Shown: one piece after another, positions 1 to 59,925 of the stretch
Position numbering within the stretch: the first letter of the stretch is position 1
How the letters are laid out: every line of letters starts with the position of its first letter
Notes under the pieces: model-generated
The model's database searches: none
What the model was told of the DNA's origin: nothing
What the model saw: only the letters and a program-made list of their open reading frames with translations
Virus record (IMG/VR): IMGVR_UViG_3300027983_000017
Span: 1-59,925 of that record
DNA length: 59,925 bases
DNA from: a virus
Taxonomy: Duplodnaviria > Caudoviricetes
Reading direction: 5' to 3' (one strand)
Position numbers and translations under genes: made by a program

Positions 1-54
1 CTATAAATACAGAAGATTAACCAATCAAGTAGAAAACCCTAAAACCAAGAAATC

Positions 55-798
55 ATGACAATTGCAGAACAGTTAAATGTAACAGAATTTCCTTTTATCA
101 TACCCGATGCTAGGGGTAATATAATCTATCGGGAAGAATTAGATAAGTGTTGGCAGAAAAGCGAATTTGACTTAAAGAGCAATAATGAAACCTATTTTGA
201 AAATTCAAAGAAGTATTGGTGCAAAAGCAAATATGACTTAAATAATAATGTAACCTCTTTTGAAAATTCAGATAAGTATTGGAGAAAAAGCGAATTTGAC
301 TTAAAGAGCAATATTGAAATCTATTACGAAAATTCAATGGGAGTGATTAGAGACAATCGTCCTAAGTCAATACCTGAATACACAATGAAAAATTTACTTT
401 GGTTAGATGATATTAGAAACCCTTATATAAACGAAGAAGGCAAAGTGCCAACACGTAAAAACGGCAAACACTACAACATAGATTGGGTTTTAAACTACGA
501 ACAGTTTGTTAAATGGATAGAACTTTTTGGACTACCTGATGCTATTTCTTTTGACCACGATTTAGCGGATGAAGATTATACACCAAAAGAATATTGGTAT
601 GATTACCAAGTTAGTAAAGACTACCAAGACGCTCAAATTTATCAAGAGAAAACAGGTATGGACTGTGCTAAATGGTTAGTAGATTATTGTATTGATAATA
701 AAAATAAATTGCCTGAAATATTTGTACATTCTGCAAACCCTGTTGGTGCCGATAATATAAAAGGGTTGTTAGATAACTACCTCAAGCATTGTAGTTAA
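55..798 (+). CDS. Fusion of a YxENS-W-K-E-D repeat region with a cyclic-phosphate-processing receiver-like domain
   Basis: The N-half has three to four YxENS..W.K.E.D repeats. The C-half (in-frame ATG at 385) has LWLDDIRNP, ISFDHDL, TGMDCAKWLV and VHSANPVG motifs. Confidence 0.7.
   Translation: MTIAEQLNVTEFPFIIPDARGNIIYREELDKCWQKSEFDLKSNNETYFENSKKYWCKSKYDLNNNVTSFENSDKYWRKSEFDLKSNIEIYYENSMGVIRDNRPKSIPEYTMKNLLWLDDIRNPYINEEGKVPTRKNGKHYNIDWVLNYEQFVKWIELFGLPDAISFDHDLADEDYTPKEYWYDYQVSKDYQDAQIYQEKTGMDCAKWLVDYCIDNKNKLPEIFVHSANPVGADNIKGLLDNYLKHCS
157..313 (+). repeat. 28-bp exact direct repeat (157-184 and 286-313) within the repeat-protein coding region
   Basis: aaaagcgaatttgacttaaagagcaata occurs twice. 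Confidence 0.9.
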
Positions 799-903
799 CG
801 CCTCTATATGCGCAGCTTGAGCGTCCCAAAGGAAGATTGGGTGGCTACCCAATAAATGCCATTGACTTAATAAAATTTTCACAATAAATAACAACATATT
901 AGT

Positions 904-1080
904 ATGGAACATAAAGAAATTAAAGATTTAACAGTTGAAGAAGCGACAAAAATGCTATCATTACAACATATGGATGTTGTAGATGAAAATTATATTCCTA
1001 CAGAGGAAGAAAGGCCTAGGATAAAATCCGAAAAAATAGGCCTTAGTATAAAACTAATAAATAGTTCTATATTAAAATAA
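904..1080 (+). CDS. Small hypothetical protein (58 aa, MEHKEIKDLTVEEA...)
   Basis: ATG 904 to TAA 1080 after an A-rich leader; below the ORF-track cutoff. Confidence 0.45.
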   Translation: MEHKEIKDLTVEEATKMLSLQHMDVVDENYIPTEEERPRIKSEKIGLSIKLINSSILK

Positions 1081-1082
1081 TT

Positions 1083-1202
1083 ATTATGTGGCTGTTGACT
1101 ATAAAGGTCTGAAAGTTAATTTATATTATACGACCCAAACGAGGGCGTTATTGGGTAACCAATACTTCAGTACACAACGGAACACCTTTTGGGCCACATA
1201 AT
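1083..1202 (+). ncRNA. Candidate structured intergenic RNA with a possible pseudoknot
   Basis: 10-bp closing stem attatgtggc/gccacataat plus several internal complementary pairs (see findings). The strand is assumed from neighbouring genes. Confidence 0.4.
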
Positions 1203-1260
1203 TTTTTACCTAAAATGTTAGGTAAATAATTACAAATAACCAATTAATAATACATTTACA

Positions 1261-1485
1261 ATGATACAAATATTTAAATTTCTTGTATTTACCATAGGAT
1301 ACATATTTTGTGGTATAATAACAATAATACTAGGCTTATTAGCTCTGTTGTTATGGGATAATAGCTTTGTTGTAATAAGTGATGGTGTATTTACTGCTAT
1401 GCATAAATACCGAAAAAAGTTTATAATAATAAAAACAGCGGATCAAGTATGGTCAGATTTCCAAAAGGAGAGAAGAGTAGAATAA
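1261..1485 (+). CDS. Small membrane protein
   Basis: 74 aa with a long hydrophobic N-terminal segment. Confidence 0.55.
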   Translation: MIQIFKFLVFTIGYIFCGIITIILGLLALLLWDNSFVVISDGVFTAMHKYRKKFIIIKTADQVWSDFQKERRVE

Positions 1486-1618
1486 TGAAAAAGACAACAA
1501 ACTCAGTCTTCATGATGGCAGCCATATGTGATGCCTCAATCGTACTGCAAGCTCAGGAAGATGAGCAATACCACATAGATTGTACTATGTAACAGTTTAA
1601 CCAATAAACCTAAAAGAC

Positions 1619-1903
1619 ATGACACAAAAACTAGAAGAGGTAATAAAGATATTTAACAAGGAGAAGTCACACGCTGATTGCCTTTTTCATGTATATCTTA
1701 AAGTAAATAGGAATCTAAGTGTTCGTTTGTATTCTTTAAACCACCCGAGTTCAGAGCGCTCTGCATTGCTGGTCAAGAACTCCCAAACTGCTGAGAGTGA
1801 AGCCAACTCATGGGAGGTCTTAAGTTGGATCAATTGGCCAACCGACGGTCCTATGGTTACGGACACATTAAAGGTGAAGTTAGTACTCTACTCTCAGAAT
1901 TAA
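1619..1903 (+). CDS. Hypothetical protein
   Basis: 94-aa ORF on the coding strand with an A-rich leader. Confidence 0.5.
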   Translation: MTQKLEEVIKIFNKEKSHADCLFHVYLKVNRNLSVRLYSLNHPSSERSALLVKNSQTAESEANSWEVLSWINWPTDGPMVTDTLKVKLVLYSQN

Positions 1904-1919
1904 ACTAAAATTTAAAATT

Positions 1920-2219
1920 ATGTTATATTTTCACTCAGAATGTAAAGGGGATAACAAAAACCCCAGGATTACAATAGCAGGTCAAGTATCTAAAGATAAA
2001 GAATTTTTAGAGGTTTCATTTGCCAGATCAAGTAGTAGGGATCAATTCTCTAAAGAAAAAGGAAGGTCTATATCTAAAGATAGATTAGATGCAGGACAAA
2101 CGATAGCAAGTTTTAAGCTATGTCCTAAAAGCACTACTGGAAAACAGTTTGTAGTATTCGCAAAAAAATTATGTGAAATATATATAAACTGTCCGTATTC
2201 CTTCAAGACAGCAAAATAA
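1920..2219 (+). CDS. Conserved phage hypothetical protein (D.FSK..GR.I...R motif)
   Basis: ARSSSRDQFSKEKGRSISKDRL resembles a small protein family common in Bacteroidota phages (recalled, not searched). Confidence 0.6.
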   Translation: MLYFHSECKGDNKNPRITIAGQVSKDKEFLEVSFARSSSRDQFSKEKGRSISKDRLDAGQTIASFKLCPKSTTGKQFVVFAKKLCEIYINCPYSFKTAK

Positions 2220-2224
2220 AATAT

Positions 2225-2312
2225 ACGGTGGCGGTAGGTAGTTCTAGTCTACTTTGATACAGACTTGGAAAAGTTAGGTCTTCTGCGGGTTCAAATCCCG
2301 TCCACCGTACTA
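2225..2312 (+). tRNA. tRNA-like RNA with canonical acceptor stem and T-arm but non-canonical D and anticodon arms; isotype not assignable
   Basis: Acceptor acggtgg (2225-2231)/ccaccgt (2302-2308); T-arm gcggg-TTCAAAT-cccgt; discriminator A2309 followed by CTA. Confidence 0.6.
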
Positions 2313-2330
2313 TTGGTTGATGTGGTTAAT

Positions 2331-2361
2331 TAGTGGGGGGGTAAAACTCCCCACTATTTTT
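2331..2361 (+). terminator. Intrinsic terminator after the tRNA-like RNA
   Basis: tagtgggggg...ctccccacta hairpin followed by a T-tract. Confidence 0.75.
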
Positions 2362-2689
2362 AATTAATAATAAACTAAAAAAAACAATAACAAAATAGTC
2401 TTTAAGAAATCCCAACTACTATGAAAGTTGAGGATAACAGTACTGAAAACTGTCGTGACGAGCTACGATTTAATAAAGTAATAGTATTATTCTAAGGGGT
2501 AATTTCTTACAAGCCAATATTTAAATACTACAATTGTGTTTCGACCAATCTTGTTTTTACTAAATATCGACTTGATTTTTGTGACTGAATACACAAAAAT
2601 AAGATAAACTTTGAATGTGGAAGTTCAAATTGAATGGGTCAAGTGTTCACACTTATTTCCTTTTTAATCGTTTATAAGCATTTATTAAT

Positions 2690-3024
2690 GGGGGCGCTAT
2701 GGAATTGATTTTCAAAAGAGTAACATAATACATCAACAGAGGTGAGATCCTGCTTTAAAAACTAGGTGAATATAATAAACGGAAACGTAAATATACACAA
2801 CAAAAAAGAAAAAGGTGCTAAAGTTTTTAACTTGGCGCGTACAATTGCTCGTCCCTCTTACGTAAGAGTGGCAGCATAGTTTTTCTACAGCTGTTCTTAT
2901 TTTCAGTAAAAAATAAATAAGTGGTGGAGTGCTGGCTCAGCTGAGTTGGCCCTATATTAAGTTGTATAAATGTATAATGAGAAAACGTGGAAAGACAGGG
3001 GTTCGACTCCCCTCGCCTCCACAA
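2690..3024 (+). ncRNA. ssrA: tmRNA
   Basis: 5' GGGGGCG pairs with 3' CGCCTCC, giving the G3-U70 Ala identity pair. T-arm agggg-TTCGACT-cccct, no D stem. Internal tag frame 2781-2879 follows ataaac and ends ...VAA-stop. Confidence 0.92.
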
Positions 3025-3042
3025 GCATGTAATTAGTAAAGT

Positions 3043-3279
3043 ATGAATAAAATCAATTGGTTATTTTTAATATTATTTATTGGGGGTATTTTATTTTACT
3101 CTTATAGTTTAAAACAAGAAGAAATGAGAAGAAAAAGAAAAAACAAAACCAAACTGCTTGATTTAAATAAGCCTAATAGGAGAAAAAGAAAAGACGGGGC
3201 TAGAAAAAACACAGTTAAAAAAGAATTGTTTAAAAGTGAAGAGGGTGAGTGTGAAGAAGATTCAAAAAACAATTTATAA
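3043..3279 (+). CDS. Small membrane-anchored basic protein
   Basis: N-terminal transmembrane segment and a Lys/Arg-rich tail. Confidence 0.55.
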   Translation: MNKINWLFLILFIGGILFYSYSLKQEEMRRKRKNKTKLLDLNKPNRRKRKDGARKNTVKKELFKSEEGECEEDSKNNL

Positions 3280-3281
3280 TT

Positions 3282-3620
3282 ATGAGCCACACTGATCTAA
3301 TAAAAGCAAAAAGGTTTAACAAGAATAAGTTAAATTGGTCATTGACCTCAATGGTAGCACTAGAGCCTATGATTAAAGTACTTATGTTTGGTGCTACTAA
3401 ATACTCTCCCAACAATTGGAAAAAAGGGATGAATTATACTACTATCTATGATAGTATGCAAAGACATCTTAATAGTTTTATGTCGGGAGAAGACATCGAC
3501 CCAGAAAGTAAACTACATCATATAGGACATATACTTTGTAATTCAATGTTTTTATCTTGGATGATAGTATTTAAGCCGGAGTTAGACGATAGGAATAAAG
3601 ACCCTAAAAACTTATTATAG
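3282..3620 (+). CDS. dATP/dGTP diphosphohydrolase-domain protein (DUF5664-like)
   Basis: VLMFGATKYSPNNWKKG, RHL, GEDIDPESKLHHIGH and CN.MFL motifs. Confidence 0.85.
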   Translation: MSHTDLIKAKRFNKNKLNWSLTSMVALEPMIKVLMFGATKYSPNNWKKGMNYTTIYDSMQRHLNSFMSGEDIDPESKLHHIGHILCNSMFLSWMIVFKPELDDRNKDPKNLL

Positions 3621-3633
3621 TAAATTTTTTAAA

Positions 3634-5475
3634 ATGAACTATACTATAGTTGACATAGAGGGCGATAGTCTCAACCCTACCAAAATCCACTGTTTAAGTT
3701 GGTTTAATGGTAGTACTATTCAATCTACTACAGATTACGACAGGATGAGACAAGTGTTGTTGGAAAGTGTTTATATTATAGGCCATAATATTATTTTATG
3801 GGATATACCAAATATAGAAAGGTTACTAGAAATTAAAATAAGTGCAAAACTTATAGATTCCTTAGCCCTCTCTTGGTATTTATACCCCAATAGAGTAAAA
3901 CATGGTTTAGAGTCTTGGGGCTTTACCCTAGGATTTAAAAAACCAGAAATAATAGATTGGGAAAACCAATCTATAGAAGACTATATATTTAGATGTGAGT
4001 GTGATGTGGAAATAAACAAAAGATTGTGGGAAGATAGAATACTTCCATACTTAAATCAATTGTACTCCACACAGGAGGAGATGTTAAAACTTATAGAATA
4101 CCTTAGTTTTAAACTTACCTGTGTAGCTCTCCAAGAGAAATTTAAATGGAAACTAGATGTAAAAAACTGCGAAAAGCATTTTAAAGAGTTAAGTCTTAAA
4201 AAAGAACCTCTAGTAACGGGCTTGTCCGAAGTATTACACCCTGTGGTTGTAGAAGCTACTATAAAAAAGCCTAAGAAACCATTTAAAGCTAATGGAGAAA
4301 AGAGTGTAAGAACCCTTCAATGGGAGCAAATAGAGTCTACAGCAGAAATAATAAATTACTCAGAAGATACTATCACATATATCAAGGGTTATAAACCTCC
4401 AAACCCTAATTCTTCCATTCAAGTAAAAGATTGGTTGTTTTCTTTAGGTTGGAAACCTATTACATTTGACTATAAAGTCAATAAAGAGACAAAGAAAAAA
4501 AAAGAAGTACCTCAAATTAAAGTAGATGGTGAATTGTGTGAGAGTGTTATAGTACTAATAAAAAATCATCCTGAAGTAGCTTTATTAGAAGAGCTTACAT
4601 TATTATCCCATAGAATAAATATCTTAAAAGGATTTTTAAGGGATGAAAAACAGGGTTATCTAAAAGCAAGTATAGCAGGCTTTACTAATACATTAAGATT
4701 TAGACATAAAGAACTTGTTAATCTACCAGGAGTTAGAAAACCATATGGGGATTATATAAGAGGAGTTCTTATTGCAGAAAAAAATCATGAGTTATGCGGC
4801 TCTGATATGGCTTCTCTTGAAGATAGAACCAAGCAGCATTACATGTGGGAGTATGACCCCACATATGTAAAAGAAATGCAAGTTGAGGGGTTCGACCCCC
4901 ACTTAGCTTTAGCAGAATTTGCAGGAGCGCTTACACCCGAACAAGTTCAAGCTCACAAAGATAAGAGAGAAGATCATGAGGTAGTACGATACCTTTATAA
5001 AAGAGGTAACTATGCGTGTATATACGGAGTAGGTTCGTTTAAACTGTCTAAAACCTTAAATATAACTAAAGAGGAAGCAGAGTTTATAATAGAAGCTTAT
5101 TGGAGAAGGAATTGGTCTGTTAAGAAAGTAGCTGAAGCCCAAAGGGTTAAAACTATTAACAATCAAATGTGGTTATTAAACCCAGTAAGTAAGTTGTGGT
5201 ACTCACTAAGATACGAAAAAGATATTTTTAGTACATTAAATCAAGGTACAGGAACCTATGCATTTGATATGTGGGTAAAATATATCATAGAAGAAAGACC
5301 ACAACTTACAGGACAGTTTCATGATGAGGTGATAATACATTTAAAAAAAGGTAACAGAGATAGGTGTAGGGATCTTTTAAATAGGTCTATAAAAAAAACC
5401 AATGAAAAATTAAAACTCAATAGGAATTTAGATATAGACATACAATTTGGAGATAGTTATGCTAAAATACATTAA
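3634..5475 (+). CDS. polA: Family A DNA polymerase with 3'-5' exonuclease (T7-like)
   Basis: Exonuclease motifs DIE, GHN...D and C..DV; motif A DMASLEDR; motif B KRGNYACIYG; motif C QFHDE. Confidence 0.93.
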   Translation: MNYTIVDIEGDSLNPTKIHCLSWFNGSTIQSTTDYDRMRQVLLESVYIIGHNIILWDIPNIERLLEIKISAKLIDSLALSWYLYPNRVKHGLESWGFTLGFKKPEIIDWENQSIEDYIFRCECDVEINKRLWEDRILPYLNQLYSTQEEMLKLIEYLSFKLTCVALQEKFKWKLDVKNCEKHFKELSLKKEPLVTGLSEVLHPVVVEATIKKPKKPFKANGEKSVRTLQWEQIESTAEIINYSEDTITYIKGYKPPNPNSSIQVKDWLFSLGWKPITFDYKVNKETKKKKEVPQIKVDGELCESVIVLIKNHPEVALLEELTLLSHRINILKGFLRDEKQGYLKASIAGFTNTLRFRHKELVNLPGVRKPYGDYIRGVLIAEKNHELCGSDMASLEDRTKQHYMWEYDPTYVKEMQVEGFDPHLALAEFAGALTPEQVQAHKDKREDHEVVRYLYKRGNYACIYGVGSFKLSKTLNITKEEAEFIIEAYWRRNWSVKKVAEAQRVKTINNQMWLLNPVSKLWYSLRYEKDIFSTLNQGTGTYAFDMWVKYIIEERPQLTGQFHDEVIIHLKKGNRDRCRDLLNRSIKKTNEKLKLNRNLDIDIQFGDSYAKIH

Positions 5476-5492
5476 AATAATACAAAAATAAT

Positions 5493-5654
5493 ATGGGATA
5501 TTTTATAGGAACGTTATTAGTTTTTATTTTTTTATTTGTGGGGGTATTTATCTATAAGATAGTAAATGATGACAATTGGTGTCAGCAGCTATTAAGCGGC
5601 AACCTTAAAGATGAAGATCTATTTACAAAGATTATTAAATGGTTAATGTATTGA
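5493..5654 (+). CDS. Small membrane protein (53 aa)
   Basis: ATG 5493 to TGA 5654; hydrophobic N-terminus MGYFIGTLLVFIFLFVGVFIY. Confidence 0.45.
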   Translation: MGYFIGTLLVFIFLFVGVFIYKIVNDDNWCQQLLSGNLKDEDLFTKIIKWLMY

Positions 5655-5675
5655 TTTAGCCTAAATATAAAAACT

Positions 5676-5942
5676 ATGGTAACAAAAGATGGCCAACTAA
5701 AAGAGGGAAAGAAAAAACTACTTAAACAATGGTTTATTAAAGTATGTTTTAGTTACAAATACTGGCTAAAGGTTAGAGAACAATCTAAAGATGAGTGGGG
5801 TGAAAAATTATGCTATTGTGGGCACACCTGTAAGTGTAGTTGTGGTAACCCAGATAAACAAACATTTAAAGACTCTGTTGAACGTAAAACCGTAATTTTG
5901 TTTGATAAAAATAATGGTTGGGAGATAAAAAAAGACAAATGA
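5676..5942 (+). CDS. Hypothetical Cys-rich protein (CYCGHT..CSC)
   Basis: 88-aa ORF with a possible Zn-binding motif; ATGA overlap with thyA. Confidence 0.6.
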   Translation: MVTKDGQLKEGKKKLLKQWFIKVCFSYKYWLKVREQSKDEWGEKLCYCGHTCKCSCGNPDKQTFKDSVERKTVILFDKNNGWEIKKDK

Positions 5943-6910
5943 CATTTACAGAATATTATCACAAACTTATAAACTCTATACTAGATACGGGAGTTTGGAG
6001 AGATGATCCTAATAGAAAAGGTCATAAAAGAAAACAAATACCATTTACTGAGATAACCCACAATTTAAAAAATGGGTTTCCTGCTATTACAACTAAACCA
6101 TTGTATTGGAAAGGTGTAGTAGTTGAGTTACTATGGTTCTTAAAGGGTGATACTAATATTAAGTACCTCTTGGATAATAATGTACATATTTGGAGTAAAG
6201 ACGCTCAAAATTATTGTAAAAAACAAATAGGAAAGAAGTTTCCAGAATTCGGTGATTTAGGAAAAGTTTATGGTGCTCAGTGGAGGGGTTTTTCTAAAGA
6301 AAAAAAAACTAAAGGGGTGGATCAAATAACTAACCTTATTCACACTTTGAGAACTAATCCGCTATCTTCTAGCATGATAGTTAATAGTTGGAATCCTGCT
6401 GAGTTAAATCAAATGGCACTACCACCTTGTCACTACAGTTTTCAAGTTAGTTGTGAACCCTTCAACCCTATTGAGTATGACAGTGTTGGATTTGTCGATA
6501 AAGGGACGGTTAAGTATTATCTTGACCTACAATTCAATATGAGGAGTAGTGACGTTATGTTGGGTTTACCTTTTAATATGGCATCATATGCCCTATTAGC
6601 TGAAATATTGGCTAAGATGTGTAATATGGTCCCTAGGTATGTAAAGTACAATGGACAAAACATCCATTTGTATGATAACCAAATTAAGTCTGCTAAAGAA
6701 CAATTAAAAAGAAATAATTGTTCAGATATACCACAGAGATTTTACTCAGAACCTGTTTTAAAGCTCCCTGAGCTACCAAACATCGTTTGGAGTACTGGAA
6801 GTATAGATGATTTATTAAAAGCTGTTACACCAGCTAATTTTAAACTTGTGGGGTACAGGCATCATCCTACTCTTAATAATAAACTAGAGATGCTAAGCTA
6901 TAACAAATAA
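5939..6910 (+). CDS. thyA: Thymidylate synthase
   Basis: ELLWFLKGDTN, LGKVYGAQWR, MALPPCH, RSSDVMLGLPFN and HLYDNQ motifs. Start taken at ATG 5939. Confidence 0.96.
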   Translation: MTFTEYYHKLINSILDTGVWRDDPNRKGHKRKQIPFTEITHNLKNGFPAITTKPLYWKGVVVELLWFLKGDTNIKYLLDNNVHIWSKDAQNYCKKQIGKKFPEFGDLGKVYGAQWRGFSKEKKTKGVDQITNLIHTLRTNPLSSSMIVNSWNPAELNQMALPPCHYSFQVSCEPFNPIEYDSVGFVDKGTVKYYLDLQFNMRSSDVMLGLPFNMASYALLAEILAKMCNMVPRYVKYNGQNIHLYDNQIKSAKEQLKRNNCSDIPQRFYSEPVLKLPELPNIVWSTGSIDDLLKAVTPANFKLVGYRHHPTLNNKLEMLSYNK

Positions 6911-6921
6911 AATAAAAATCA

Positions 6922-7344
6922 ATGAAAAGTATAATTATGTTATTCATAGCCATGTTGCTATGTTTTACTCAACAAGTTGACGCACAGAATATGTGGAAAG
7001 GAGAAATAGATCATGTTTCTCAGCAATACTCAGAACAAAGTGAAGTTTGTAAATCTGAATATGAAACCCCAGCAGTTGGGAGCTTTCTTATAGATGAAGC
7101 AAACGGAGTTTTTTATCTCACTCTACAAAACAAGCAAAATGAACAGAGTGTATATCAATCAAATATAACATCTATAGGAATACCAGCTAAAAATTGTTTA
7201 GCATCCTTAGAGTGTTTTGATATAGATAAAAATCCCACTCAAGTTTTTCTTTTTAATAATAGTCTAAATATATATAGTAAAGACGATAAAATCAAAAAGA
7301 AAGTTACTTACGGAATAAGTAATTTGTCAGTACTTACAGAATAA
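6922..7344 (+). CDS. Secreted or periplasmic hypothetical protein
   Basis: Sec-type signal peptide MKSIIMLFIAMLLCFTQQVDA-Q, with the +1 Gln typical of Bacteroidota. Confidence 0.65.
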   Translation: MKSIIMLFIAMLLCFTQQVDAQNMWKGEIDHVSQQYSEQSEVCKSEYETPAVGSFLIDEANGVFYLTLQNKQNEQSVYQSNITSIGIPAKNCLASLECFDIDKNPTQVFLFNNSLNIYSKDDKIKKKVTYGISNLSVLTE

Positions 7345-7356
7345 ACAAACCACATC

Positions 7357-7638
7357 ATGAGAACAATATTAAACGCGGTTGCTACAGGCAGCCCATTCAT
7401 CACTGAAGAGATGAATAAAGATCTTTTAGATAGTAAGATATCAATTCAAAAAAAAAGGGCCCTACTGCAAGATGCAGTAAATGTCAAGTCCTCAAAAATC
7501 TTCCCATTATGTAAAATGGGTAAGGTTTTCAGGAAAAGAGATATAAACAACCCTCATTTTAAGAATAAAATCTTACAGTCTGACAGGAACTTTCAAAATA
7601 AAAAGGTAGCCTCATTTCAATGCTTGGCAGGAATCTAA
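7357..7638 (+). CDS. Hypothetical protein
   Basis: 93-aa ORF in an operon-like arrangement. Confidence 0.55.
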   Translation: MRTILNAVATGSPFITEEMNKDLLDSKISIQKKRALLQDAVNVKSSKIFPLCKMGKVFRKRDINNPHFKNKILQSDRNFQNKKVASFQCLAGI

Positions 7639-7880
7639 GTTTCAATGTAGAGTACTTAAGTGACTCTACAGGGAATCCTGTAAATCAAGGAGATTTCCAA
7701 TATTTGGAAACATTGAATAGGAGGGATAAAGAGACAGAGAATCAGTTTGAGTGCAGAGTAATCGACTTTGTTAACTCATGTTCTGATCCTCTTACTAAGA
7801 TAGAGGATCTTTTTGAAATAGAAGATTTAAATCTACCAATACTTTTGGAAGTATTATCTACTATAGCAGAAACAGACTAG
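7620..7880 (+). CDS. Hypothetical acidic protein
   Basis: 86-aa ORF overlapping the previous stop. Confidence 0.55.
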   Translation: MLGRNLSFNVEYLSDSTGNPVNQGDFQYLETLNRRDKETENQFECRVIDFVNSCSDPLTKIEDLFEIEDLNLPILLEVLSTIAETD

Positions 7881-8130
7881 AACAAATCTGTTATAGGAGT
7901 ATCAACTTTTCGTTATGATTTTTATATTTAAAATATCAAGCTTGTAGATAGTGACATCGTTGCAACTATAATTAATTAGATGTGTGCTACATGAAGTATA
8001 ATAATATATAAGGAAAATGTTAAAGTCGTTTTTAGGAATTTGCCTAAAAGTGGTTACAAGTAAGAAGAGCCTAATACATTTATTTTTGATCCTCCTACAG
8101 GAGTTTTTGATAATATTATGTGTAATTAAT

Positions 8131-8238
8131 GTAACTAAGTAAGGTTACTCGGGCAAAAAGGCTGTAGAATCCTACCGAGTTCTACTTAGTGCTTAAGCAT
8201 TTCTACACTATGTAGAAGGCTTTTCTTTCTTGTTTTTT
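8131..8238 (+). promoter_or_regulatory. Candidate cis-regulatory RNA in the nrdJ leader
   Basis: Stems actaagta/tacttagt and actcgg/ccgagt, then a ttctaca-cta-tgtagaa hairpin with a U-rich tail; a competing tgtagaa lies at 8163-8169. Confidence 0.35.
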
Positions 8239-8267
8239 ATTGAGTATTAATTTTAAAATTTTAAATA

Positions 8268-8729
8268 TTGGATTTAGTAAAATCTGTTTTTGAAGGAAAG
8301 TACCAGAGTAACGGAGAATCTGTATCTGGAATGTGGAGTAGGATGGCTAAACAATTTGCTAGAATAAGATACAAAAAAGATGATTCTAAATCATCTGAAG
8401 ATTGGGAGAGTTATTTTTATAATTATTTTAAAGATTTCAAATACATAATACCCCAGGGTAGTGTAATGAGTTCTTTGGGTACAGATACTATAGCATCTCT
8501 TTCTAATTGTTTTGTCATAGGACAGCCAATAGATTCTTATGGAGGAATACTCCAAAAGGACCAAGAGTTGGTACAATTGATGAAAAGACGTGGTGGAGTA
8601 GGCTTAGATATAAGTACATTAAGACCAAGAGGTACTGATGTGACTAATTCAGCTAAAACATCTACAGGAGCAGCCTCTTTTATGGAGAGGTTCTCAAATT
8701 CGACTCGTGAAGTCGCACAAGAAGGGCGT
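8268..8729 (+). CDS. nrdJ: Class II (adenosylcobalamin-dependent) ribonucleotide reductase, exon 1
   Basis: SLSNCFV, KRRGGVGLDIS.LRP and STREVAQEGR motifs. Similarity ends at CGT 8727-8729, a U-terminated exon. TTG start. Confidence 0.92.
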
Positions 8730-8860
8730 AAACAAATCTGCGCCAATGTATAGTAATATACATTGAAAATTCCGAATCTTGAGAAAAACAACTCAAGGGT
8801 TAAATGAAAATTTTATTAGTAAAAACATTTAGCTAACGGGGAAACTCTTTTAATAAAAAA

Positions 8861-9157
8861 ATGAAAAAAACAGCATTACCATGTTGCGCCTTGTGCCAAC
8901 TGTCAGACGTAGGAAATAAAACTACACTCGAAGAGCTTCGATTCTTTTTAAGTAAACTTACTTTAGAGAAAGAATCGAATACAGATTATGGAATAAGTTA
9001 TGGAGATGGCCAAACTAGTGTCTTTGTAATAGTGAGTCCTGGAGAGGATATACTAATGTCTAATTTAAAATCACTTGGCTTTAAATTAGCATGGACTTTT
9101 GAACGTAGGAGAAGCTATCCTAAAGGGATGCTAAAAATGATGGTGAAAAATGTTTAA
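8861..9157 (+). CDS. Intron-1 cargo ORF in loop L5; hypothetical, possible minimal GNAT-like fold
   Basis: 98 aa, N-terminal PCC and C-terminal LKSLGF; no LAGLIDADG, HNH or GIY-YIG motif. Confidence 0.65.
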   Translation: MKKTALPCCALCQLSDVGNKTTLEELRFFLSKLTLEKESNTDYGISYGDGQTSVFVIVSPGEDILMSNLKSLGFKLAWTFERRRSYPKGMLKMMVKNV

Positions 9158-9179
9158 GCATTAATTACACTAGAATAAC

Positions 9180-9596
9180 ATGAAATACAAAATAACAGGC
9201 TCAGCTTATAGGGTGAGATCAACACCAAAAAACACTTGGAAAAAAATGATAGAAGTCGAAACAGGAAAGCGAAGACACTTTGCTTACGGAACCCTGCAGT
9301 ATGACTTATTAAGCATGAACAGGTCTAATGAGGCTTTAAAACACGTATTTTATTTAAAAGACAATCCCGTGCCGTCAATTGATTTTGATTTTACAAAAGA
9401 TAATACTATACTATTTGTCAAATGTCCTCAAGATTGGAGAAAAACCAAAAAGTGGGAACAAGTTACAAGTTTAGAATATATGCTTAATGGCAAATATTGG
9501 ATTTGTAAAACTTATAAATTTGGGTGGAGTAGATTAAAAAATTGTAAAATAAAACAAAACGGTGTAGAGACTAACAAGGAACAACCTAGGGTTTAG
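9180..9596 (+). CDS. Intron-1 cargo ORF running through the ribozyme core; hypothetical
   Basis: 138 aa; reads through the P5/P4 3' strands, P6, the P7 5' strand and the P3 3' strand, and stops inside P8. Confidence 0.5.
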   Translation: MKYKITGSAYRVRSTPKNTWKKMIEVETGKRRHFAYGTLQYDLLSMNRSNEALKHVFYLKDNPVPSIDFDFTKDNTILFVKCPQDWRKTKKWEQVTSLEYMLNGKYWICKTYKFGWSRLKNCKIKQNGVETNKEQPRV

Positions 9597-9702
9597 GTTG
9601 ATGAGATAGTCCGAACTGCAAATATAAAAATACTAAATTGCAGAATCAAACAGAAATGATTTGGTATTTAAGTATAAAAAGTTAAAAAAAAAAAAAAAAA
9701 TC

Positions 9703-10467
9703 ATGATAAAAGTATATGTAGAAGGCTCCTCTTTTTATGGTAAAATGATAGAGGATTCTATTATTATTAGCGACCCTATAAAAGCAGATCTTATTATTTT
9801 TACAGGAGGAGCAGATGTAAATCCTAAGCTTTATTCAGAAACTTGTCACAACACTACCCGCTTCAGCGATGAGAGGGATGACAAAGATAAAGCTATTTAC
9901 ACACTAGCTATAAAAAATAATATACCCATGTTAGGTATATGCAGAGGTGCTCAATTTCTTACTGTTATGAATGGCGGTAAACTTATACAACATGTTGAAG
10001 GACATGCTAATGGGGACCATAATGCATCTTTGCATGACCCTTCTGCTATAGGTATAGAGGGGGAGGTTTTTAATACGACCTCTACCCACCATCAAATGAT
10101 GTACCCATTTAATTTAGATCCTAGTTCATATGATATTTTAGCATCTTCAGAAGAAGAGCTTTCTAGTATTTATCATAAAAACAAGACAGAGGTTTTTAAA
10201 GAAGAAGAAATAGATGTGGAGTGTGAGATAGTATATTACAAAGAAACTCTATGTTTGTGTATACAGGGTCACCCAGAATCAATGTTAACAGATGAGGTAA
10301 TGATGACAATTGTCAATAATATGGTAGATGTCTATTTATTTTTACATCCTTTTATGGATGGTTCTGAGGACACCCTTTTATTAGAAGAGGCTAAAAAAAA
10401 AGAATCTGTAGAAAAATTGTTTTTATCTCAAGAGGAGGAAACAGGTGAATTAGAAAACTTTTTATAA
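9703..10467 (+). CDS. Intron-1 cargo: class I glutamine amidotransferase / peptidase C26 (gamma-glutamyl hydrolase family)
   Basis: FTGGADVNP.LY, GICRGAQ, STHHQMM and QGHPE motifs give an intact Cys-His-Glu triad. ATG 9703 follows an A17 run. Confidence 0.9.
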   Translation: MIKVYVEGSSFYGKMIEDSIIISDPIKADLIIFTGGADVNPKLYSETCHNTTRFSDERDDKDKAIYTLAIKNNIPMLGICRGAQFLTVMNGGKLIQHVEGHANGDHNASLHDPSAIGIEGEVFNTTSTHHQMMYPFNLDPSSYDILASSEEELSSIYHKNKTEVFKEEEIDVECEIVYYKETLCLCIQGHPESMLTDEVMMTIVNNMVDVYLFLHPFMDGSEDTLLLEEAKKKESVEKLFLSQEEETGELENFL

Positions 10468-10484
10468 TTAAAGTTAACAGAAAG

Positions 10485-10833
10485 AGAGGAGCATTAATGC
10501 TCACAATAGATGTGCGACATCCAGATGTTCTGGAGTTTATAAATGCTAAAAAAGATCGTACTAAAGTAACTGGAGCTAATATATCAGTTATGCTAAGAAA
10601 TGATTTTATGAAGGCAGTTGAAAAAGATGCTACTTATATACTCAGATATCCTTGTGACGCAAGTCCTGAGGAAGCTACTACAGTAAAAACTGTTAAGGCT
10701 AAAGATATATATGAAGCTATAGTTGAAAATGCTTGGGAAAATGCAGAGCCAGGACAGATGTTCATAGACAGACACTATGATTACAGCCCTGATTCTGTTT
10801 ACTCCGAGTATCGTGGGGTAACAACCAATCCGT
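10485..10833 (+). CDS. nrdJ: Class II ribonucleotide reductase, exon 2
   Basis: RGALMLTIDVRHPD...GANISV...AEPG.MFID...TTNP plus the first base of the catalytic Cys codon. Confidence 0.92.
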
Positions 10834-10930
10834 GAAACTACGCGGCCTTATACAGTGATGTATATTGAATAATTCCGAATCCCTTAATAGGGGGTAATAA
10901 TATCAAAAAAAATTAAATAGAAAATAAAAA

Positions 10931-11638
10931 ATGGGTTTAGCAGGAAAAAGTAAAATTTCTTTAAAAAGGTGGACTTTAGTTTCAAAAGACCTTTATAATA
11001 TAACAGGCGCATTTACATGCTCTGACTACATAAGGGATCGTATCGTACTCCTAAAAGGGTTTTTTATAAGTAGGATAGACCTTGAGATAAAAAATTATTT
11101 ATTACATTTAGGGTGTACAATAAACAAAGGTTTTGTGAGTCATGAAAATCCCGCAGCAACTTTATACGCTTTTAGGGTTTGCAGGTTTCAAGGTACTGAA
11201 GATTTGCTCGGTATGATAAAAAGTACGAACTATATAATTGATAAGACAGGCATGGATCCTATAACAGCCATCTTTCTTAATACTTTTTATCACATAGACA
11301 AAGAATCTTCTTTTGATCGTATGCGTGTGAGGGGGGCTGAAGGGTTTCCACCCCAAATGTACCAAAAGAATACATATAACGGTATATACCTTTCTTACCT
11401 CCCTAAAAAACTACCTAGTATTAAAACCCTGGTGTTAAAAGGATTAGATACAGATACTTTTGGTAAGCTAGCTACTCGGATTGCAAGCTTAGAAGATTAT
11501 ATTGTATGTTCTAAGGAAATTTACACCATCAGAAAATTAATGGAAAAAAACGATTTTAATTCAGCATTAAAAAAATTAGAAGGTATTATTGCTAACGGGG
11601 AAACCTTAAAACAAAAAAATGACACTAGAAGAATTTAA
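10931..11638 (+). CDS. Intron-2 cargo ORF in a P3-P4 peripheral loop; hypothetical
   Basis: 235 aa, enclosed by stem 10894-10904/11582-11592; its C-terminus (IANGET) is encoded by the P4/P5 5' strand. Confidence 0.7.
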   Translation: MGLAGKSKISLKRWTLVSKDLYNITGAFTCSDYIRDRIVLLKGFFISRIDLEIKNYLLHLGCTINKGFVSHENPAATLYAFRVCRFQGTEDLLGMIKSTNYIIDKTGMDPITAIFLNTFYHIDKESSFDRMRVRGAEGFPPQMYQKNTYNGIYLSYLPKKLPSIKTLVLKGLDTDTFGKLATRIASLEDYIVCSKEIYTIRKLMEKNDFNSALKKLEGIIANGETLKQKNDTRRI

Positions 11639-12128
11639 AAATAAATACCCTTTTGTACAGACTCCCCAACAGAGGGGTTCTATTACAGTAGGGGCTTGTA
11701 GAATTTCTTGGAGAGAAACCTCGAATTGTAAGTTCTTAATGGCCAACCAGCCAAGTGGTGAACTACTAGAAGCACTGTTTAAAAAAATGCCCTATTATCC
11801 TGGGTTGTTTTGCACTGCTGGAACCAGAGTAAATAGAAAAACCTACCCCCCAGAGTATAGAATTCTGTATGAAGTAGAAGTTCCTGTTTCATATGACAGC
11901 GCATGTAATCAAATACACTATTACATACAGAATCCATATCATACACATTATAAAAATAGGTTGGATAAAATGGTACCTGTATTAATAGGGGATAAAACTA
12001 AAAAAACTATTTTTAATTACAAAGAGTTTCTAGAAGTAGAAAAAAAGTATAAATCAAATTACTATAAATACAGAGCTTTAGTAAAATTGATGAAATTTGA
12101 AGATCCAAAAAAGTCTATAGAAAAATAA
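11619..12128 (+). CDS. Intron-2 cargo ORF in loop L5; hypothetical
   Basis: 169 aa between P5 strands acctt (11603) and aaggt (12128). Confidence 0.7.
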   Translation: MTLEEFKNKYPFVQTPQQRGSITVGACRISWRETSNCKFLMANQPSGELLEALFKKMPYYPGLFCTAGTRVNRKTYPPEYRILYEVEVPVSYDSACNQIHYYIQNPYHTHYKNRLDKMVPVLIGDKTKKTIFNYKEFLEVEKKYKSNYYKYRALVKLMKFEDPKKSIEK

Positions 12129-12298
12129 AGGTAATCCCGTCACGTCAATTGATAATGTAAATTACAAAACGTGCGAGAGACTGACAAGGAACAACCTAAA
12201 AGGTTGGTGATACAGTCCGATCCTAACAAATAAAAATTAAAGTTAGTGTTACATTGCATAAAGTGTAACAATCCGTAAAATAAATAATAAAATCAGAT

Positions 12299-12967
12299 AT
12301 GGGAGTAATAAAATGTACAAGTGTTGGACTCTTTAACTCAATAAGTAAAGATTCTTTATATGCTGTATCGAGAGAAACTAAAGATTTCTTCTTTATAGTA
12401 AACGATAACAACTTAAGATCAAGATACGGTAAAAAATATTTTGAAAAAGTTGAAGAAGCAGATAAAACTGAGAAAGTTAGTGTGACTAAGCCAGAAGATA
12501 TTCTTGTCCATAACGATGGAGAGTATTTTATACTTACTCACCCGAAAAAAGTATTAAAAATAATACTTATAAAAGATCTGCTGAACCTTATTTCAGGTTC
12601 AACAACAAATTTGGGAGAGTTTACTTTAAATATAAACCTCGAACCACTTGTTAAAAAAATAGGAGAGGTAGCCAAGGAATCAAGTCAAAAAGGATTTATA
12701 CTTGACTCTTTAGTACCAGTGCTTATAGAAGAGCTATTTTCTTCTGTTATAGAAGAATACTACGAATCTCTAAAAGAGGAGAAAACTATTTTGTTTTTTA
12801 ACTGTGACCGATACAGCCCTCTAGATCAAATACTAAAAAGTTTTTCTTGTAAAGAAGACATTATTTGTTCTGAAGTAGCCAAAGATAAAATACTATACAT
12901 TCATTTTCTCATGGGTTTTATAAAAGAAGAGGATAGTATGCCTATTTTTCTTGATGAAAACGGATAA
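12299..12967 (+). CDS. Intron-2 cargo ORF in loop L9.2; hypothetical with a small N-terminal beta-barrel-like domain
   Basis: 222 aa enclosed by atccgt (12271)/acggat (12960); N-terminal IKC...Y.V..E...F.IVND....RY.K.YFE pattern. Confidence 0.7.
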   Translation: MGVIKCTSVGLFNSISKDSLYAVSRETKDFFFIVNDNNLRSRYGKKYFEKVEEADKTEKVSVTKPEDILVHNDGEYFILTHPKKVLKIILIKDLLNLISGSTTNLGEFTLNINLEPLVKKIGEVAKESSQKGFILDSLVPVLIEELFSSVIEEYYESLKEEKTILFFNCDRYSPLDQILKSFSCKEDIICSEVAKDKILYIHFLMGFIKEEDSMPIFLDENG

Positions 12968-12974
12968 TATTTCG

Positions 12975-14593
12975 GTGGTGAAATATTTATGCAACCCTAC
13001 GATGCTTGTAGGCTAATATGTCTTAATTTCTTTTCTTTTGTAAATGAGTGTTTTACAGAAAAAAGCAGTATAGACTATAAAAAGCTTTATGAAGTATCCT
13101 ACGAGATGCAGTTAATGGCTGATGATCTAGTAGACCTAGAAATAGAAGCTATTGACAAAATAATAAAAAAAATAGAAGATGATCCCCAACCAGAAGAAGT
13201 TAAGTCTTTAGAGTTATCCCTATGGAATAAAATAAAAGATGTGGCTTCTTCTGGCAGAAGGACTGGTAACGGGTTTACTGGGCTGGGTGATATGTTTGCT
13301 GGTATAAACATAAAGTATGGTTCTGATGAGAGCTTAAAAATACTTGAGTTAGTAATGCAAACTAAAATGAAAGCTGAGCTTAATGCTACTATTGATATGG
13401 CAGAAAAATACGGACATTTCAAAGGGTGGGATCATAAAAAAGAATTTGACTTCAATAATTGGGGTTCTAATGATTTTTATGCTATGCTAGCAAATAAATT
13501 CCCTAAAGAAATGGTTCGTATGAGTAAATACGGTCGTAGAAATGTGTCGTGGAGTACTGTCGCACCTACAGGTAGCGTCAGCATACTAGCAGAAGTAACG
13601 TCTGGACTTGAACCCCTATTTCAACCTTATTATACAAGGAGGAAAAAAGTAAACCCAGGAGATAAAAATGTACAAGTAGATTTTACAGACCAAAATGGAG
13701 ACTCTTGGCAAGAGTATACTGTATTGCATAGTAAGTTTAAAAAGTGGATTGAAGTAAAATCTAACTCTAGTGTGTTCGCAGATGAAATATCTCCTACAGA
13801 CTTACAAGCTTGGTTTAAAGAATCTCCTTGGTGTGGTAGTACAGCTAATGATATAGATTGGGAAAAAAGAGTAGAAATGCAAAGTATTATTCAAACTTAT
13901 ACTAGCCATAGTATAAGTTCTACCCTTAACTTACCTGAAACAGTCTCTAAAAGAGAGGTGGCTAAAATTTATATGCATTCTTATAGGAGTGGGTTAAAGG
14001 GGGTTACTATCTATAGGGACAATTCTAGATCAGGGGTACTAATAACAAAAAAAGAAAAAGAAGGTTTTGTACAAAAAAATGCCCCTAAAAGGCCTGAAAA
14101 AATAAACTGCCGAGTACACCAAACAGTGTATGATAATAATAGGTGGTTAGTTATTGTTGGTCTTTTAGAAGATAAACCTTATGAAGTATTTTGTGTACCT
14201 AATTATTATGAACTTCCACTAGGGAGTTTAGATGGTTTTCTTTCTAAAAAAAATAAAGGAGTATACTTTTTAGAAGTTAAGAAGGATGAACTTGCTTACA
14301 CTATAGAAAATGTAGTAGCAGAGATGACTGCAGAACAAGAAGTGATAACTAGATTGATATCAACATCTCTCAGACATGGTGCTAATATAAAATTTATAGT
14401 AGAACAACTAAGTAAAACTAGCGGTGGAATAACAGCTTTTTCAAATAGTATTTCAAGAGTGCTAAAGATGTACATACCCGAAGGGGAGAAGTCTACTTTG
14501 ACTTTTGAAGATTGTATTGAATCAGAATCTTGTGATATAATCTTTGAAGAAGGGTGTGTAAAGTGTAACTACTGCGCTAAAACAAAATGTTAA
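12975..14593 (+). CDS. nrdJ: Class II ribonucleotide reductase, exon 3 (spliced product 809 aa)
   Basis: (C)GEI, DACRL, GRRTG.GFTG, TVAPTGSVS, ISSTLNLP, LKGVTIYRD motifs and C-terminal EEGCVKCNYC...C. Exons sum to 462+349+1619 = 2430 nt. Confidence 0.94.
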
Positions 14594-14600
14594 ATAAATA

Positions 14601-15038
14601 ATGCCTATATATTGTAAGGTTAAACAGAAAAGAACAGTCAGATCCTTTCTTAAAGAAGGGTTTACAGGAAATAAAAATGGGTTTAAAAGTAAATTTGTTT
14701 CAACGTACTCAGATGAAGAATGCGTTATTTTAGAATGTGATATTGCAAGGAGGTCCTTTCAAGATTTATATACTATATGTAGTACAAGATATAAAAATCT
14801 TAACAAAAACCTTTTTTCTCTTGAGTTAATACAAATGATACAAAGAAGAGAACTAGTTTGTATATACTGTCCCAAAATAGGAAAACTAGTATTTATTGGA
14901 AATACAAAAAACGAGCCAGACCTTACAAAAAATCTTGCAAGACAGGTATCTATGAAATCTTTTGATTTTAAAGGCCTTGATAACTACTCTTTTCAAGATA
15001 TTATAGATATGGCAAATAAAATAAAAAAAGTTTGTTAA
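14601..15038 (+). CDS. Hypothetical protein
   Basis: 145-aa ORF directly after nrdJ. Confidence 0.6.
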   Translation: MPIYCKVKQKRTVRSFLKEGFTGNKNGFKSKFVSTYSDEECVILECDIARRSFQDLYTICSTRYKNLNKNLFSLELIQMIQRRELVCIYCPKIGKLVFIGNTKNEPDLTKNLARQVSMKSFDFKGLDNYSFQDIIDMANKIKKVC

Positions 15039-15352
15039 TAAAAAAATACCAAGACCTTGCTCTAGAAACAGCTGTTTATGGAGAGGGGAAAGTACTAACA
15101 TACCCTATTTTAGGTATGTTGGGAGAAGCTGGAGAAGTGGCCAATAAATACAAAAAAGTACTTAGGGGTGATTACAAAATAGAAGAAGTTAGAGAAGCCC
15201 TTTTAGACGAGTGTGGTGATGTTTTGTGGTACTTAAACGCAACTATAAGAGACCTGGGAGGTGACTTAGAGAGCGTTTGTAGTAATAACATAAAGAAACT
15301 ACAACGAAGACGAAAGAACGGTACTATACTTGGTTCTGGAGATAATAGATAA
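15032..15352 (+). CDS. MazG-like nucleotide pyrophosphohydrolase
   Basis: LGEAGEVANKYKK...DECGDVLWY...N..KL..R...GSGDNR. Confidence 0.9.
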   Translation: MLIKKYQDLALETAVYGEGKVLTYPILGMLGEAGEVANKYKKVLRGDYKIEEVREALLDECGDVLWYLNATIRDLGGDLESVCSNNIKKLQRRRKNGTILGSGDNR

Positions 15353-15357
15353 TAATC

Positions 15358-15390
15358 AAGAGGGGGGGTAATTCCCCCTTCTTTTATTTT
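15358..15390 (+). terminator. Intrinsic terminator
   Basis: G-rich/C-rich hairpin (aagaggggggg-taatt-cccccttctt) followed by a T-tract. Confidence 0.75.
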
Positions 15391-15396
15391 AAACTA

Positions 15397-16083
15397 ATGA
15401 AAGCATTTAAAGTAGGACAAGAATCTTTAAGATTACCCATATGGGCCAAACAAATTAAAGAAATAGTAAATAAAATAGAGGATGCAGATGTATTAATAAT
15501 TGATAGTGATGAGGATTTGAACCCTAGTTTATATATGGATTACACACTACATCCGTATACTTTAAAAGAAAGGATGGACACTATCTCAGATTCTTACGAA
15601 ACAGCTTTAATAAGGAAAGCTATAAAATTAGATATTCCTATAGTAGCAATAAATAAAGGAGCTTTAATGGCTTGTATTGAGGCTGGTGGGGCTGTCATCC
15701 AATATGCAAATAACCATAGAAATATCCATACAATTACAACTTTAGTAGGGGATATAAAAATAGGATCTAAGCACATAGCTATGATGGACCTTAGTTGGTT
15801 ACCCTCAAGTAAATATTCTTTATTGGGGTATTCTAAGGTTTCAAACAACTATCGAAAAGGTAATGAAAACCCTTATTTTAATAAAAAAGAAACAAGAGAA
15901 AGTTTCAGAGAACCAGAAATAGTTTATTTTAAAGAGATAGGGTGCTTAGCCATACAGTGTGACGTACCTGTAGTGGGTTCAATGGATACATATTTTGAAT
16001 ACCTTAAGACCTGTTTGGATAATATGTTATTAATTGAAAGTAAAAAAGATCTCTATGAGAGAAAAGTACGTAATATGCACTAA
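15397..16083 (+). CDS. Degenerate peptidase C26 / class I amidotransferase paralogue (probably inactive)
   Basis: Colinear with the 9703 protein, but AINKGA replaces GICRGA and AIQCD replaces QGHPE. Confidence 0.75.
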   Translation: MKAFKVGQESLRLPIWAKQIKEIVNKIEDADVLIIDSDEDLNPSLYMDYTLHPYTLKERMDTISDSYETALIRKAIKLDIPIVAINKGALMACIEAGGAVIQYANNHRNIHTITTLVGDIKIGSKHIAMMDLSWLPSSKYSLLGYSKVSNNYRKGNENPYFNKKETRESFREPEIVYFKEIGCLAIQCDVPVVGSMDTYFEYLKTCLDNMLLIESKKDLYERKVRNMH

Positions 16084-16990
16084 TTCAGGTATAAAAACTA
16101 TAAAAAGCCTTATTAGTAAAATGTCCGATGTAGTTTTTGTTTCTATTTCTAAACCAGGCCCAAAAAGAAAAGTTATATACTACAAAAATGGTAAAATTAT
16201 AGATAAAAAGTTTTTAGGGGATTGTTTAACTATTAATAACTCTATCATAATCAGGTATGGAAGTGCTTTTCCTATAAAAGGAGAAGGAAATATAGTTTAT
16301 AACGAACCCTCTAACATCATTCTTTCATCCAATAAGATGAAGTCAAGGAAAGAGATGACCGAACTTAAGGTCAGCTGCCCTACTGTTTATGATTTAAAAA
16401 ATAGAATAAGAAAGTTTCCTTTAGTAGTAAGGCCTTTTAAGCACTCTAAAGGAAAAGATTTTACTATACTCAAAAACCCCATAGAATTAGAAGTTTTTAA
16501 AAATAATAATCCTACAGGATATTATTATTCTGAGTTTGTTAAAAAGGAAAAAGAGTTTAGAGTACACTGTGCTCATGGAAAAATCTTACTTATAAAAGAA
16601 AAACCCGAACCCAAAGATGGTAACCCCATATGGAATATAGACGCTAATGGAGAAGCTTTTGTATACATACCTTGGGAGGAGTACAACTTTCCTGGGATGA
16701 GGGATGTTTGTTTACAATCTTTAAAAGCAACCAAGGCTTTAGGTTTAGACTTTGCTGCTATAGATATAATGCTACGAAATAATGTAGCTTACGTACTAGA
16801 GGCAAATACAGCTCCCTCCCTATACACAGCAGAGTACACAGAAGGGCGTTATATAAAATACTTCGAATACCTTTTTAATTTAAGCAAAAATCAGAAATTA
16901 AGCCACTGGGATTACTCTTCTTTTAAGGAGGCTGATTCTTTAGCATGGAAAAATAATCAATTAATTTCAAATAAAAATGTCATCAAATAA
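16034..16990 (+). CDS. ATP-grasp ligase (RimK/YheC-like, phiEco32-type)
   Basis: SSNK, EFRVH, LGLDFAAIDIM and YVLEANTAPSL motifs; the start may be ATG 16055. Confidence 0.88.
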   Translation: MKVKKISMREKYVICTNSGIKTIKSLISKMSDVVFVSISKPGPKRKVIYYKNGKIIDKKFLGDCLTINNSIIIRYGSAFPIKGEGNIVYNEPSNIILSSNKMKSRKEMTELKVSCPTVYDLKNRIRKFPLVVRPFKHSKGKDFTILKNPIELEVFKNNNPTGYYYSEFVKKEKEFRVHCAHGKILLIKEKPEPKDGNPIWNIDANGEAFVYIPWEEYNFPGMRDVCLQSLKATKALGLDFAAIDIMLRNNVAYVLEANTAPSLYTAEYTEGRYIKYFEYLFNLSKNQKLSHWDYSSFKEADSLAWKNNQLISNKNVIK

Positions 16991-17801
16991 GAAAACTTTT
17001 AAGACACTTAAGAATATCACAATAGGATCTGACCCAGAATTGTTTTTAACAACTCTTAAAGGTATGGTTATCTCTGCAGAAGGAAAGCTAGGTGGTACTA
17101 AAGATAACCCTAGAAAATTAAGTAATCTAGGACATGCTGTTCAAGAAGATAATGTTATGGTTGAGTTCAATATCCCCCCTGTTAAAGGAGAGGATGAATT
17201 TGTAAGAGAACTTAAACTAACAATGGATCTTATTAAAAAAGACGTCCTTAAAGGAGAGTATGAACTTTTGGCCATACCATCTTCTTTTTTAAGCAAAGAG
17301 GAGTGTTCTACAGATCAAGCTATAACTGTAGGGTGTGAGCCTGATTTTAACGCATATACAGGAGAGGAAAACCCTACATGTGATATAGATGTTATACCTT
17401 GTAAAAGATACTGTGGTGGACATATTCATATAGGTACTTCTACTGAAATGGGAGAGGACGAAAAAATGGCCCTAATAACATTCATGGATGTATTTGTAGG
17501 TGCACCCTCTTCAATTCTAGATTTAGATGTATATAGGAAAAATATATATGGACAAATGGGTAGAATGCGTTTTACTGACTACGGGGTAGAGTATAGAACC
17601 CTTTCTAATTGGTGGTTAGGTTCTGAAGAAAATCAAAGATTTATATTCAAACAAACAATGATTGCTATAGAATATTATAACAACTGTAGAGGAGTTCTTA
17701 GCGAAGCTTTAAAAACTCTTATTCTAGAAGGTAAATTTCTAGAGGTTTGTAATATTTGTAATATATCTGTTAGTAAAGAAAAAGTACATGTCATGGATTA
17801 A
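16977..17801 (+). CDS. phiEco32-like COOH-NH2 ligase type 2
   Basis: IGSDPELFL, GGTK..P, QEDNV.VEFN, GCEPDFNAY, GGHIHIG and YGVEYRTLSNWW motifs. Confidence 0.92.
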   Translation: MSSNKKTFKTLKNITIGSDPELFLTTLKGMVISAEGKLGGTKDNPRKLSNLGHAVQEDNVMVEFNIPPVKGEDEFVRELKLTMDLIKKDVLKGEYELLAIPSSFLSKEECSTDQAITVGCEPDFNAYTGEENPTCDIDVIPCKRYCGGHIHIGTSTEMGEDEKMALITFMDVFVGAPSSILDLDVYRKNIYGQMGRMRFTDYGVEYRTLSNWWLGSEENQRFIFKQTMIAIEYYNNCRGVLSEALKTLILEGKFLEVCNICNISVSKEKVHVMD

Positions 17802-18510
17802 GAGATTTACTCCGGCTATGAAAAACACTCTTTATGCAGATATAATAGACAAAAAATTGATTATGTCTGGTTTAAAATTCTCATGTACAACAGCAATGGA
17901 TGAAAGCTATAGTCGTTGTTCGGGTACTAGTGATAATCTTTTTAATATTACAGGTAACAAGTGTTTATTAACTACAGGAAAACCCCTGACAGTAGATCAA
18001 GACTTCGGAGGTAGATCCCTAACTCCTGGGTCACCCACTATCTCTGATTTTTATAAAATTCCTTCTTATTTAATGAGGGCAAAATCTCACCTTTCTCGAA
18101 ATCCTGAATTGCTTTTTATTAAAAGTACTTATGAATTAACGAGTCTGAACACAGACTTTTTTAAAAGGTATGGTAGAGATCCCTGTTGGATTCTTCATCC
18201 TCTCTTACCTTTTTATACTGCTGGTTTAGATGGTATGTACTACGCTCCTTATACTTTTTTTAACTACAATCCTAATAAAAATGAGAAAGAATTAATATGT
18301 ATTCAAAAAATGCCTAGTTTTAAACTAAAAATAAATACTCTTGTAACTTGTAAAAAGTCTTTTTATCTTGGGGTGGATAAAAACAAAACTAAACTTAAAA
18401 TACATTTTATAGAGTCAAAAAATAACGAACATTTTGCTACTTTATGCGACTCTAAAAATAAAAAATATTTGATAAGATTAAAACATCTAAAAAAATGGAA
18501 AAAAGAATAA
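17788..18510 (+). CDS. Hypothetical protein in the amidoligase cluster
   Basis: 240-aa ORF overlapping both neighbours. Confidence 0.65.
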   Translation: MSWIKRFTPAMKNTLYADIIDKKLIMSGLKFSCTTAMDESYSRCSGTSDNLFNITGNKCLLTTGKPLTVDQDFGGRSLTPGSPTISDFYKIPSYLMRAKSHLSRNPELLFIKSTYELTSLNTDFFKRYGRDPCWILHPLLPFYTAGLDGMYYAPYTFFNYNPNKNEKELICIQKMPSFKLKINTLVTCKKSFYLGVDKNKTKLKIHFIESKNNEHFATLCDSKNKKYLIRLKHLKKWKKE

Positions 18511-18860
18511 TAGTGTATGGTACACTTAAAAAGGGATTTAATAACCACAGGCTTCTGTTAAATTCAAAATTTATAGATACTGCTATAACTAAAAATAAGT
18601 ATACTATGACAAGAGCTGGTATACCTTATGTAAATGAAGATAAGCCTACTTCTTTTATACACGGAGAAGTGTATGATGTAGATAAAGAAACTCTTTGGAG
18701 GTTAGATGGTTTAGAGGGATTTAGGGGTAGTAGAAAAAATTCTTTTTATTACAGAAAACCTATACTTGTAACTTTAAAAAGTGGAGAAGAAACAGAAGCA
18801 GAAATTTACTTTTCTGACCAATCTTCAAAAATAATTGTAGAAGATGGTATTTACAAATAA
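18495..18860 (+). CDS. Gamma-glutamylcyclotransferase (AIG2-like)
   Basis: VYGTLKKGFNNH, IHGEVYDV, LDGLEG and Y.R motifs. Confidence 0.92.
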   Translation: MEKRIIVYGTLKKGFNNHRLLLNSKFIDTAITKNKYTMTRAGIPYVNEDKPTSFIHGEVYDVDKETLWRLDGLEGFRGSRKNSFYYRKPILVTLKSGEETEAEIYFSDQSSKIIVEDGIYK

Positions 18861-18879
18861 AAAATAAAAACAGAAAAAT

Positions 18880-20493
18880 ATGTGTGGAATTGTTGCCTTT
18901 TCAGGTGAAAAAGAATTTGACCCTAATAAAATAGCAACTTTATTAGCAATAAATCAAACAAGAGGACTAGATAGCTGGGGTCATTGTTCTATAGTACCTT
19001 CTGAAACTAAGGGTTCAGTAGTACACAAAAGTTATAAACAAGTAGGTAAACTAATAGATAGTCTTAATGATTTAAAATTAATACCCTCTAAAGAGTTTAT
19101 AAGTCATGTAAGAGCAAGAACTAAGGGTGTTGTGAGTGTGGATAATGCTCACCCATTTCAGTATAAAGACGAAGGTAACCTTTTGACAGGAGTACATAAT
19201 GGTACTATAGAAAATTGGATTGCTCTTGAAAAACATATGAATGATAAAGTTTTTACAGAAAAACAAAAAAAGTTACACGGTGTAAAAATTAACTTTTCTG
19301 TAGATAGTCAACTTTTATTTTATTCTATATTATGTCAAAATAATTATGAGTTTTTAGAAAAAATAGAAGGTGGCACAGCATTTAGTATGCTTACTAGAGG
19401 GTCTTTAAGGGTATATACTAATGGGGGAAGGACTTTGTTTAGGGGCACTACAGAAGAAGGTATATACTTTTCTTCCATAGAAGAGCCTTTATTGTTTCTT
19501 GGTATGACTGATGTAGAGCCTATAGAGTGGGACTCTGTTTTATCTTATAGTGAAGGAAAGCTTGTAAAAAGTGTTCCTATAGAGAAAAAACCCCTAGTTA
19601 AAGTAACTACTACTGGCCATACAGATTCTGTTTTCTTTAGGGTCTTTAATACAAAAGAAGCTATAAATAAAAAAGAAGATGAAGGTTATGAGTTGCTTCC
19701 CTTTTATAAGTCAAACAGTAACTTAGCTTATTATCCAAAAACAGATTCGTGGGTATGTGGTAGCTTAATACTAAAAGATTTTGAAATTTTTAAAAAGAGT
19801 GAAAAAAATCTTAGTATTATCCCTATGACGAGAGTATCAGATATAAACTTTATAAAAGGTCTTCCTGGTTCAGACCCAGGGATAATTATAACTCCCCTAG
19901 TAATAGATAAAAAAGGAATTTATTTTGACTTCCAAGATGTAGAGTTTAATTTGTTTAAAGTGTATCCTAATAGTTCTGCAAAAGTACTAACTATAGAAAA
20001 AGAAGAGGTAACTTTAAGTACTGGGGTATTAAGGTCTATGACTCTTACTGAGTACTCAAACGGAACAAAAAGGTTTGTACCGAACTCTTTTGTAAGTAAA
20101 GCAGAAGATGTACAATATGCTTGTATATATTTTGATTATAGAATAAAAAAGTTTTTAAAGTGCACAACTTATAGTGAACACTCTTGGGTAGAGGAAGAAG
20201 TGACAAACTTTGAAGATTTATATGGAATATCTACTGAAGAGTATTTAAAAAGGTTTCCAGACACATCGGTAGAATCCTTAAAAGTTGCACCTAAGACTGG
20301 GGCAAATAAGTTAGAGTTTTTATCAGAGTTATGCTGTCTCCTAACAGAGTTAGAGCTGTCAATTATTTTAACTAATTCTGACATAGTTTCAGGTGTTAGT
20401 GTACCAAATATTATAAATATAACTGATTTATCTAAGATGAAAAAAAGGTTAGTAGATATTAATTTAAAACGTAAAATTAAACTAGACTCATGA
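18880..20493 (+). CDS. Class II (Ntn) glutamine amidotransferase with a long C-terminal extension
   Basis: MCGI, RGLDSWG, HVRART.G, NAHPF, HNGTI and VDSQ motifs. Confidence 0.9.
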   Translation: MCGIVAFSGEKEFDPNKIATLLAINQTRGLDSWGHCSIVPSETKGSVVHKSYKQVGKLIDSLNDLKLIPSKEFISHVRARTKGVVSVDNAHPFQYKDEGNLLTGVHNGTIENWIALEKHMNDKVFTEKQKKLHGVKINFSVDSQLLFYSILCQNNYEFLEKIEGGTAFSMLTRGSLRVYTNGGRTLFRGTTEEGIYFSSIEEPLLFLGMTDVEPIEWDSVLSYSEGKLVKSVPIEKKPLVKVTTTGHTDSVFFRVFNTKEAINKKEDEGYELLPFYKSNSNLAYYPKTDSWVCGSLILKDFEIFKKSEKNLSIIPMTRVSDINFIKGLPGSDPGIIITPLVIDKKGIYFDFQDVEFNLFKVYPNSSAKVLTIEKEEVTLSTGVLRSMTLTEYSNGTKRFVPNSFVSKAEDVQYACIYFDYRIKKFLKCTTYSEHSWVEEEVTNFEDLYGISTEEYLKRFPDTSVESLKVAPKTGANKLEFLSELCCLLTELELSIILTNSDIVSGVSVPNIINITDLSKMKKRLVDINLKRKIKLDS

Positions 20494-21923
20494 AAGTAGA
20501 AACAAGGTTTAATGAAAAAACAAAATCAACAGAAATAAAACTTTATGACGGACTTTGGTATGACACAGTTTTTGACAAAAGGATAGTTGGTTTTGGGTTA
20601 GGATTAACTATAAAAAAACCTCCTGTTAAGCCACTTTTAGTAATGACAGAAGACACTAGAGATTCTTTACCTATAGATAGGACTTTTATGTATGTAGGAA
20701 AAACAGGAGAAGTTAAGTATTTCTATAGTATGGTTACAATAGATCATCTACCTAACCACACTATCTACGAGATACATCCTTTACCTATTTTTTACGAAGA
20801 TATTGATGTGTTTTGTGAAAAGTATAACTTAGAAGAGTGTAGGTATAGGGGTGTATTGGTAACTAAGGGAAGTGGTTTATTGCCTAATTCGAATAGGTAC
20901 CTTTCATTAAAAAGGTTAAAAAAAACCCCTGAACCTCTTAATACCTTTCTTTGTACAAATGGGATACCCTATACTTTTGGAGTGGAGTTTGAAACTTCTA
21001 CCGGTACAGTACCTCCTTGGGTGTTGGATTACTACGATATAGGGATATCTTGTGAAAGAGATGGGTCTGTGAGTGGTGGTGAGTATATTACTAATGTATT
21101 ACAAGGGGATGAAGGGTTTTTAGAACTTTATAAAATTTGTAAAGTACTCTCTGAAAGGTGTAATACGAATTCTAGTTGTGGGTTACATGTACATATAGGT
21201 GGTGCTTTATTTAATAAAAACTTTATAGTACTAGCTTATTTGTTTGCCATAAAAATACAAGATGATTTATTTTTATATTTTCCCGAGTCAAGAAGAAATA
21301 ATGAAATGTGTTCAAAACTTCATTCATTTTCTAAAGTAGAAGATCTTATAAAAAGATACGGTTTTCATGAGGGTTCAAAACTTGCATTTGAGTTTTTATT
21401 TGAACACTTTTCTAATGGGAGGAGTATAAGTGGAGAAGTAAACAAATGTAAACCTCATCCAGGTGGTAGGTATACTGATAGATATCAAAGGGGTATAGAA
21501 TTAAAAAACCTTTTTAGATATAAGTGGTTTAATCTTATTCCTTCGACTTTTGACACAAGAGGGTTTGGTAAGGAAAAAGCAAATAAACATAATATAAATA
21601 ACGGGATACCCCACACTTTAGAATTTAGAAACCATCATGCTACTTTAGATTTCATAAGCAGTTCTTATTGGGTTATGATTTGTATGGCGATGACAAATTT
21701 TATAGAGAATAACATGAAAAGTATATTAGAATGTAAGAAACTCTATCTAAAAGAGGTTATTTCAGCTACATACAATGGATCTAAAGCTAGAAATATTTGT
21801 AGTTATCTAGAATCTCAAAAGAATCTATATAGTTTAGAAGGTGTTGAAAATATCGAACCTCTTTTACCAATAGATTATAGGAAGGATCATCAGAAAGGGG
21901 ATGTAATAAAAATGCTATCATAA
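20490..21923 (+). CDS. Putative amidoligase (Amidoligase_2 / COOH-NH2 ligase fold)
   Basis: TFGVEFET, DGSV..GE, SCGLHVHIG and TLEFRNH motifs. Confidence 0.88.
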   Translation: MKVETRFNEKTKSTEIKLYDGLWYDTVFDKRIVGFGLGLTIKKPPVKPLLVMTEDTRDSLPIDRTFMYVGKTGEVKYFYSMVTIDHLPNHTIYEIHPLPIFYEDIDVFCEKYNLEECRYRGVLVTKGSGLLPNSNRYLSLKRLKKTPEPLNTFLCTNGIPYTFGVEFETSTGTVPPWVLDYYDIGISCERDGSVSGGEYITNVLQGDEGFLELYKICKVLSERCNTNSSCGLHVHIGGALFNKNFIVLAYLFAIKIQDDLFLYFPESRRNNEMCSKLHSFSKVEDLIKRYGFHEGSKLAFEFLFEHFSNGRSISGEVNKCKPHPGGRYTDRYQRGIELKNLFRYKWFNLIPSTFDTRGFGKEKANKHNINNGIPHTLEFRNHHATLDFISSSYWVMICMAMTNFIENNMKSILECKKLYLKEVISATYNGSKARNICSYLESQKNLYSLEGVENIEPLLPIDYRKDHQKGDVIKMLS

Positions 21924-22663
21924 TGTGTTTAATAATTGTAAAGAAAAAAAATGTAGCTTTAGATGCAGCAGCTCTTTTTAGAAGCTTAGAAATAAGCTCC
22001 ATAAAAAACAATAGTGGGTTTGGTTTTGCTTTTAAAAGAGACAATCAATCTTTTTTATCGAAAGGCCATAAAGAAGTAGAAAGTCTTATTGAGGAGATTA
22101 AAAAAGTAGGAATAAGGAACAAAGATGAGCTTATAGTTCATTTAAGAAACCCCTCTCCTGGTACAGGTTCAAATATTAGTAACTCACAACTTGCACACCC
22201 TTTTGTTGTAACCTCTGATGTTAAGCTTTTGTATCAAAAAAGAGCATTTACAAAACTGCCTATATTTGCTCACAATGGTAAGATATCTAGTTTTATACTT
22301 CCTACATATGATCCAACTTCTTCAGATTCTTTTCTTTTTGTAAAAGATGTACTTTCAGTACCACATATGGTTGAGATGATGGGGTATATGTATAGAAAAA
22401 GTAACTTAAAAAAGTTGTATAATAGTCTTTTTGATACTAATAGGTTTGTTATAATGAAGCCAAATCAATCTATCAGTCTTTTTGGGGAATGGATAGAGGA
22501 AAAAAATCTTCATTACAGTAATGACAGCTACAAAATAGTAACAAGAGATACAGATGATGATGATTACAGTAGACATGGGTTAAGATCAGATCATAGACTA
22601 CCTTTTGAGAGGTTAACTTCTGAAAAAAATCTAAGGTCAGCTAGAATGTGTGATACAATGTAA
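21923..22663 (+). CDS. Second class II (Ntn) glutamine amidotransferase
   Basis: MCLII, N..GFG, VHLR, AHPF, AHNG, SDS and YSN.SY motifs. Confidence 0.85.
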   Translation: MCLIIVKKKNVALDAAALFRSLEISSIKNNSGFGFAFKRDNQSFLSKGHKEVESLIEEIKKVGIRNKDELIVHLRNPSPGTGSNISNSQLAHPFVVTSDVKLLYQKRAFTKLPIFAHNGKISSFILPTYDPTSSDSFLFVKDVLSVPHMVEMMGYMYRKSNLKKLYNSLFDTNRFVIMKPNQSISLFGEWIEEKNLHYSNDSYKIVTRDTDDDDYSRHGLRSDHRLPFERLTSEKNLRSARMCDTM

Positions 22664-22672
22664 TCCCAGTGA

Positions 22673-23191
22673 ATGGAGGTTACAATAGATATAATTAAAT
22701 GTGCTAAATATAATGTAACACCCAATGAGTATATAATATTAAAATTACTTAAAGACGACTTACTTCAAAAAGTAGAAGAGTATATAGACTATAAGTCTTG
22801 CTTAAGTACTTTAGAAGAAAAAGGATTTTTAGATAATCAAAATATTATAACTCATTTGGGATTGTTACTACTAAATGTTGCTAATGCAGCTACACAGTGG
22901 GAAGAGTTTAAAAACCTTTATCCCAAGACAGATGGAGCCAGAAGATTACACAATAGACCTTCAATATGTAAAGAGAAGTTTAAAAAAATTCTTAAAGACC
23001 ACACTTTTTTTTCTGTAATAGAAGGCTTAAAAAACGAAATATTTGTAAGAGAGAAAGCCAAGTCAAAAGAACAGTGGATAGAAAATTGGCAACTTATGTC
23101 CACTTATTTAAATAACCTTTCTTGGGAAACTTATAGTAATATAGATGTAGTAGATGAGGATCAAGAATCTATTAAAAAGTTTATCATATGA
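22673..23191 (+). CDS. Putative replication initiator or helicase-loader-like protein
   Basis: WEEF..LYP...STYLN..SWE pattern directly upstream of the helicase. Confidence 0.55.
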   Translation: MEVTIDIIKCAKYNVTPNEYIILKLLKDDLLQKVEEYIDYKSCLSTLEEKGFLDNQNIITHLGLLLLNVANAATQWEEFKNLYPKTDGARRLHNRPSICKEKFKKILKDHTFFSVIEGLKNEIFVREKAKSKEQWIENWQLMSTYLNNLSWETYSNIDVVDEDQESIKKFII

Positions 23192-24153
23192 ATTATGAAA
23201 GTTTTTTAAAAATGATCCGAAGGGGGCAGCAAGGAATGAATAGGGGTTTATCTTTTGATATGCCTAGATTTTCTAAGATTGTCCCAGATTTACAAAAAAG
23301 TATGTATTACCTTATTGGTGGGGAACCAGGCACTGGAAAAACAAGCTTTGCAGATGATGTAATGTTTTTAAAGCCATTTGAAGACGCTTTAAAGAAGAAT
23401 AAACCCATTAAAGGGTTGTACTACTCTTTCGAGGTAGACACTCTCTCTAAAGTCTCTAAAATAGTTTCTAAAAGACTGTACGAACAGAAAAACGTGTTAG
23501 TTAGTTCAGGAGACTTGTTGGGTTATAATGAAAATAAACTCCCCGAACACAACTACTTAGAAGCTAAAAGTTATAAAGATTATTTTGAAGATTTATTTTC
23601 TAAATTTAAATTTTATGATTATGCAAAAACTCCCGAACAAATAAAAAAAGACCTTTTATCTTTCAGTGAAACTGTAGGTAAGTGGGATGGGGATACTTTT
23701 ATAGAAAATGACCCCAATTGTACTTATTTAATTATAATAGATCACTTAGGTCTTGTGGGAAGGGGTGGTATGACTAAAAAAGAAGCAATGGATACCCTTT
23801 CAAGTATACTTGTCTTTTTTAGAAACCAATGTAAAATGACTTTTGTCGTAATACAACAATTTAATAGAAGTTTGTCTTCTACTGACAGGTTTAATATTAA
23901 AAGGGTTGTACCACAAATTTCAGATTTTGCAGACACTTCTAACCCAATACAGGATTGTAATAAAGCTTTTGGTTTATTTAGCCCAGGTAGATATGGTTTT
24001 GAAGAGTATGCAGGATATAGAATAAATCCATTAGAAGACAGATTTAGAACTCTTCATATATTAAAAAATAGAGAAGGTATTTCAGACAGAACACTACCAT
24101 TAGAATTTATAGGAGAAGTTGGGTATTTTAGGGAGTATGAAAAAAATAAATAA
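23188..24153 (+). CDS. DnaB-like SF4 replicative helicase
   Basis: GEPGTGKT, YSFE, IIDHLGL, IQQFNR and ILKNREG motifs. Confidence 0.88.
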   Translation: MNYESFLKMIRRGQQGMNRGLSFDMPRFSKIVPDLQKSMYYLIGGEPGTGKTSFADDVMFLKPFEDALKKNKPIKGLYYSFEVDTLSKVSKIVSKRLYEQKNVLVSSGDLLGYNENKLPEHNYLEAKSYKDYFEDLFSKFKFYDYAKTPEQIKKDLLSFSETVGKWDGDTFIENDPNCTYLIIIDHLGLVGRGGMTKKEAMDTLSSILVFFRNQCKMTFVVIQQFNRSLSSTDRFNIKRVVPQISDFADTSNPIQDCNKAFGLFSPGRYGFEEYAGYRINPLEDRFRTLHILKNREGISDRTLPLEFIGEVGYFREYEKNK

Positions 24154-24155
24154 AA

Positions 24156-24872
24156 ATGGAATTACCAAAAGAAAAAATTGAACCAACTAGTATAAGCCCT
24201 CGCTCTATACTTATTTTTGGTCAAGCCAAAGTGGGTAAAACTACTGCAGTAGCTAATTTAGAAAGCAATTTGATATTAGATTTTGATGATGGAACTAGAA
24301 GTATAAAAGCTTTAAAGATACATATAAAAGATTTTACTCAACTAAGAGAGGTTTTAACAGAAATTAAAAATCAAGGTAAACCTTATAAATATATTACAGT
24401 CGATACTGTAAGTAAGCTAGAAAGTATGTGTGAAGAACTAGCTTTAAAAATGTATCAAAAAACAACTATGGGTAAAGCCTATAAAGGAGGTATATTAGAA
24501 CTTCCTCAAGGAGGTGGTTATTATTATCTAAGAAAAGCTGTAAAAATTGTTTTAGAAGAGATAGGAGATAGTGCAGACAGAATTATCCTTATAGGGCACT
24601 TAAAAGATAAATTTATAGAAAAAGAAGGTAAAGAGTTTACAGTAAGAGAAGTAGACCTTGCAGGAAAACTCGCTTCTATAATATGTGCAGAGGTGGATGC
24701 TACAGCCTATATGTACAGAGATAAAAATAAAGCTGTATTAAATTTTGCTTGCGGGGAAACCCTAATAGCAGGTTCAAGACAAAAACACTTGTTCGGGAAA
24801 GAAATAGTAATATCCGAAGAAGATGAAAAAGGAAAAATTACATACTATTGGGATAGTATATTTATAGATTAG
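24156..24872 (+). CDS. Sak4-like AAA ssDNA-annealing ATPase
   Basis: GQAKVGKTT, LILDFDDG, ITVDTVS, G.GY and ILIGH motifs. Confidence 0.85.
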   Translation: MELPKEKIEPTSISPRSILIFGQAKVGKTTAVANLESNLILDFDDGTRSIKALKIHIKDFTQLREVLTEIKNQGKPYKYITVDTVSKLESMCEELALKMYQKTTMGKAYKGGILELPQGGGYYYLRKAVKIVLEEIGDSADRIILIGHLKDKFIEKEGKEFTVREVDLAGKLASIICAEVDATAYMYRDKNKAVLNFACGETLIAGSRQKHLFGKEIVISEEDEKGKITYYWDSIFID

Positions 24873-24878
24873 AATAAA

Positions 24879-25583
24879 ATGAATTACGAGTTAAATGAGA
24901 ATGGTGTAGCATACCTTATGTGTGACAGAGCTACTCTAGATGTCTTTTTTAATATAGAAGACTCAGAGGGTGGTGTATGTATAAACATTAGTCCCCTAAA
25001 AGACGAAAAAAATTATCCATACACCTTAATAAGGAATGTAATACAAGAGCAAGAAGCTATTTTTATAGTTAAATATCTTTTAGGGAATAATCATGGTAAA
25101 ATATTAAGAGCTACTAAGTTAAACGAATCTTCTTTTCTCTTTAAAAAACATATACCAGAAAGTAGAGGTATAAAATTCCAGGAAACAGATTTAATAATAT
25201 TTGACACAGAAAAAACCCCTAAGTGGGATATGGTGGGTTTAATGTCTAGTAGAAAAAAAGGCTATGGTCAGGAATTAAAAACGAAACAACCAATTAAAAA
25301 GGAGAGAAGAGGAGTATTTCAAGAAATAGAGGGATTATTCCGAGGACAGAGGAGAGAGGAAATAGCAAACCCTATAGAACTTAACAACATACCTTTAGTT
25401 AGACATAGACGTGGGGATGACATCAACCCCATAGTTGAGTATGACCCCTACAGAGGTTTCAATGAGTTGGAGCTTGTTGATGGGCTCCTCGAGCATAGAA
25501 TTAAGCCCGTAGAAGTTGGACACAATCCTCTCAAATATAGAGTTGGGTACGACCCTATTCAAGATGAAGTAGCACCTTTTTAA
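24879..25583 (+). CDS. Hypothetical protein with an acidic-aromatic C-terminus
   Basis: 234 aa ending DEVAPF, with two YDP motifs. Confidence 0.6.
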   Translation: MNYELNENGVAYLMCDRATLDVFFNIEDSEGGVCINISPLKDEKNYPYTLIRNVIQEQEAIFIVKYLLGNNHGKILRATKLNESSFLFKKHIPESRGIKFQETDLIIFDTEKTPKWDMVGLMSSRKKGYGQELKTKQPIKKERRGVFQEIEGLFRGQRREEIANPIELNNIPLVRHRRGDDINPIVEYDPYRGFNELELVDGLLEHRIKPVEVGHNPLKYRVGYDPIQDEVAPF

Positions 25584-25635
25584 AATAGTATAATAAAATT
25601 AATTGATAAGTAGGCTTACATAAGTCAAAAATAAT

Positions 25636-26415
25636 ATGAGTGGATTTTTAAAAAATAAAACCTTTTCTACTACAAGTGGAAATACATTATATACAGGAGT
25701 ATGTAATGTAGGAGTAATAGGAGTAAACCCTAATAAGGAAGAGCTTTCTATAATTCTTGGTAAAGAAGTAGAGATAGAGCCTGTTTATACAGGCACAGAT
25801 GATTCAGGAGATAAGTCCATGAGACTTGATTTTTGGTTACGATGTAAAGACACACTTCCTGAGGGAGGTGTTGTAGAAAATATTGTAAAAATGCCTATTT
25901 TCTTAGGCACTACAGACATCAAGAGTAAAGACGGTGTTAAAACAAAGTACATAGATAATAAGCTTGGGGCAACATACTCTAAATCAATAGAGGAACTCCC
26001 AGATTGGTTTGAAAAAACCACAGCTAGACCTTGTAAAAAAGGAGAAGAAGAGCTTATGTCGTTCTTATCTACATTAGCTAGATTTAATAGGAAAGACGAA
26101 GACTTTAGTGTAAAATTTGAAAACTACGATCTTATTCTTAAGGGAGATGTTCTTGAAATAAAGAATATCTTAAAAGTGGTAGAAGATAACACTGTAAGAG
26201 TTCTTTTAGGAGTTAAAGAAGACGTAGGTAGAGATAAATACTATCAAAGAGTTTACACTGGATGTTTTCTTTATGGTGGTAATGGAGACACAGACTACCT
26301 TCAAAAAAAAGCAGAAAGCCAATACGGTGGGTGTAACTTAGAGTACATGGAAAGTATGACTTTGCAATCCTTTAAAGAAGAAGAAATAAAAAAAGGAGAT
26401 AAACTTCTTTTTTAA
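25636..26415 (+). CDS. Putative ssDNA-binding protein (crAss-like family)
   Basis: YTG...VIGVNP.KEEL, RLDFWL, GEEEL..FL and YQ.VY motifs; lies between Sak4 and primase. Confidence 0.6.
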   Translation: MSGFLKNKTFSTTSGNTLYTGVCNVGVIGVNPNKEELSIILGKEVEIEPVYTGTDDSGDKSMRLDFWLRCKDTLPEGGVVENIVKMPIFLGTTDIKSKDGVKTKYIDNKLGATYSKSIEELPDWFEKTTARPCKKGEEELMSFLSTLARFNRKDEDFSVKFENYDLILKGDVLEIKNILKVVEDNTVRVLLGVKEDVGRDKYYQRVYTGCFLYGGNGDTDYLQKKAESQYGGCNLEYMESMTLQSFKEEEIKKGDKLLF

Positions 26416-26430
26416 ATTAGAATATAAATA

Positions 26431-26460
26431 AAGAGAGGGAGGATTAAACCCCCCTTTTTT
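26431..26460 (+). terminator. Probable intrinsic terminator
   Basis: Imperfect G-rich/C-rich hairpin with a T6 tail. Confidence 0.55.
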
Positions 26461-26473
26461 AACTTGACAAGAT

Positions 26474-27508
26474 ATGGATAAAAAAGAAGTTCTAGCTAAA
26501 ATTACTCAAGAGGAGATAATGCAGCACTACTTTCCTTACAAAATAAACAACCCAATTTCTTATTTAAATCCCTTTAGAAAAAAAGGAGATGAAGATGTTA
26601 TAGCTGGGTGTAAGTTTTACTATTTCGGAGAAAAGTACCTTTTTAGAGATTTTTCTCATCCTGATTTATCTGGAGACTGCTTTAAAGTATGCTCTATGGC
26701 AAATGGTGACTGTAGTTTTGATGAATCTATACGTATTATTTCTAAGGATTTTAATCTTGATTGGAAAATACAATCTTTTAAAGAGCTCAAAGAGTTTGCA
26801 AAAAAAAAGGCTAAGGTTCAAATAGAAAAAAGTGTTTTAAAAGAAAGATATTTAGGTAATAAGTTTACCCTAGAGATACACTCTTGTCCACTACAGCCCA
26901 AACATTATTTATATTGGAAAAAATTAGGAGTTCCTTGTAGAATGCTTAAAGAGTACAATGTATTAGGGTTAGAAAAGATAGTATTTAAATCTTCTTCTTA
27001 CAATAGTACGAGAAGCTATGATGGTAGTGTAGCCTTTTGTTATGATGAGGGGGATAGTGGAAAAACAGCTTACATACCACACTCACCTAAAGGGTATAGG
27101 TTCTTTAAAACTGTATCTGGAAGTCATGTAATGGGTGTAGAAGAGGTTAAAAATAACCTACTAGGAAATATCGCAGATAGAATAATAGTAACAAAATCTA
27201 AAAAAGATATGTTAGTACTAAACTCTTTAGGGTTTTTTTCAATATCCTTACAAAGCGAACTACCTAATATAACTGAACGAGTTAAAAAAGAAATAGAACT
27301 CCTTAGTGTTGACCCACCCTTAATAATTTATGATGGGGATGAGCCAGGTAGGAAATTATCTGCCCTCCTTAGTAAAAATACAGGTTGGCCTTATTTGGTT
27401 TTAAAACAATATGACGACCCTGGTACTTACGCCTCTTTAAACTATAGAGACATTCTATATAAAGAAATAGCTGCCAGTCTTGTTATAAAGGATTTTAGAT
27501 ACGGTTAA
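26474..27508 (+). CDS. DNA primase (Toprim), crAss-like
   Basis: NPFR, FRDFS...GDCF, IVTKSKKDMLVL, QSE, YDGDEPG and DDP motifs. Confidence 0.85.
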   Translation: MDKKEVLAKITQEEIMQHYFPYKINNPISYLNPFRKKGDEDVIAGCKFYYFGEKYLFRDFSHPDLSGDCFKVCSMANGDCSFDESIRIISKDFNLDWKIQSFKELKEFAKKKAKVQIEKSVLKERYLGNKFTLEIHSCPLQPKHYLYWKKLGVPCRMLKEYNVLGLEKIVFKSSSYNSTRSYDGSVAFCYDEGDSGKTAYIPHSPKGYRFFKTVSGSHVMGVEEVKNNLLGNIADRIIVTKSKKDMLVLNSLGFFSISLQSELPNITERVKKEIELLSVDPPLIIYDGDEPGRKLSALLSKNTGWPYLVLKQYDDPGTYASLNYRDILYKEIAASLVIKDFRYG

Positions 27509-27520
27509 TTATAAAATAAA

Positions 27521-27904
27521 ATGAATAGAAATAGATCAGCAGGGCACACTTGGGAAAGATTATGCATTAACTTGTTGAAAACTATATCCTATTTTAAGAA
27601 TATTGTCTCTTCTAGATCCGAGAGCGTTAATAGGGATGCTCAGAAAGTAGACATTATGAATAAAGATGAAGATGAGAACGGGAGGTTGCTTTTTGATATC
27701 CAATGTAAAACCACTTGTAATTCTGTAAACTATCACAAAATTATGAGTGAGATGGTTATTAAAAAAATACCTCTTATTCTTCACCGAAAAACAAAGAAGC
27801 AAGGTAAAAGCTTCTATAAAGAAGAGGATTACGCCATTTTAAAAATGGAAGATTTTATCAGACTTCTCAAACAAATTGATTTTGAGTTATTTAAACAAAT
27901 TTAA
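27521..27904 (+). CDS. PD-(D/E)XK nuclease, putative Holliday junction resolvase
   Basis: G..WER, SR.ES...D..KVD and IQCK motifs. Confidence 0.75.
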   Translation: MNRNRSAGHTWERLCINLLKTISYFKNIVSSRSESVNRDAQKVDIMNKDEDENGRLLFDIQCKTTCNSVNYHKIMSEMVIKKIPLILHRKTKKQGKSFYKEEDYAILKMEDFIRLLKQIDFELFKQI

Positions 27905-28184
27905 AATTGACGTGTTTGAAGCTTTTAAACAAGATACAAAACTATTAAAACAAGCTGTATGTGCTATAGAATCTCAAAATGAGAATAGCTTAAGACTTGT
28001 TTTAGAAAAAGGAATAGACGATCCAAAATTATATATACATGAAATAAGAAATAAAAAAGCTTTAAAGATTGTCAATCCCTATTTTAAAGGGATGTATAAA
28101 AAAAGAAATAAGTTATATTCGTCTTTTATGGACAAATATACATCAAGTATAAAAAATACTAAAGTGTATGTTGGGGATAATTGA
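27876..28184 (+). CDS. Hypothetical protein
   Basis: 102-aa ORF overlapping both neighbours. Confidence 0.55.
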   Translation: MILSYLNKFKIDVFEAFKQDTKLLKQAVCAIESQNENSLRLVLEKGIDDPKLYIHEIRNKKALKIVNPYFKGMYKKRNKLYSSFMDKYTSSIKNTKVYVGDN

Positions 28185-28929
28185 CGCAGATTCTTTTATG
28201 TATTATGCTGTCTATCAAGACCTCTCTTATGAGGGGATGCGACAATATCTTGATGACAATATTACTAGAGTAGTGAATGCTGCTAAAGTAGATAAATACC
28301 TAACAGTCCTTACAACGGATAGTTTTAGGTATAAACTAAGCAAAAGTCGTAAGTATAAGGGGAATAGAAAAAACGTGGTAAAAAAACCAGAGTTTTTTGC
28401 TCTTAGGGAGTATATGATTCAAAAGTATAAAGCAATATGTGTTAAAAACATGGAAGCTGATGACTTAGTGATACTACTCCAAGAAAACCTAACTCAGGAT
28501 TCAATCGTACTTTCTCCAGATAAAGATGTGTTAAGACAATCTAGACACGCTTTTGACTACAATGCGAAGTCTATGTCGGAGATAAAAAACTCAGAAAAAC
28601 AGATCATCTTTAATATATATCATCAAATCCTCACAGGAGATAGTACTGATAATATAGAAGGTGTTCAAGGAGTCGGAGAAAAAGGAGCAGATAAGTTACT
28701 AGAGAATGTTAAAGATATACCTTCAAAAGTGCTATCTGTTTTTACAAATAAGTATGGTATACAAGATGGTATGTTCCGTTTTGTAGAAGCTTATAGGTTA
28801 ATATATTTATTGAGAAATGAAGAAGATTTAAAAAGAGAAGTAGGAATAGAGATACCCTATAATAAGTATATAGAAAGTAATTTGAACATAATAGAAGAGC
28901 TAGAAGATCAAAATAAAGATCTCTGGTAA
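28168..28929 (+). CDS. 5'-3' exonuclease / flap endonuclease (T7 gp6 or T5 D15-like)
   Basis: IIDADS, YKGNR, EADD, SPDKD and GDSTDNIEGVQGVGEK.A motifs. Confidence 0.92.
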   Translation: MLGIIDADSFMYYAVYQDLSYEGMRQYLDDNITRVVNAAKVDKYLTVLTTDSFRYKLSKSRKYKGNRKNVVKKPEFFALREYMIQKYKAICVKNMEADDLVILLQENLTQDSIVLSPDKDVLRQSRHAFDYNAKSMSEIKNSEKQIIFNIYHQILTGDSTDNIEGVQGVGEKGADKLLENVKDIPSKVLSVFTNKYGIQDGMFRFVEAYRLIYLLRNEEDLKREVGIEIPYNKYIESNLNIIEELEDQNKDLW

Positions 28930-29426
28930 AAAATAAAAGCTATTTATACATACTTCCTATCTACGGGGAAGATTGGATCTCTTTTAAAGAGGTTCAACAA
29001 ACATATCTCTACAACAACATCTTAGAATTTTCGTTCATAATTGAGTGCAATAAGGATTCCATGAATTTGGATAATAGTGCTCATCTATTAAAAAAGTTTA
29101 TATATAAAGATAGACTTTTTTATCAAATGGTAGTACCACCTACTTATGTAGAAGACTACCATAAAGTGTGTAAATCTAGATACTCCACAATATCAGAAAA
29201 GTATAAGAACAAAATACTCTCTTTTCACGGATTAAAACCTACAAGCAAACAGTTTAAAATCCTATATAGAGATGAGTCTTACTACAAAGAGTTAGAAGAA
29301 AAGCTAGCTGTAGAAATATCTAGGCTCCAAGAGATTGGTAGTGTAGTTGACCACGAAGAAGAAACAATAGTGTTCGGCAAAGAAGATATAAAAGAAAGAG
29401 AAAAGTTCACAAAAGTACAATGGTGA
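28923..29426 (+). CDS. Hypothetical protein; probable CTG start upstream of the tracked ATG 29061
   Basis: The frame is open from CTG 28923 (in-frame stop at 28914) and overlaps the exonuclease stop. Confidence 0.55.
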   Translation: MVKNKSYLYILPIYGEDWISFKEVQQTYLYNNILEFSFIIECNKDSMNLDNSAHLLKKFIYKDRLFYQMVVPPTYVEDYHKVCKSRYSTISEKYKNKILSFHGLKPTSKQFKILYRDESYYKELEEKLAVEISRLQEIGSVVDHEEETIVFGKEDIKEREKFTKVQW

Positions 29427-29435
29427 TATTTAGGT

Positions 29436-29472
29436 AAAAAATAAGGGGAAGTGCTTGCTTCCCCTTTTATTT
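29436..29472. terminator. Bidirectional terminator where the two transcription arms converge
   Basis: aaggggaag/cttcccctt stem with an A-tract before and a T-tract after. Confidence 0.85.
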
Positions 29473-29496
29473 CTAATATGTTCAAAAGACTTTTTT

Positions 29497-32400
29497 TTAT
29501 TCCTCCATGCTGTAGTATAGACCCTTGAGTACAGGGGTTAATTTTATAATATCCTTTCCTGTCTTAGGGTCTAATGTAAGTACATGTGTAGCTAGCTTAG
29601 TAACGTCCTTTAAAAGTGAGGTTACAGGTACTGGTGACTGTAATAGTTGTGTAAACTCAGTAGGATTAAAAAAGAACCCTAACTCTAAAGAGGTTCTATT
29701 CATTATCTTAGCAAACTTTTTAAGTGCGTAGGAGTTTTCATCGTCATCGCCATCAGCCATACTAAATGCAGCTAATATAATAGGTAATATTGCAAAATAC
29801 ATAGCAAGTTCAGAAGCTGCTGCCCTAAATTGAGATTTTCTTAATTGGAAAAACTCTTCTTTAGTTATCTCGCTATTAGGGTTTTCTTCTTTATATTTTT
29901 CATAAAAGAAATTACCAGCTTTAGTATCCATACTATTAGACCCTTTATAAATCATTAGAAGCTCTCCATAGGCCCCTAAGAACTCTTTTATGGTAGGTAG
30001 TACTCCTGACTTCCAAAACTCTCCTACAACAAGCCTATAACGCCCAAATTGTACTTCTTCTAAAACTTCGTCATATCTAGTATCACCAAACCTCTCTTTC
30101 CACATAGCAGGTATCCACCCTCTAAACTGGCCTAAAAGCCTTCCTAAAATAGCTGTTTGTGCTAGGTTTATATCTTCCGCAGACATATTACCTTTATTTT
30201 GAGCTGCAACTCTACGAACTTTTAATCTAAATTTTCTACTTTCTTTTTTAGAGGCTACATTACCCTCAGAATCTACAATAGATATTTTATTATTTTCTAG
30301 TTTTACACTTTCCCATAAACTTTTAGTGTTGGGGGGAAGTAAAGACAGTCTTTTTATTTGTCCTTTTTCATCAAATCCGTATTTCCTCATCATGCCCCCT
30401 AAAGTAATAAGATCTATAAACTCATCTACTTTTCTATGGGCTGCGAAAAATTTATCAAAAGTAAACCACTTATTAAGTCTTTTCGAAGCCAAATCATTAG
30501 CTCTTTTATAACTATGATTTTCTTGAGATATGTCTAAAAGGTCCCACACTCCAACTAGTTTTTTTCTACCCCCACTAACTAGGTCTCCTAAGTCTTTCAT
30601 AGATGCTGCTATTCCCTTATTGTCATAGTGCAACCTCTTAGCTCCCCCAGATAAAGTATTGAAAAAAGAGCCTCCCATTGCCCCTGCAGCTGATATCACA
30701 TTAAAAGATAAAGATACTAATGAGTGGTAAGAAAGGGTTTTTACAATAATTTTATTACCGCTGTAAGTCCTACCACCAATAGGGACTTCTATATCTTTTT
30801 CTTTAGAGCTTAAGCTTCTTCCATACAAATAGTATTCTACAAATCTATCAAAAGCTTCTTTATTTTTATCACTCCCCTTCTGATGACTTTCTCTAGTTTT
30901 TCCCACATCTTCATAAACAGTATTACCTAAGTAGTCTGTAAGGATTTGGTCTTGAGAGGCTAAAGTCCATTTCATAAGAGATACCTCATCTTCTATTTTA
31001 GACATTGCTTCGTAATTGTAAGCCATTTGTGCAAAAAGAATCAAACTCCTCCCCAAATCAAAAGATTTCTGAGTGTTGTCTATATCCCCCTTACTATTAC
31101 GTACAGGGTTAAGATATAGTAAGGGTATTACATTTATAGGCTTACCTTCTGAGTCTATAGTACCCAAAAAGTCATCATCCTGTCTTATTTCTAAAGAGTT
31201 TTTAAAAGAGCTGGACACACCTGAAATCCCTGTGCTCAAGAGAGTGTCCATCATATCTTTATGAACATTAGCTACAAAGTTTTTAGCTATATGGACTTCA
31301 GGTAAGTTTAATATTTTATCAAACTCTATCATATAGTTCTCATGCATCTCAAAAAAATCTTTAAGAGGCTTATTCTGTTGTATATAAGACCACTCAGAAC
31401 TTGTGTGTTTGTCTGGGTTTTTTACAGAAATGTACCTATTTGTAGAACTTATCCAAGCATGGGGGCTTCCAAGTACGTTGTTTTTACTATCCCACCAAGA
31501 CATTCTTTTTTTTTGCACTTCTGGGTTATTATGCATTGATTTTATATGATCCTCATAGTCTTTTCTCCTAGATAGCATTTTATCTCTACTTTCTTTTGTC
31601 ATCTCGTAGTTTTCCTGCATCCACTCAATATCTTTATTCAGAATGGCCTTCTCTCTTTCTTGCCAAAATTCAGAGGTAAACCTAGTAACTAACATTCCAC
31701 TAGAGTTTATGATTTTGTTAAAAGCCTGTTGTAAGCTCATACCCTTAGACTTTGCCCATATACTAAGAGTGTGTTGTACTCTCTCTATATTTTCTTTAGC
31801 TTCTCTAGTCTTATCCCTTACATCATCTATTGCATCTTGTTTTCTTTTACTAAAAAGTTTGAATATAGGGTGGTCCCAATCACTAAGATAAGTAACCCAA
31901 AAAGATCCTGATTTTTCTTTTTGCAACTCTAGTATACCCTCTACACCATGGATATCTCCTTGTATTTTTATTCTCTCCTCAAGAACATTGTTAAACGACT
32001 CTCTTATATTAGCCATTTTAGAATTGAGTGACGCTACTTTTTCTTTTATAAGGTTGTAATCTTCTTGAGAAACTTTATTTTTTTCCTTGCTTATTTTTAC
32101 AAGTAAAGAGTCAGTATTTTCTTTAAATAATTCAAGAATTCCTATATTAGAAGAGATAGTATCATTTAAAATGTAACCTTCTTCTTCTGGATTAAATATA
32201 GCAAGATCTCCATCCATTTGATCTAACATTTCATCAATAAAATCCAAATAGCTAATAAGTTCTCCTTCTATCATTACAGCATGAAGAGCTTTTTCTATAG
32301 TGTCTAATTGTGCTAAATCTCTTTCAGTAAAATTTCTTGCTTTTAACTTGACTTCTATTTCCGCCCTTTTCTTTTTTAAAGACTCTATAGTTTTATGTAA

Positions 32401-33393
32401 GCCCCTGTCGTCTACAAACTCCTTAGAGACGCTTAGTACTTTTGCTGCTGGGTCTTCTTTACTTTCAGGTGTAATTATATGTCTTACAAAATCATTATTT
32501 ATATTCATATAACTGATATAAATAGGCACTATTCTAGCTCTTCTTATTTTCTTTATTCCGTATTTTGCCAAAGTTTTAGCATACTGACTTAACTGTGAAT
32601 CCCAAGACTCTCTCTTAGAAAGCTCTAAGAAAGGAGAGCTTATAATATTACCATCCTCATCTAGTTTCATATTCCTAAACTTCCAATCGTAAACGGCACC
32701 ACTTTTATCAGAGAATATCACTAATAAATCAATAGTACCTGCCATTTCATCATCTGCGTTATACACAGAAACCTCAGTAAGAAATATAGGCTCTTTGGTG
32801 GGGTCTATCTCACTTTGAATACTCCTAGAGTCTTCTATAACATAAGATACTTGGTCTGACAATTTTTGAAAATCTTCCTGAGAGATCCAATTAGGTTTTA
32901 CTGGTATCTCATTTTTTATAAGAGTGTTTAATAAATACTCTTTTAAATCGTGACCTCTAGTACCCCCTCTTTTTAACTGTTCATTATAAGCACTATTTTC
33001 ATTTAACTCTTGTTCAAGAAGTTGTATTTTTGATTTACCTTTTCTATAAAGGGCTTTTTGTAAGTTAGTCACCCTACCTACAAACTTGTTAAGTTTTTTA
33101 TGAAAGTAATTTTCAGCACCCTCCCCATCAATTCTAATCTCTAGGTCATCTGCAGTATTAACTATATTAGAAACAATAGTTAGGGTTTCTTCGTAAATCT
33201 CCCTACTTGTAGTGTATTTTTCAGTCTCTACACCAGGTTTAGGTGTAGGTCTTATTTTACCTTCGTAGTCTTCTAATGTAGGTATAGTATAGTTATTAGC
33301 AGCCCATGCCTCATAGACAGCTCCTTCTCCATACTTATCCTCAATACTCTTCCAGTTGAAAGAGTTTCTTTCTCCTCTAATCGGACAACTCAT
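29497..33393 (-). CDS. Large virion cargo/ejection protein with a PD-(D/E)XK nuclease-like domain
   Basis: GTRGH...E...AGTIDLL...VYDWKF...QLSQY motif set, coiled-coil middle and hydrophobic C-terminal helices; downstream of the virion RNAP gene. Confidence 0.75.
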   Translation of the reverse strand: MSCPIRGERNSFNWKSIEDKYGEGAVYEAWAANNYTIPTLEDYEGKIRPTPKPGVETEKYTTSREIYEETLTIVSNIVNTADDLEIRIDGEGAENYFHKKLNKFVGRVTNLQKALYRKGKSKIQLLEQELNENSAYNEQLKRGGTRGHDLKEYLLNTLIKNEIPVKPNWISQEDFQKLSDQVSYVIEDSRSIQSEIDPTKEPIFLTEVSVYNADDEMAGTIDLLVIFSDKSGAVYDWKFRNMKLDEDGNIISSPFLELSKRESWDSQLSQYAKTLAKYGIKKIRRARIVPIYISYMNINNDFVRHIITPESKEDPAAKVLSVSKEFVDDRGLHKTIESLKKKRAEIEVKLKARNFTERDLAQLDTIEKALHAVMIEGELISYLDFIDEMLDQMDGDLAIFNPEEEGYILNDTISSNIGILELFKENTDSLLVKISKEKNKVSQEDYNLIKEKVASLNSKMANIRESFNNVLEERIKIQGDIHGVEGILELQKEKSGSFWVTYLSDWDHPIFKLFSKRKQDAIDDVRDKTREAKENIERVQHTLSIWAKSKGMSLQQAFNKIINSSGMLVTRFTSEFWQEREKAILNKDIEWMQENYEMTKESRDKMLSRRKDYEDHIKSMHNNPEVQKKRMSWWDSKNNVLGSPHAWISSTNRYISVKNPDKHTSSEWSYIQQNKPLKDFFEMHENYMIEFDKILNLPEVHIAKNFVANVHKDMMDTLLSTGISGVSSSFKNSLEIRQDDDFLGTIDSEGKPINVIPLLYLNPVRNSKGDIDNTQKSFDLGRSLILFAQMAYNYEAMSKIEDEVSLMKWTLASQDQILTDYLGNTVYEDVGKTRESHQKGSDKNKEAFDRFVEYYLYGRSLSSKEKDIEVPIGGRTYSGNKIIVKTLSYHSLVSLSFNVISAAGAMGGSFFNTLSGGAKRLHYDNKGIAASMKDLGDLVSGGRKKLVGVWDLLDISQENHSYKRANDLASKRLNKWFTFDKFFAAHRKVDEFIDLITLGGMMRKYGFDEKGQIKRLSLLPPNTKSLWESVKLENNKISIVDSEGNVASKKESRKFRLKVRRVAAQNKGNMSAEDINLAQTAILGRLLGQFRGWIPAMWKERFGDTRYDEVLEEVQFGRYRLVVGEFWKSGVLPTIKEFLGAYGELLMIYKGSNSMDTKAGNFFYEKYKEENPNSEITKEEFFQLRKSQFRAAASELAMYFAILPIILAAFSMADGDDDENSYALKKFAKIMNRTSLELGFFFNPTEFTQLLQSPVPVTSLLKDVTKLATHVLTLDPKTGKDIIKLTPVLKGLYYSMEE

Positions 33394-33394
33394 A

Positions 33395-36300
33395 TTAACA
33401 TTCTTTTATCATACGTTCCACTTCTTTATCTATACTCAAACCATAACTAGTAAGGAAGTACCCATCCCCCTTAGATAATGTTTTTGGATCAAGTGACACT
33501 TTAAAACTTTTAAGCACATCAGATATTTCTTTCTTATGGTACTTAAGCTGTAATTTTTTGTCTGGTTCTAATATATAAATACTATCTAGCACTCTCCCAT
33601 CAGGTAGCATTCCAGGGTATGAAAATACAGCCACATTTCTAACAGAAGACTTGGTAGTAAGACTAATAGGCTCTTTATAAGCACTTATTTTTTTGGGGTT
33701 TTGACTAGGAAAAGCTTTATCTAAAAAGTTTTTTATAAGGTATTTTCTTTCAGTACGACCCATATTATTAAACTTAACAAGTGCTTCATTTAATATTCTC
33801 TGGTGGCTCTCGGGGGGTATTAAACTACTATAAGTAAAAGGGCTTGTAGTGTCCCCAGACTGATAATAAGACGCCTTTATTATATCTTTTGCTAAATCAG
33901 GGTTTAAAGACTCTATTTCAGAAAAAGCAGAAATAAGCATATTTTCTTCATATACAGTTCTTTTATTATTATACATAATAATATTATCTTGATCTCCTAT
34001 CCTGGTATCCCTGCTTTTAATTATAGGTACTAATTGTGTTATAGCATGATTACCGTAAAGCGGGTCTCTTTGATTTTTTTTAATATTACTTAATCTTACA
34101 GCCAAAGAGTTATCACCAAAAAATAACCTATGTAAATCCCTATTTATATTTATAGTCCCATTAGTAACAGAACCTATGGTATTTACAAGGTAGTTGGTAA
34201 ACTCAGATCTTAATAGTATTAAGAATTTGTCTCTATCTACAGCATGTTGTTCTGCCATTTTAATAAACTCTGAGTGTATGTCATAAGAATCTAAAGTAAA
34301 TAAGTCTACAAACAAAGACATTGCTCTTTCTATTACTTCTTTATAAGGCTTATAATAACCCCTCATAGACCTAGAATAACCCCTTATTTTTTTATCTCCA
34401 CTCAACCTAGCTATAGTATTCAATCTATTAGAAATAATAGTAGATATATTAGAGACACCATTTGTATCTAAACTAGAAGAGGTTACCACTTCTGACAGTC
34501 TACGAGAATCTTCTAAGTACACAATAAATTGGTCAAACGCTTTTATTTGATTTTCCTGAGATGGGTTTTTTATTTCAGATTCTAAATCTGCATTAGTTAA
34601 AGGTGTATTTAAGTATTCTTTTGTTTTTAATTCTTTATTAGAATACATATCAGGTAAGTTTACTGACACTAAGGCCTCTACTTTTTGCAATCCTGGTAAA
34701 TACTCTTTAGCTGCAAACTCCAAACCTTTTATTTTACCATTATAGTAACTTAAAAGCTTATAAGGATCACCCTTATATTTTTTTATTAGGTCTTTTTGTA
34801 TATCCCAGTCTTTTTTATCCGACTCTTTAAAAATAGAATTAGTATTTCTTATTTCTTGTACATAAGATTTTATAATAGGTTGATTCATAAAACTAATAGC
34901 CCATTCTACACTGACTCCAGATCTTATAAGATAAAACATGACATTAGAAACCTCTATATAACCATTCATATCAAATATATAAGGGTCTTTGGATACGTCT
35001 ACATAAGCAGTTAGGAACTCAGATAACACCTCACTTATAAGCCTCCCATCTTTATTTTTTCTTTGTGAAAAATCTACATAGCCGTCTTTATTATTATGCT
35101 CTGTAAATATATCAGCTTCTATTTTTATACCATAAAGTTGTGATATAGTATTATGTGTGATTTGAAGAGCAGTTACACCCACACCTTTCTTACCAGAAAG
35201 AAATGATTCAAAAGCTGTCATATTAGCTTTTAAAGTAAAAAGGTCCGTATAAGAATTTTCAACCCTTTTTCCTTTAGAAGACTCTTCTAACTTTCTTATT
35301 CTTTGGGTATTGTTGTATAAACTTCCTTTATCTAGTACGGGGTAGAGAAGTTGAGACGCATTATCGGGGTGTAGTAGTAACTTTTTTTCTATTTTTAGTT
35401 TTTTGTTAAACATCCCTTCAACACCTTGTGTGTCTTCTACTAGCTTTCCATCAACTACTTTAAAAGAGGGCATGTAGATATTAAGCTTATCAATGTCAAA
35501 GTCAGATCCTGCCTTAACAGTAATTGCGCTAGGTACTATTGTAATATCTCCACCCACTGGCGATAAGAACTTTTTTATAGTAAATACTTCAGCAGATGAT
35601 AAAGATTGTGTAGGTATACGGAAACCCACCCAAGTAAATAAGTCTTTATACTTAGGGTCGCTCAGATACTTTTCATTTATAATCTCTACACCTTTTGTTA
35701 TGTCACCTTTACCAAGTTTTTCTGCAATATTATAAAGGTTTTTAGGTAAAGCAGTTATAACCTCCATAGGAACAGTCTCAACTTCATTTATTTTATAAAA
35801 AGCCAGGAAAGAGTTAAATTTAGTATTACGTACTGTATCTTTAGTTTCAAAAAAAGAGCTTGATACCTGTACATGCCCCGACCCTGATCTTTTCTTGCTT
35901 ATAATCTTTTTATTGTAAAGGGCGGATACCATATCATATATCTTCTTTTTTGACTGTAAATGATCTAATTTACCAGGCCTAATAGAGTCTAGCTCTGAAA
36001 GTATATTATTATTAGCACCCCTTTTAGTTATATTCTCTATAAGGTAGTTTTTAAGAGCTGTAACGTCTTTTACGGACACTTCTCCATCTACTCCTATCTT
36101 GATACCCATTGAAGACTCCACACTCTCTAAAAGGGTGTTTGTTATATCTGTATTAAGTTTTATGTAATCTTCATGTAAAGCTTTTAATTCCTCATTTTGA
36201 AAAATTCCATCGTCTGAAATATTAGATAAGGCAATCTTATTTATTTGTGTACCCTCAGTAATATCTGTTTTTACTTTAGGTGCTATATCTAACTGAATGC

Positions 36301-39300
36301 CAAAATACTTATAATTTACAAGTTGTTCAGGAGCACCTTCAAAAGTAATAAAGCCATCCCCCTCTGTGTATAAAGAGTGTAGATTACCTCCTTCGTTAAT
36401 AAGGGCCCCAAATTTAGTAGCACTGCCTGTTTGTAAGATACCTATTTTTTTAGATGTCATATAACTAGATATTGTTTCTAATTTAGTATCCTTTATAACA
36501 CTAGGTACTAGTGGTAGTAAAGAGTGTTTAAAAGATACAGGATTATACCTACTTATATCATTAACATCAGGCCCCACATATTGTGTTTTTAAAGGGGGAA
36601 AATAAGATAATGACTCCAGAGAAATTCCCTGACCAGAAATTTCTTTTTGGTACAAAGCTTCTAATTTATCACTCCAAGACTTAGATCTTAAGTGGGTCTC
36701 TCTGTATTCATCTAATGTAATCCATCCCTGTGCATTAGCTTCATTAGCTTTTTGATATTCTTCTTTAATAGCAGATACTTGAGCAGAAGTGTGGGTCTTA
36801 CTAAAAAGTTTTACTATATCCTCAAGATCTTCTTCAGCGAGAGATGTTATAATATCTTTTATAGTTATAGTTTTTATTATATCTCTATCAGTATCTTTTT
36901 TATCAAGCCTTTTATAATTTTTGTTTAAGTGGTGTTCAAATTCTACATCACCTACCCTACTAATCTTTTTTGTAGCATTGTACAAAGACATCCTTTTAAA
37001 GAAATCTGTTGTATTTTTGTAGTAAGCAGGGTGACCTGTAAAAACTTTAGTAGTTTCTATATTAAACCCTATGTAATTATGAATAAACTTGTCCAGTTCT
37101 TCATCTTTGTAACTTTTAATATCCTCACCCAGAATTTGTTTTAAATAATTTTTTTGCGAGTCGAAAAATACTTTTAAAGCACCATCTATAAGTTCTTTCT
37201 TACTTTCTATGACTCTCTCTGCTATATTAAAGTCTTCATGCTCTATTATATCTTGTATTTGTAGCTTATTACCTAAATCATTTATTTTAAGAATATCTTG
37301 AAAGAACCCCATGTTAATCATGTTACTTTCTACGTATTGTGTATTAGACCCCTTTCTATCCCTAACAAAGTTTATTTCGTCCACAAGATAACCCCTAAAA
37401 GCTTTATAAGCCTCCTCAGTAGTGTTATAAAGCAACTCCCCATTGTTTATAAGGAAACCACTCTCAACCTTTCTGTCAGAAGCTCTGTTGAAGCTGTATA
37501 TCCCCTTTAAAGTATCTATTACCATCTTTTTAGCCCTATCTTTAGGTGACATTTTAGAAAGTTCTACAGAAACTAAAGGAGATTTAGAGTTTTTTACACC
37601 CTCATGAAAAAAGTGGGTTATTTTTTTACCTTCTAAAAGCCTCTTTTTTATTACAGAGTTTTTAGAGTACACATCATTAAATTGAGGAAAGGTATCTAGA
37701 TTAGAGCTATTCCAACTATTAGTCAGTAGAGAAAAATAAGTATTAAGCCCTATGTCATAGACGCTTGTCCCATCTACATTAAAATGTTGTAGCTCTACAG
37801 CCTCTTTTGACTTTTCTACCACCTTGGATACAAGATAATCTATCTGTCCACCTACAGAGCCCTTAGACCTGCTAAAAAGGCTGCCCATATCTGCTTTATC
37901 CGAATATTCTAGTATATTACTTACTATTTCCCTGATATTAGTATCGGGCTTACCCGCCATACTATAAACCTCTTTATCTGAATACATAGATGGGGTTTTA
38001 GTATAAATACCAAATTGATTTAATATTCTATCAAACACGTGCCAAGACTCTACATGTGGGTTATTAAGACTTTTAGCTAGATTTTCTATTTCAGCCCATG
38101 CAGAATTAGGTAGAGTCCTATTTTTAGTTTCGGGGTCAACAGTACCAGAAATAATATTCATGAGACTACTTTCCCACTCTTTTCTTATTTTAGCACTAAG
38201 TTTGTTCCTATTGGCATCTATTACTCGGTACTCCCCATCTTCTACTAATCCTAATAGAAAAGATGTTTTTGTCTGAGAAAAGTGTTGTAAAGTTTCAGTA
38301 ATTGCATTTTGACCTAATTTTTCTATTTTTTCTACAAATTCTGATAACTCAGGTCTAGAGTCAGAAAAAGTCAATAGCTTACTTTTAAGCTCAGCCCAAG
38401 AATAGCTACTATGAGCCAAATTCATCATATAGTCATGAGTAGAGCCTGGGTTTACAGACTGTTCCAAACCATAGTTAGGGCTACTACCAGTTTCTCTTAA
38501 AGAAGCTATTACCATTTTTACAAGATGGGGCATGTGATCTTTAGTAGAAAAAGTGTAAGCCTCTTTTAAAAATGCATAATCATTAGTACTTCTTTCTACT
38601 TCACTTATAGATTCTTCATCCATAGCAGCTTCCACCCCATAGTTGTACTTCATGTACTGGGTGTGAGCCTCCACTACTTTATCCCAATTATTAAAAATAG
38701 TATAATAATTTTTAACTTCGTCAATTCCCTCTGGGTTCTCTTCTTCTGAGTATTTTTCTTCTAAAGCAATACCCATATCGTTTTCCATATGATACCTTAC
38801 AGCATCATACACATCTTTAGGATCAGTATTCTCATCAAAGAAAAAGCCCTCTTTAAATTGAAGCATGTTATTAAGAAAATAAGAAGTGATACCCCTCATA
38901 ATCTCATTCTCGTGCTCTGTAGAGAGTTTTATTGTTTCCCCACCTTCTTCAAACTGTAACCCGTAGACCTTAGACTGTTTTTGTTTGTGTCTATCCTCTA
39001 TATCAGCTGTTGTTTCTGGAGAGTTTAATGAATTATTTTTGAAAGTATTTGTTGTAAAATTAACCCAATCTACTAAATCTTTATTTCTTCCATATTTTAA
39101 CTTTTCTGTAAATGCTGATAACCAATGAGATATTTTTATTTCTGTCCCGTCAGATAATTTTGTTTTTATAGGTTGATATTTAACTTCTTCTTTATTATAA
39201 AATAAATCAACACTAGCAGCATTTAAATCTTTTGGTACATTTTGTAACCCTTCATTATAAACTTCTCTATTTTCTGTAACTTTATTGGATCTAACACTAA

Positions 39301-42300
39301 CATCATAGTATCTTCTATAATTAGAAACTACTTTTCCTTTAGAATCAACAACATCATAACTTGCTATGTATTTATTTTCACCAAATTCATCAGGTTTAAA
39401 AAAAGTCATGTTGGTAACTTTATAACCTTTTGGCGGGACAATATATGTTTTAGTGTAGTATGTAGGTGAATCAAATTCTCTTACAATTTGAGAACCTTTA
39501 AACTCAGTTAGTAGTTTTACAGAAGGGTCTCCTGTATAGTCAAATGGAACTGCCCAGTCTATATCATGCATTAAATGCCCTAGTTTTCTGTAAACACTTC
39601 CTTGTTCCGCAACAGCTACACTACCCACTAGAGTTAATCCTTCACTACTTAAAAATTTAATTATATTTTCACCATGTTTAGATTCAGATAAAGCTTTTTC
39701 TAAAGTAACTCTTTCTTTGCCTTGTAGATTATTATCTCCTAATATTATTTCTTTATTATTTACTAAAACTTGAGAGATTATAGCATCTGTAATTTCTTTT
39801 ACATTTTTTGCAGAATTAAATAAATCTTTAAACCATTGTAAAAATTTATTAATAAATTTATGCAACTCAGAATTATTATTTTTAGCATCTAATAAAGATT
39901 CTTGTAAAAATTTTTCTAAAATAGAATTTTTAATTTTATTATATTCAGCAATATATTTTACCCACTCATCCATAGGTATTCTATTTCCTGCTTTTAAGTA
40001 ATCATATATTTTCTCAATTTCTGGTTGCTTTTTAATATTTGTTTTAAACTCTGCTGTATCTTCTATTAAATCTTGTAAATGATTAAAGTTAATGTTAGGA
40101 CTTGCTTGTAATAATTGAACAAGTAATTTAGAAGAACTATTTATAAAATCTTGATTTTCATTTGCAGGATTTATATAAGCAATTTTTCTTAAAATATCAA
40201 CAGAAGAATCTCCTTCTTTAAATGTTATTCCAAAATTATTAAAAAAAGTTATTAGTTTTTTATTAAAATCTTGGTCAGTAGGTATCTTACTTTCTATGAA
40301 AGATTGAATTTGTTCATTAGTATAATCAGCAAAAGCTGGTTCTATAAATTTTAAATCTTCTATGTTTTTATTTTGTTCTGGAGTTAATTGTTCACCAACA
40401 AACTTTTTAAATTCAGCGATTGTTTTTGGAGAGGTTAATATTGTTATTTGAGAAGGTTCAAATACTACTTTTTGAATTGTAATATAATCAACTATACCTG
40501 TTTTATTGTATAATTCTATATCAGAATTAACATATATAGAATCATATCCTAAATTTTTTAAATGTTTACCTATTTTTTCGTAGGCATCAACAGTCCATTT
40601 ATAATCACTTGCCCAATTAGTATCTTTATCTTCTTTCGTAAGAATATTTAATTTATCAACCCAACTTTCGTTTTCCCATTCTTTAGCTTGTATTATAAAA
40701 GGGTTTTTAATATTTAGTAAATTAGGGGAAACACTTCCTTTTTTGTTAGGAGCAGATTTCATTATAAAAGAATCTGTTTCGTTATCTCCTGTTAATTTGC
40801 TTTTAATACTATCATAGTCTTTTTGAGCGTATTGACTTGCTACTGTGATATAACTATTGGAAAAGAAAAAACCTAAAATTGAATTAGGATTTCTATATTC
40901 ATAATCTTCTTTATTTTTTAATTTTACAAAATCATCAGTATTTGTTTTTCCTCCATGATAATTTGGACTTTTAACTTTACTATCAGGTATCTTACTTTCT
41001 ATAAAATCCTGTATTTGCTCATTAGTATAAGGAGCATAAGCTGGTTCTATTGATTTTAAATCATCTATGTTTTTATTTTGTTCTGATGTTAATACATTTT
41101 TATTTCCTAAATCTTGTCTAGTTAAAAAAGCATCAGTTAATATATTAGTAAGTTGCTGTTTATCTAATTTAGAAAGATTATTAAATTTATCTAATATCCA
41201 TTTAACAAAATTATTCCACCAATTTAATGCTTCTCCTTTTTGTAAAACAACTTGTTCCCCTATACTTTGTACCAATGCTTCTTCACTACCCCATTTTTTA
41301 ATAGCTTCTTGTACTATTGGAGAATTTCTATACCAAGATATATAATGATGTGCATATTCATGAGGTAAAGTATCAGCTTTTTGATTTACAGCATCTATTA
41401 AAACAGTCATTGCTTTAATATTAGCTTGACCTATAATTCTATTAGCTTCATTTCTTTGTAACAAAATATTAGACAATTCTCTTGTTTGATTAATACCTAC
41501 TTCATACCAACCATTACCATATTCATCAGTAATTCTAATAGGACTATATCCTTGTTTCTTTAATACATTAAATACAGTTTCTTCATAGAATTTAGCAATA
41601 CTTGATATTTTTAACTTACCTGATTTAGCATCTGCTATTTCTGTTTCTAGTTGATATATTTCTATTGTATTATCAACACCTTTAGTTACGTTAATTTCAT
41701 AACTATTAAAATCTGCTTCTTTTCCTGCTAAATCAGCTTCTTCTTTTGTATTAAACTTTTTTGTTTCATTTCCACTTGGAGACCAATCATTTCCCATGTC
41801 AGTGGCAAAGTATTTTAATTGGTTTTTATTTAGTTCATTAATTCTTGCTTCTTTATTATCTATAAACCCTTGTACAGTTTGAAGTCCTTCTACTTTAGCT
41901 GCTGTATCTCCTACAGGAAATAATACTTTTTCATATCCTTTCTTAGCACTATCTTGTATGATAGATTTAACAAAGAATGTTACCCAATTATTGTCTTTGT
42001 TTAGTAATTGAAGGAATTGGTTTTCTTTACTAAAGGTTGAACCTTTATTTAGTTCTTTAGATAGTAATATAGCTTCTTCTTTTGTATTAAATTCTTTATA
42101 TAATTTTCTATCTCCTATGCCAGGTTCATTAACTTGCCATTTATTATTTTTATTAGATAAAGTATAAATAAGACTAGAACCGTTTATTAAATTATCTTTA
42201 TCTCTACCTTTCTGAAATAAATCACTTTGTATTTCTTGTATTTCTACAGCACCAGTTTTTTTATTATACCAGACTCTAGCCCAACCTATACCATTATGTG

Positions 42301-45300
42301 TAGCAAATTGAGCATGCCCTCTAATAGAAGGTGTAATAGCAGGAGTTTTAAATTCTAATTCATGGTATTCCCAATCAGGATTTCCCTCATATTTACTTTT
42401 ACCTTCAGTACTTCCTGGAGCTGATAGGTTAGAGTAATGTTGAGTATTATTTATACCGCCTTCTATTTCTTCAATATCTTTTATACCTTGTTCTGTTAAA
42501 AAAGGATTACCTTCATCATCATAATCATAATCTGGTTCAAAAGGTTCAGGTTCAAAGTTACCATCACCTAAATCTACCATTTTATAATCTTTTCCTTTTT
42601 CTTTAGCAGTATTAATTTCTACTGTATAACTATAGTTAGATAATAAATTAGTTACTATCTGTTCTCTATTTCTAGTATTAAAGGACTTAATTAATTCTTG
42701 TTGTTGTTTTGGTACATTAAGTTCAGTTAATATCTTATCAATATTCCAATTATTCTTATCTCCTTTTCTAAATACTTCATCAGCTTTAGTAGATAATAAT
42801 ATTTCAGTAGCTTTTAATCTATATTGTACTTGATTATTAAATTCTTCTTGATTAAATACATTATCTCCTTGTTCCCATATAGGATTATTAGAATACTCTA
42901 ATTTAATTTCAGGGTATAATTGTTGTAGTTTAGTTTTTATTTTTTCATTTAGTTCTATAAATTTTAAATCATCTATATTTTTAGATTGTTCTAGAGTTAA
43001 AGGTTCTTGTGATGACACATTCATTTTTTGTAACAACGCATCAGCTTCATCTTCAGAAATAGTATCTATGACTGGAGTTATAGGCAAAGGATTATTGTAT
43101 TCTTGAGAAGAAACCACATAATTTTTAAAGTTTTTATTTTTAGTATCTGTAACTACATCAAATATATAATCTAAAGTATTATTATTTAATTGATTAGACA
43201 TAAAAATTTCTGAAGCTGTCTGCATAACACCTATAAAGTTACTGTAAGGTAAAGCTTTATTAAATCCATATTTACTGTAACCTATCCCATTTTGATATAT
43301 AGACATTAAAGGTAACATCTCAAAAGCTTTGCTTATTTTTTTATTCTCAACAGGATCAATAACTTTTTTTACAGTTTCATCTGCAAGATCTAATAAATTC
43401 TGATGATAAATCTCAGCTATTTGAGAATCTTTTAAAGCACTGACATCATTTAATGAAAGTACTTCTTGTCCTGTGGCAATATTAGGTTTAGTAAACTGAC
43501 TAATAATATCATATTTAGTAGTGAGAATAGGATAGTCTTCAATTATATTTAATATTAAATCAGTAAAAGATTGACCTTTAAGATCCATAATAGCTTTTCT
43601 ATTAAAAGAATTAATCAATGCTTTTTTATTTAAGTAAGCTTCATAAGCTTGTTTTTCATCTTTAATTAAATCATTTAATCTTTTAAAATCTTTACTATCT
43701 TTAATAGACACTAGAGAATACATGCTCCTCTGATGTTCTCTTTCAAAAACATATTTAAAATATGTAGACTCATTAGGAAATAACTCTTCAATATTCATAA
43801 AACCTCTTAATCCATCACTAGCATAATTTTCAGAAGTTGTATTAGATCTATCATATAGTTTTTTTGCATATTGTTTTTTAAGTTTAACTTCATCAACATA
43901 CAGTTTACCATCAATGACTTCAGCTCCAGTTTTTATACCAGCTTTAATAACTACATCCATACCTTTATATTCTTTAGGCATGCTTATAAGATTACCTTTT
44001 TCATCTACAAAATTGGTCATGTAGTTTTGAAAAATATAATTTGGTATAGCATTTTTAAAAGCTGTTATAAAGTTTCTTGCACCATCCTGAGTTGATCCAA
44101 AAGATTTTGTAATTTTAACACTATTGTTTTTAAATTTTTTAACAATATAATTAGTAACAATATCATTGTTTCTTAAAGGAAATACAGGTATAATCAAATC
44201 ACTTATTAGTTTATTATCAAAAAATGTTCCCAAGATTGAGTCTTGAAGCTTTTCAATAGTTCCTTCCTCTAACGTAGACAAAGCTTTACCTTCATCTATG
44301 GTTAAGTTTCTTCTGATTAACTCTTGTAATGTTTTAGAAGTTTTAGTATCAGGATTAGCCATAAACTTTAATGCAGTAAAACCTCTTGTTGATTTTTCTA
44401 ATTCTAAAAAATGTAAAAACATTGCAATAGCATGTTTTTCATATGCTGGATTTTTAGGATCTTCAACTAATCGCGTCATTAAAGCAATATCAAAATTACC
44501 AGCATTATTTAATATACCAGATCGAGATGTAGCTTTTTGTACAGTATTATAATATTTTTTATTAGACGTTGGATAAAAACTTTCTTTTTCTCCAACATAT
44601 TTAATAAGTGTATTTCTACCAGCTTGATATTTTACAAAACTGTTTTCAAAATCATCTTCTACAAAACCCGTAATTTTAGCATAAGTACTTTTAAGTGTTC
44701 TTTGTTGTTTAGTATATTCTCTAACTAAAGGATTAGATACAAAAAGAATAGCTTCTTTCTTAGGTACACCTGCTTTAAGTAAAAATAAAAGTATTGGTAA
44801 AGTTTCATAATTACCTTGAATAAAGAATATCCAAGCATCTTTTTCAACATCTACAGCACCATTTAACATTTGAGAAAATAATTCTCCAATGCTATCTAAA
44901 CCATCAACACTATAAATATTAGATAAAGATATTCTACCATCTTTAGTTTTATTATGTCGTAGTAACAATCTTGTTAAAAATTCTTTTTTACCCTCTACAT
45001 TTCTTCCTAAAGATGCATTATACTTTAAATTTTTATATTTAGCTGGTAATGAAACACCGATTGAATTCATCATAGGGTGTAAAGAATTTTCTATTGCAAT
45101 CATACCTAACACTTTCTTACCAACCATGTTTACTTCATGTTTATGTAAGTTATAAGATACTTCTAAAGTTCTTGTAGGACTTATTATCTTTTTTCCATTT
45201 TTATCTAATCTAACTGCTTCATTATGCATATTACTAAATCTGTCATAATCAGTTACATATTCTGCAAGTTTATCAGCTATATCATTTTTTAATAAATAAG

Positions 45301-48300
45301 TATCATTAGGTTTTACCAAAGATGCATAGTTATCACTCAAAGCAAGTATTTCAGATATAGTAGTTATTAATTCATTTTCTAAGGCTGCTTTTTGATTTTT
45401 AATTATACTAGAAGCAACACTGGATTTATCAGCAGCTCTAACTTTATCTAAAACTTGATCATTAGTTAATGAACTTCTAACAAATCTACCATAAGCATCA
45501 ATAGCAGGCATAAAAGTTGTTAATTTATCACCATCAAAATCTGTTCCTGATTTAGCTACTATTTCAGTAGGAGGAATAATTATAGGTCCTGCTGAAGGAT
45601 CTAAAAAAGCATAAACTTCCATAAATTCCATAGAATTTATACCTTGTACAGGAATTCTTACAGCAGATAAAGTAACAGATTTTCTATTATTATTTAAATT
45701 TAACCAATCATCATTTTTTATCATTTCATTTAAACGGACTATTGTCTCTACAGGTTTACCATCCAAGTGTTTTGTTTTTAATAAGTTAACAAAATCTCCT
45801 TGTAAAGCAATAGCAACTTTCATTGCATTAGTTGTACCATCTGCGTTTCTACGATAAAAAGGTAAATTATTAGTTCCTAAAAATTGTTGTACTTCAGCCT
45901 CAGTTCCTTTTTTAAGATTTGAATCCCATATACCATTTGACATTGCACTAGATACTTGAACTAATGCTTCACCTTTAACTTTTTGTTTAATGAATCTTTT
46001 TTCAACTAAAGCTACTAGAATAGTTTCAATTTCATCAGCTAATAAATGAATAGATAAATCTGTTTTAAGTGAGTTGTCTCTATTAAGACCAACTAAATGT
46101 ATTAAATGCTCAGGAATATCTTTTCTTTCTAATTCTTTTTGAACCACATCTAAAAAATCATGTAGATTACCTGTATATTTATTATTTGTTTTATCATAAG
46201 TATAGTGTATCTCGTGTAATAATTCTAATTTTAATAATTCACTATAATTTTCTACAGCTTCTTCATATCTTTTTACAGCTTTTTCATTATCAGAATTAAT
46301 AATTTTACCCTCACTATACATATTACTTAAAATAAGTTTTCTTAACTGTGTTGAGAATACAGTTTTATTTTTATACTTACTTGGCACATTAGTAACATTT
46401 TTTAAATTTTCAAGATAAATTGTATTTTTTGTAAATGCTATATCTTTTTTTAATATTTTTTCATCAGATCCTTTTTCATAAACTATATCAGCTGAACCAT
46501 TTGAAGTTACACTACCTACTTTAGATCCCGTTTGAAAAGTAATATACTGTATATTTCCTATCATCATTTGTTTATGTAAAGATTCAAGATCTGAACCTGC
46601 AATTACTGAAGGAATTAAAGGAGCTAATACAAATTTATGCATTGCATTTACAGGTAAACCCGTATTTGCTAAGTGACCAAAGTTTTGTAATTTATATACT
46701 GGAAACAGCTCTATAGTATCAGATATTGTAATCTCTTCTCCATTTTTAATTTTTTGAAATAAACTTTCTTGATCATTAGACCAAGCATCTTCAAGATATC
46801 TTAGATTTCTATAAGCATCAAAAGTTATAAAACCTTGACCATCAGCTTCTTCAATATTTTTATATTTACTTATTTCAATAGCAACTCTTCTGTCTATTTC
46901 AGCTTTTGCATTAGGTATTTTATATTTTTCGTATTGCTTAGTATATGCCTCTCTTAAGCCAGCTTCTATTTGTTCAAGATATACAGACGTTCTTTTAACA
47001 TCTTGTACAACAGCTGTATTAAAAGTTCCATTATAAATTATAGGAGTTAAACCTTCTTTTTTAGCATATGAAGAACTTGCTAAGAAACTGTTTACAAATT
47101 TTCTAGCAGCAATGTCGGTTCTAAAAGCAGGGCCACCGGATGTAGCACCTGGGTTTCTTTTATGTAATTCTTCTACAGCATGATTATATTGAGAAATGTC
47201 TCCGTAAAACAAAATAGCCATTTCAAAATTATGTATCCAAGAATTATATGTATAAGCTTCAATTAATTTATTTTTCACATTATCCTCAGAAACACCAGCT
47301 TTCACCATTGCATTAGTAAGTTCTTTATCAACAAAAGTAACTTCATCTGAATCATTAATCTTTGTTTGTTGATCAAAATAAGATTTAACATTTCTTTTTA
47401 CAATGTTGAGTAAACCTGTAGTATCAGCATTTAAAAATTCTTTTAAATTAAAAGTTTTATTGTCAGCTAAAGCTTTATCAATACCTTTATATATAGCATT
47501 TTTACTAGCCGTAGTTAATACATTATCAAATGCAGTAAACACTTCTCCTGCCATAAGCCCTCCACCAATATCTCTATTGTAACCTATATAATTTTTATAT
47601 ATATTTTTATTTTGTTTAAACATATATATTCTTTCAGCTTCAGCTTCCATATAAGGTAGCATGTGTGCTTTAAAAGCATAATCTGATGCCGTACCATCAG
47701 CAAACATATTTAAGTCAACCCATAGATTCTTATCACTACCTTCTTTTCCAGGTAATCCTATGACACCTCCTTCAATCCTTGCACCAAAAGAAGCTGATTT
47801 AGATGCGTGTCTCATAAATTCTTGAATGCCATCTTTTAACATGGTATTCATTTCTTGAAGCATTTTACTATTAACATCTAAATTAGTTGTATTTACACCA
47901 GTACCATTCATTATTTGAGTACCAGAATTCATAAACAAGAGCAAAGATTTATTATTTCTTCTAGTCTGTTTTGCAGAGTTTAAATCAAATAAAGATCTAA
48001 TTGTAGCTAATCTTTTAGTATAAGGATTAGTTGTAGGATCCATATAGGACATGTATTGAAATTCATCTGTAGTCCATAGATCTGAAAGTACTTTAGCATT
48101 GTTTAAAGCAAATGTTATTTTACTAATTGTATTGTTTTCAATATGCTCAGAAACTAAATTTCTTTCTGCATTTAAAACCATTGTATTAGAACTGTCTAAA
48201 CCATAACGGGCTTGCAATTCAGCAATAGCCTTAATTTGTTTTTTCTGATTAATGTTTTCTAAACCCTGTATTTTAGAAACTTTGCTAGACATTAAAGTTT

Positions 48301-51300
48301 CTAAAGGTTCTGTTTTAAACTTGACTATTAAAGCTTTAGCATTACTAGAAGCAAAAGGTTTATTTTCTAAATCACTTAATTTTTTTATAATTGTAAATAT
48401 ATAAGGAAGACCAAACTGTTCAATAGTATCTGTATTCTTTTTGAGTGTGTTTTTAATTATACTTAAATCATCTAAATGAATACCTATAGCTCTAGCAAAA
48501 TTAAATGATTTTTCTATATCTAACTTTCCGTCAATACCAAAATCATTAACAATCTTTTGAATATTTAAAGTTGGTATGTTTTCTCTGCCAACTCTATCAA
48601 CATAAGGATTTGTAATACTAGAACTAAATTTGTTTTTAAAATTATTAATAATATTAAGAGTTTCACTAGAAGCTTCCGTAACAGAAGATGTATAATCATA
48701 CACACGTACATAACTATCATCTTCAAACATAGAAGATCTAGTAATAAATTTATCTACGGATTCTCCGTAAGTATTTATTTCTTTAGCCTGTGTTTTAAAA
48801 ACACTAAGCTGAATATAAGGAACTCTTGACTTACTAAAAGCTTGCCAAAGCGATGTGATAGCTTGAAATTCATAATGATTATTAGTAGTAGTTTCCGGAT
48901 TAGCTAATTTATTTTCTACTAATTGCTTAAATTGAACATTTGATAAACTTTCTTTTACTAAAGCATCATACATTTTTTGAGGATCTTGCATTCCTGCTAT
49001 TGCTCTAACAGTACTATTCCAAGTTGTTCTAAAATCTGCAAGTTTCTTAAAACCTAAATTATTATAAACATAATCAATTTCTTTAGTTTTTTTATTAATT
49101 GATCCTTGATGTAAACTTTTAAGAATAAATAAAGTTTCTTTACCAGCAAGCTGTATTAAAGTTTTACTTCCCTCTTTTTTATCTCCATATCTTTCACTAT
49201 TTTCTATATTCTGAGGATCAAACAAGTTACCTTCTTCATCTAATTCTAAAGCTGTATATTTTTGTTTTATTAAATCAAATGAGCTATTATCAACATGATA
49301 TTTAATTAAACCAGTATCTGTATCACCATAATTATCTACACCAGCTTGAAGAATTCTGATTCTATTTTCTAATATTTCTTTTTTAAAAGCATTGATTTCA
49401 ATATCTTCTGTATTATCTAAAGCTTCTTTATAACTAGTTAATTTTTCATCTAACTTTACTTTAATCAGTTTATATAAAGGCTCTCTATTTCTTGAATCAA
49501 GTAATAAACTTAAAGTTACTGATTTTGATTTTTTAATCTTAGTTTGTTCATCACTAATCTCAGAAATAATAGAATCCATACTATCTTTAAGTAAATTGGA
49601 ATCTTGTCTATTTAAAACCTGCTCTGTTTTAGTTCCCGTTTTAACAATACCGCTGTTTCTATATAATAAATCAAACATGACATTATCAACAGAAGGTAGA
49701 TAATTATTTAAATTAGTTCCTAGATATAAATTATCAAATAAATCTTTAACTTTTTTAATATCAGTCACATCAGTCACACTTCCTTTTCCAAAAAGCTCTC
49801 TTAAAAAATTAAGTATTTTTCTAAATAAGCTATTTCTTTTAGGTGATTCTTTTTGTGTTCTTCCAGTTCTAGCATATTCTCTAAAACTTTCCGCTAAATG
49901 TTCTTCAATTGTAAAAAAATCTGCTTTTGAACCTAATTTCTTTTGTACTTCTTTATATAAAGCTTTTTTATCAGCTCTACTTAAATACAATTGAGAAAAA
50001 GCATGCCAAGCTTCATGATACACATCCACCATAGATCCTTTAGCAGCTAAGTCAATCATACCTAAGTTGCCGTTTAAAGTAGCTCCTGAAACTATAAATC
50101 TAGCATAAGCATCAGAATTTACAATATTAGCAACTTCTCTAAAACCAACATGTTTATTTAATAATGAGTTAGCCCACCACTTTTTAGCATTTGAAACTTG
50201 TTCTTCTGTTACATCTGAAGGTAAGTCAGCATTTCTAAAAAAGAATACGTCAGCAGCTCCCTTATCTTCAGGTTTTGCTTCACCTTTAGCATCTATAACA
50301 TTATTAATCTCAACTTCAATTTCTTCAACAGACTTTTGAATAACAGGTTGTTTTGCTATATCAGATGGTTTATTAAAATCTTCAATTTCGCTTTCTCTTA
50401 CATAACCTAAAAGTTTGTTACCGCTTCTAACTTCAACTACATCTATGAATTTTTTACCTTTAACTTCAATTTCAGGAATTAAAATTAAAGTTACTCCTTT
50501 TACTATATCTGCATTAGTAACTATTCCCGCATCAATATTTCCACTTTTAACATCAACTCTGTTATAAAAATCAATAACCATACCATCAGATGTAGTTATA
50601 TTCCATCTACTTACAGCACCAAAAGGTTTTGATATAGTTCCTATTATTTCAGTACCTGTTTTAAGAATTGAAACTACTTTTTCTTTAATTTGTTTAACTC
50701 CAAGAATTGGTTCTACATCTGCAGAATCTGTTAATGTATCAAATAAATCATCTTTGATATAAATGTCTGTATTTTCCTTAGCTTTTGCTAATTGTGCTGT
50801 AAACTCATTAGGTAAAGCAAACTCTATATTATTATTAAAAGTTCTCGTATTTTTAGTTAAATCAATACTTACTGTTGTGTTAGGTAAAGTTTTTAAAAAT
50901 TCAGTATAACTAGAGTAATCTTCATTAAGTTTATTAGCACCTAAATCATAATCCAAAAATTGATTGTCATTTAATGCTTTTGCATTATATGTCATTTTAG
51001 CTCCAAAGTAATCACCTTTTACACCACTAGCTTCCATCAAAGAGTTATAGATAATTTCAGATGATGCATCAATATCTAAATTTACAACTATAAAAATTGA
51101 CAATCTTTCTTTATAAGTAGTTGGTGAATAACTGTATATTAATTTATCAGTATTAGGTAAATATTTAAGTCTGTGTTTTCTTGTTGCTTGAGAAGCATTG
51201 TTAGCTAAAAATTGAGTAACAAAATTATATTTTTTTAAATTTGATAAATTTTTATTGGTAAGCGCAGCAGCAATTTTTCTTGCTACATCAGCCGTAAGAT

Positions 51301-52540
51301 TAGGTCTATCAATAACATGTTCTTCACCTTTTATAGTAATAACTGCTTCTCCTTTTTTTCCACCTGTACGTTCCGATTTAACTGTAACAATAGAGCTAAT
51401 AGCAGCATCATTATCTTCTAATACTGAAGTGATATTAGACAAATTTAATTTTTCAGGTTTAGTTTCACTTGCTCCTGTGCTTATACCTACAATATCAACT
51501 AAAGGTTGCTCTTGACTTTTTATAAGGTTTTGTCTAAATTCATAAAGTTCTTTAAACTCTTGTTGTTGTTGTTTTAAAGCTTTCTCAACGGGTATTCCTA
51601 AGTTTTTAGATATAAGGCTAGGAGTCATTATTTGATCTTGTTTACCATAAATATCAGTAACTCTATATATATTATTTTCTTTTCTAACATCTCTTAAGAA
51701 TTGATATACAATACTCCCTCCTAATTCTTTAGTTGTTATATTTCCCGTTTCATTAAAAAATAAATAGTTACCTTTAGCATCAGTAATTATCATTAAAAAT
51801 CTCTCAGAAGGAATAGTAACATTAGGTTGTGCTTGCCCTGTACTTGTAAGATGTAATGCACGCGTTACTGAGCTTGCTGTAGTTTTATCTAAATTTTCAA
51901 TATTAATTTTATCAATACTAACAGGTTGTAATTTTAAACTAGTATTTTCATAAATAAGTTCTCTTAAAGAAGTATTATTGTTAGCAATACTACTGATAGC
52001 ACTTAAGGTGTTATATATTGTTTTTTTACCAGCATCAAGAGTTTCAACATCTATAGTTTGATTAGGATTTAGTTGAATAAATTCTTGAAATGTAGTAGAT
52101 AAAGCAGACAAAGGTTTATTATTAAAATTACTTGGAATAACAGAATCTCCATCTGCTTCAGTAATTGTATATGCTAGGTTAGCTGCTTCTATTACTAATT
52201 CTTTTTGTACTTCAGGATTAAGTGTAGGATTAAAATAATTAACAGTATTTATTAAACCATTCTCTTCTTTTTTAAATTGTTTAATTAAGGGTCTAAGAAG
52301 ATCTGTTTTTATTTCAAAATCTTGAAGAGTTGGTCTAAAAGATGCTATGCCTATTAATGACGGGACTTGTTGCAAAAACTTAGATGCTGTATCCACATCT
52401 TTTGCTTTAGCAATTTTATTAAATAAATCTGTCATATATTGTTTAGCGTCAAAAGCTTCTTTTTGATTAAGCATGTGACCATAAACATTAGCATATAATT
52501 TCTCAATCTGAGAACTAGATAAAGCACAAGTTACTTTCAT
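33395..52540 (-). CDS. Giant virion RNA polymerase polyprotein (phi14:2 gp66-like) with two RNAP modules and accessory domains
   Basis: RIPVQG...SGTDFDGDKL (aa ~2334) and RIPTQS...AGSDFDIDKL (aa ~5680); two HExxH motifs; uninterrupted 6381-codon frame. Confidence 0.88.
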   Translation of the reverse strand: MKVTCALSSSQIEKLYANVYGHMLNQKEAFDAKQYMTDLFNKIAKAKDVDTASKFLQQVPSLIGIASFRPTLQDFEIKTDLLRPLIKQFKKEENGLINTVNYFNPTLNPEVQKELVIEAANLAYTITEADGDSVIPSNFNNKPLSALSTTFQEFIQLNPNQTIDVETLDAGKKTIYNTLSAISSIANNNTSLRELIYENTSLKLQPVSIDKINIENLDKTTASSVTRALHLTSTGQAQPNVTIPSERFLMIITDAKGNYLFFNETGNITTKELGGSIVYQFLRDVRKENNIYRVTDIYGKQDQIMTPSLISKNLGIPVEKALKQQQQEFKELYEFRQNLIKSQEQPLVDIVGISTGASETKPEKLNLSNITSVLEDNDAAISSIVTVKSERTGGKKGEAVITIKGEEHVIDRPNLTADVARKIAAALTNKNLSNLKKYNFVTQFLANNASQATRKHRLKYLPNTDKLIYSYSPTTYKERLSIFIVVNLDIDASSEIIYNSLMEASGVKGDYFGAKMTYNAKALNDNQFLDYDLGANKLNEDYSSYTEFLKTLPNTTVSIDLTKNTRTFNNNIEFALPNEFTAQLAKAKENTDIYIKDDLFDTLTDSADVEPILGVKQIKEKVVSILKTGTEIIGTISKPFGAVSRWNITTSDGMVIDFYNRVDVKSGNIDAGIVTNADIVKGVTLILIPEIEVKGKKFIDVVEVRSGNKLLGYVRESEIEDFNKPSDIAKQPVIQKSVEEIEVEINNVIDAKGEAKPEDKGAADVFFFRNADLPSDVTEEQVSNAKKWWANSLLNKHVGFREVANIVNSDAYARFIVSGATLNGNLGMIDLAAKGSMVDVYHEAWHAFSQLYLSRADKKALYKEVQKKLGSKADFFTIEEHLAESFREYARTGRTQKESPKRNSLFRKILNFLRELFGKGSVTDVTDIKKVKDLFDNLYLGTNLNNYLPSVDNVMFDLLYRNSGIVKTGTKTEQVLNRQDSNLLKDSMDSIISEISDEQTKIKKSKSVTLSLLLDSRNREPLYKLIKVKLDEKLTSYKEALDNTEDIEINAFKKEILENRIRILQAGVDNYGDTDTGLIKYHVDNSSFDLIKQKYTALELDEEGNLFDPQNIENSERYGDKKEGSKTLIQLAGKETLFILKSLHQGSINKKTKEIDYVYNNLGFKKLADFRTTWNSTVRAIAGMQDPQKMYDALVKESLSNVQFKQLVENKLANPETTTNNHYEFQAITSLWQAFSKSRVPYIQLSVFKTQAKEINTYGESVDKFITRSSMFEDDSYVRVYDYTSSVTEASSETLNIINNFKNKFSSSITNPYVDRVGRENIPTLNIQKIVNDFGIDGKLDIEKSFNFARAIGIHLDDLSIIKNTLKKNTDTIEQFGLPYIFTIIKKLSDLENKPFASSNAKALIVKFKTEPLETLMSSKVSKIQGLENINQKKQIKAIAELQARYGLDSSNTMVLNAERNLVSEHIENNTISKITFALNNAKVLSDLWTTDEFQYMSYMDPTTNPYTKRLATIRSLFDLNSAKQTRRNNKSLLLFMNSGTQIMNGTGVNTTNLDVNSKMLQEMNTMLKDGIQEFMRHASKSASFGARIEGGVIGLPGKEGSDKNLWVDLNMFADGTASDYAFKAHMLPYMEAEAERIYMFKQNKNIYKNYIGYNRDIGGGLMAGEVFTAFDNVLTTASKNAIYKGIDKALADNKTFNLKEFLNADTTGLLNIVKRNVKSYFDQQTKINDSDEVTFVDKELTNAMVKAGVSEDNVKNKLIEAYTYNSWIHNFEMAILFYGDISQYNHAVEELHKRNPGATSGGPAFRTDIAARKFVNSFLASSSYAKKEGLTPIIYNGTFNTAVVQDVKRTSVYLEQIEAGLREAYTKQYEKYKIPNAKAEIDRRVAIEISKYKNIEEADGQGFITFDAYRNLRYLEDAWSNDQESLFQKIKNGEEITISDTIELFPVYKLQNFGHLANTGLPVNAMHKFVLAPLIPSVIAGSDLESLHKQMMIGNIQYITFQTGSKVGSVTSNGSADIVYEKGSDEKILKKDIAFTKNTIYLENLKNVTNVPSKYKNKTVFSTQLRKLILSNMYSEGKIINSDNEKAVKRYEEAVENYSELLKLELLHEIHYTYDKTNNKYTGNLHDFLDVVQKELERKDIPEHLIHLVGLNRDNSLKTDLSIHLLADEIETILVALVEKRFIKQKVKGEALVQVSSAMSNGIWDSNLKKGTEAEVQQFLGTNNLPFYRRNADGTTNAMKVAIALQGDFVNLLKTKHLDGKPVETIVRLNEMIKNDDWLNLNNNRKSVTLSAVRIPVQGINSMEFMEVYAFLDPSAGPIIIPPTEIVAKSGTDFDGDKLTTFMPAIDAYGRFVRSSLTNDQVLDKVRAADKSSVASSIIKNQKAALENELITTISEILALSDNYASLVKPNDTYLLKNDIADKLAEYVTDYDRFSNMHNEAVRLDKNGKKIISPTRTLEVSYNLHKHEVNMVGKKVLGMIAIENSLHPMMNSIGVSLPAKYKNLKYNASLGRNVEGKKEFLTRLLLRHNKTKDGRISLSNIYSVDGLDSIGELFSQMLNGAVDVEKDAWIFFIQGNYETLPILLFLLKAGVPKKEAILFVSNPLVREYTKQQRTLKSTYAKITGFVEDDFENSFVKYQAGRNTLIKYVGEKESFYPTSNKKYYNTVQKATSRSGILNNAGNFDIALMTRLVEDPKNPAYEKHAIAMFLHFLELEKSTRGFTALKFMANPDTKTSKTLQELIRRNLTIDEGKALSTLEEGTIEKLQDSILGTFFDNKLISDLIIPVFPLRNNDIVTNYIVKKFKNNSVKITKSFGSTQDGARNFITAFKNAIPNYIFQNYMTNFVDEKGNLISMPKEYKGMDVVIKAGIKTGAEVIDGKLYVDEVKLKKQYAKKLYDRSNTTSENYASDGLRGFMNIEELFPNESTYFKYVFEREHQRSMYSLVSIKDSKDFKRLNDLIKDEKQAYEAYLNKKALINSFNRKAIMDLKGQSFTDLILNIIEDYPILTTKYDIISQFTKPNIATGQEVLSLNDVSALKDSQIAEIYHQNLLDLADETVKKVIDPVENKKISKAFEMLPLMSIYQNGIGYSKYGFNKALPYSNFIGVMQTASEIFMSNQLNNNTLDYIFDVVTDTKNKNFKNYVVSSQEYNNPLPITPVIDTISEDEADALLQKMNVSSQEPLTLEQSKNIDDLKFIELNEKIKTKLQQLYPEIKLEYSNNPIWEQGDNVFNQEEFNNQVQYRLKATEILLSTKADEVFRKGDKNNWNIDKILTELNVPKQQQELIKSFNTRNREQIVTNLLSNYSYTVEINTAKEKGKDYKMVDLGDGNFEPEPFEPDYDYDDEGNPFLTEQGIKDIEEIEGGINNTQHYSNLSAPGSTEGKSKYEGNPDWEYHELEFKTPAITPSIRGHAQFATHNGIGWARVWYNKKTGAVEIQEIQSDLFQKGRDKDNLINGSSLIYTLSNKNNKWQVNEPGIGDRKLYKEFNTKEEAILLSKELNKGSTFSKENQFLQLLNKDNNWVTFFVKSIIQDSAKKGYEKVLFPVGDTAAKVEGLQTVQGFIDNKEARINELNKNQLKYFATDMGNDWSPSGNETKKFNTKEEADLAGKEADFNSYEINVTKGVDNTIEIYQLETEIADAKSGKLKISSIAKFYEETVFNVLKKQGYSPIRITDEYGNGWYEVGINQTRELSNILLQRNEANRIIGQANIKAMTVLIDAVNQKADTLPHEYAHHYISWYRNSPIVQEAIKKWGSEEALVQSIGEQVVLQKGEALNWWNNFVKWILDKFNNLSKLDKQQLTNILTDAFLTRQDLGNKNVLTSEQNKNIDDLKSIEPAYAPYTNEQIQDFIESKIPDSKVKSPNYHGGKTNTDDFVKLKNKEDYEYRNPNSILGFFFSNSYITVASQYAQKDYDSIKSKLTGDNETDSFIMKSAPNKKGSVSPNLLNIKNPFIIQAKEWENESWVDKLNILTKEDKDTNWASDYKWTVDAYEKIGKHLKNLGYDSIYVNSDIELYNKTGIVDYITIQKVVFEPSQITILTSPKTIAEFKKFVGEQLTPEQNKNIEDLKFIEPAFADYTNEQIQSFIESKIPTDQDFNKKLITFFNNFGITFKEGDSSVDILRKIAYINPANENQDFINSSSKLLVQLLQASPNINFNHLQDLIEDTAEFKTNIKKQPEIEKIYDYLKAGNRIPMDEWVKYIAEYNKIKNSILEKFLQESLLDAKNNNSELHKFINKFLQWFKDLFNSAKNVKEITDAIISQVLVNNKEIILGDNNLQGKERVTLEKALSESKHGENIIKFLSSEGLTLVGSVAVAEQGSVYRKLGHLMHDIDWAVPFDYTGDPSVKLLTEFKGSQIVREFDSPTYYTKTYIVPPKGYKVTNMTFFKPDEFGENKYIASYDVVDSKGKVVSNYRRYYDVSVRSNKVTENREVYNEGLQNVPKDLNAASVDLFYNKEEVKYQPIKTKLSDGTEIKISHWLSAFTEKLKYGRNKDLVDWVNFTTNTFKNNSLNSPETTADIEDRHKQKQSKVYGLQFEEGGETIKLSTEHENEIMRGITSYFLNNMLQFKEGFFFDENTDPKDVYDAVRYHMENDMGIALEEKYSEEENPEGIDEVKNYYTIFNNWDKVVEAHTQYMKYNYGVEAAMDEESISEVERSTNDYAFLKEAYTFSTKDHMPHLVKMVIASLRETGSSPNYGLEQSVNPGSTHDYMMNLAHSSYSWAELKSKLLTFSDSRPELSEFVEKIEKLGQNAITETLQHFSQTKTSFLLGLVEDGEYRVIDANRNKLSAKIRKEWESSLMNIISGTVDPETKNRTLPNSAWAEIENLAKSLNNPHVESWHVFDRILNQFGIYTKTPSMYSDKEVYSMAGKPDTNIREIVSNILEYSDKADMGSLFSRSKGSVGGQIDYLVSKVVEKSKEAVELQHFNVDGTSVYDIGLNTYFSLLTNSWNSSNLDTFPQFNDVYSKNSVIKKRLLEGKKITHFFHEGVKNSKSPLVSVELSKMSPKDRAKKMVIDTLKGIYSFNRASDRKVESGFLINNGELLYNTTEEAYKAFRGYLVDEINFVRDRKGSNTQYVESNMINMGFFQDILKINDLGNKLQIQDIIEHEDFNIAERVIESKKELIDGALKVFFDSQKNYLKQILGEDIKSYKDEELDKFIHNYIGFNIETTKVFTGHPAYYKNTTDFFKRMSLYNATKKISRVGDVEFEHHLNKNYKRLDKKDTDRDIIKTITIKDIITSLAEEDLEDIVKLFSKTHTSAQVSAIKEEYQKANEANAQGWITLDEYRETHLRSKSWSDKLEALYQKEISGQGISLESLSYFPPLKTQYVGPDVNDISRYNPVSFKHSLLPLVPSVIKDTKLETISSYMTSKKIGILQTGSATKFGALINEGGNLHSLYTEGDGFITFEGAPEQLVNYKYFGIQLDIAPKVKTDITEGTQINKIALSNISDDGIFQNEELKALHEDYIKLNTDITNTLLESVESSMGIKIGVDGEVSVKDVTALKNYLIENITKRGANNNILSELDSIRPGKLDHLQSKKKIYDMVSALYNKKIISKKRSGSGHVQVSSSFFETKDTVRNTKFNSFLAFYKINEVETVPMEVITALPKNLYNIAEKLGKGDITKGVEIINEKYLSDPKYKDLFTWVGFRIPTQSLSSAEVFTIKKFLSPVGGDITIVPSAITVKAGSDFDIDKLNIYMPSFKVVDGKLVEDTQGVEGMFNKKLKIEKKLLLHPDNASQLLYPVLDKGSLYNNTQRIRKLEESSKGKRVENSYTDLFTLKANMTAFESFLSGKKGVGVTALQITHNTISQLYGIKIEADIFTEHNNKDGYVDFSQRKNKDGRLISEVLSEFLTAYVDVSKDPYIFDMNGYIEVSNVMFYLIRSGVSVEWAISFMNQPIIKSYVQEIRNTNSIFKESDKKDWDIQKDLIKKYKGDPYKLLSYYNGKIKGLEFAAKEYLPGLQKVEALVSVNLPDMYSNKELKTKEYLNTPLTNADLESEIKNPSQENQIKAFDQFIVYLEDSRRLSEVVTSSSLDTNGVSNISTIISNRLNTIARLSGDKKIRGYSRSMRGYYKPYKEVIERAMSLFVDLFTLDSYDIHSEFIKMAEQHAVDRDKFLILLRSEFTNYLVNTIGSVTNGTININRDLHRLFFGDNSLAVRLSNIKKNQRDPLYGNHAITQLVPIIKSRDTRIGDQDNIIMYNNKRTVYEENMLISAFSEIESLNPDLAKDIIKASYYQSGDTTSPFTYSSLIPPESHQRILNEALVKFNNMGRTERKYLIKNFLDKAFPSQNPKKISAYKEPISLTTKSSVRNVAVFSYPGMLPDGRVLDSIYILEPDKKLQLKYHKKEISDVLKSFKVSLDPKTLSKGDGYFLTSYGLSIDKEVERMIKEC
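40280..43000 (-). repeat. Three dispersed linker repeats inside the virion RNAP gene (about 40280-40387, 40985-41092, 42953-43000)
   Basis: LT.EQ.KNI.DLK.IE occurs three times; two copies extend to PA.A.YTNEQIQ.FIESKIP and are also similar at the DNA level. Confidence 0.85.
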
Positions 52541-52544
52541 AATT

Positions 52545-55500
52545 TTAACATTCTATATCATCCAACAATTCATCATCTAAGTCCTTTAATGCTTTAGTAG
52601 ATACAGCATTTTCAATTTTATCTAATTGAGCTGTATCTTTAATAAAGCTATCCGTTAAATCTATAGATGTTTCAATTTTTTGTTTATCTTCTGTACTTAA
52701 TGATTCTTTAGTTTCTATCGCACTCATCACCACATTGTTTAATGTAAATATTTTATTTAAATCTTTAAAGCTAAACACTATTTCATTAGCTGTACCTAGT
52801 ATTAAATCCATACCTTGTACTGCAACAGTTACTGTTTTATCTACAAGATTAATAGATTGCATAACTAAAGTATCATTTGCATCTGCAAAGACTTCACTTT
52901 TATTATTACCCTCTTCTGTAAAGATAATGTTTTTTGCAATAAGTTTTGTACCAACAGTTAATGTTTCAGGAACAATTTTTACTGTTTGAGGATTAGCTAA
53001 TTCTTCTTTTTTCTGTTTAGCTAATATTGCCATTTCTTGTAAATCTTCTTGAGCAACATTTCCTTCAGGAATTTTAATTGATAATTCCGTAATAACAACT
53101 TGAAGTTCTTCTTGTGAATTAACTTTAGCAAGATCAGCTTTAAAATCACTTACTCTATATCTTAAAGAATCGTCAATAACTTCTACTTTTCTTTCTTCTT
53201 GTTCTGCTTTAATAGCAGGAGATTCTGTATCATCACTAGACTCGGCATCTACAGGAACTATGTTAGCCTTAGCTTCTGTATTCATCAATACTTCTTTTTC
53301 TACAACCGGTACAAAAGCATCGGCTTCAGCTTGAACACCTTTTTTGTCTAAGGATACTAAAAAGTCAGTAGCTAATATAGTTGGTGAACTCGGTTTATTA
53401 GCAGAAACTATTTTACTATCTGTACCAGTAACAATTATTTCAATTGGTAAAACAGCTGCGTTAACACTTACACCAAGCATGTTAGATAATAAATTTGCTT
53501 TAGTAAGTAATAATAAACTTGTTTTTTTAAGTTTAGACTTAGGGTTATCTTTTTTCTTAAAGACATCCCAATTAGTTTTTGAATCAGCAATTACATCTAC
53601 TATGGTAAGATTACCTTTTGTATCAGCTATAACTAAACCTACTTTACTAGCTATTTTAGTTTTTTCATCAAAAATTATAAAATCTTCAGAAATAATAACT
53701 AACTCACCATTATCTACTCTTTGTTTTATGGCTGTGACATAACCTTTTGGACCAAATAAATTATCAAAAGCTTCTTGAGTTATCCTAGCAGGATTAAATT
53801 CAGGACCACTCTCAACACTAAATAAATTTTTAACTTGTTCATCAATATATTGCTTAAATATAGAATTTTCTTCTGCTACACCCGTTAATTCTTCTATTGT
53901 TTTATACAATTCATTATTTATAGTAATACCTTCGGAAGTTATTGTTATTTCTCCTTGAGTTTCTTTAAGAGTTTTTAGTTTATCAGAAGCAATTATTAGT
54001 TCTGGTGTTAAACCTTTTCTAGATCTTGTAGCAATAAGTTTTTCTAAATCAGTAATTATAATCTTATATTTACTCTTATCTGTCTTATCTTCCGGAGTAA
54101 TATCTTCTTTTGCTTCAATACTTACAACTAAAGCTTTAATTCTTCTTTGGGCTGCTCTAAGGTCTTTTACTGTTTTTATACTCTCAGTATTAACTTTTTT
54201 ACCTTGATACATATATTCAAATTCACCTTTTTCCCCAGTTTCTTGTGTAACAGTTTCTAATTTTTTAGCTTTATTAAAGTTATCTATCTCAATTCTTGCA
54301 TCTTTGTTTGTCTTTAAAAAGTTATTGAACAAATTTGATACTTGTTCATCTGTTAAATTTTGATTTTCTTCATCAGAAAGTTTAGAAATAACTATTTCTT
54401 GAAAAGAAGTGAATAGTTTATTGTGTAAAGCAGGGTATTCTGAAAGACTCTCTTCATCTCCTATAATAGGAACAAAATCTTTAACAACGGTTGACTCTTC
54501 TTTTATTAATTTTTCTTTATAATTAGCATAGTCTTCACTTATTTTATTTTTAAAGTCTATATATTTTTGTTTAATAGCTTCTGCTAAGACCGGATCTGCT
54601 TGTTCACTTAATGTATAAACTTCAACACTATCAAAAATAATAGCTAGAGCTGACATATTTTCAATAACTTCTCCATTTATATTATCTAACTTTAATTGAT
54701 TTTCAGCATCCTTAAATAAAACAAAAGGAGTATCACTACCATATTCACCATCAGCATATTGGTTAGACTCTAACTCACTATTAATCTTTGTTAATGTAAT
54801 TTTGCCTGTAGCATTAGGAATAATTTTTTTAATAAGAGTTCTTACTTCTTTTTTAGGCAGATTTTCTAATTCAATTTGCATAGCTTTATCAGCATCTTCT
54901 AGATCTTTCTTAAGTTGTGCATCTAAAGATTCAGGTACAGTTGTTGTTTTTTGATCTTTAAGTTCTGCAGCTTTTTCAAATTCTTCATAATAAACATCAT
55001 ATTCAGGAGTACCTTCAGGTATAATCATTTTACCAGCATGATCAAAAAATTCTGAAGGAGGTGTGCCATTTTCTTGCCAAGCTTGAAAATCTTCCATGCT
55101 AATATAAATACTTTTATTAGCTAAAGAATTAAGTAAAGCATTATCAATGACAACACTTAAATGTTCAGTAATCATTTTTTCATATATACTTCCTCTTTTT
55201 GCATATAATTCTTGCATCCATTCACTATTTCTAACTGCGCTTTCTATAAAAGCATTTGGATCATGAATTAAGTTAACATAATTCATTAATTTTCTTGATT
55301 CAGAATCTAGTTTATAATGATCAGCTAATAATTCATATGAATCATCTACATCTTTATCAAATATATAATCACCATCTAAGCTAGCAAGAGCTTTTAAATA
55401 TTCTTTATATGAAGCCTCATGTTCTGAATATTTTTTTATTTTATTTTCCTCAGTAAACTCTCCATGATTATCATTTAATAATTTTTCTATTTCCTCATCT

Positions 55501-58145
55501 GTTACAGGAACATCTCCTTTTTCTTTTTGTAAAATTTTTCTAAGTTCAGCAACTCTTTCATATCTATTAAAGAAATTATTTAAATCAGTTGTTTTAACAC
55601 CAAATTGTGTTAAAGCTTCAAGCTTTCTTTTTTTAAACTTATACTGTTTTACCGATTCAGGATCAGTAAGCAATTCTAAAGATATAATTTCATCTTTAAG
55701 CATTGCTTCTTCATTTTTTAATTTAGTATAATCAAAAATAACCTCTGAATCTCTTTGAGACATGTTCTTTAATGGAGCTTGAGAAAGGTATTTTTCTATA
55801 ATGGATTTTTTTCTTTCTACAGTATTTGTATATGCTTCATTAAAAAACACAGCATTTTTAATTCCATTATTCCAACCATAATATAAAGCAACTTTGCTTC
55901 TATACTCAGGACTATCTTTTTCAGGTAAATTACGTAAATCTACAGGATTGGGAAGTTTTTCTTGATAATAGTCATTTGTTTTCTCTATTTTTTTAATTTT
56001 CTCAATTGTTTTAGGAATTTTAGCAAGATATTTTTCACCTTCTCCTTTAGGGATGGTAGGTATAGCATCTTCTAATTCTTCCGGGGTTAATTGACCCATA
56101 TCATTTAAATTTTTTCTAAAGACATCTAATGTACCGTTTTCTAAAAGAGTATTCATTTGATATACTAATCCTTCAAAAGTAGCATCAGTTGCTTCTTTTA
56201 CACTACCTTCTTTTTTTATATTAGATACTTCATCTTGTACTCCATAATTAAAATAATTACTATTTAAAAAATCTTTAATGTCTATACTATTAAGATTATT
56301 AACCATATTTTTGGTAATATCTAATTTAGTTTTTTTAAAGTCTTCATAAACTTCTTTATTAAACATTCTGTTATATCCTATACCTAAATTTTTAAAAGCT
56401 GAATTTAAAGGCATTGCCAAAGCTCCCATTGCAAAACCTGAAGCAAACGTTTCAAAACCCGTAGCTGTAAATTGTTTACCCAACTCCTCACTAAAATATG
56501 CAGCTTGAGAAGCTTCATTATATAAAGCTGCTCCTTTACCGTAAAAATGTGCCTGTAAAGCTTTACTATTAAAAGTATCTGTATAATATCTTTTATTAGC
56601 ACCTGCTATAACTTCTTGTAAATTTTCTTGAATACCTTCTGCAAAATTTGCTTTAAAATAACCTATAGTGCCTAAAGTAGATTTATAAATTGGTTGCTTC
56701 AACCAACTTTTAGCCATATTTTTAAAATTAGCAGCTCTAAAATCAAATGATTTTTTAGCATTATCATATATAATTTCACCAAAATCTCCAAACTTCCCCC
56801 CTTTAATTGTCTTAAGCTCTTTAATAGTATTCTTCATAGAATTTCTAATACCACCTTTAGCTCCCATTATATTAGGAAAAACAATTGCATTACTGCCATA
56901 AATTAAAGCTGTGTTCCAAAGTACTGTATTAAGGGAAGCTTTTTCAGATTGTTTAATCATTTCATATTGTTGTGCATCTGTAGGAGCTTCTCCAAACTCA
57001 GCATAATGTTCATTATATAATTGATCATAAATTTCATTCTTTACCATACCTCCTTCAAGCCGAGCTTCAGATAAAGCCATGTTTATTCTTTGAACATCTC
57101 TATAAAAACCACCAAAAGTTTTAAAACCTTTACCTAAATTAGTAAGATTATCTGCTTTTGCTGCTTTAAAAGAAGTTAATGTATTACTAATTGGATTAAA
57201 AGCTGATGTTCCTGTAGTATTAGCGTTTTTCCAAAAGTTTCTTGCCCCACTTACACTTTTAACACTATTTAAAGTTGCATTAACAGCTTTATAACCATCT
57301 ACTGCTTTATCTAAACCTCTAATAGCTCTTCCTGTATTCTTTATAAGATTTGCTGTACTAACAACAAAACTAGCACCTCCTGTTTCTGGTGCTAATAATA
57401 CACCTGCTACTTCTTCTAAAATAGCTTCTGTCATAATACCAGCTGAATAACCAAAATTCATAATGGTATTATTCATAAAAGAACCAAATCCTTTTTTGCT
57501 AGATTGTCCAATAGCAGCATATTCAGCGTATTCTGCAGCATCAACACTGTCGGAACTTGTAAAATCTCCTTGTAACATTTTAACTAAACTTTTAGGTCCT
57601 GCTACAAGACCTTTTCCAAACAACGGCCAAAATGAATTTAACATCATTTTTTTATGATCATCCCACCATGTAGTGTGTTCATTATACAAAGATTCATTAT
57701 CTCTTAACGGTGAAAATCCTATTTTACTAAAAAGTTCTGGACCATAAGCTGCATATTTCTTATAAAAAGCATTACCGTCAGGCCCAGCATTATAGGAGTA
57801 TATTTTAGCATATGAATTTTTATCATTAACTGTTAATTTTGCTTTACTATCATTTTTTAAAGCTTGTGCAAAAGACTTAAAATCAAAATTCTTTTTGTTT
57901 GGCCCAGGTTTATTTGGTGCATACTGTATAAGCTGATCTCTAACATTTTTTTGAGGAGATGTAAGATTTTCAACATTAGGTAATGCAGGAAAAAAACTTT
58001 GTTGAGATAGATCATTTAAAGGAGCTCTTAATCTTTCTCCTTCAAAAGCTGATAAACCTTTAGCATCTACTACAGGTTGATTAATTCTTCCATACTCAGG
58101 TCCTAAAGGATCTAAAGAACTAAATGTATTATTAGTATCTCCCAT
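52545..58145 (-). CDS. Large virion cargo/ejection protein
   Basis: 1866 aa; Gly/Ala-rich hydrophobic helices and EG.QE..QE motif in the N-part, helical middle; directly upstream of the virion RNAP gene. Confidence 0.7.
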   Translation of the reverse strand: MGDTNNTFSSLDPLGPEYGRINQPVVDAKGLSAFEGERLRAPLNDLSQQSFFPALPNVENLTSPQKNVRDQLIQYAPNKPGPNKKNFDFKSFAQALKNDSKAKLTVNDKNSYAKIYSYNAGPDGNAFYKKYAAYGPELFSKIGFSPLRDNESLYNEHTTWWDDHKKMMLNSFWPLFGKGLVAGPKSLVKMLQGDFTSSDSVDAAEYAEYAAIGQSSKKGFGSFMNNTIMNFGYSAGIMTEAILEEVAGVLLAPETGGASFVVSTANLIKNTGRAIRGLDKAVDGYKAVNATLNSVKSVSGARNFWKNANTTGTSAFNPISNTLTSFKAAKADNLTNLGKGFKTFGGFYRDVQRINMALSEARLEGGMVKNEIYDQLYNEHYAEFGEAPTDAQQYEMIKQSEKASLNTVLWNTALIYGSNAIVFPNIMGAKGGIRNSMKNTIKELKTIKGGKFGDFGEIIYDNAKKSFDFRAANFKNMAKSWLKQPIYKSTLGTIGYFKANFAEGIQENLQEVIAGANKRYYTDTFNSKALQAHFYGKGAALYNEASQAAYFSEELGKQFTATGFETFASGFAMGALAMPLNSAFKNLGIGYNRMFNKEVYEDFKKTKLDITKNMVNNLNSIDIKDFLNSNYFNYGVQDEVSNIKKEGSVKEATDATFEGLVYQMNTLLENGTLDVFRKNLNDMGQLTPEELEDAIPTIPKGEGEKYLAKIPKTIEKIKKIEKTNDYYQEKLPNPVDLRNLPEKDSPEYRSKVALYYGWNNGIKNAVFFNEAYTNTVERKKSIIEKYLSQAPLKNMSQRDSEVIFDYTKLKNEEAMLKDEIISLELLTDPESVKQYKFKKRKLEALTQFGVKTTDLNNFFNRYERVAELRKILQKEKGDVPVTDEEIEKLLNDNHGEFTEENKIKKYSEHEASYKEYLKALASLDGDYIFDKDVDDSYELLADHYKLDSESRKLMNYVNLIHDPNAFIESAVRNSEWMQELYAKRGSIYEKMITEHLSVVIDNALLNSLANKSIYISMEDFQAWQENGTPPSEFFDHAGKMIIPEGTPEYDVYYEEFEKAAELKDQKTTTVPESLDAQLKKDLEDADKAMQIELENLPKKEVRTLIKKIIPNATGKITLTKINSELESNQYADGEYGSDTPFVLFKDAENQLKLDNINGEVIENMSALAIIFDSVEVYTLSEQADPVLAEAIKQKYIDFKNKISEDYANYKEKLIKEESTVVKDFVPIIGDEESLSEYPALHNKLFTSFQEIVISKLSDEENQNLTDEQVSNLFNNFLKTNKDARIEIDNFNKAKKLETVTQETGEKGEFEYMYQGKKVNTESIKTVKDLRAAQRRIKALVVSIEAKEDITPEDKTDKSKYKIIITDLEKLIATRSRKGLTPELIIASDKLKTLKETQGEITITSEGITINNELYKTIEELTGVAEENSIFKQYIDEQVKNLFSVESGPEFNPARITQEAFDNLFGPKGYVTAIKQRVDNGELVIISEDFIIFDEKTKIASKVGLVIADTKGNLTIVDVIADSKTNWDVFKKKDNPKSKLKKTSLLLLTKANLLSNMLGVSVNAAVLPIEIIVTGTDSKIVSANKPSSPTILATDFLVSLDKKGVQAEADAFVPVVEKEVLMNTEAKANIVPVDAESSDDTESPAIKAEQEERKVEVIDDSLRYRVSDFKADLAKVNSQEELQVVITELSIKIPEGNVAQEDLQEMAILAKQKKEELANPQTVKIVPETLTVGTKLIAKNIIFTEEGNNKSEVFADANDTLVMQSINLVDKTVTVAVQGMDLILGTANEIVFSFKDLNKIFTLNNVVMSAIETKESLSTEDKQKIETSIDLTDSFIKDTAQLDKIENAVSTKALKDLDDELLDDIEC

Positions 58146-59925
58146 TACTTAACTCTTTATTAAATTCTTTATATGTAGACCATGTATCTATAATCATATC
58201 TCTATGACCTTCTAACTCTGAACCAAATGTAGATATATTATTAAAAGTATGTTCTGACTTATATTGATTTGTAAGAGGATCCCACAATCTATAATTATTT
58301 TTAATTGTATAATCACCAGTACCTATTTCATTTTTTTTAATAGTTATTGAAAAATTATCATCAATAGGATCAACATAAGTATAACCGTTTTTTTCATTAT
58401 CTATATATGTTTGTAAAGGTGATTTAAAAGTTTGTTGATATATAGTAGTTTTATCTAAATTTTTAGAATTTGTAATTAAAGAAATACCATTAGTAATTAT
58501 ATCATTATATTGATTAGCATCTATAAAACCTGCATCAGTAGTGTCTTTAATATAATTTTTTAACCAAACAGGATCTGGATGAAAAGTAATAGCTGCTTTA
58601 TCCATACTATTAGCAGCAATAGGTGCTACAGATACTTTAAAATTATCCATTTTTGTATTAGGGTCAGATAATTCTTTATTTATCAATGACAATAACTTTT
58701 CACCAATTATATTATTTTCACCTTTTATTTCATCATCATAAGCAACTTTACCAATACCTTTAAAACTTATACGATCACTTGTACTATCACCAAAATCTAT
58801 AGTACTTATAACATTGTTAAGCTCTGTTAAATGTGTTCTACTTTCCGTCATTGGAGCTTTAGTATTTATAAAAATATCTGAAGTACCCATTGTAAATTTA
58901 CCTGAACCATCTAAAGTACCTATTTTATCTAATCCAGCAAATTTATTCTTAACTTGATTAGGTTTATTTGTACTATATATTTTAGTAGCAGCCGCTAACA
59001 TTTTTTTATAATTAACATTGTCGTCATAAACTCTATTAGTATCTCCAAAACCTTTATTAGAAATAGGACTATTTGTTGTAGAACTTGATGAGTAAGACGC
59101 TGTTCCCACTAAGCGTGAGAAACCTTTTATAGCGTCTTTACCGTGTTTATCACTTATAGCTTTATAAAATTGTTCTTCACTTCTTAATTGTCCAGAAGGA
59201 GCATATAAAAACTCAGTAAACTCAAAACCATCGTTTCTTAATTGGTCTTCTACTACTTCTGATGAGTCTTTTCTCCAAGCATTATCTTTTCTTAAATAAT
59301 TAGAATAGTCTTTAAAATTAAGACTCTTTTTACTATAATCTGTATAAGTAGGATCATCTTGAAATGTGCTTAAATCACCATTATTACCAAGCCAAGAATT
59401 AAATTTATTTTGAATATTTTCTAAGTCCTTAGCACCAACTTCATTATTTATCCAAACGTTACCGTGTTTTTTTAATTTTTCATTAAAATTAGCAAAAGAA
59501 ATATTTGGGTTTTTAGTATAACTTAATATTTTAGCAGCTTCTTCTTTAGGCATTGTACCTTCTTCTACTAAAGTTTCTATTAAAGCCAAAGTACTTTTTA
59601 AATAAGGTTGAGCAATATTATCAGCATATAGATTTCTTATTTTATTACTCGCTGCTCTATAGTCTAGCTTATCAGTTGATGTTCCATCAGACTTTACACC
59701 CAGAGTTACTTTATCATAAATATCAGTATATACAAGCTTACCATCTTTACCTACACTAGCAAGACCTGTTTTTAAAGCATGCTCTTTAAGTAATTTTGCA
59801 TCCTCTCTATCAGATTTTGCATTTGCCGCATCAAGTAATCCTTTATTACCTAAAAGTCTTTCTTGAGTTCTATTAGCATGTCTATACCCTTCTAAAGCAT
59901 AAGGATCAGCTGTTATGGTTTGTTT
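58132..59925 (-). CDS. Virion cargo-like protein, 5'-truncated by the window edge
   Basis: The frame stays open from 59589 to the window end (KQTITADPYALEG...), so the tracked TTG start is internal. Confidence 0.75.
   Translation of the reverse strand, partial: KQTITADPYALEGYRHANRTQERLLGNKGLLDAANAKSDREDAKLLKEHALKTGLASVGKDGKLVYTDIYDKVTLGVKSDGTSTDKLDYRAASNKIRNLYADNIAQPYLKSTLALIETLVEEGTMPKEEAAKILSYTKNPNISFANFNEKLKKHGNVWINNEVGAKDLENIQNKFNSWLGNNGDLSTFQDDPTYTDYSKKSLNFKDYSNYLRKDNAWRKDSSEVVEDQLRNDGFEFTEFLYAPSGQLRSEEQFYKAISDKHGKDAIKGFSRLVGTASYSSSSTTNSPISNKGFGDTNRVYDDNVNYKKMLAAATKIYSTNKPNQVKNKFAGLDKIGTLDGSGKFTMGTSDIFINTKAPMTESRTHLTELNNVISTIDFGDSTSDRISFKGIGKVAYDDEIKGENNIIGEKLLSLINKELSDPNTKMDNFKVSVAPIAANSMDKAAITFHPDPVWLKNYIKDTTDAGFIDANQYNDIITNGISLITNSKNLDKTTIYQQTFKSPLQTYIDNEKNGYTYVDPIDDNFSITIKKNEIGTGDYTIKNNYRLWDPLTNQYKSEHTFNNISTFGSELEGHRDMIIDTWSTYKEFNKELSNGRY

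What the first reader, a model, noticed from the sequence alone, without database searches (positions are those of the whole stretch)
8268..14593. Gene-packed group I introns: six non-endonuclease ORFs nested in two nrdJ introns
Seen: nrdJ is three exons (8268-8729, 10485-10833, 12975-14593) that join in frame to 809 aa, each junction with exon-U and intron-terminal-G. Each intron has a full P1-P10 core whose strands are spread over about 2 kb because three ORFs sit in its peripheral loops, most closed by their own stem. Intron 1 uses L5 (tcttttaa 8846/ttaaaaga 9354), L6a and L9.2 (tataaaaagtt 9673/aactttttata 10456). Intron 2 uses a P3-P4 hairpin loop, L5 and L9.2. None of the six ORFs shows a LAGLIDADG, HNH or GIY-YIG motif. 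Established: phage group I introns normally carry no ORF or a single homing endonuclease. Inference: these introns serve as nested operons for ordinary phage genes. That would make them hard to lose and could couple cargo expression to RNR splicing or to excised intron RNA.
Basis: partly seen in the sequence, partly recalled or inferred. Interest (0 to 1): 0.95.

Follow-up and report, generated by a model that had tools for sequence, protein, structure and literature searches.

The report
Gene-packed group I introns in phage nrdJ
A freshwater phage's B12-dependent ribonucleotide reductase gene is cut twice by large self-splicing-type (group I) introns that each carry three ordinary-looking genes instead of the usual single homing endonuclease, and related aquatic phages have similar introns.

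Summary
nrdJ is three pieces (8268-8729, 10485-10833, 12975-14593). They join in frame to 809 aa and align without gaps at both junctions to an intact phage NrdJ. A related contig has an uninterrupted nrdJ whose exon homologues abut exactly. Junction 2 splits the codon of the Cys in the N-P-C-G-E motif, so separate polypeptides would lack it.

Both intervening sequences have a group I core (exon U paired to G, terminal G, P1-P10). It is supported by compensatory changes across 14 related introns: these 2 plus 12 in a phage helicase gene. Rfam's model does not score them.

All six ORFs look coding, and none matches a homing endonuclease family.
- One is a class I glutamine amidotransferase/peptidase C26 with free-standing homologues.
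- One belongs to an about 100-aa mini-GNAT-like family that usually sits in loop L5 of this intron family.
- One runs through the ribozyme core in a frame conserved across the family.
- The three in intron 2 are orphans.

All 14 introns are 1.8-2.9 kb with 3-5 ORFs, and some relatives also hold LAGLIDADG genes. Splicing and cargo expression are untested, because no RNA data were available. I rate it a new variant of a known kind, interest about 0.7.

The parts
8268..8729 (+). nrdJ exon 1 (154 codons; TTG start uncertain)
   Evidence: Pfam Ribonuc_red_lgC positions 1-76, E 3.1e-12. 67% identical to the contiguous nrdJ of L002, ending at L002 7586.
8730..10484 (+). Intron 1 (1755 nt), group I. 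Helices: P1 8725-8729/8740-8744; P10 8737-8739/10485-10487; P2 8744-8752/8757-8765; P3 8770-8773/9578-9581; P4 8836-8841/9365-9370; P5 8846-8853/9354-9361; P6 9371-9375/9559-9563; P7 9567,9569-9573/9607-9612 with A9568 bulged; P8 9582-9588/9594-9600; P9 9616-9621/9638-9643; P9.1 9645-9650/9660-9665; P9.2 9673-9683/10456-10466; terminal G 10484
   Evidence: All listed helices are fully paired. Core elements are shared with intron 2 and the helicase introns. Covariation.
8861..9157 (+). ORF1a, 98 aa, in loop L5; mini-GNAT-like small protein family
   Evidence: 50-58% identical homologues at the same L5 position in the L003, L004 and L007 introns. 175 representative clusters at E<=1e-3. No Pfam family. 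AF2 pLDDT 95.2. Best PDB folds are GNAT acetyltransferases, E 3.5e-3 and weaker, TMq 0.53-0.66 among those top rows.
9180..9596 (+). ORF1b, 138 aa (alternative start ATG 9315 gives 93 aa). Starts in L5, reads through P5', P4', P6, L6, P6', P7, P3' and P8, and stops in L8
   Evidence: The frame through the core is conserved in the family: 29 of 29 distinct Q..R segments keep the frame, 24 of 29 are open in it, and 0 of 29 are open in either other frame. No Pfam family.
9703..10467 (+). ORF1c, 254 aa from ATG 9703 (268 aa from TTG 9661), in loop L9.2; class I glutamine amidotransferase / peptidase C26-like
   Evidence: Pfam Peptidase_C26 2.5e-20 and GATase 1.1e-12. phrog_7218 2e-41. Free-standing homologues at L009 6664-7404 (48% identity), L013 2351-3094 and window 15397-16083.
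10485..10833 (+). nrdJ exon 2 (349 nt; its last T is the first base of the split Cys codon)
   Evidence: Pfam Ribonuc_red_lgC positions 81-193, E 7.5e-15. The L002 homologue 7587-7985 abuts the exon 1 homologue.
10834..12974 (+). Intron 2 (2141 nt), group I, paralogue of intron 1. Helices: P1 10830-10833/10842-10845; P10 10837-10841/12975-12979; P2 10849-10854/10859-10864; P3 10873-10876/12188-12191; extra hairpin 10895-10902/11584-11591 closing ORF2a; P4 11595-11600/12135-12140; P5 11603-11607/12128-12132; P6 12141-12145/12169-12173; P7 12177,12179-12183/12213-12218; P8 12192-12197/12201-12206; P9 12223-12227/12242-12246; P9.1 12247-12253/12264-12270; P9.2 12271-12276/12960-12965 (read off the sequence; the check used mis-set coordinates 12273-12278); terminal G 12974
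   Evidence: P6 and P7 differ from intron 1 by compensatory changes: GCCGT/ACGGT versus CACGT/ACGTG, and GACTA/TAGTC versus GACTG/CAGTC.
10931..11638 (+). ORF2a, 235 aa, in the hairpin between P3 and P4; its 3' end overlaps the P4 5' strand; orphan
   Evidence: Only itself found among 5.8 billion proteins. In-frame codon log-odds 0.256 against -0.54 and -0.48 off-frame. No likeness to the family's LAGLIDADG profile.
11619..12128 (+). ORF2b, 169 aa, in L5; orphan
   Evidence: Only a 99% identical copy found. No GenBank phage match. Codon log-odds 0.181 in frame. hhalign against LAGLIDADG gives probability 0.25%.
12299..12967 (+). ORF2c, 222 aa, in L9.2; N-terminal about 50 aa is DUF6501-like
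   Evidence: Pfam DUF6501 1.8e-5. N-terminus 35% identical to the ORF in the P9 region of the L005 helicase intron. Otherwise only itself.
12975..14593 (+). nrdJ exon 3 (starts with GT, completing the Cys codon)
   Evidence: Pfam Ribonuc_red_lgC 227-523, E 2.5e-36, plus TSCPD. PDB 1xje/1xjk B12-dependent RNR, E 3e-23. Query residue 1 (G of G-E-I) aligns to chain residue 323.

Best explanation
Two paralogous group I introns of one family interrupt nrdJ at two conserved active-site-coding positions. One lies between the codons for G-R and R-G-A. The other lies inside the Cys codon of N-P-C-G-E.

Inferred mechanism:
- The gene and both introns are transcribed as one RNA.
- In each intron a 4-5 nt guide sequence pairs with the end of the upstream exon (U.G at the splice site).
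- Peripheral closing stems bring together core strands that lie up to 0.8 kb apart.
- A free guanosine attacks after U8729 or U10833.
- The terminal G (10484 or 12974) then occupies the P7 site, and the exons are ligated to give an 809-aa class II reductase.

Each intron has picked up three protein-coding genes in places a group I fold tolerates: L5, L9.2, and a hairpin between P3 and P4. Most are not homing endonucleases.
- A GATase/peptidase C26 enzyme related to a downstream amidoligase gene cluster.
- A small mini-GNAT-like protein typical of L5 in this intron family.
- A conserved ORF that overlaps the ribozyme core.
- Three orphans.

They would be translated from the precursor or from the excised intron RNA.

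Shown: gene structure, core pairings with covariation, coding character of the ORFs, the family-wide pattern, and an intron-less allele in a relative.
Inferred: splicing itself, expression of the cargo, and any coupling between the two.
For: (1) The joined exons align over residues 50-809 at 50% identity to the intact 871-aa NrdJ of Leptolyngbya phage Lbo-JY46, with no gap at either junction. L002 has an uninterrupted 834-aa nrdJ with exon homologues at 7128-7586, 7587-7985 and 7989-9590. The missing codon is the split Cys codon.

(2) The first in-frame ATG of piece 3 is 12989, and a TAA lies at 12965-12967. An unspliced product would therefore lack the Cys that aligns to residue 322 of the T. 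maritima enzyme.

(3) The P, Q, R and S core elements occur in both introns, and all helices are fully paired.

(4) The guide sequence tracks the exon: GGCGT/GCGCC, CCGT/GCGG and GGGT/GCCC. P10 also tracks it: TCT/AGA, ACTAC/GTGGT and GTTTT/AAAAC.

(5) Formal count on 12 introns for P1+P2: 98.3% of cells paired against 82.1% in shuffles. 8 of 10 pairs change on both sides. 0 of 500 shuffles reach the observed values for the percentage paired, the two both-sides measures and the covariation score; 3 of 500 reach it for further pair types. Slid controls give 22-62%. U.G at the splice site is found in 12 of 12.

(6) Own-partner versus swapped-partner helix scores: P2 16.5 vs 9.7, P9.1 14.4 vs 8.4, P3 9.4 vs 7.1. 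P3 occurs as TTCC/GGAA, CTCA/TGAG and TTCA/TGAA.

(7) All six ORFs have positive in-frame codon log-odds (0.17-0.42) and negative off-frame values. The longest open frames are 276 and 236 codons, against a maximum of 146 and 141 in 1000 shuffles.

(8) No HEG family at E<=0.1. No likeness of the intron 2 ORFs to the family's LAGLIDADG profile. No tblastn match of the relatives' HEGs in the window at E<=1.

(9) All 14 family introns are 1755-2946 nt, hold 3-5 ORFs of at least 60 aa, and are 71-95% coding.

(10) No terminator-like site on the + strand between 8268 and 14208. The strong one is at 15358-15383.
Against: - No RNA evidence of any kind.
- Rfam's group I model gives no hit on the window at gathering or E<=10, even on the compact 3' core of intron 2. 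The same model does score a compact neighbouring intron in L012 at 99.5 bits.
- P3 is only 4 bp, and two hairpins lie between P3 and P4. This is atypical, and I could not assign a subgroup.
- P1 is short (4-5 bp).
- Swapped-partner controls barely separate P5 (13.4 vs 11.9), P8 (18.2 vs 17.1), P1 (9.6 vs 8.2) and P10 (7.7 vs 6.6), because these strands vary little or are A/T-rich.
- The closing stems of intron 2 are not above chance alone.
- The three ORFs of intron 2 have no homologues, so their function and expression are unknown.
- Translation of ORF1b through the core should compete with folding.
- No homing endonuclease is seen, so how these two copies reached nrdJ is unexplained.
Confidence: 0.8

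Rival explanations
1. The introns are real and spliced, but part of the 'cargo' is not ordinary phage genes. ORF1b, and possibly the intron 2 orphans, would be the intron's own mobility or maturase proteins, or decaying remnants of such, too diverged to recognise.
For: The core-spanning ORF is the most conserved coding feature of the family. The frame is kept in 29 of 29 segments and open in 24 of 29. It is present even in about 1-kb members such as L033. Relatives' versions end in Cys-rich, zinc-ribbon-like tails (sub-threshold HVO_2753_ZBP 2.2e-4 in L022). Some family members carry LAGLIDADG genes, so endonuclease-bearing ancestry is plausible. ORF2a, 2b and 2c have no homologues.
Against: No endonuclease or maturase family or motif was detected. 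ORF1c and ORF1a have free-standing homologues outside introns. ORF1a folds like a GNAT core rather than a nuclease. The intron 2 ORFs have normal codon usage and full length.
Confidence: 0.12
2. The gene is split at DNA level and never rejoined at RNA level. NrdJ would be made as three polypeptides that assemble, as in the Aeromonas phage Aeh1 NrdA split by a homing endonuclease gene, and the intervening genes are simply inserted cassettes.
For: A precedent for a fragmented, reassembled phage RNR exists (PMC3045599, abstract seen in the listing). In-frame ATGs lie close to the start of pieces 2 and 3 (10497 and 12989).
Against: The Cys codon of N-P-C-G-E is divided between pieces 2 and 3. Piece 3 has no start upstream of 12989 and has a TAA at 12965-12967, so the essential Cys, Gly and Glu residues would be missing. 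Piece 2 from ATG 10497 would lose R-G-A-L. The group I cores, with guide sequences matching each exon and covariation across 14 introns, would have no purpose.
Confidence: 0.03
3. nrdJ here is a dead gene. The introns have been crippled by the insertions and no longer splice, and the phage relies on host or other reductases.
For: Three large insertions per intron and an ORF across the core might prevent folding. Rfam finds nothing. The contig is only about 51% of a genome, so another RNR cannot be excluded.
Against: All three exons keep open frames at 53-67% identity to L002 with no frameshift. All core helices are intact. The same architecture recurs in 12 helicase introns that split a Walker A motif of a replication gene, which would be lethal if unspliced.
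Confidence: 0.05

Closest known systems
Phage group I introns in nucleotide-metabolism and replication genes (T4 td, nrdB, nrdD; Bacillus and Staphylococcus phage DNA polymerase and RNR introns)
   Same: Self-splicing-type intron in a conserved catalytic region of an RNR or replication gene. ORFs are placed in peripheral loops. An ORF can overlap core sequences, with expression then needing control (PMC3984707, passages; PMC11878797, passages and Table 2).
   Different: Those introns carry no ORF or one homing endonuclease. In the PMC11878797 passages I read, the intron-encoded CDSs are described as endonucleases. Here there are three ORFs per intron (3-5 in relatives), none matching an endonuclease family in the window. 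Two extra hairpins lie between P3 and P4. Sizes are 1.8-2.9 kb.
Giant ND5-717 group I intron of hexacoral and corallimorpharian mitochondria
   Same: A group I intron whose peripheral segment holds conventional genes and that is nevertheless removed by splicing (PMC6545197, abstract).
   Different: That case is organellar. All its genes sit in one segment (P8), it reaches 18-19 kb, and it is removed by back-splicing of a permuted precursor. Here the setting is a phage, several loops are used, and the arrangement is linear.
Fungal mitochondrial group I introns with several ORFs (for example the Exserohilum turcicum cob intron with five putative HEGs)
   Same: More than one non-overlapping ORF inside one group I intron (PMC11835236, passages).
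   Different: Those ORFs are all putative homing endonucleases. Here the identified ones are a GATase and a GNAT-like protein.
Aeh1 phage NrdA split by a free-standing endonuclease gene
   Same: A phage RNR large-subunit gene interrupted by inserted coding DNA (PMC3045599, abstract in the listing).
   Different: That product is reassembled from two polypeptides and there is no intron. Here a split codon and ribozyme cores argue for RNA splicing.

Membership tests
Group I intron | 5' exon ends in U that pairs with G of an internal guide sequence (P1) | tested here: met
   T8729.G8740 and T10833.G10842, with P1 of 5 and 4 bp. U.G in 12 of 12 aligned family introns.
Group I intron | Intron ends in G (omega G), and a P10 pairing to the 3' exon is possible | tested here: met
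   G10484 and G12974, with P10 of 3 and 5 bp. All 14 family introns end in G.
Group I intron | Conserved core P3-P8 with P4-P6 and P3-P7-P8 domains, including P7 with a bulged nucleotide next to a G-C pair | tested here: met
   All helices are paired. Compensatory changes occur in P3, P6, P7, P8, P2 and P9.1 across the family. The weak point is that P3 is only 4 bp.
Group I intron | Scores with the curated covariance model (Rfam RF00028) | tested here: not met
   No hit. The model does hit a compact intron in L012 at 99.5 bits, so the tool works. The 0.2-0.8 kb loop insertions are the likely reason. A loop-deleted test could not be run.
Group I intron | Guanosine-dependent self-splicing / exon ligation in RNA | not testable with these tools
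   No RNA run was listed for this DNA.
Class II (B12-dependent) ribonucleotide reductase NrdJ | RNR barrel domain across the whole protein, likeness to solved class II enzymes, active-site N-P-C-G-E | tested here: met
   Pfam positions 1-76, 81-193 and 227-523 in the three pieces. PDB 1xje/1xjk E 3e-23. 50% identity to an intact phage NrdJ. The role of the Cys as radical site is recalled knowledge.
Homing endonucleases (LAGLIDADG, GIY-YIG, HNH, others in Pfam) | Match of any of the six ORFs to an endonuclease family | tested here: not met
   None at E<=0.1 in Pfam or PHROGs. hhalign against the family's own LAGLIDADG alignment gives probability below 1% for ORF2a, 2b and 2c. Remote or novel endonuclease folds are not excluded for the orphans.
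Class I glutamine amidotransferase / peptidase C26 (ORF1c) | Family profile match above the curated cut-off | tested here: met
   Peptidase_C26 73.6 bits (cut-off 20.5) and GATase 48.4 bits (cut-off 22.8). phrog_7218 2e-41. The G-I-C-R-G and G-H-P-E motifs are visible in the translation. Their reading as a Cys-His-Glu triad is recalled.
GNAT acetyltransferase (ORF1a) | Full GNAT fold with acetyl-CoA site | tested here: inconclusive
   The model is confident (pLDDT 95.2). The protein is only 98 aa. Foldseek E values are 3.5e-3 and weaker, and TMt is 0.34-0.45 among the GNAT matches in the first 12 rows. No Pfam GNAT match in 79 members.

The most novel reading that the evidence does not exclude
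A lineage of A+T-rich aquatic phages uses one group I intron family as a gene-carrying platform. The introns move between replication and nucleotide-metabolism genes (helicase, RNR, DNA polymerase) and collect up to five accessory genes in their loops. They also encode a protein whose reading frame is locked onto the ribozyme core itself. This would be a dual-use RNA in which translation of that ORF and folding of the ribozyme exclude each other. That would give a built-in switch between cargo expression and production of the host enzyme. The core-spanning protein and the L5 mini-GNAT protein would then be new classes of intron-associated proteins.
Probability: 0.3. Interest if true: 0.85.

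Novelty: new variant of a known kind. Interest (0 to 1): 0.7.

Why it matters
Group I introns in phages are treated as minimal selfish elements made of a ribozyme plus at most one homing endonuclease. Here a whole intron family is 71-95% coding, with 3-5 genes each, including a metabolic enzyme and gene families that also live outside introns.

If they splice, ribozyme loops are working as safe insertion sites for accessory genes in tightly packed phage genomes. A group I core would also tolerate three or four large loop insertions at once, plus an ORF laid over its catalytic core.

There is a practical consequence. Standard covariance-model scans miss these introns, so split helicase, RNR and polymerase genes in aquatic viral metagenomes will be mis-annotated as fragments.

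The system would give a natural test bed for how translation and ribozyme folding compete on one RNA.

Tried and rejected
- RNA evidence: no RNA holder listed. The four runs found are DNA contigs. Three may be the source of this contig.
- Laying them showed the whole stretch in one contig with no differences in X1-X3, and 100%-identical short pieces in X4. The pieces include 12819-13092 across the intron 2/exon 3 boundary. This argues against a chimeric assembly but says nothing on expression.
- Contigs of relatives in the same runs join 8612 to 12975 with 523 letters between (466 expected for an intron-less gene). This is only a hint, because the likeness threshold was 80%.
- Rfam gave no group I hit on the window or on eight related loci searched together. 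A later small search showed the filters can lose true introns in large searches.
The RNA tools take only stored sources, and joined sequence may not be typed.
- Searches for the same two nrdJ introns elsewhere failed. The intron 2 5' junction pattern gave 6 chance hits in G+C-rich contigs, and the intron 1 pattern gave none.
- GenBank phages hold nothing like ORF1a, ORF2b or ORF2c. They hold only short core-like matches of 38-39 nt to the intron 2 core.
- ESM Atlas gave no usable feature hit for ORF1a or ORF2a. Its ORF2a model is poor (pLDDT 0.43), so its structure rows were ignored.
- The second structure job was not spent on the orphans, because single-sequence models would be unreliable.
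- The P-like motif at 24747 lies inside a continuous 238-aa ORF and was set aside as chance.
- An ORF1a-domain search of the three giant ORFs of the window found nothing.
- Promoter-like sites are at chance level, 32 against 31.1.
- Two metagenome hits (L039, L057) are G+C-rich and unrelated.
- Literature searches for multi-ORF or non-endonuclease cargo in phage group I introns found no report. The library lacks most subscription journals, and I did not open supplements. Tables S8-S12 of PMC12880540 might list long or ORF-bearing introns.
- The search of earlier findings and the look-up of encoding contigs were closed, so the genomic context of distant ORF1a relatives could not be read.

Full report
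WHAT THE WINDOW IS. The window is a whole IMG/VR viral record of 59,925 bp, judged about 51% complete. It has 30.6% G+C. Its + strand genes from 55 to 29,426 are tightly packed in one direction. Around the finding lie a family A DNA polymerase, thymidylate synthase, MazG, a second peptidase C26 homologue, an ATP-grasp protein, a phiEco32-type COOH-NH2 ligase and a class II amidotransferase. The DNA occurs in freshwater metagenome runs, and in short identical pieces in an estuary run.

THE GENE STRUCTURE IS REAL. Three ORF pieces match successive parts of the ribonucleotide reductase barrel profile: positions 1-76, 81-193 and 227-523.
- The product aligns at 50% identity to the intact 871-aa NrdJ of Leptolyngbya phage Lbo-JY46, with no gap at either junction.
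- The related contig L002 has one uninterrupted 834-aa nrdJ. The homologues of exons 1, 2 and 3 lie there at 7128-7586, 7587-7985 and 7989-9590. They abut exactly, and the one codon between the last two is the split codon.
- Exon 2 ends ...AAT CCG T, and exon 3 begins GT GGT GAA. The Cys codon of the N-P-C-G-E motif is therefore divided by intron 2.
- Exon 3's G-E-I aligns to residues 323 onward of the Thermotoga B12-dependent enzyme, which places the Cys at 322. That this is the radical-bearing cysteine is recalled knowledge.
- Upstream of exon 3 the frame holds TAA at 12965-12967, and the first ATG is 12989.
- Three separate polypeptides would thus lack C-G-E-I-F and R-G-A-L. This makes the split-protein reading very unlikely.

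THE INTERVENING SEQUENCES ARE GROUP I INTRONS. Both share four conserved blocks that correspond to the classical P, Q, R and S elements. Their resemblance to the Rfam consensus can be seen in the alignment printed. Every helix from P1 to P10 could be placed, and all of these are fully paired, apart from intron 2's P9.2, which I read from the sequence.

The strongest evidence is comparative. A search with the R block found seven other viral contigs. A search with the L5 protein found 17 loci. In these contigs the same intron family sits in a DnaB-like helicase gene, inside the Walker A motif (...N-S-K-V-G | K-T-Q...).

I delimited 14 introns: 2 in nrdJ and 12 in helicase genes.
- Guide sequence. 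It changes with the exon: GGCGT/GCGCC, CCGT/GCGG and GGGT/GCCC. P10 changes too: TCT/AGA, ACTAC/GTGGT and GTTTT/AAAAC.
- P1 plus P2, counted on 12 aligned introns. 98.3% of cells pair, against 82.1% in shuffles. 8 of 10 pairs change on both sides. 0 of 500 shuffles reach the observed covariation. Slid partners give 22-62%.
- P3. It occurs as TTCC/GGAA, CTCA/TGAG and TTCA/TGAA.
- P7. It occurs as GACTA/TAGTC and GACTG/CAGTC.
- P6. It occurs as GCCGT/ACGGT and CACGT/ACGTG.
- P2 and P9.1. Each shows 10 different helix versions. Own-partner scores are well above swapped partners: 16.5 vs 9.7 and 14.4 vs 8.4.
- P5, P8, P1 and P10. These separate only weakly from swapped partners, because they vary little or are A/T-rich.

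WEAK POINTS OF THE RNA MODEL.
- Rfam RF00028 never hits the window. It does score a compact intron in L012 at 99.5 bits. The large loop insertions are the probable cause, but I could not run the loop-deleted test.
- P3 has only 4 bp.
- Two hairpins lie between P3 and P4, which is unusual, and I assign no subgroup.
- Inverted repeats abound in this DNA. The closing stems of intron 2 therefore carry little weight on their own. The 11-bp stem (17 nt at 94%) closing ORF1c is the best long-range repeat of intron 1.

THE SIX ORFS. All have codon usage like the window's other genes in frame, and unlike it out of frame. The longest open frames exceed every one of 1000 shuffles. None matches an endonuclease family.
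- ORF1c is a class I glutamine amidotransferase / peptidase C26. It has a paralogue at 15397-16083 and free-standing homologues in related contigs. It fits the amidoligase-type gene cluster downstream.
- ORF1a belongs to a family of about 100-aa proteins.
  - The family has 175 representative clusters and no Pfam family.
  - The model is confident (pLDDT 95.2), and its nearest solved folds are GNAT acetyltransferases at weak significance.
  - Close homologues sit just downstream of the P element, that is in L5, in 10 of 13 newly fetched loci. In three loci (L013, L016, L026) they are free-standing, with no intron elements.
- ORF1b is not a loop ORF. It begins in L5, crosses P5', P4', P6, L6, P6', P7, P3' and P8, and stops in L8.
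  - The same arrangement recurs through the family.
  - One search listed 44 Q-element places. In 15 no R element was found by my pattern within 450 nt, and these were dropped; intron 2 and two G+C-rich chance hits are among them. Duplicate segments had already been removed.
  - In all 29 remaining distinct Q-to-R segments L6 keeps the two core blocks in one frame.
  - 24 of the 29 are open in that frame, and none is open in either other frame.
  - This is a protein-coding constraint laid over the ribozyme core.
  - Relatives' versions often end in Cys-rich tails inside L8.
  - Intron 2 has lost this ORF; its L6 is 23 nt.
- ORF2a, ORF2b and ORF2c have no homologues beyond near-identical copies. 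The exception is a DUF6501-like N-terminus in ORF2c, shared with an ORF in the L005 intron. They show no likeness to the family's LAGLIDADG proteins.

A FAMILY TRAIT. All 14 introns are 1755-2946 nt, hold 3-5 ORFs of at least 60 aa, and are 71-95% coding. Several cargo families have members both inside introns and free-standing. Some 'outside' rows of that table are merely loci whose introns I had not delimited, namely L014, L021 and L009.

Some members do carry canonical endonucleases. LAGLIDADG_2 is found in L010 (3e-34) and L018 (1.3e-18). GIY-YIG genes lie next to or inside neighbouring introns in L017 and L003.

A metagenome scan with the Q block gave 40 stretches. 23 of them show the helicase exons. 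Others lie in an RNR gene (L060), a DNA polymerase gene (L046, L056) and another helicase-like gene (L061). Smaller members of about 1 kb also exist (L033).

The two nrdJ introns themselves were found nowhere else. Intron 1 shares its 27-nt R block exactly with the helicase introns, and also ORF1a. Intron 2 is more diverged and shares no cargo with intron 1. Cargo therefore turns over faster than the core.

HOW IT PROBABLY WORKS (inferred).
- Transcription likely runs through nrdJ and both introns. No terminator-like site on the + strand appears before 14209, and the strong one is at 15358-15383.
- Closing stems of the loaded loops bring the core strands together.
- Splicing follows the canonical guanosine-initiated pathway and restores the active-site coding sequence.
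- Cargo ORFs, each with its own ATG in an A-rich context, would be translated from precursor or excised intron RNA.
- Ribosomes on ORF1b would unfold P4-P8. The review PMC3984707 (passages) notes that ORFs extending into core sequences need tightly controlled expression.
- Loops of a self-splicing intron are among the few places in a dense phage genome where an inserted gene does no harm. This would explain the accretion.

COMPARISON AND NOVELTY. Passages from PMC3984707 and PMC11878797, and the Jug phage paper PMC12880540 (introns averaging about 206 nt), describe phage group I introns as ORF-less or endonuclease-bearing. The nearest parallels are organellar.
- The giant ND5-717 intron holds mitochondrial genes (PMC6545197, abstract).
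- A fungal cob intron holds five putative endonucleases (PMC11835236, passages).
- The fungal rnl intron that encodes ribosomal protein S3 is recalled, not looked up.

Six literature searches found no report of multi-gene, non-endonuclease cargo in phage group I introns. Coverage is limited, and supplements were not opened. I therefore file this as a new variant of a known kind.

VERDICT. I give about 0.8 that these are functional group I introns carrying real, mostly non-endonuclease genes. Coupling of cargo expression to splicing remains speculation. Interest 0.7.

Noticed in passing
window 2690-3024 (+): A full-length tmRNA gene (Rfam RF00023, 68.8 bits, E 1e-24) on a phage contig.
   Followed up: no
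window 33395-52540 (-), 52545-58145 (-), 29497-33393 (-): Three very large adjacent ORFs of 6381, 1866 and 1298 aa on the minus strand. The ORF1a-family profile finds nothing in them. They were not characterised otherwise.
   Followed up: partly
L012 3004-5706 (also L004 and L017): Two group I introns appear to be separated by a 9-nt mini-exon (AAAGTGGGT, coding K-V-G) in the helicase gene. A compact canonical intron (RF00028 99.5 bits at 3004-3252) ends just before the mini-exon. The large multi-ORF family intron starts right after it, at 3314. The exact 3' end of the compact intron was not worked out.
   Followed up: partly
window 15397-20493 (+): This is a gene cluster of a second peptidase C26 homologue, an ATP-grasp (RimK/R2K-like) protein, a phiEco32-type COOH-NH2 ligase and a class II glutamine amidotransferase. 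The intron-borne ORF1c looks like an extra copy of one of its parts.
   Followed up: partly
window 14601-15038 (+): The 145-aa ORF just downstream of nrdJ belongs to the same protein family as ORFs carried in the P9 region of helicase introns in L011, L012, L017 and L019. No Pfam family.
   Followed up: partly
L013 4001-4952, L016 1969-2966: In several helicase introns the ORF1a-like gene is followed by an about 190-230-aa partner ORF. The pair also occurs free-standing in contigs without intron elements, which suggests a two-gene module.
   Followed up: partly
protein P0064: A 5745-aa protein in the representative library matches the middle of the ORF1a profile in 19 separate stretches. This may be a repeat or a low-complexity effect.
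   Followed up: no
L010 5023-5710 and L011 5002-5690: In these helicase introns a LAGLIDADG gene sits directly after the P7 5' strand, and the P8 stem is replaced by an unrelated 8-bp stem (TTTCCAAT/ATTGGAAA in L010). The family therefore tolerates wholesale replacement of P8.
   Followed up: partly

Follow-up and report, generated by a model that had tools for sequence, protein, structure and literature searches.

Two crAss-type virion RNA polymerase modules of different phage lineages in one assembled 6381-residue reading frame

Described relatives and the assembled locus

RNA polymerases of the gp66 family are packaged in the virion and perform Mg-dependent, rifampicin-resistant transcription of early genes. 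The concept of polyvalent proteins of phages and conjugative elements was reportedly put forward by Iyer et al. in 2017. Among crAss-like phages, the virion-packaged single-chain two-barrel RNA polymerase is represented by gp66 of Cellulophaga phage phi14:2 (PDB 6VR4), a protein of 2180 aa with one active site. A virion-delivered two-barrel RNA polymerase fused to a giant structural protein, accompanied by a second RNA polymerase in the same phage, is reported for Thermus phage P23-45 in a preprint (bioRxiv 10.1101/2022.12.01.518664); there, each enzyme has its own gene and its own role (virion or non-virion) instead of sharing one frame, and the phage is not crAss-like.

The locus analyzed here is like phi14:2 in its block order, i.e., a g067-like ORF, the RNA polymerase, a g065-like ORF and then a converging replication module. 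It is unlike gp66 in that a 6381-aa frame holds two modules, of which module 1 has G at a position occupied by I or V and module 2 lacks the ~450 residues with which its nearest homologue begins. With polyvalent proteins it shares the character of a giant multi-domain protein, probably travelling with the DNA, that contains a PolyVal-set effector-type domain (ART-PolyVal, PF18760, above cut-off), HExxH motifs and repeated linkers, while its scaffold, unlike theirs, is a virion RNA polymerase. The window, that is, the whole stretch of DNA that was analyzed, is an entire 59.9-kb IMG/VR record, and its parts are assigned below to two phage lineages, A and B. Its main blocks are as follows:

33395..52540, minus strand: 6381-aa ORF (P0001), without internal stop, as assembled
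52545..58145, minus strand: 1866-aa ORF, placed like g067 of phi14:2; lineage B; GC3 0.114; 58-59% identical to G001 and G003
29497..33393, minus strand: 1298-aa ORF, placed like g065 of phi14:2; lineage A; GC3 0.265; unmatched in G001-G005
1..29423, plus strand: lineage-A replication and nucleotide-metabolism module with PHROGs matches, converging on the giant ORFs

The PHROGs matches on the last block were a family-A DNA polymerase, thymidylate synthase, RNR, a DnaB-like helicase, Sak4, primase and exonuclease, and a terminator-like hairpin that reads on both strands lies between the converging modules (29443-29466). On both halves of the 6381-aa ORF, Pfam and PHROGs returned almost nothing, the only matches being ART-PolyVal and, on the 1298-aa ORF, a weak exonuclease.

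Two homologues of gp66 in one frame

The contig sequence contains two crAss-type RNA polymerase modules within one frame, and the parts that bear them are listed here:

42997..52540, minus strand: part colinear with complete lineage-B single-polymerase proteins (aa 1 to ~3183), from tblastn against L006
50003-50017, minus strand: zincin-like HEAWH (aa 842), inside the lineage-B polymerase part
44531..46909, minus strand: RNA polymerase module 1 core (aa 1878-2670), lineage B, from its relatives and a 6VR4 profile match; DFDGD at 45527-45541
33398..38950, minus strand: lineage-A RNA polymerase without its own N-terminal ~450 residues (aa 4531-6381), from similarity to P0002 and 6VR4
34679-36802, minus strand: module 2 core, with DFDID at 35489-35503

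All 12 motif strings quoted in an earlier note, made from the sequence alone, were found in the ORF in colinear order, with DFDGD at aa 2334-2338 (module 1), DFDID at aa 5680-5684 (module 2) and HExxH at aa 842 and aa 3727. That these strings form two colinear series was borne out by self-BLASTP, in which aa 1878-2670 and aa 5247-5954 aligned over 823 columns with 24.5% identity (E 7.7e-39), a resemblance far beyond chance, and module 1 used as a query against the record retrieved module 2 at E 1.5e-27. The low identity agrees with the note's view that the copies are strongly diverged and do not stem from a recent duplication. That the polymerase was duplicated internally, long ago and in a single lineage, both copies then being retained and diverging in place, comes closest to the two series as the note had seen them and would explain their colinearity. 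However, the modules resemble each other far less than they resemble single-copy proteins of different clades (L006 for module 1, P0002 for module 2), composition and flanking genes change lineage between the modules, and no relative with two copies was found, so that we rejected this explanation as highly improbable.

The core of module 1 is 46-73% identical to 23 relatives on viral contigs, the best being L006 (73%). In tblastn, aa 1-3179 were covered at 68% identity by this locus, whose ORF has 3215 aa, and the closest loci at 55-68% were L006, L014/L015, L005, L013 and L042, with L012 at 54%. In this respect the frame resembles the environmental crAss-like single-polymerase giants (L004-L082), since aa 1 to ~3183 are colinear with complete proteins of 3215-3611 aa. 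The zincin region (aa 798-938) is also similar to the N-termini of P0002, P0004 and P0006, and no Pfam model was reached by the zincin-like regions. Because a direct phmmer search of the PDB with module 1 gave no polymerase, its match to 6VR4 was obtained with a profile of 15 sequences (E 2.2e-33, four colinear stretches including the catalytic motif); tblastn against phi14:2 g066 gave 2e-15. An AlphaFold2 model of the module 1 core was poor (mean pLDDT 52.7, below 30 in the catalytic stretch), and the sole significant Foldseek match of this poor model was 6vr4_A (E 5.9e-6, TM 0.38).

Module 2 matched 6VR4 directly in phmmer (E 2.2e-36, gp66 stretches 875-1392 and 1545-1695). The alignment of both modules with gp66 covers ~875/927 to ~1400 and resumes at ~1545/1611, and the catalytic motifs (SDFDIDK in module 2, DFDxD in the module 1 profile) fall on SDFDIDK of gp66, whose DFDID occupies 1361-1365. 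On these alignments, both modules are assigned as homologues of the crAss-type virion RNA polymerase (gp66 family), and each alone would, by analogy with what has been shown for phi14:2 gp66, be an ordinary single-chain two-barrel virion RNA polymerase that is injected with the DNA for early-gene transcription.

The nearest homologue of module 2 is P0002, a stand-alone protein of 2340 aa that is 46% identical over its residues 455-2339. Its first 454 residues have no counterpart at module 2: the alignments begin at residue 455 of P0002 and residue 329 of P0004, on the giant ORF at aa 4531-4535, and the sole match of the N-terminal zincin of P0002 and P0004 is at aa 766-938 of the giant ORF. 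By these alignments, module 2 is a copy of a stand-alone polymerase from which the N-terminal part is missing. Viral contigs searched with module 2 alone yielded no close relative, and an alignment query reached only 24-29% identity.

The earlier note had contrasted a cellular DFDGD with the crAss DFDID. The G of module 1 is present, and the Logan contigs of runs X1-X4 show zero differences at 45521-45550, the DFDGD region, but the contrast amounts to a one-residue variant, as all 79 relatives of module 1 have I or V. A preprint (10.1101/2020.03.07.982082) states I or V at the fourth motif position for all crAss-like RNA polymerases; the I of module 2 fits this, and the G of module 1 departs from it by one residue, which is no ground for excluding the module from the gp66 family. 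Whatever the origin of the frame, there is one freshwater lineage with a cellular-type DFDGD motif. Seven lineage-B loci contain another DFDxDK string, ~690 aa C-terminal to the catalytic one; it was considered and did not represent a second module.

A switch of lineage inside the frame

The window is a mosaic of two phage lineages that switches inside the ORF at ~39.0 kb, at the following feature:

38951..39040, minus strand: junction linker (aa 4501-4530), boundary of lineage-B-like and lineage-A sequence, from GC3, the cassette end and the start of P0002/P0004 similarity

A single GC3 change point was located at aa 4514, where the value rises from 0.110 to 0.245 (LLR 88, 2-log-likelihood interval at window 38971-39157). 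All ORFs right of the junction have GC3 of ~0.11 and all those left of it 0.20-0.27 (0.20-0.25 in the replication module, 1..29423), and the difference between neighbouring giant ORFs in three relatives is at most 0.07. Homology to the cassette module described below stops at aa 4500, and that to P0002 and P0004 begins at aa 4531 and aa 4535. G001 and G003 share 58-68% identity with the right-arm ORFs. In the left arm (window 1-29423), three of the 41 frames of at least 100 aa match G001, G003 and G005, and weakly so (DnaB 22-23%, Sak4 43-46%, primase 26%), and the DNA polymerase and the 1298-aa ORF had no match in any of the five genomes G001-G005, three of which are 91-96% complete. The left-arm synteny, with primase and exonuclease genes converging on a 1298-aa-like ORF after the RNA polymerase, occurs also in the clade L122-L135, and homologues of the 1298-aa ORF lie directly downstream of the RNA polymerase ORF in 14/14 lineage-A loci (E 1e-13 to 1e-127).

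It is possible, if somewhat doubtful, that the window represents a real and recent recombinant phage, in which illegitimate recombination at module boundaries fused the polymerase-cargo end of lineage B in frame to the catalytic core of lineage A and replaced the g065-like gene and replication module of B by those of A. Since the compositional switch lies exactly at the junction, a single event would explain the mosaic. In favor of such an event, the junction is in frame at the usual end of the cassette (aa 4498-4500), near the start of the polymerase-core homology, all three aspartates and long conserved blocks are retained in both modules, and proteins of 6000-7550 aa are normal in the family (12/147). 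The outcome would be one 6381-aa virion protein with a pair of active sites, in which the A-type core might act on the early genes of A that arrived with it. Against it, an unameliorated GC3 of 0.11 versus 0.245 implies a very recent cross of quite different phages.

A recombinant is also disfavored by the survey of relatives for two DxDxD modules per ORF that the earlier note had proposed, which produced no second module in 79 lineage-B loci (L004-L082), 14 lineage-A loci (L122-L135), five whole records (G001-G005) or 147 representative proteins, 12 of which have at least 6000 aa. Long cargo-module extensions are common in the single-polymerase giants among the database representatives (up to 7550 aa), as in the present frame, but each of those proteins has one polymerase module. 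It holds either way that polymerase proteins of this family reach 7550 aa with one module each. The phage collection contained 91 places in 90 records; for MT835473.1, listed with two places, one polymerase locus was found and the second was not reproduced. The apparent two modules of P0080 proved to be a single module split by an insertion of ~840 aa.

Cargo modules and contig depth between the arms

The sequence between the two polymerase parts consists of cargo modules and linker repeats:

41108..42976, minus strand: cargo module with the second HExxH (HEYAH, aa 3727, window 41348-41362); GC3 low, like the right arm
40391..40972, minus strand: ART-PolyVal ADP-ribosyltransferase domain (Pfam PF18760, 38.4 bits when scanned alone, cut-off 31.2, E 2.6e-9; below the cut-off inside a long piece)
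39041..40267, minus strand: mobile 'cassette' module (aa 4092-4500) of no named family, from L136 and database proteins
42952..43006: linker repeat copy 1 (84-87% over 55 nt)
40985-41093 and 40280-40388: linker repeat copies 2 and 3, flanking the ART domain (87% over 109 nt)

The first cargo module had no Pfam match; its counterparts are sequence that follows the RNA polymerase ORF in L008 and L009 (46% identity), the C-terminal part of P0003 (40%) and P0039 (48%). Repeats at the linkers were also seen at the protein level by self-comparison. The cassette shows 81% nucleotide identity to the metagenome contig L136 over window 40271-39055, where similarity ends, and its identity along L136 has no step at 39215, which gives no help in locating a mis-join. 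It is present in 37 database proteins, with most alignments stopping at aa 4498-4500, and is N-terminal to the RNA polymerase in six proteins and C-terminal in four; therefore, a cassette-polymerase protein in A and a polymerase-cassette protein in B would both be in character. Either way, a cassette of ~410 aa is mobile, being placed before the polymerase in some proteins and after it in others. Beyond aa 4500, the apparent alignments of P0056, P0057 and P0037 were dismissed as gapped linker similarity with no polymerase-core homology.

Logan contigs of three runs (X1-X3), possibly the source samples, were then compared with the window; these are contigs rather than reads, the figures apply among the contigs listed, and the depth bookkeeping is approximate. 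A 37,411-nt contig ends at 39215 with depths of 24.3/40.2/43.5 in the three runs, and a 6,209-nt contig starts at 42963, within linker repeat copy 1, with depths of 40.9/63/63.5, so that the right arm is 1.46-1.68-fold deeper than the left in 3/3 runs. Among the contigs listed, none spans 39215-42963 in any of the three runs; these 3.7 kb are a tangle of short contigs (300-616 nt) made of shuffled cargo modules. The ~39.0-kb junction itself (window ~38990-39040) is real DNA: in all three runs the 37.4-kb contig contains it and extends at least 175 nt beyond it into the cassette, so that a mis-join can only lie to its right, from 39.2 to 43.0 kb. Over about 40.3-41.4 kb, additional contigs of at least 95% similarity contribute an estimated depth of 20-25/44-48/42-46, which tracks the left arm. 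In run X4, a right-arm strain with ~1.1% differences reaches a depth of ~615 and the left arm is essentially absent.

We consider it fairly probable that the 6381-aa frame is a mis-joined assembly of two crAss-like phages through a shared module, in which case the two arms would not lie on one molecule. The giant virion-polymerase genes of two phages from the same freshwater samples would have been joined in one frame. Phage B would contribute window ~39.0-59.9 kb (GC3 ~0.11), with the complete once-per-genome polymerase of a large clade extended by cargo, i.e., the second zincin, ART-PolyVal and the mobile cassette, and phage A window 1-39.0 kb (GC3 ~0.245), with the replication module, the g065-like ORF and a gp66-like polymerase without its first ~450 residues. 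Cargo modules are shuffled among such phages, on either side of polymerase modules; in this reading, A and B would have carried similar copies, and a short-read assembler would have switched genomes inside the shared, repeat-rich 3.7-kb stretch; a switch inside a shared module would keep the frame automatically. Several observations sit less well with a mis-join. The GC3 switch falls at the real ~39.0-kb junction and not at a contig end, and this junction is in frame with a module boundary on both sides, as in a natural domain fusion. Among the contigs listed, none of the window-identical ones reaches the sum of depths that a long stretch shared identically should show, and 17 of the 18 listed contigs of the window path through the tangle have at least the depth of the left arm, which fits a recombinant with co-occurring B strains too.

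The recombinant phage introduced above is consistent with the path produced by the assembler, in which successive Logan contigs are compatible through 30-nt overlaps, with the A/B junction lying within one contig in 3/3 runs, and with the deeper right arm, as needed if other B strains share it. However, the depth step requires extra strains identical over 6.2 kb, the intermediate depths in the tangle require at least three populations, the extra similar copy at 40.3-41.4 kb that tracks left-arm depth is left unexplained, and a window-identical contig at 40053-40388 (X2) has a depth of 21.6, half that of the left arm (40.2). The earlier note had proposed a tandem two-polymerase polyprotein, possibly with differing promoter specificities and possibly processed by its own HExxH domains; what stands of this is that both modules, by their 6VR4 matches, are genuine homologues of the crAss-type virion enzyme, whereas the reading as biology is not supported, given the two lineages with their different codon composition, the truncation of module 2, the lack of a two-module relative and of a bridging contig, and the unequal arm depth. 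That note had also held that its reading would fall if read mapping traced the halves to two phages joined by misassembly, and the contigs, which served here in place of raw reads, come near to this.

If the frame is a mis-join, it is a warning that two genomes of co-occurring crAss-like phages can be stitched together through the cargo modules they have in common, in frame, and that a public viral catalogue then shows the product as a single clean giant ORF. A hybrid crassvirus, whose B-type virion polymerase-cargo polyprotein captured the catalytic core, the g065-like gene and the whole early and replication module of A, is possible, if somewhat doubtful. If true, it would be the first case of a virion protein that combines two active sites of the two-barrel RNA polymerase type, a single injected 6381-aa protein delivering two polymerases, the foreign one travelling with its co-evolved early genes. 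It would also reveal a route for swapping whole early modules between distant crAss-like phages and a direct handle on how these phages match the injected polymerase to early genes during module exchange.

An exact 43-nt pattern (39106-39148) had no match in viral and metagenome contigs, a result that is uninformative since near-identical records may be missing from them. Runs X5-X8 contained 5-7% of words. Joints with short sides (22-25 letters), e.g., one from 39027 to 40970/40976 with a depth of 41-48 in X2 and X3, do not have the length needed for interpretation; together with a loose end at 39098 in X2, they show that other arrangements exist.

Two polymerase modules in one reading frame

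The sequence is a whole IMG/VR virus record, linear, of 59,925 bases, with a CheckV completeness estimate of 51%. The earlier note had described in it a single 6381-aa ORF carrying two colinear motif series, and this description was borne out: the frame is open throughout, and every quoted motif string was found in the order claimed.

Giant ORFs, and catalytic motifs located by motif search
33395..52540, minus strand: giant ORF, 6381 residues without a stop
52545..58145, minus strand: 1866-aa giant ORF, same-strand neighbour of the 6381-aa ORF
29497..33393, minus strand: 1298-aa giant ORF, same-strand neighbour of the 6381-aa ORF
45527-45541, minus strand: DFDGD of module 1, aa 2334-2338
35489-35503, minus strand: DFDID of module 2, aa 5680-5684

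In a self-BLASTP comparison, an alignment of 823 columns pairs aa 1878-2670 with aa 5247-5954 (24.5% identity, E 7.7e-39). The C-terminal 1381 residues of the giant ORF matched chain A of 6VR4, i.e. gp66, the virion RNA polymerase (RNAP) of Cellulophaga phage phi14:2 (E 2.2e-36), and the module 2 match spans gp66 residues 875-1392, which include SDFDIDK, and 1545-1695. Module 1 gave no direct match in the PDB with phmmer; a profile of this module and 14 relatives matched four colinear stretches of 6VR4, catalytic motif included (E 2.2e-33), and phi14:2 g066 was matched by module 1 at 2e-15 in tblastn. For the module 1 core, AlphaFold2 gave a poor model (mean pLDDT 52.7), whose sole significant Foldseek match was 6vr4_A (E 5.9e-6, TM 0.38). 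The proposal of two RNAP modules in one ORF is upheld by the 6VR4 matches of module 2 and of the module 1 profile, and, at the level of sequence comparison, we regard both modules as established homologues of crAss-type virion RNA polymerases. The phi14:2 gene block has the same order as the window, namely g067, then the RNAP gene g066, then g065, then converging replication genes. A G+C-rich hairpin (29443-29466), terminator-like on both strands, marks the exact boundary between the 1298-aa ORF and the replication module that converges on it.

The contrast drawn previously between DFDGD and DFDID holds in that both motifs are present, but it reduces to a single-residue variant: the fourth position is I or V in all 79 lineage-B relatives of module 1 (47 DFDID, 24 DFDVD, 8 DYDVD). 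A passage of the gp66 preprint (10.1101/2020.03.07.982082) gives I or V at this position for all crAss-like RNAPs, and another reports that the early transcripts dependent on gp66 share no upstream motif. Module 1 has the cellular-type G at this position. Since no Logan contig of four runs, including that of the strain in a further freshwater sample (X4), differs from this G at 45521-45550, we consider it a small real oddity.

Two lineages along the frame

GC3 along the giant ORF shifts abruptly only once, at aa 4514 (window ~38998; from 0.110 to 0.245, LLR 88), with a 2-log-likelihood interval of 38971-39157. It is 0.107-0.114 in the ORFs at 52.5-59.9 kb and 0.20-0.27 in the 1298-aa ORF and five sampled plus-strand ORFs. 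Adjacent giant ORFs of three related genomes differ in GC3 by at most 0.07. Lineage B denotes the right arm (~39.0-59.9 kb) and lineage A the left arm. The 79 IMG/VR relatives of module 1 share 39-71% identity with it. For the closest ones, L006 (polymerase ORF of 3215 aa) among them, colinearity with the giant ORF runs from aa 1 to ~3183, at 55-68% identity, and goes no further. Right-arm ORFs are 58-68% identical to those of the whole virus records G001 and G003. Only 3 of the 41 left-arm frames of at least 100 aa (window 1-29423) have any match in G001, G003 or G005 (DnaB-like, 22-23% identity; Sak4-like, 43-46%; primase, 26%), and neither the family-A DNA polymerase nor the 1298-aa ORF is matched in any of five such records (G001-G005), three of which are 91-96% complete. 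Left-arm synteny recurs in a different, distant clade (L122-L135), where primase and exonuclease genes converge on a 1298-aa-like ORF, itself after an RNAP ORF. The module 2 part is closest to P0002, a stand-alone polymerase of 2340 aa (46% identity), whose residue 455 aligns with giant aa 4531 in an alignment extending to both C-termini; residue 329 of another database protein, P0004, aligns with giant aa 4535. Both lineages keep a zincin-like HExxH region on the N-terminal side of the polymerase core, and the zincin-like regions at the N-termini of P0002 and P0004 match only giant aa 766-938, inside the module 1 protein. Composition, relatives, synteny and truncation therefore indicate that the frame joins a lineage-B protein (aa 1 to ~4500), through a linker of ~30 residues, to a lineage-A polymerase without its first ~450 residues. 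The two modules have separate histories within this genome. An ancient in-place duplication was excluded, since the modules share only 24.5% identity, against 73% between module 1 and L006 and 46% between module 2 and P0002.

The tandem two-polymerase arrangement did not recur among relatives: a second module was found in none of the 79 lineage-B loci (10 kb searched on either side), 14 lineage-A loci, five whole records or 147 further proteins from the top 150 of 2933 matches (1.84 billion representatives searched). Twelve of these 147 single-module representatives (P0092-P0174 among them) are 6000-7550 aa long, and their module lies 4000-6600 residues in from the N-terminus. P0080 was rejected as a two-module protein, having one module split by an insertion of ~840 aa. 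Matches at 91 places were obtained from 90 records of the phage collection; the one surplus place was not reproduced. A passage of Yutin et al. (2021, PMC7886860) presents the crAss-like transcription block as several large proteins, one with the DxDxD motif. A full-text literature search, a weak negative, found no paper on a two-module crAss-like polymerase.

Cargo modules and the join

Past ~aa 3183, where the relatives' proteins end, the frame holds three linker copies separating three modules.

Linkers and modules between the polymerases
42952-43006, 40985-41093 and 40280-40388: linker copies 1-3, 84-87% nucleotide identity
aa ~3189-3811: module with the second HExxH, between linkers
between two linker copies: ART-PolyVal domain, 38.4 bits against a Pfam cut-off of 31.2 when scanned alone
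39041-40267 (aa 4092-4500): cassette of ~410 aa without a Pfam family

The ART domain is flanked by two linker copies, and ART-skipping contigs occur in the same samples (joint depth 7.6 in X1, 14.9 in X2). Going by its distribution among sequences, the cassette is mobile. Thirty-seven database proteins contain it, either by itself or as part of a larger protein, with most alignments stopping at aa 4498-4500; it lies N-terminal to a polymerase module of the same protein in six (P0035, P0036, P0041, P0042, P0049, P0063) and C-terminal in four (P0012, P0038, P0040, P0043). A copy 81% identical in nucleotide sequence is present in metagenome contig L136; it spans window 40271-39055, beyond which the contig is no longer similar. 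The cassette contains a GS...HDIDW stretch, which may resemble nucleotidyltransferase motifs.

Three freshwater metagenome runs (X1-X3), possibly the assembly's own source samples, contain 97-98% of the words of window 34001-44000. Depth and bridging were judged from assembled Logan contigs.

Logan contigs around the join (depths as X1 / X2 / X3)
~1805 to 39215 (end): left contig, 37,411 nt; 24.3 / 40.2 / 43.5
42963 to 49171: right contig, 6,209 nt; 40.9 / 63 / 63.5
between 39186 and 42963: listed short contigs, 302-616 nt; 30-38 / 21.6-54.5 / 46-65

The lineage junction (~38990-39040) lies inside the 37.4-kb contig in all three runs, where at least 175 nt of the cassette follow on its right; this speaks against a simple chimera. 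The junction is real DNA, and any mis-join is confined to 39.2-43.0 kb. None of the listed short contigs from X1-X3 bridges the whole 39186-42963 stretch, and 30-nt overlaps link them. The right arm is 1.46-1.68-fold deeper than the left in every run. In bin 40340-41006 the summed depth (56.8/96.3/97) exceeds that of the right arm, and other contigs there, with a similarity of 95% or more, contribute about 20-25/44-48/42-46, an estimate derived from bin sums, which tracks the left arm. X4 contains a right-arm strain at a depth of ~615, ~99% identical over 43290-49000 (58 differences in 5.2 kb). Its divergence sets in left of ~43255, close to where the standard polymerase protein ends; depth is only 0-2.2 everywhere left of ~43.0 kb, the whole left arm included.

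We consider it fairly probable that the giant two-polymerase frame is an assembly chimera of two phages. Phage A would encode a protein of its own with the cassette before the polymerase, and phage B one with the polymerase before the cassette, architectures that both exist in nature; the assembler would have crossed between similar copies of cargo modules, so that the frame would be kept. A chimera explains the depth step, the tangle of short contigs, the extra copy tracking the left arm, the truncation and the uniqueness of the frame. Alternatively, and more tentatively, a real recent recombinant phage carries both modules; one event would then give the bridged, in-frame junction at a module boundary coinciding with the GC3 switch, but the observed depths would require several co-occurring strains and the extra copy would stay unexplained. 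The slight remainder of probability falls to other possibilities.

Genes of the left arm

A plus-strand gene run (9637-21920) matches glutamine amidotransferase (twice), an S6-glutaminyl-transferase-like ATP-grasp protein, COOH-NH2 ligase, GlmS-like aminotransferase and amidoligase, and may represent a modification pathway inside the replication module. Also on the plus strand, the DNA polymerase ORF (3586-5472) covers only part of its profile (positions 668-1232 of 1445), as does the RNR ORF (12968-14590; positions 530-973 of 975). Introns or inteins have been reported for crAss-like phages; both genes may be split, e.g. by such elements, or else be short forms.

Follow-up and report, generated by a model that had tools for sequence, protein, structure and literature searches.

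Introduction

Polyvalent proteins of phages and conjugative elements were described by Iyer, Burroughs, Anand, de Souza and Aravind in 2017 (PMC5512222), and those of N4-like phages are known to include virion RNA polymerase, peptidase and ADP-ribosyltransferase (ART) domains. Nucleotidyltransferases (NTases) and GNAT-type enzymes are among the four protein-modifying classes given in the text of that study, the NTase being a minimal form found in Firmicute elements and fused to ArdC-N, and cassette-like recombinational variability is raised there for one kinase locus (PMC5512222). The word "linker" does not occur in its main text, so that conserved repeated junction peptides seem to be undescribed in that part of the paper.

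A second related system is the virion RNA polymerase of crAss-like phages, represented by gp66 of Cellulophaga phage phi14:2 (Drobysheva et al., 10.1101/2020.03.07.982082). This polymerase and its neighbours are virion proteins that sometimes make up one fused polyprotein (10.1101/2020.03.07.982082; PMC10172136); in some crAss-like phages this is a gp65-gp66-gp67 "polyprotein" (10.1101/2020.03.07.982082; Yutin et al. 2018 cited therein).

The window analysed here, the whole stretch of 59,925 nucleotides, encodes a giant protein, P0001, whose source is an uncultured freshwater crAss-like phage and whose domain array is a crAss-like version of the polyvalent-protein theme. Like the N4-like proteins (PMC5512222), P0001 is a giant phage protein in which unrelated enzymatic domains are strung together with a presumed virion RNA polymerase. 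It has an NTase and a probable GNAT-type domain, two classes known from polyvalent proteins, and the ART-PolyVal family and HExxH peptidase-like segments are common to both systems. Unlike them, it contains two polymerase modules per chain, these are of the two-barrel crAss type whereas the N4 polymerase is T7-like, and its NTase is MenT/LnuA-like, preceded by a helical domain and without a Pfam match. The terms "crAssphage" and "DPBB" are absent from the text of PMC5512222.

With the crAss-like gp66 system P0001 shares the DFDxD catalytic motif, a zincin-like motif in the N-terminal part and a gene position next to other giant genes, on the strand opposite the replication genes; its tblastn matches to annotated crAss-like RNA polymerase genes include phi14:2, and a huge fused polyprotein is likewise reported for some crAss-like phages (10.1101/2020.03.07.982082). 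P0001 differs in having two paralogous polymerase modules, whereas G001, G003 (a complete genome) and G005 gave one match each and a second module was found in none of the 79 giant relatives searched for it. Furthermore, the variable motif position is G in module 1 (DFDGD), compared with I or V in all crAss-like RNA polymerases according to the text of 10.1101/2020.03.07.982082, and the ART, NTase and GNAT-like insert finds no mention in what that text says of these polymerases.

Organisation of the giant protein

The whole cassette region lies in a single open reading frame on the minus strand (33395..52540, 6381 aa, starting MKVTC). The encoded order is RNA polymerase module 1, junction peptide R1, block 1, R2 with its extension, an ART-PolyVal domain, a tail peptide, R3 with its extension, a helical domain with a MenT/LnuA-like NTase, and RNA polymerase module 2.

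Within the N-terminal part (aa 1-3180, 43001..52540, minus strand) lie an HEAWH motif (aa 842, nt 50003-50017) and RNA polymerase module 1, whose DFDGD motif occupies aa 2334-2338 (nt 45527-45541). Searches of this part against Pfam and PHROG gave no family match, and by tblastn module 1 resembles crAss-like phage genes annotated as RNA polymerase in 16 records. Module 2 (aa 4499-6381, 33398..39046, minus strand), assigned by tblastn to crAss-like RNA polymerase genes in 90 records, has DFDID at aa 5680-5684 (nt 35489-35503). Both modules are crAss-type and paralogous, with 24% identity over 825 aa (E 9e-39). By analogy with the known crAss-like polymerases, P0001 is presumably packaged in the virion.

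Three enzyme-like cassettes between the polymerase modules

Block 1 (aa 3198-3814, 41099..42949, minus strand) was delimited by homology to relatives and by predicted fold. It opens with the segment LYPEIKL..WEQGDNVFNQE and shows 47-54% identity to L001-L003 over aa 3196-3816, alignments to relatives spanning aa 3196-3814/3816; at least 667 homologous proteins (E<=0.001) were found among candidates of 1086-3100 aa. Its core, about aa 3233-3693, has invariant H, R, ExQSD, K and E residues. In a wide VIA fold search with the block 1 model (mean pLDDT 64.4), 33 of 50 rows were titled acetyl/acyl-transferase or GNAT, with Z-scores from 8.9 to 7.3, and at these middling values the modelled core is probably GNAT-like. 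The motifs IQEIQSDLFQ (aa 3434) and LPHEYAHH (aa 3725) lie where the sequence-only reading had placed them, and its proposal of a zincin-like block stood in part: the HExxH within HEYAH (aa 3727-3731, nt 41348-41362) is conserved in a set of 28 sequences (H in 20, E in 25, H in 24), but no zincin family model matches block 1, the HExxH part of the model is of low confidence and the core appears GNAT-like instead.

Block 2 (aa 3861-4032, 40445..40960, minus strand) is an ART-PolyVal-type ADP-ribosyltransferase, as had been suspected from its motifs YHGG (aa 3861), GFFFS (aa 3890) and LNIKNP (aa 3942), all of them present; Pfam family PF18760 matches with 37.0 bits (E 6.9e-9) against a cut-off of 31.2. 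In the alignment His 3862 is kept, and GFFFS has Phe in place of the strand-2 Tyr of relatives, which makes the predicted activity uncertain.

Block 3 (aa 4090-4498, 39047..40273, minus strand) consists, on conserved columns and predicted fold, of a helical N-terminal domain and a MenT/LnuA-like NTase (about aa 4282-4498, nt 39047-39697, minus strand). The assignment of a nucleotidyltransferase from LVGSVA (aa 4304) and HDIDW (aa 4325), both confirmed in place, is borne out by a conserved GS..HDxD..D pattern, in which G4306, S4307, H4325, D4326, D4328 and D4445 are near-invariant in 42 sequences, and by the model (pLDDT 83.1). The 16 best rows of the fold search are all nucleotidyltransferases (Z 10.7-8.2), led in VIA by MenT1 (Z 10.7, rmsd 3.1 Å over 138 residues), TM1012 (10.4), LnuA (10.2) and MenT3 (9.9). 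The predicted fold of aa 4282-4500 thus resembles MenT/AbiEii-type and LnuA-type enzymes (PDB 8an5, 6y5u, 4fo1 and 2fcl; Z 10.7-9.9, rmsd 3.1-3.4 Å over 132-149 residues), with GS, DxD and a downstream D in common, at only 12-16% sequence identity and with no sequence-level match in PDB or Pfam. Unlike these enzymes block 3 has a helical N-domain of ~190 aa, and it resides in giant phage proteins, whereas the MenT/AbiEii type belongs to a toxin-antitoxin pair. Homologues (E<=0.001, at any position in the protein) number 154 representative proteins; homology covers about aa 4088/4096-4498 in ten relatives and starts from aa 4068 in P0005, and the relatives with the start at aa 4088-4096 include P0002, where block 3 is 79% identical but belongs to an unrelated protein.

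Junction peptides at the cassette edges

The linker core LT.EQ.KNI.DLK.IE occurs three times in P0001 (from L3181, L3817 and L4052), two copies having an extension, and each heads a different block between the polymerase modules, as the sequence-only reading had stated. R1 (core only, LTLEQSKNIDDLKFIE, aa 3181-3197, 42950..43000, minus strand) lies directly N-terminal of block 1; R2 with its extension (LTSEQNKNIDDLKSIEPAYAPYTNEQIQDFIESKIP, aa 3817-3852, 40985..41092, minus strand) is the leader of the ART module, which ends in the tail peptide SPKTIAEFKKFVGEQ (aa 4037-4051, 40388..40432, minus strand); R3 with its extension (LTPEQNKNIEDLKFIEPAFADYTNEQIQSFIESKIP, aa 4052-4087, 40280..40387, minus strand) lies directly N-terminal of block 3. 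All three stand at module edges set independently by homology, that of R1 by homology to P0272 starting at aa 3178. The description of the array as repeat-bounded holds for the left of every block; no copy follows block 3, and the array is consequently bounded only on the left of each block.

In DNA, the 109-nt segments 40280-40388 and 40985-41093 share 87% identity, and the R3 reference copy 40339-40393 is 87% identical to a third copy of 55 nt (42952-43006) and 84% to the R2 copy 41044-41098. A 30-nt core pattern allowing <=3 mismatches has 3 matches in the window and none in 100 dinucleotide-preserving shuffles. Copies within the window agree at 42-46 of 51 nt and with those of other phages at 36-46 of 51; by this sequence comparison the window copies are no closer to one another than to copies in other phages. 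Since the R loci were retrieved with DNA patterns derived from R itself, the core looks more conserved in DNA than it is. Exact runs common to the window copies measure only 16-22 nt. Between phages, runs of 39, 34 and 31 nt are shared in R and of ~10-13 nt in the neighbouring cargo. The core is kept at the protein level across phages whose cargo is <40% identical, suggesting selection on the peptide itself.

Cassette shuffling among relatives

Comparison of relatives revealed no shared architecture, and the earlier proposal of modular, shuffled blocks with homology breakpoints at the repeats was upheld. Blocks lie on either side of the polymerase, in both orders, or in separate proteins. Among 270 homologues the orders block 1-block 3 (2), block 3-block 1 (2), block 3-polymerase (3) and polymerase-block 3 (2) were seen; in the 79 giant relatives block 1 follows the polymerase in 8 and precedes it in 10, and none covers >58% of aa 3100-4600. 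R was absent from all 79, and only 5 of 53 cases of block 1 and 3 of 101 cases of block 3 have a junction tail behind the block, which indicates that most shuffling of these blocks proceeds without this linker. A short, highly identical internal repeat was found in 1 of 149 block-3 homologues.

The linker is limited to a small clade of phages from freshwater and ice. The closest relative, P0272, carries three copies of it around a different domain set, in the order NTase-like domain, R, P-loop kinase, R, block-1-like segment, tail, R-extension and ART, with truncated R copies remaining at junctions; its identity to P0001 reaches 78-82% only at aa 3178-3232, aa 3700-3873, the tail and R. G001 reads leader, R-extension, ART, tail, R-extension and another domain, and G002 reads R-extension, ART, tail, R and polymerase. 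An R2-type leader also heads the ART domain in G001, G002, G006 and P0272-P0276, and a tail of the SPKTIAEFKKFVGEQ type follows it in G001, G002, P0272, P0273 and P0274. L012 has the same tail behind a non-ART domain, and an R-extension ahead of one. The ART lies between junction peptides in L002b, and leader and tail are fused without it in L001a, P0006, P0034 and P0017.

Where the downstream domain is readable, the R-extension heads an ART in 9 of 17 contexts. The 8 non-ART contexts behind R or R-extension are block 1, NTase, P-loop kinase, a block-1-like segment, the polymerase N-region, two unknown domains and one short C-terminal end. The earlier idea of the repeat as a neutral joint was not sustained: within a small clade the peptide is mainly the N-terminal leader of the ART module, and each of its variants keeps to the domain that follows it. 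The linker accordingly reads as the leading edge of a movable cassette. "Leader of a cassette" describes this tracking better than "shared joint". Breakpoints at domain edges are equally expected from selection for foldable proteins.

In polymorphic toxin systems such as CdiA and Rhs, a conserved pre-toxin junction motif stands ahead of the variable toxin domain. P0001 works alike in one respect: its exchangeable enzymatic domains likewise begin at a short conserved peptide, and R heads at least 9 different downstream contexts. In contrast to the C-terminal toxins of CdiA and Rhs, the cassettes are internal, neither immunity genes nor orphan cassettes were observed, and delivery would be by phage ejection.

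Proposed mechanism and alternative explanations

The probable explanation, on balance, is that three enzyme cassettes form a polyvalent-protein-type array within P0001, a giant crAss-like polymerase protein, and have been shuffled at junction peptides. On this reading each cassette is led by a short helical peptide (R, extended or not) and in some cases closed by a tail (..EFKKFV..), the peptides being conserved in the freshwater and ice clade. Between phage cargo proteins, cassettes have changed place, replaced one another, dropped out and been re-ordered, with breaks at these peptides. Homologous recombination over identical leader tracts may aid the exchange; judged from the sequences, recombination within the linker is made no more than plausible by the exact 20-39 nt tracts common to phages. 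Because crAss-like RNA polymerases are known to be packaged in virions, we infer injection and anti-host action: the protein would be ejected into the host with the DNA, the three enzymes could then modify proteins or RNAs of the host, in aid of takeover or counter-defence, and HExxH peptidase-like segments might release them.

It is also conceivable, if rather unlikely, that the R-extension is a clade-specific N-terminal helix of the ART-PolyVal module without a role of its own, with ITPQQKQQA.QLYSQYL..IFP as its counterpart in other phages; pieces of it would have been copied along during domain joining, and breakpoints at repeats would be surviving domain-edge junctions. The nine ART contexts, the alignment of the extension to the ART leaders of L002b, P0297 and P0294, the wide shuffling of blocks 1 and 3 without R and the tracking of R variants with the downstream domain all agree with this, but the eight non-ART contexts, the core conserved over divergent cargo and the truncated copies surviving at the P0272 junctions argue against it. 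Lower still is the probability given to R copies as processing sites at which a peptidase, for which the HExxH segment of block 1, the HEAWH segment of the N-terminal part and the prohead protease are candidates, would set the polymerase modules and effector domains free, either inside the capsid or once ejected. Cleavage at the linker is as such plausible: R is a conserved peptide between domains and behind N-terminal leader domains of ~30-140 aa, HExxH segments go with arrays in the window, G001, G006, P0002 and P0005, and the respective texts propose autoproteolytic release by peptidase domains for polyvalent proteins (PMC5512222) and cleavage of the fused crAss-like polyprotein (10.1101/2020.03.07.982082). 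However, module 2 would remain joined to the NTase, as no R follows block 3, the zincin assignment of block 1 is putative, and the N4 virion polymerase is described as packaged uncleaved despite its peptidase domain (PMC5512222).

Assembly mis-joining is unlikely, and very little weight is given to the scenario of a strain-rich metagenome in which near-identical R copies led the assembler to fuse cassettes of different genes or phages in frame. In metagenome contigs the depth at R is 160-470 compared with 30-60 in the flanks, or 5-9 times flank depth, with 7-12 variant contigs at R2; an alternative in-frame junction (R core, 4 codons, block 3) occurs at the similar depth of 30-40 in three runs. 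Contigs of three runs break at R, and of the pieces shown none crosses 40388-40444 or 41000-41056, so that public contigs, being short and ending at R, leave the path across R2 and R3 unconfirmed. On the other hand, the exact runs between window copies are shorter than usual assembly words, unique segments are even in depth within each of the three runs (24-38, 44-65 and 40-55), and exact contigs connect block 1 with R2, the extension with the ART, and the R3-extension with block 3, with a 37-kb contig leading from block 3 into module 2. The adjacency of R-extension, ART, tail and R recurs in G001 and G002, which are independent contigs of other samples, that of block 1, R-extension and ART recurs in P0272, and the reading frame stays open over 6381 codons.

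Linker copies and polymerase modules of the giant protein

Three copies of a linker (core LT.EQ.KNI.DLK.IE) were found within P0001, the 6381-aa protein encoded at 33395..52540 on the minus strand, and all the motifs named in the sequence-only reading are present where it had placed them. R1 consists of the linker core (LTLEQSKNIDDLKFIE, from aa 3181), and R2 (LTSEQNKNIDDLKSIEPAYAPYTNEQIQDFIESKIP, from aa 3817) and R3 (LTPEQNKNIEDLKFIEPAFADYTNEQIQSFIESKIP, from aa 4052) comprise the linker and its extension (YTNEQIQ.FIESKIP), all three on the minus strand. R2 and R3 are 87% identical in DNA over 109 nt, and over the 55-nt core the identity to R3 is 87% for R1 and 84% for R2. Three matches to the 30-nt core pattern with at most 3 mismatches occur in the window vs none in 100 shuffles; the linker repeat is real and not a product of chance. 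Promoter and terminator scans of 38900-43200 returned nothing exceeding shuffles and give no hint of internal transcription units where the repeats lie.

The two RNAP modules enclosing the array are paralogues (24% identity over 825 aa, E 9e-39). Module 2 has 90 matches among phage records and module 1 has 16, with annotated RNAP catalytic subunits among them, and both match the single RNAP gene of phages such as crAss002, cr118_1 and phi14:2. The window phage is therefore crAss-like and belongs to one of the most abundant phage groups known. The RNAP homology and a DFDxD motif in both modules (module 1, DFDGD, nt 45527-45541, aa 2334; module 2, DFDID, nt 35489-35503, aa 5680; both minus strand) resemble the crAss-like virion RNA polymerase of gp66 type. 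According to a preprint (10.1101/2020.03.07.982082), the fourth residue of the motif is Ile or Val in all crAss-like RNAPs; module 2 conforms to this and module 1, with Gly, does not. Three related records, G001, G003 (a complete 155-kb genome) and G005, have one RNAP match each vs the two modules of P0001, and two RNAP modules in one chain were found in none of 79 giant relatives. The record has an estimated completeness of 51%; its plus-strand half carries genes for DNA polymerase, thymidylate synthase, ribonucleotide reductase, a DnaB-like helicase and primase, and its minus-strand half carries the giant ORFs (1298, 6381, 1866 and at least 597 aa).

Domain content of the three blocks

Block 2 had been read as ADP-ribosyltransferase (ART)-like, which is borne out by a match to PF18760 (ART-PolyVal; E 6.9e-9, 37.0 bits vs a cut-off of 31.2) over profile positions 10-130 of 140. 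In an alignment of four ART sequences, His 3862 is invariant, and Phe (GFFFS in the window, GFFFT in G001) stands at the site where locus L002b and record G002 carry Tyr; PMC5512222 describes an H-Y-D configuration for the ART-PolyVal active site. The catalytic competence of the window ART is left in doubt because the Phe of GFFFS replaces the Tyr of these two relatives.

The nucleotidyltransferase (NTase)-like character proposed for block 3 (aa 4090-4498) is upheld by an NTase fold together with a conserved G-S...D-x-D...D catalytic pattern. At E<=0.001 the block has 154 representative homologues, most of them located within proteins of 1000-6000 aa, at any position, and residues G4306, S4307, H4325, D4326, D4328 and D4445 (query G221, S222, H240, D241, D243 and D360) show at least 90% conservation across 42 sequences. 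Its AlphaFold model (pLDDT 83.1, above 90 over most of residues 190-400) consists of a helical N-domain and an alpha/beta domain, the latter aligning by VIA with MenT1 (Z 10.7, rmsd 3.1 A, 138 residues), TM1012 (Z 10.4), LnuA (10.2) and MenT3/TglT (9.9); the best 16 VIA rows are nucleotidyltransferases throughout. Foldseek against the PDB gave no match at E<=0.001 for this model, and for both the block 3 and block 1 models the VIA alignments were informative and Foldseek was not. At the thresholds used, no NTase model of Pfam, NCBIfam, PADLOC or PHROGs matched block 3, sequence-profile searches of the PDB started from the alignments of block 3 and block 1 yielded nothing meaningful, NCBIfam and PADLOC returned sub-threshold noise only on the blocks, and PHROGs matched none of five pieces of P0001. 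Block 3 is consequently classed by its NTase fold and assigned to no named family, since no curated model or PDB profile matches it. A pattern scan of IMG/VR found no close relatives of block 3.

Block 1 (aa 3198-3814) is matched at E<=0.001 by 667 proteins of 1086-3100 aa and, among GenBank phages, by one record covering only residues 504-619; it is part of a very large, unnamed family. Its invariant residues (H214, R227, E241, Q243, S244, D245, K338 and E356, block numbering) are all within the core. A VIA wide search, independent of Foldseek, gave Z scores of 8.9-7.3 with 33 of 50 rows titled acetyl/acyl-transferase or GNAT, and several of the remaining rows are presumably GNAT folds as well; the alignments span 110-160 residues and are scattered across residues 31-514 of a model with a mean pLDDT of only 64.4, and Foldseek against the PDB gave E values of at least 0.15, none reaching 0.001. 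Among 28 sequences, the HEYAH motif keeps its first H in 20, its E in 25 and its second H in 24, with conserved Glu residues downstream; this segment is modelled at pLDDT 34-61 and was matched by no peptidase or MPTase family model, Pfam at E<=0.1 included. Block 1 is itself composite, because P0272, the closest relative, has only its first ~50 residues and its HExxH end, the core being replaced. Two large families of phage cargo domains, neither of them named, are represented here: the MenT-like NTases (154 representative proteins) and block 1 (>660 proteins).

A short repeat was also noted inside block 1, at 41717-41761 (KEFNTKEEAILLSKELN) and 42053-42097 (KKFNTKEEADLAGKEAD), the 45-nt copies being 78% identical in DNA. 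Both are small insertions into the GNAT-like core, where a sub-threshold DUF2188 match also falls. At locus L001 (record G003), block 1 is divided into two ORFs, the second starting with its own MAC leader, and the halves are separated by a 261-aa ORF at 10771-11556 that carries a GIY-YIG-type motif (GIYQIRNKVNGKSYIGSS). The gene there looks like one split by a homing endonuclease, and the split was rejected as a natural module edge, its cause being the inserted GIY-YIG-type ORF.

Rearrangement of the blocks among relatives

No single architecture is common to the relatives: blocks are re-ordered and placed in other proteins. ART precedes block 1 in L002b; block 1 precedes RNAP in L003a and a module-1-like RNAP in L001; RNAP precedes block 3 in P0013 and P0026 and follows it in P0070, P0099 and P0143; block 1 precedes block 3 in P0010 and P0079 and follows it in P0003 and P0039. 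In P0297 and P0294, block 1 is followed by an ART domain with a common leader (ITPQQKQQALQLYSQYLDTIFP), and in P0290, P0291 and P0293 the chain stops after block 1. The 79 giant relatives (3509-7520 aa) never cover more than 58% of aa 3100-4600; block 1 stands after RNAP in 8 of them and before it in 10, a single one has the order RNAP, block 1, ART, and none contains the linker.

As the sequence-only reading had expected, homology boundaries lie at the repeats. Block 1 homology to L001-L003 extends from aa 3196 to 3814-3816, and block 3 homology begins at aa 4088-4096 in most relatives. P0002 carries a block 3 that is 79% identical, yet its 1740-aa host protein is otherwise unrelated. Identity of 78-82% between P0272 and the window is confined to aa 3178-3232 (R1 with the beginning of block 1), aa 3700-3873 (the last part of block 1, R2-extension and 10 ART residues), the tail (the EFKxFV peptide closing the ART module) and the linker. 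In P0272 a P-loop kinase takes the place of RNAP module 1 upstream of R1, and the extension is followed by a different ART, shorter than that of the window. With the order NTase-like domain, R, kinase, R, block-1-like, tail, R-extension, ART, this protein is a second three-copy, linker-bounded array of other content and order, and provides the strongest support for the cassette-array reading.

Linkers around other cargo

Exact-pattern scans located the linker in two more IMG/VR contigs and in four distinct contigs from metagenomes, a degenerate scan added the complete 122-kb genome G006, and a protein search added P0272-P0277. The 14 stretches returned from IMG/VR by the fully degenerate pattern include a real linker only in G001, G002 and G006, the others matching by chance in coiled-coil-like or short frames. 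G001 reads MAC leader, R-extension, ART, tail, R-extension' and another domain with HEILGH; G002 reads R-extension, short ART, tail, R and a module-2-like RNAP; and G006 reads leader, R-extension, ART and a HEFSH domain. Leader, R-extension, a non-ART domain and tail follow one another in locus L012, P0275 has leader, R-extension, ART and RNAP, and in L013 the R-extension lies near the C-terminus. Among contexts with a readable downstream domain, the linker is upstream of ART in 9 and of something else in 8, and its extension aligns with the usual leader helix of ART-PolyVal modules.

The window copies agree with one another at 42-46 of 51 nt vs 36-46 of 51 nt with copies in other phages. The EQSKNI variant stands upstream of block 1, and LKSIEPAYA.YTNEQIQ.FIESKIPDSKVK upstream of ART, in the window and P0272 alike. 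Since the window copies are no closer to each other than to those of other phages, and since variants follow the downstream domain, the linkers are old, selected as peptides and moving with the cassettes. The tail motif occurs 38 times and the leader motif 18 times vs none in shuffles, seldom after block 1 or block 3. One of 149 block-3 homologues has short, highly identical internal repeats, which are unrelated to block edges; the idea of repeated linkers as a general feature of block-3 giant proteins was therefore dropped.

Units were also observed in which the ART leader (ITPQQKQQ.LQLYSQYL) is joined straight to the tail (G..DIEGFK.FV; GSKQDIEGFKEFV in more distant relatives) with no ART between. 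Such 'empty' units are located at the C-terminus of P0006, after block 3 in P0034 and P0017, and in the ORF at 8705-10780 of L001 (L001a), before block 1. With ART present in L002b and absent between leader and tail in these four, its presence or absence falls cleanly at the junction peptides.

Metagenome populations and the question of assembly

Three freshwater metagenome runs contain 95-96% of the sampled words of 38900-43200, and their contigs match the region exactly but break at the repeats, where depth is 160-470 at the linker vs 30-60 in the flanks. At R2, 7-12 variant contigs were found, and an alternative in-frame junction (R core, four codons, block 3 from codon 4090) has a depth of 30-40, the reference junction contig having 14-22. 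Many linker-bearing junctions therefore coexist in these samples. A joint in run X4 (40392-41104, side 34 nt) was set aside, as it could equally belong to a relative whose R2 resembles R3; joints from 39027 to 40970/40976 were likewise set aside, their sides being only 22-25 nt with unknown letters between.

A chimeric assembly joined at the linker copies would also yield such an array. Contigs do not bridge R2, nor the tail into R3, and it is because the window path across these two places is not carried by contigs that a chimera has to be considered. Against it, the exact runs common to the window copies are short (16-22 nt), the unique segments of the region are similar in depth, and independent contigs carry the same adjacencies, which makes a chimera very improbable. 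The region is a real, well-delimited array of effector type.

In runs X1-X3, contigs over the array (39186-42887) measure 250-620 nt vs a single 37-kb contig over the neighbouring sequence. This fragmentation marks the array as a hotspot of variation between strains in the three samples.

Possible role of the junctions and relation to known systems

The sequence-only reading had regarded the repeats either as recombination joints swapping injected anti-host domains or as processing sites. Exact DNA tracts in the linker reach 39 nt between phages, a figure biased upward by the use of linker-derived patterns to find these loci, vs only ~10-13 nt by chance in the cargo of the same phages. Such tracts would be consistent with recombination within the linker, and cleavage at the linker may likewise occur. 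A doubtful, rather unlikely proposal combines the two: leader and EFKxFV tail (17-39 aa) would form a junction system offering identical DNA tracts for cassette swaps and release sites for HExxH peptidases. Co-infecting phages would swap ready-made, in-frame cassettes (ART, NTase, GNAT-like, kinase) across identical junction DNA, and an accompanying HExxH peptidase would cut at the junction peptides, freeing the effectors and two polymerases after ejection. If true, this would be a 'polymorphic effector' architecture, the phage counterpart of CdiA/Rhs pre-toxin motifs. How the array is rebuilt, and whether it is cleaved, could be approached through the conserved junction peptides, the leader-tail units that lack ART and the junction variants of the lake samples.

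P0001 resembles the polyvalent proteins (Iyer et al. 2017) in being one very large phage protein, here with two RNAP modules, ART, an NTase fold and a GNAT-like fold; of their signature domains, ART-PolyVal is present above gathering score and MPTase is only suggested by the conserved HExxH. That paper (PMC5512222) reports N4-like phages whose virion RNAP is fused with MPTase and ART domains, lists ART, kinase, GNAT and Pol-beta NTase as protein-modifying classes, and proposes autoproteolytic release as well as, at one locus, recombinational cassettes; the words 'crAssphage', 'DPBB' and 'linker' are absent from its text. No such array is described in the main texts covered on polyvalent proteins, ADP-ribosyltransferases or polyprotein RNAP in crAss-like phages, an incomplete selection of the literature. 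What is new here is the known polyvalent cargo theme on a crAss-type polymerase, with lineage-specific junction peptides.

According to preprint 10.1101/2020.03.07.982082, the virion of phi14:2 contains gp65, gp66 and gp67, which form one fused polyprotein in some phages, and the crAss001 atlas (PMC10172136) assigns the polymerase proteins to the ejected cargo. By analogy with this virion location of crAss-like RNAP proteins, P0001 would be packaged in the virion and ejected. Its block domains would presumably be enzymatically active. The locus suggests that in a freshwater branch the polymerase protein would double as carrier of a changeable set of host-modifying enzymes. Since the polymerase of N4-like phages is unrelated, the parallel with them would be a convergent use of an ejected polymerase as effector carrier.

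Additional observations

A second HExxH motif, HEAWH (50003-50017, aa 842-846), is located in the N-terminal part of P0001 upstream of RNAP module 1; this region is without match among the family models searched, and a homologous region stands before RNAP in several relatives. The P0001 N-terminus reads MKVTC (52526-52540). Among 257 homologous giant proteins starting with Met, drawn from P0002-P0271 and the ORFs of L001, L002, L006, L011, L012 and L028, 176 have Cys at position 2-5 (MxC, MxxC, MxxxC), the overall Cys frequency in that set being only 0.07%; an early Cys is an N-terminal signature of the giant cargo proteins. On the replication side, PHROG matches at 9661-10467, 16034-16990 and 18880-21923 correspond to glutamine amidotransferase-like, S6-glutaminyl-transferase-like (ATP-grasp type), aminotransferase-like and amidoligase-like proteins, and these genes may constitute a nucleotide or DNA modification cluster.
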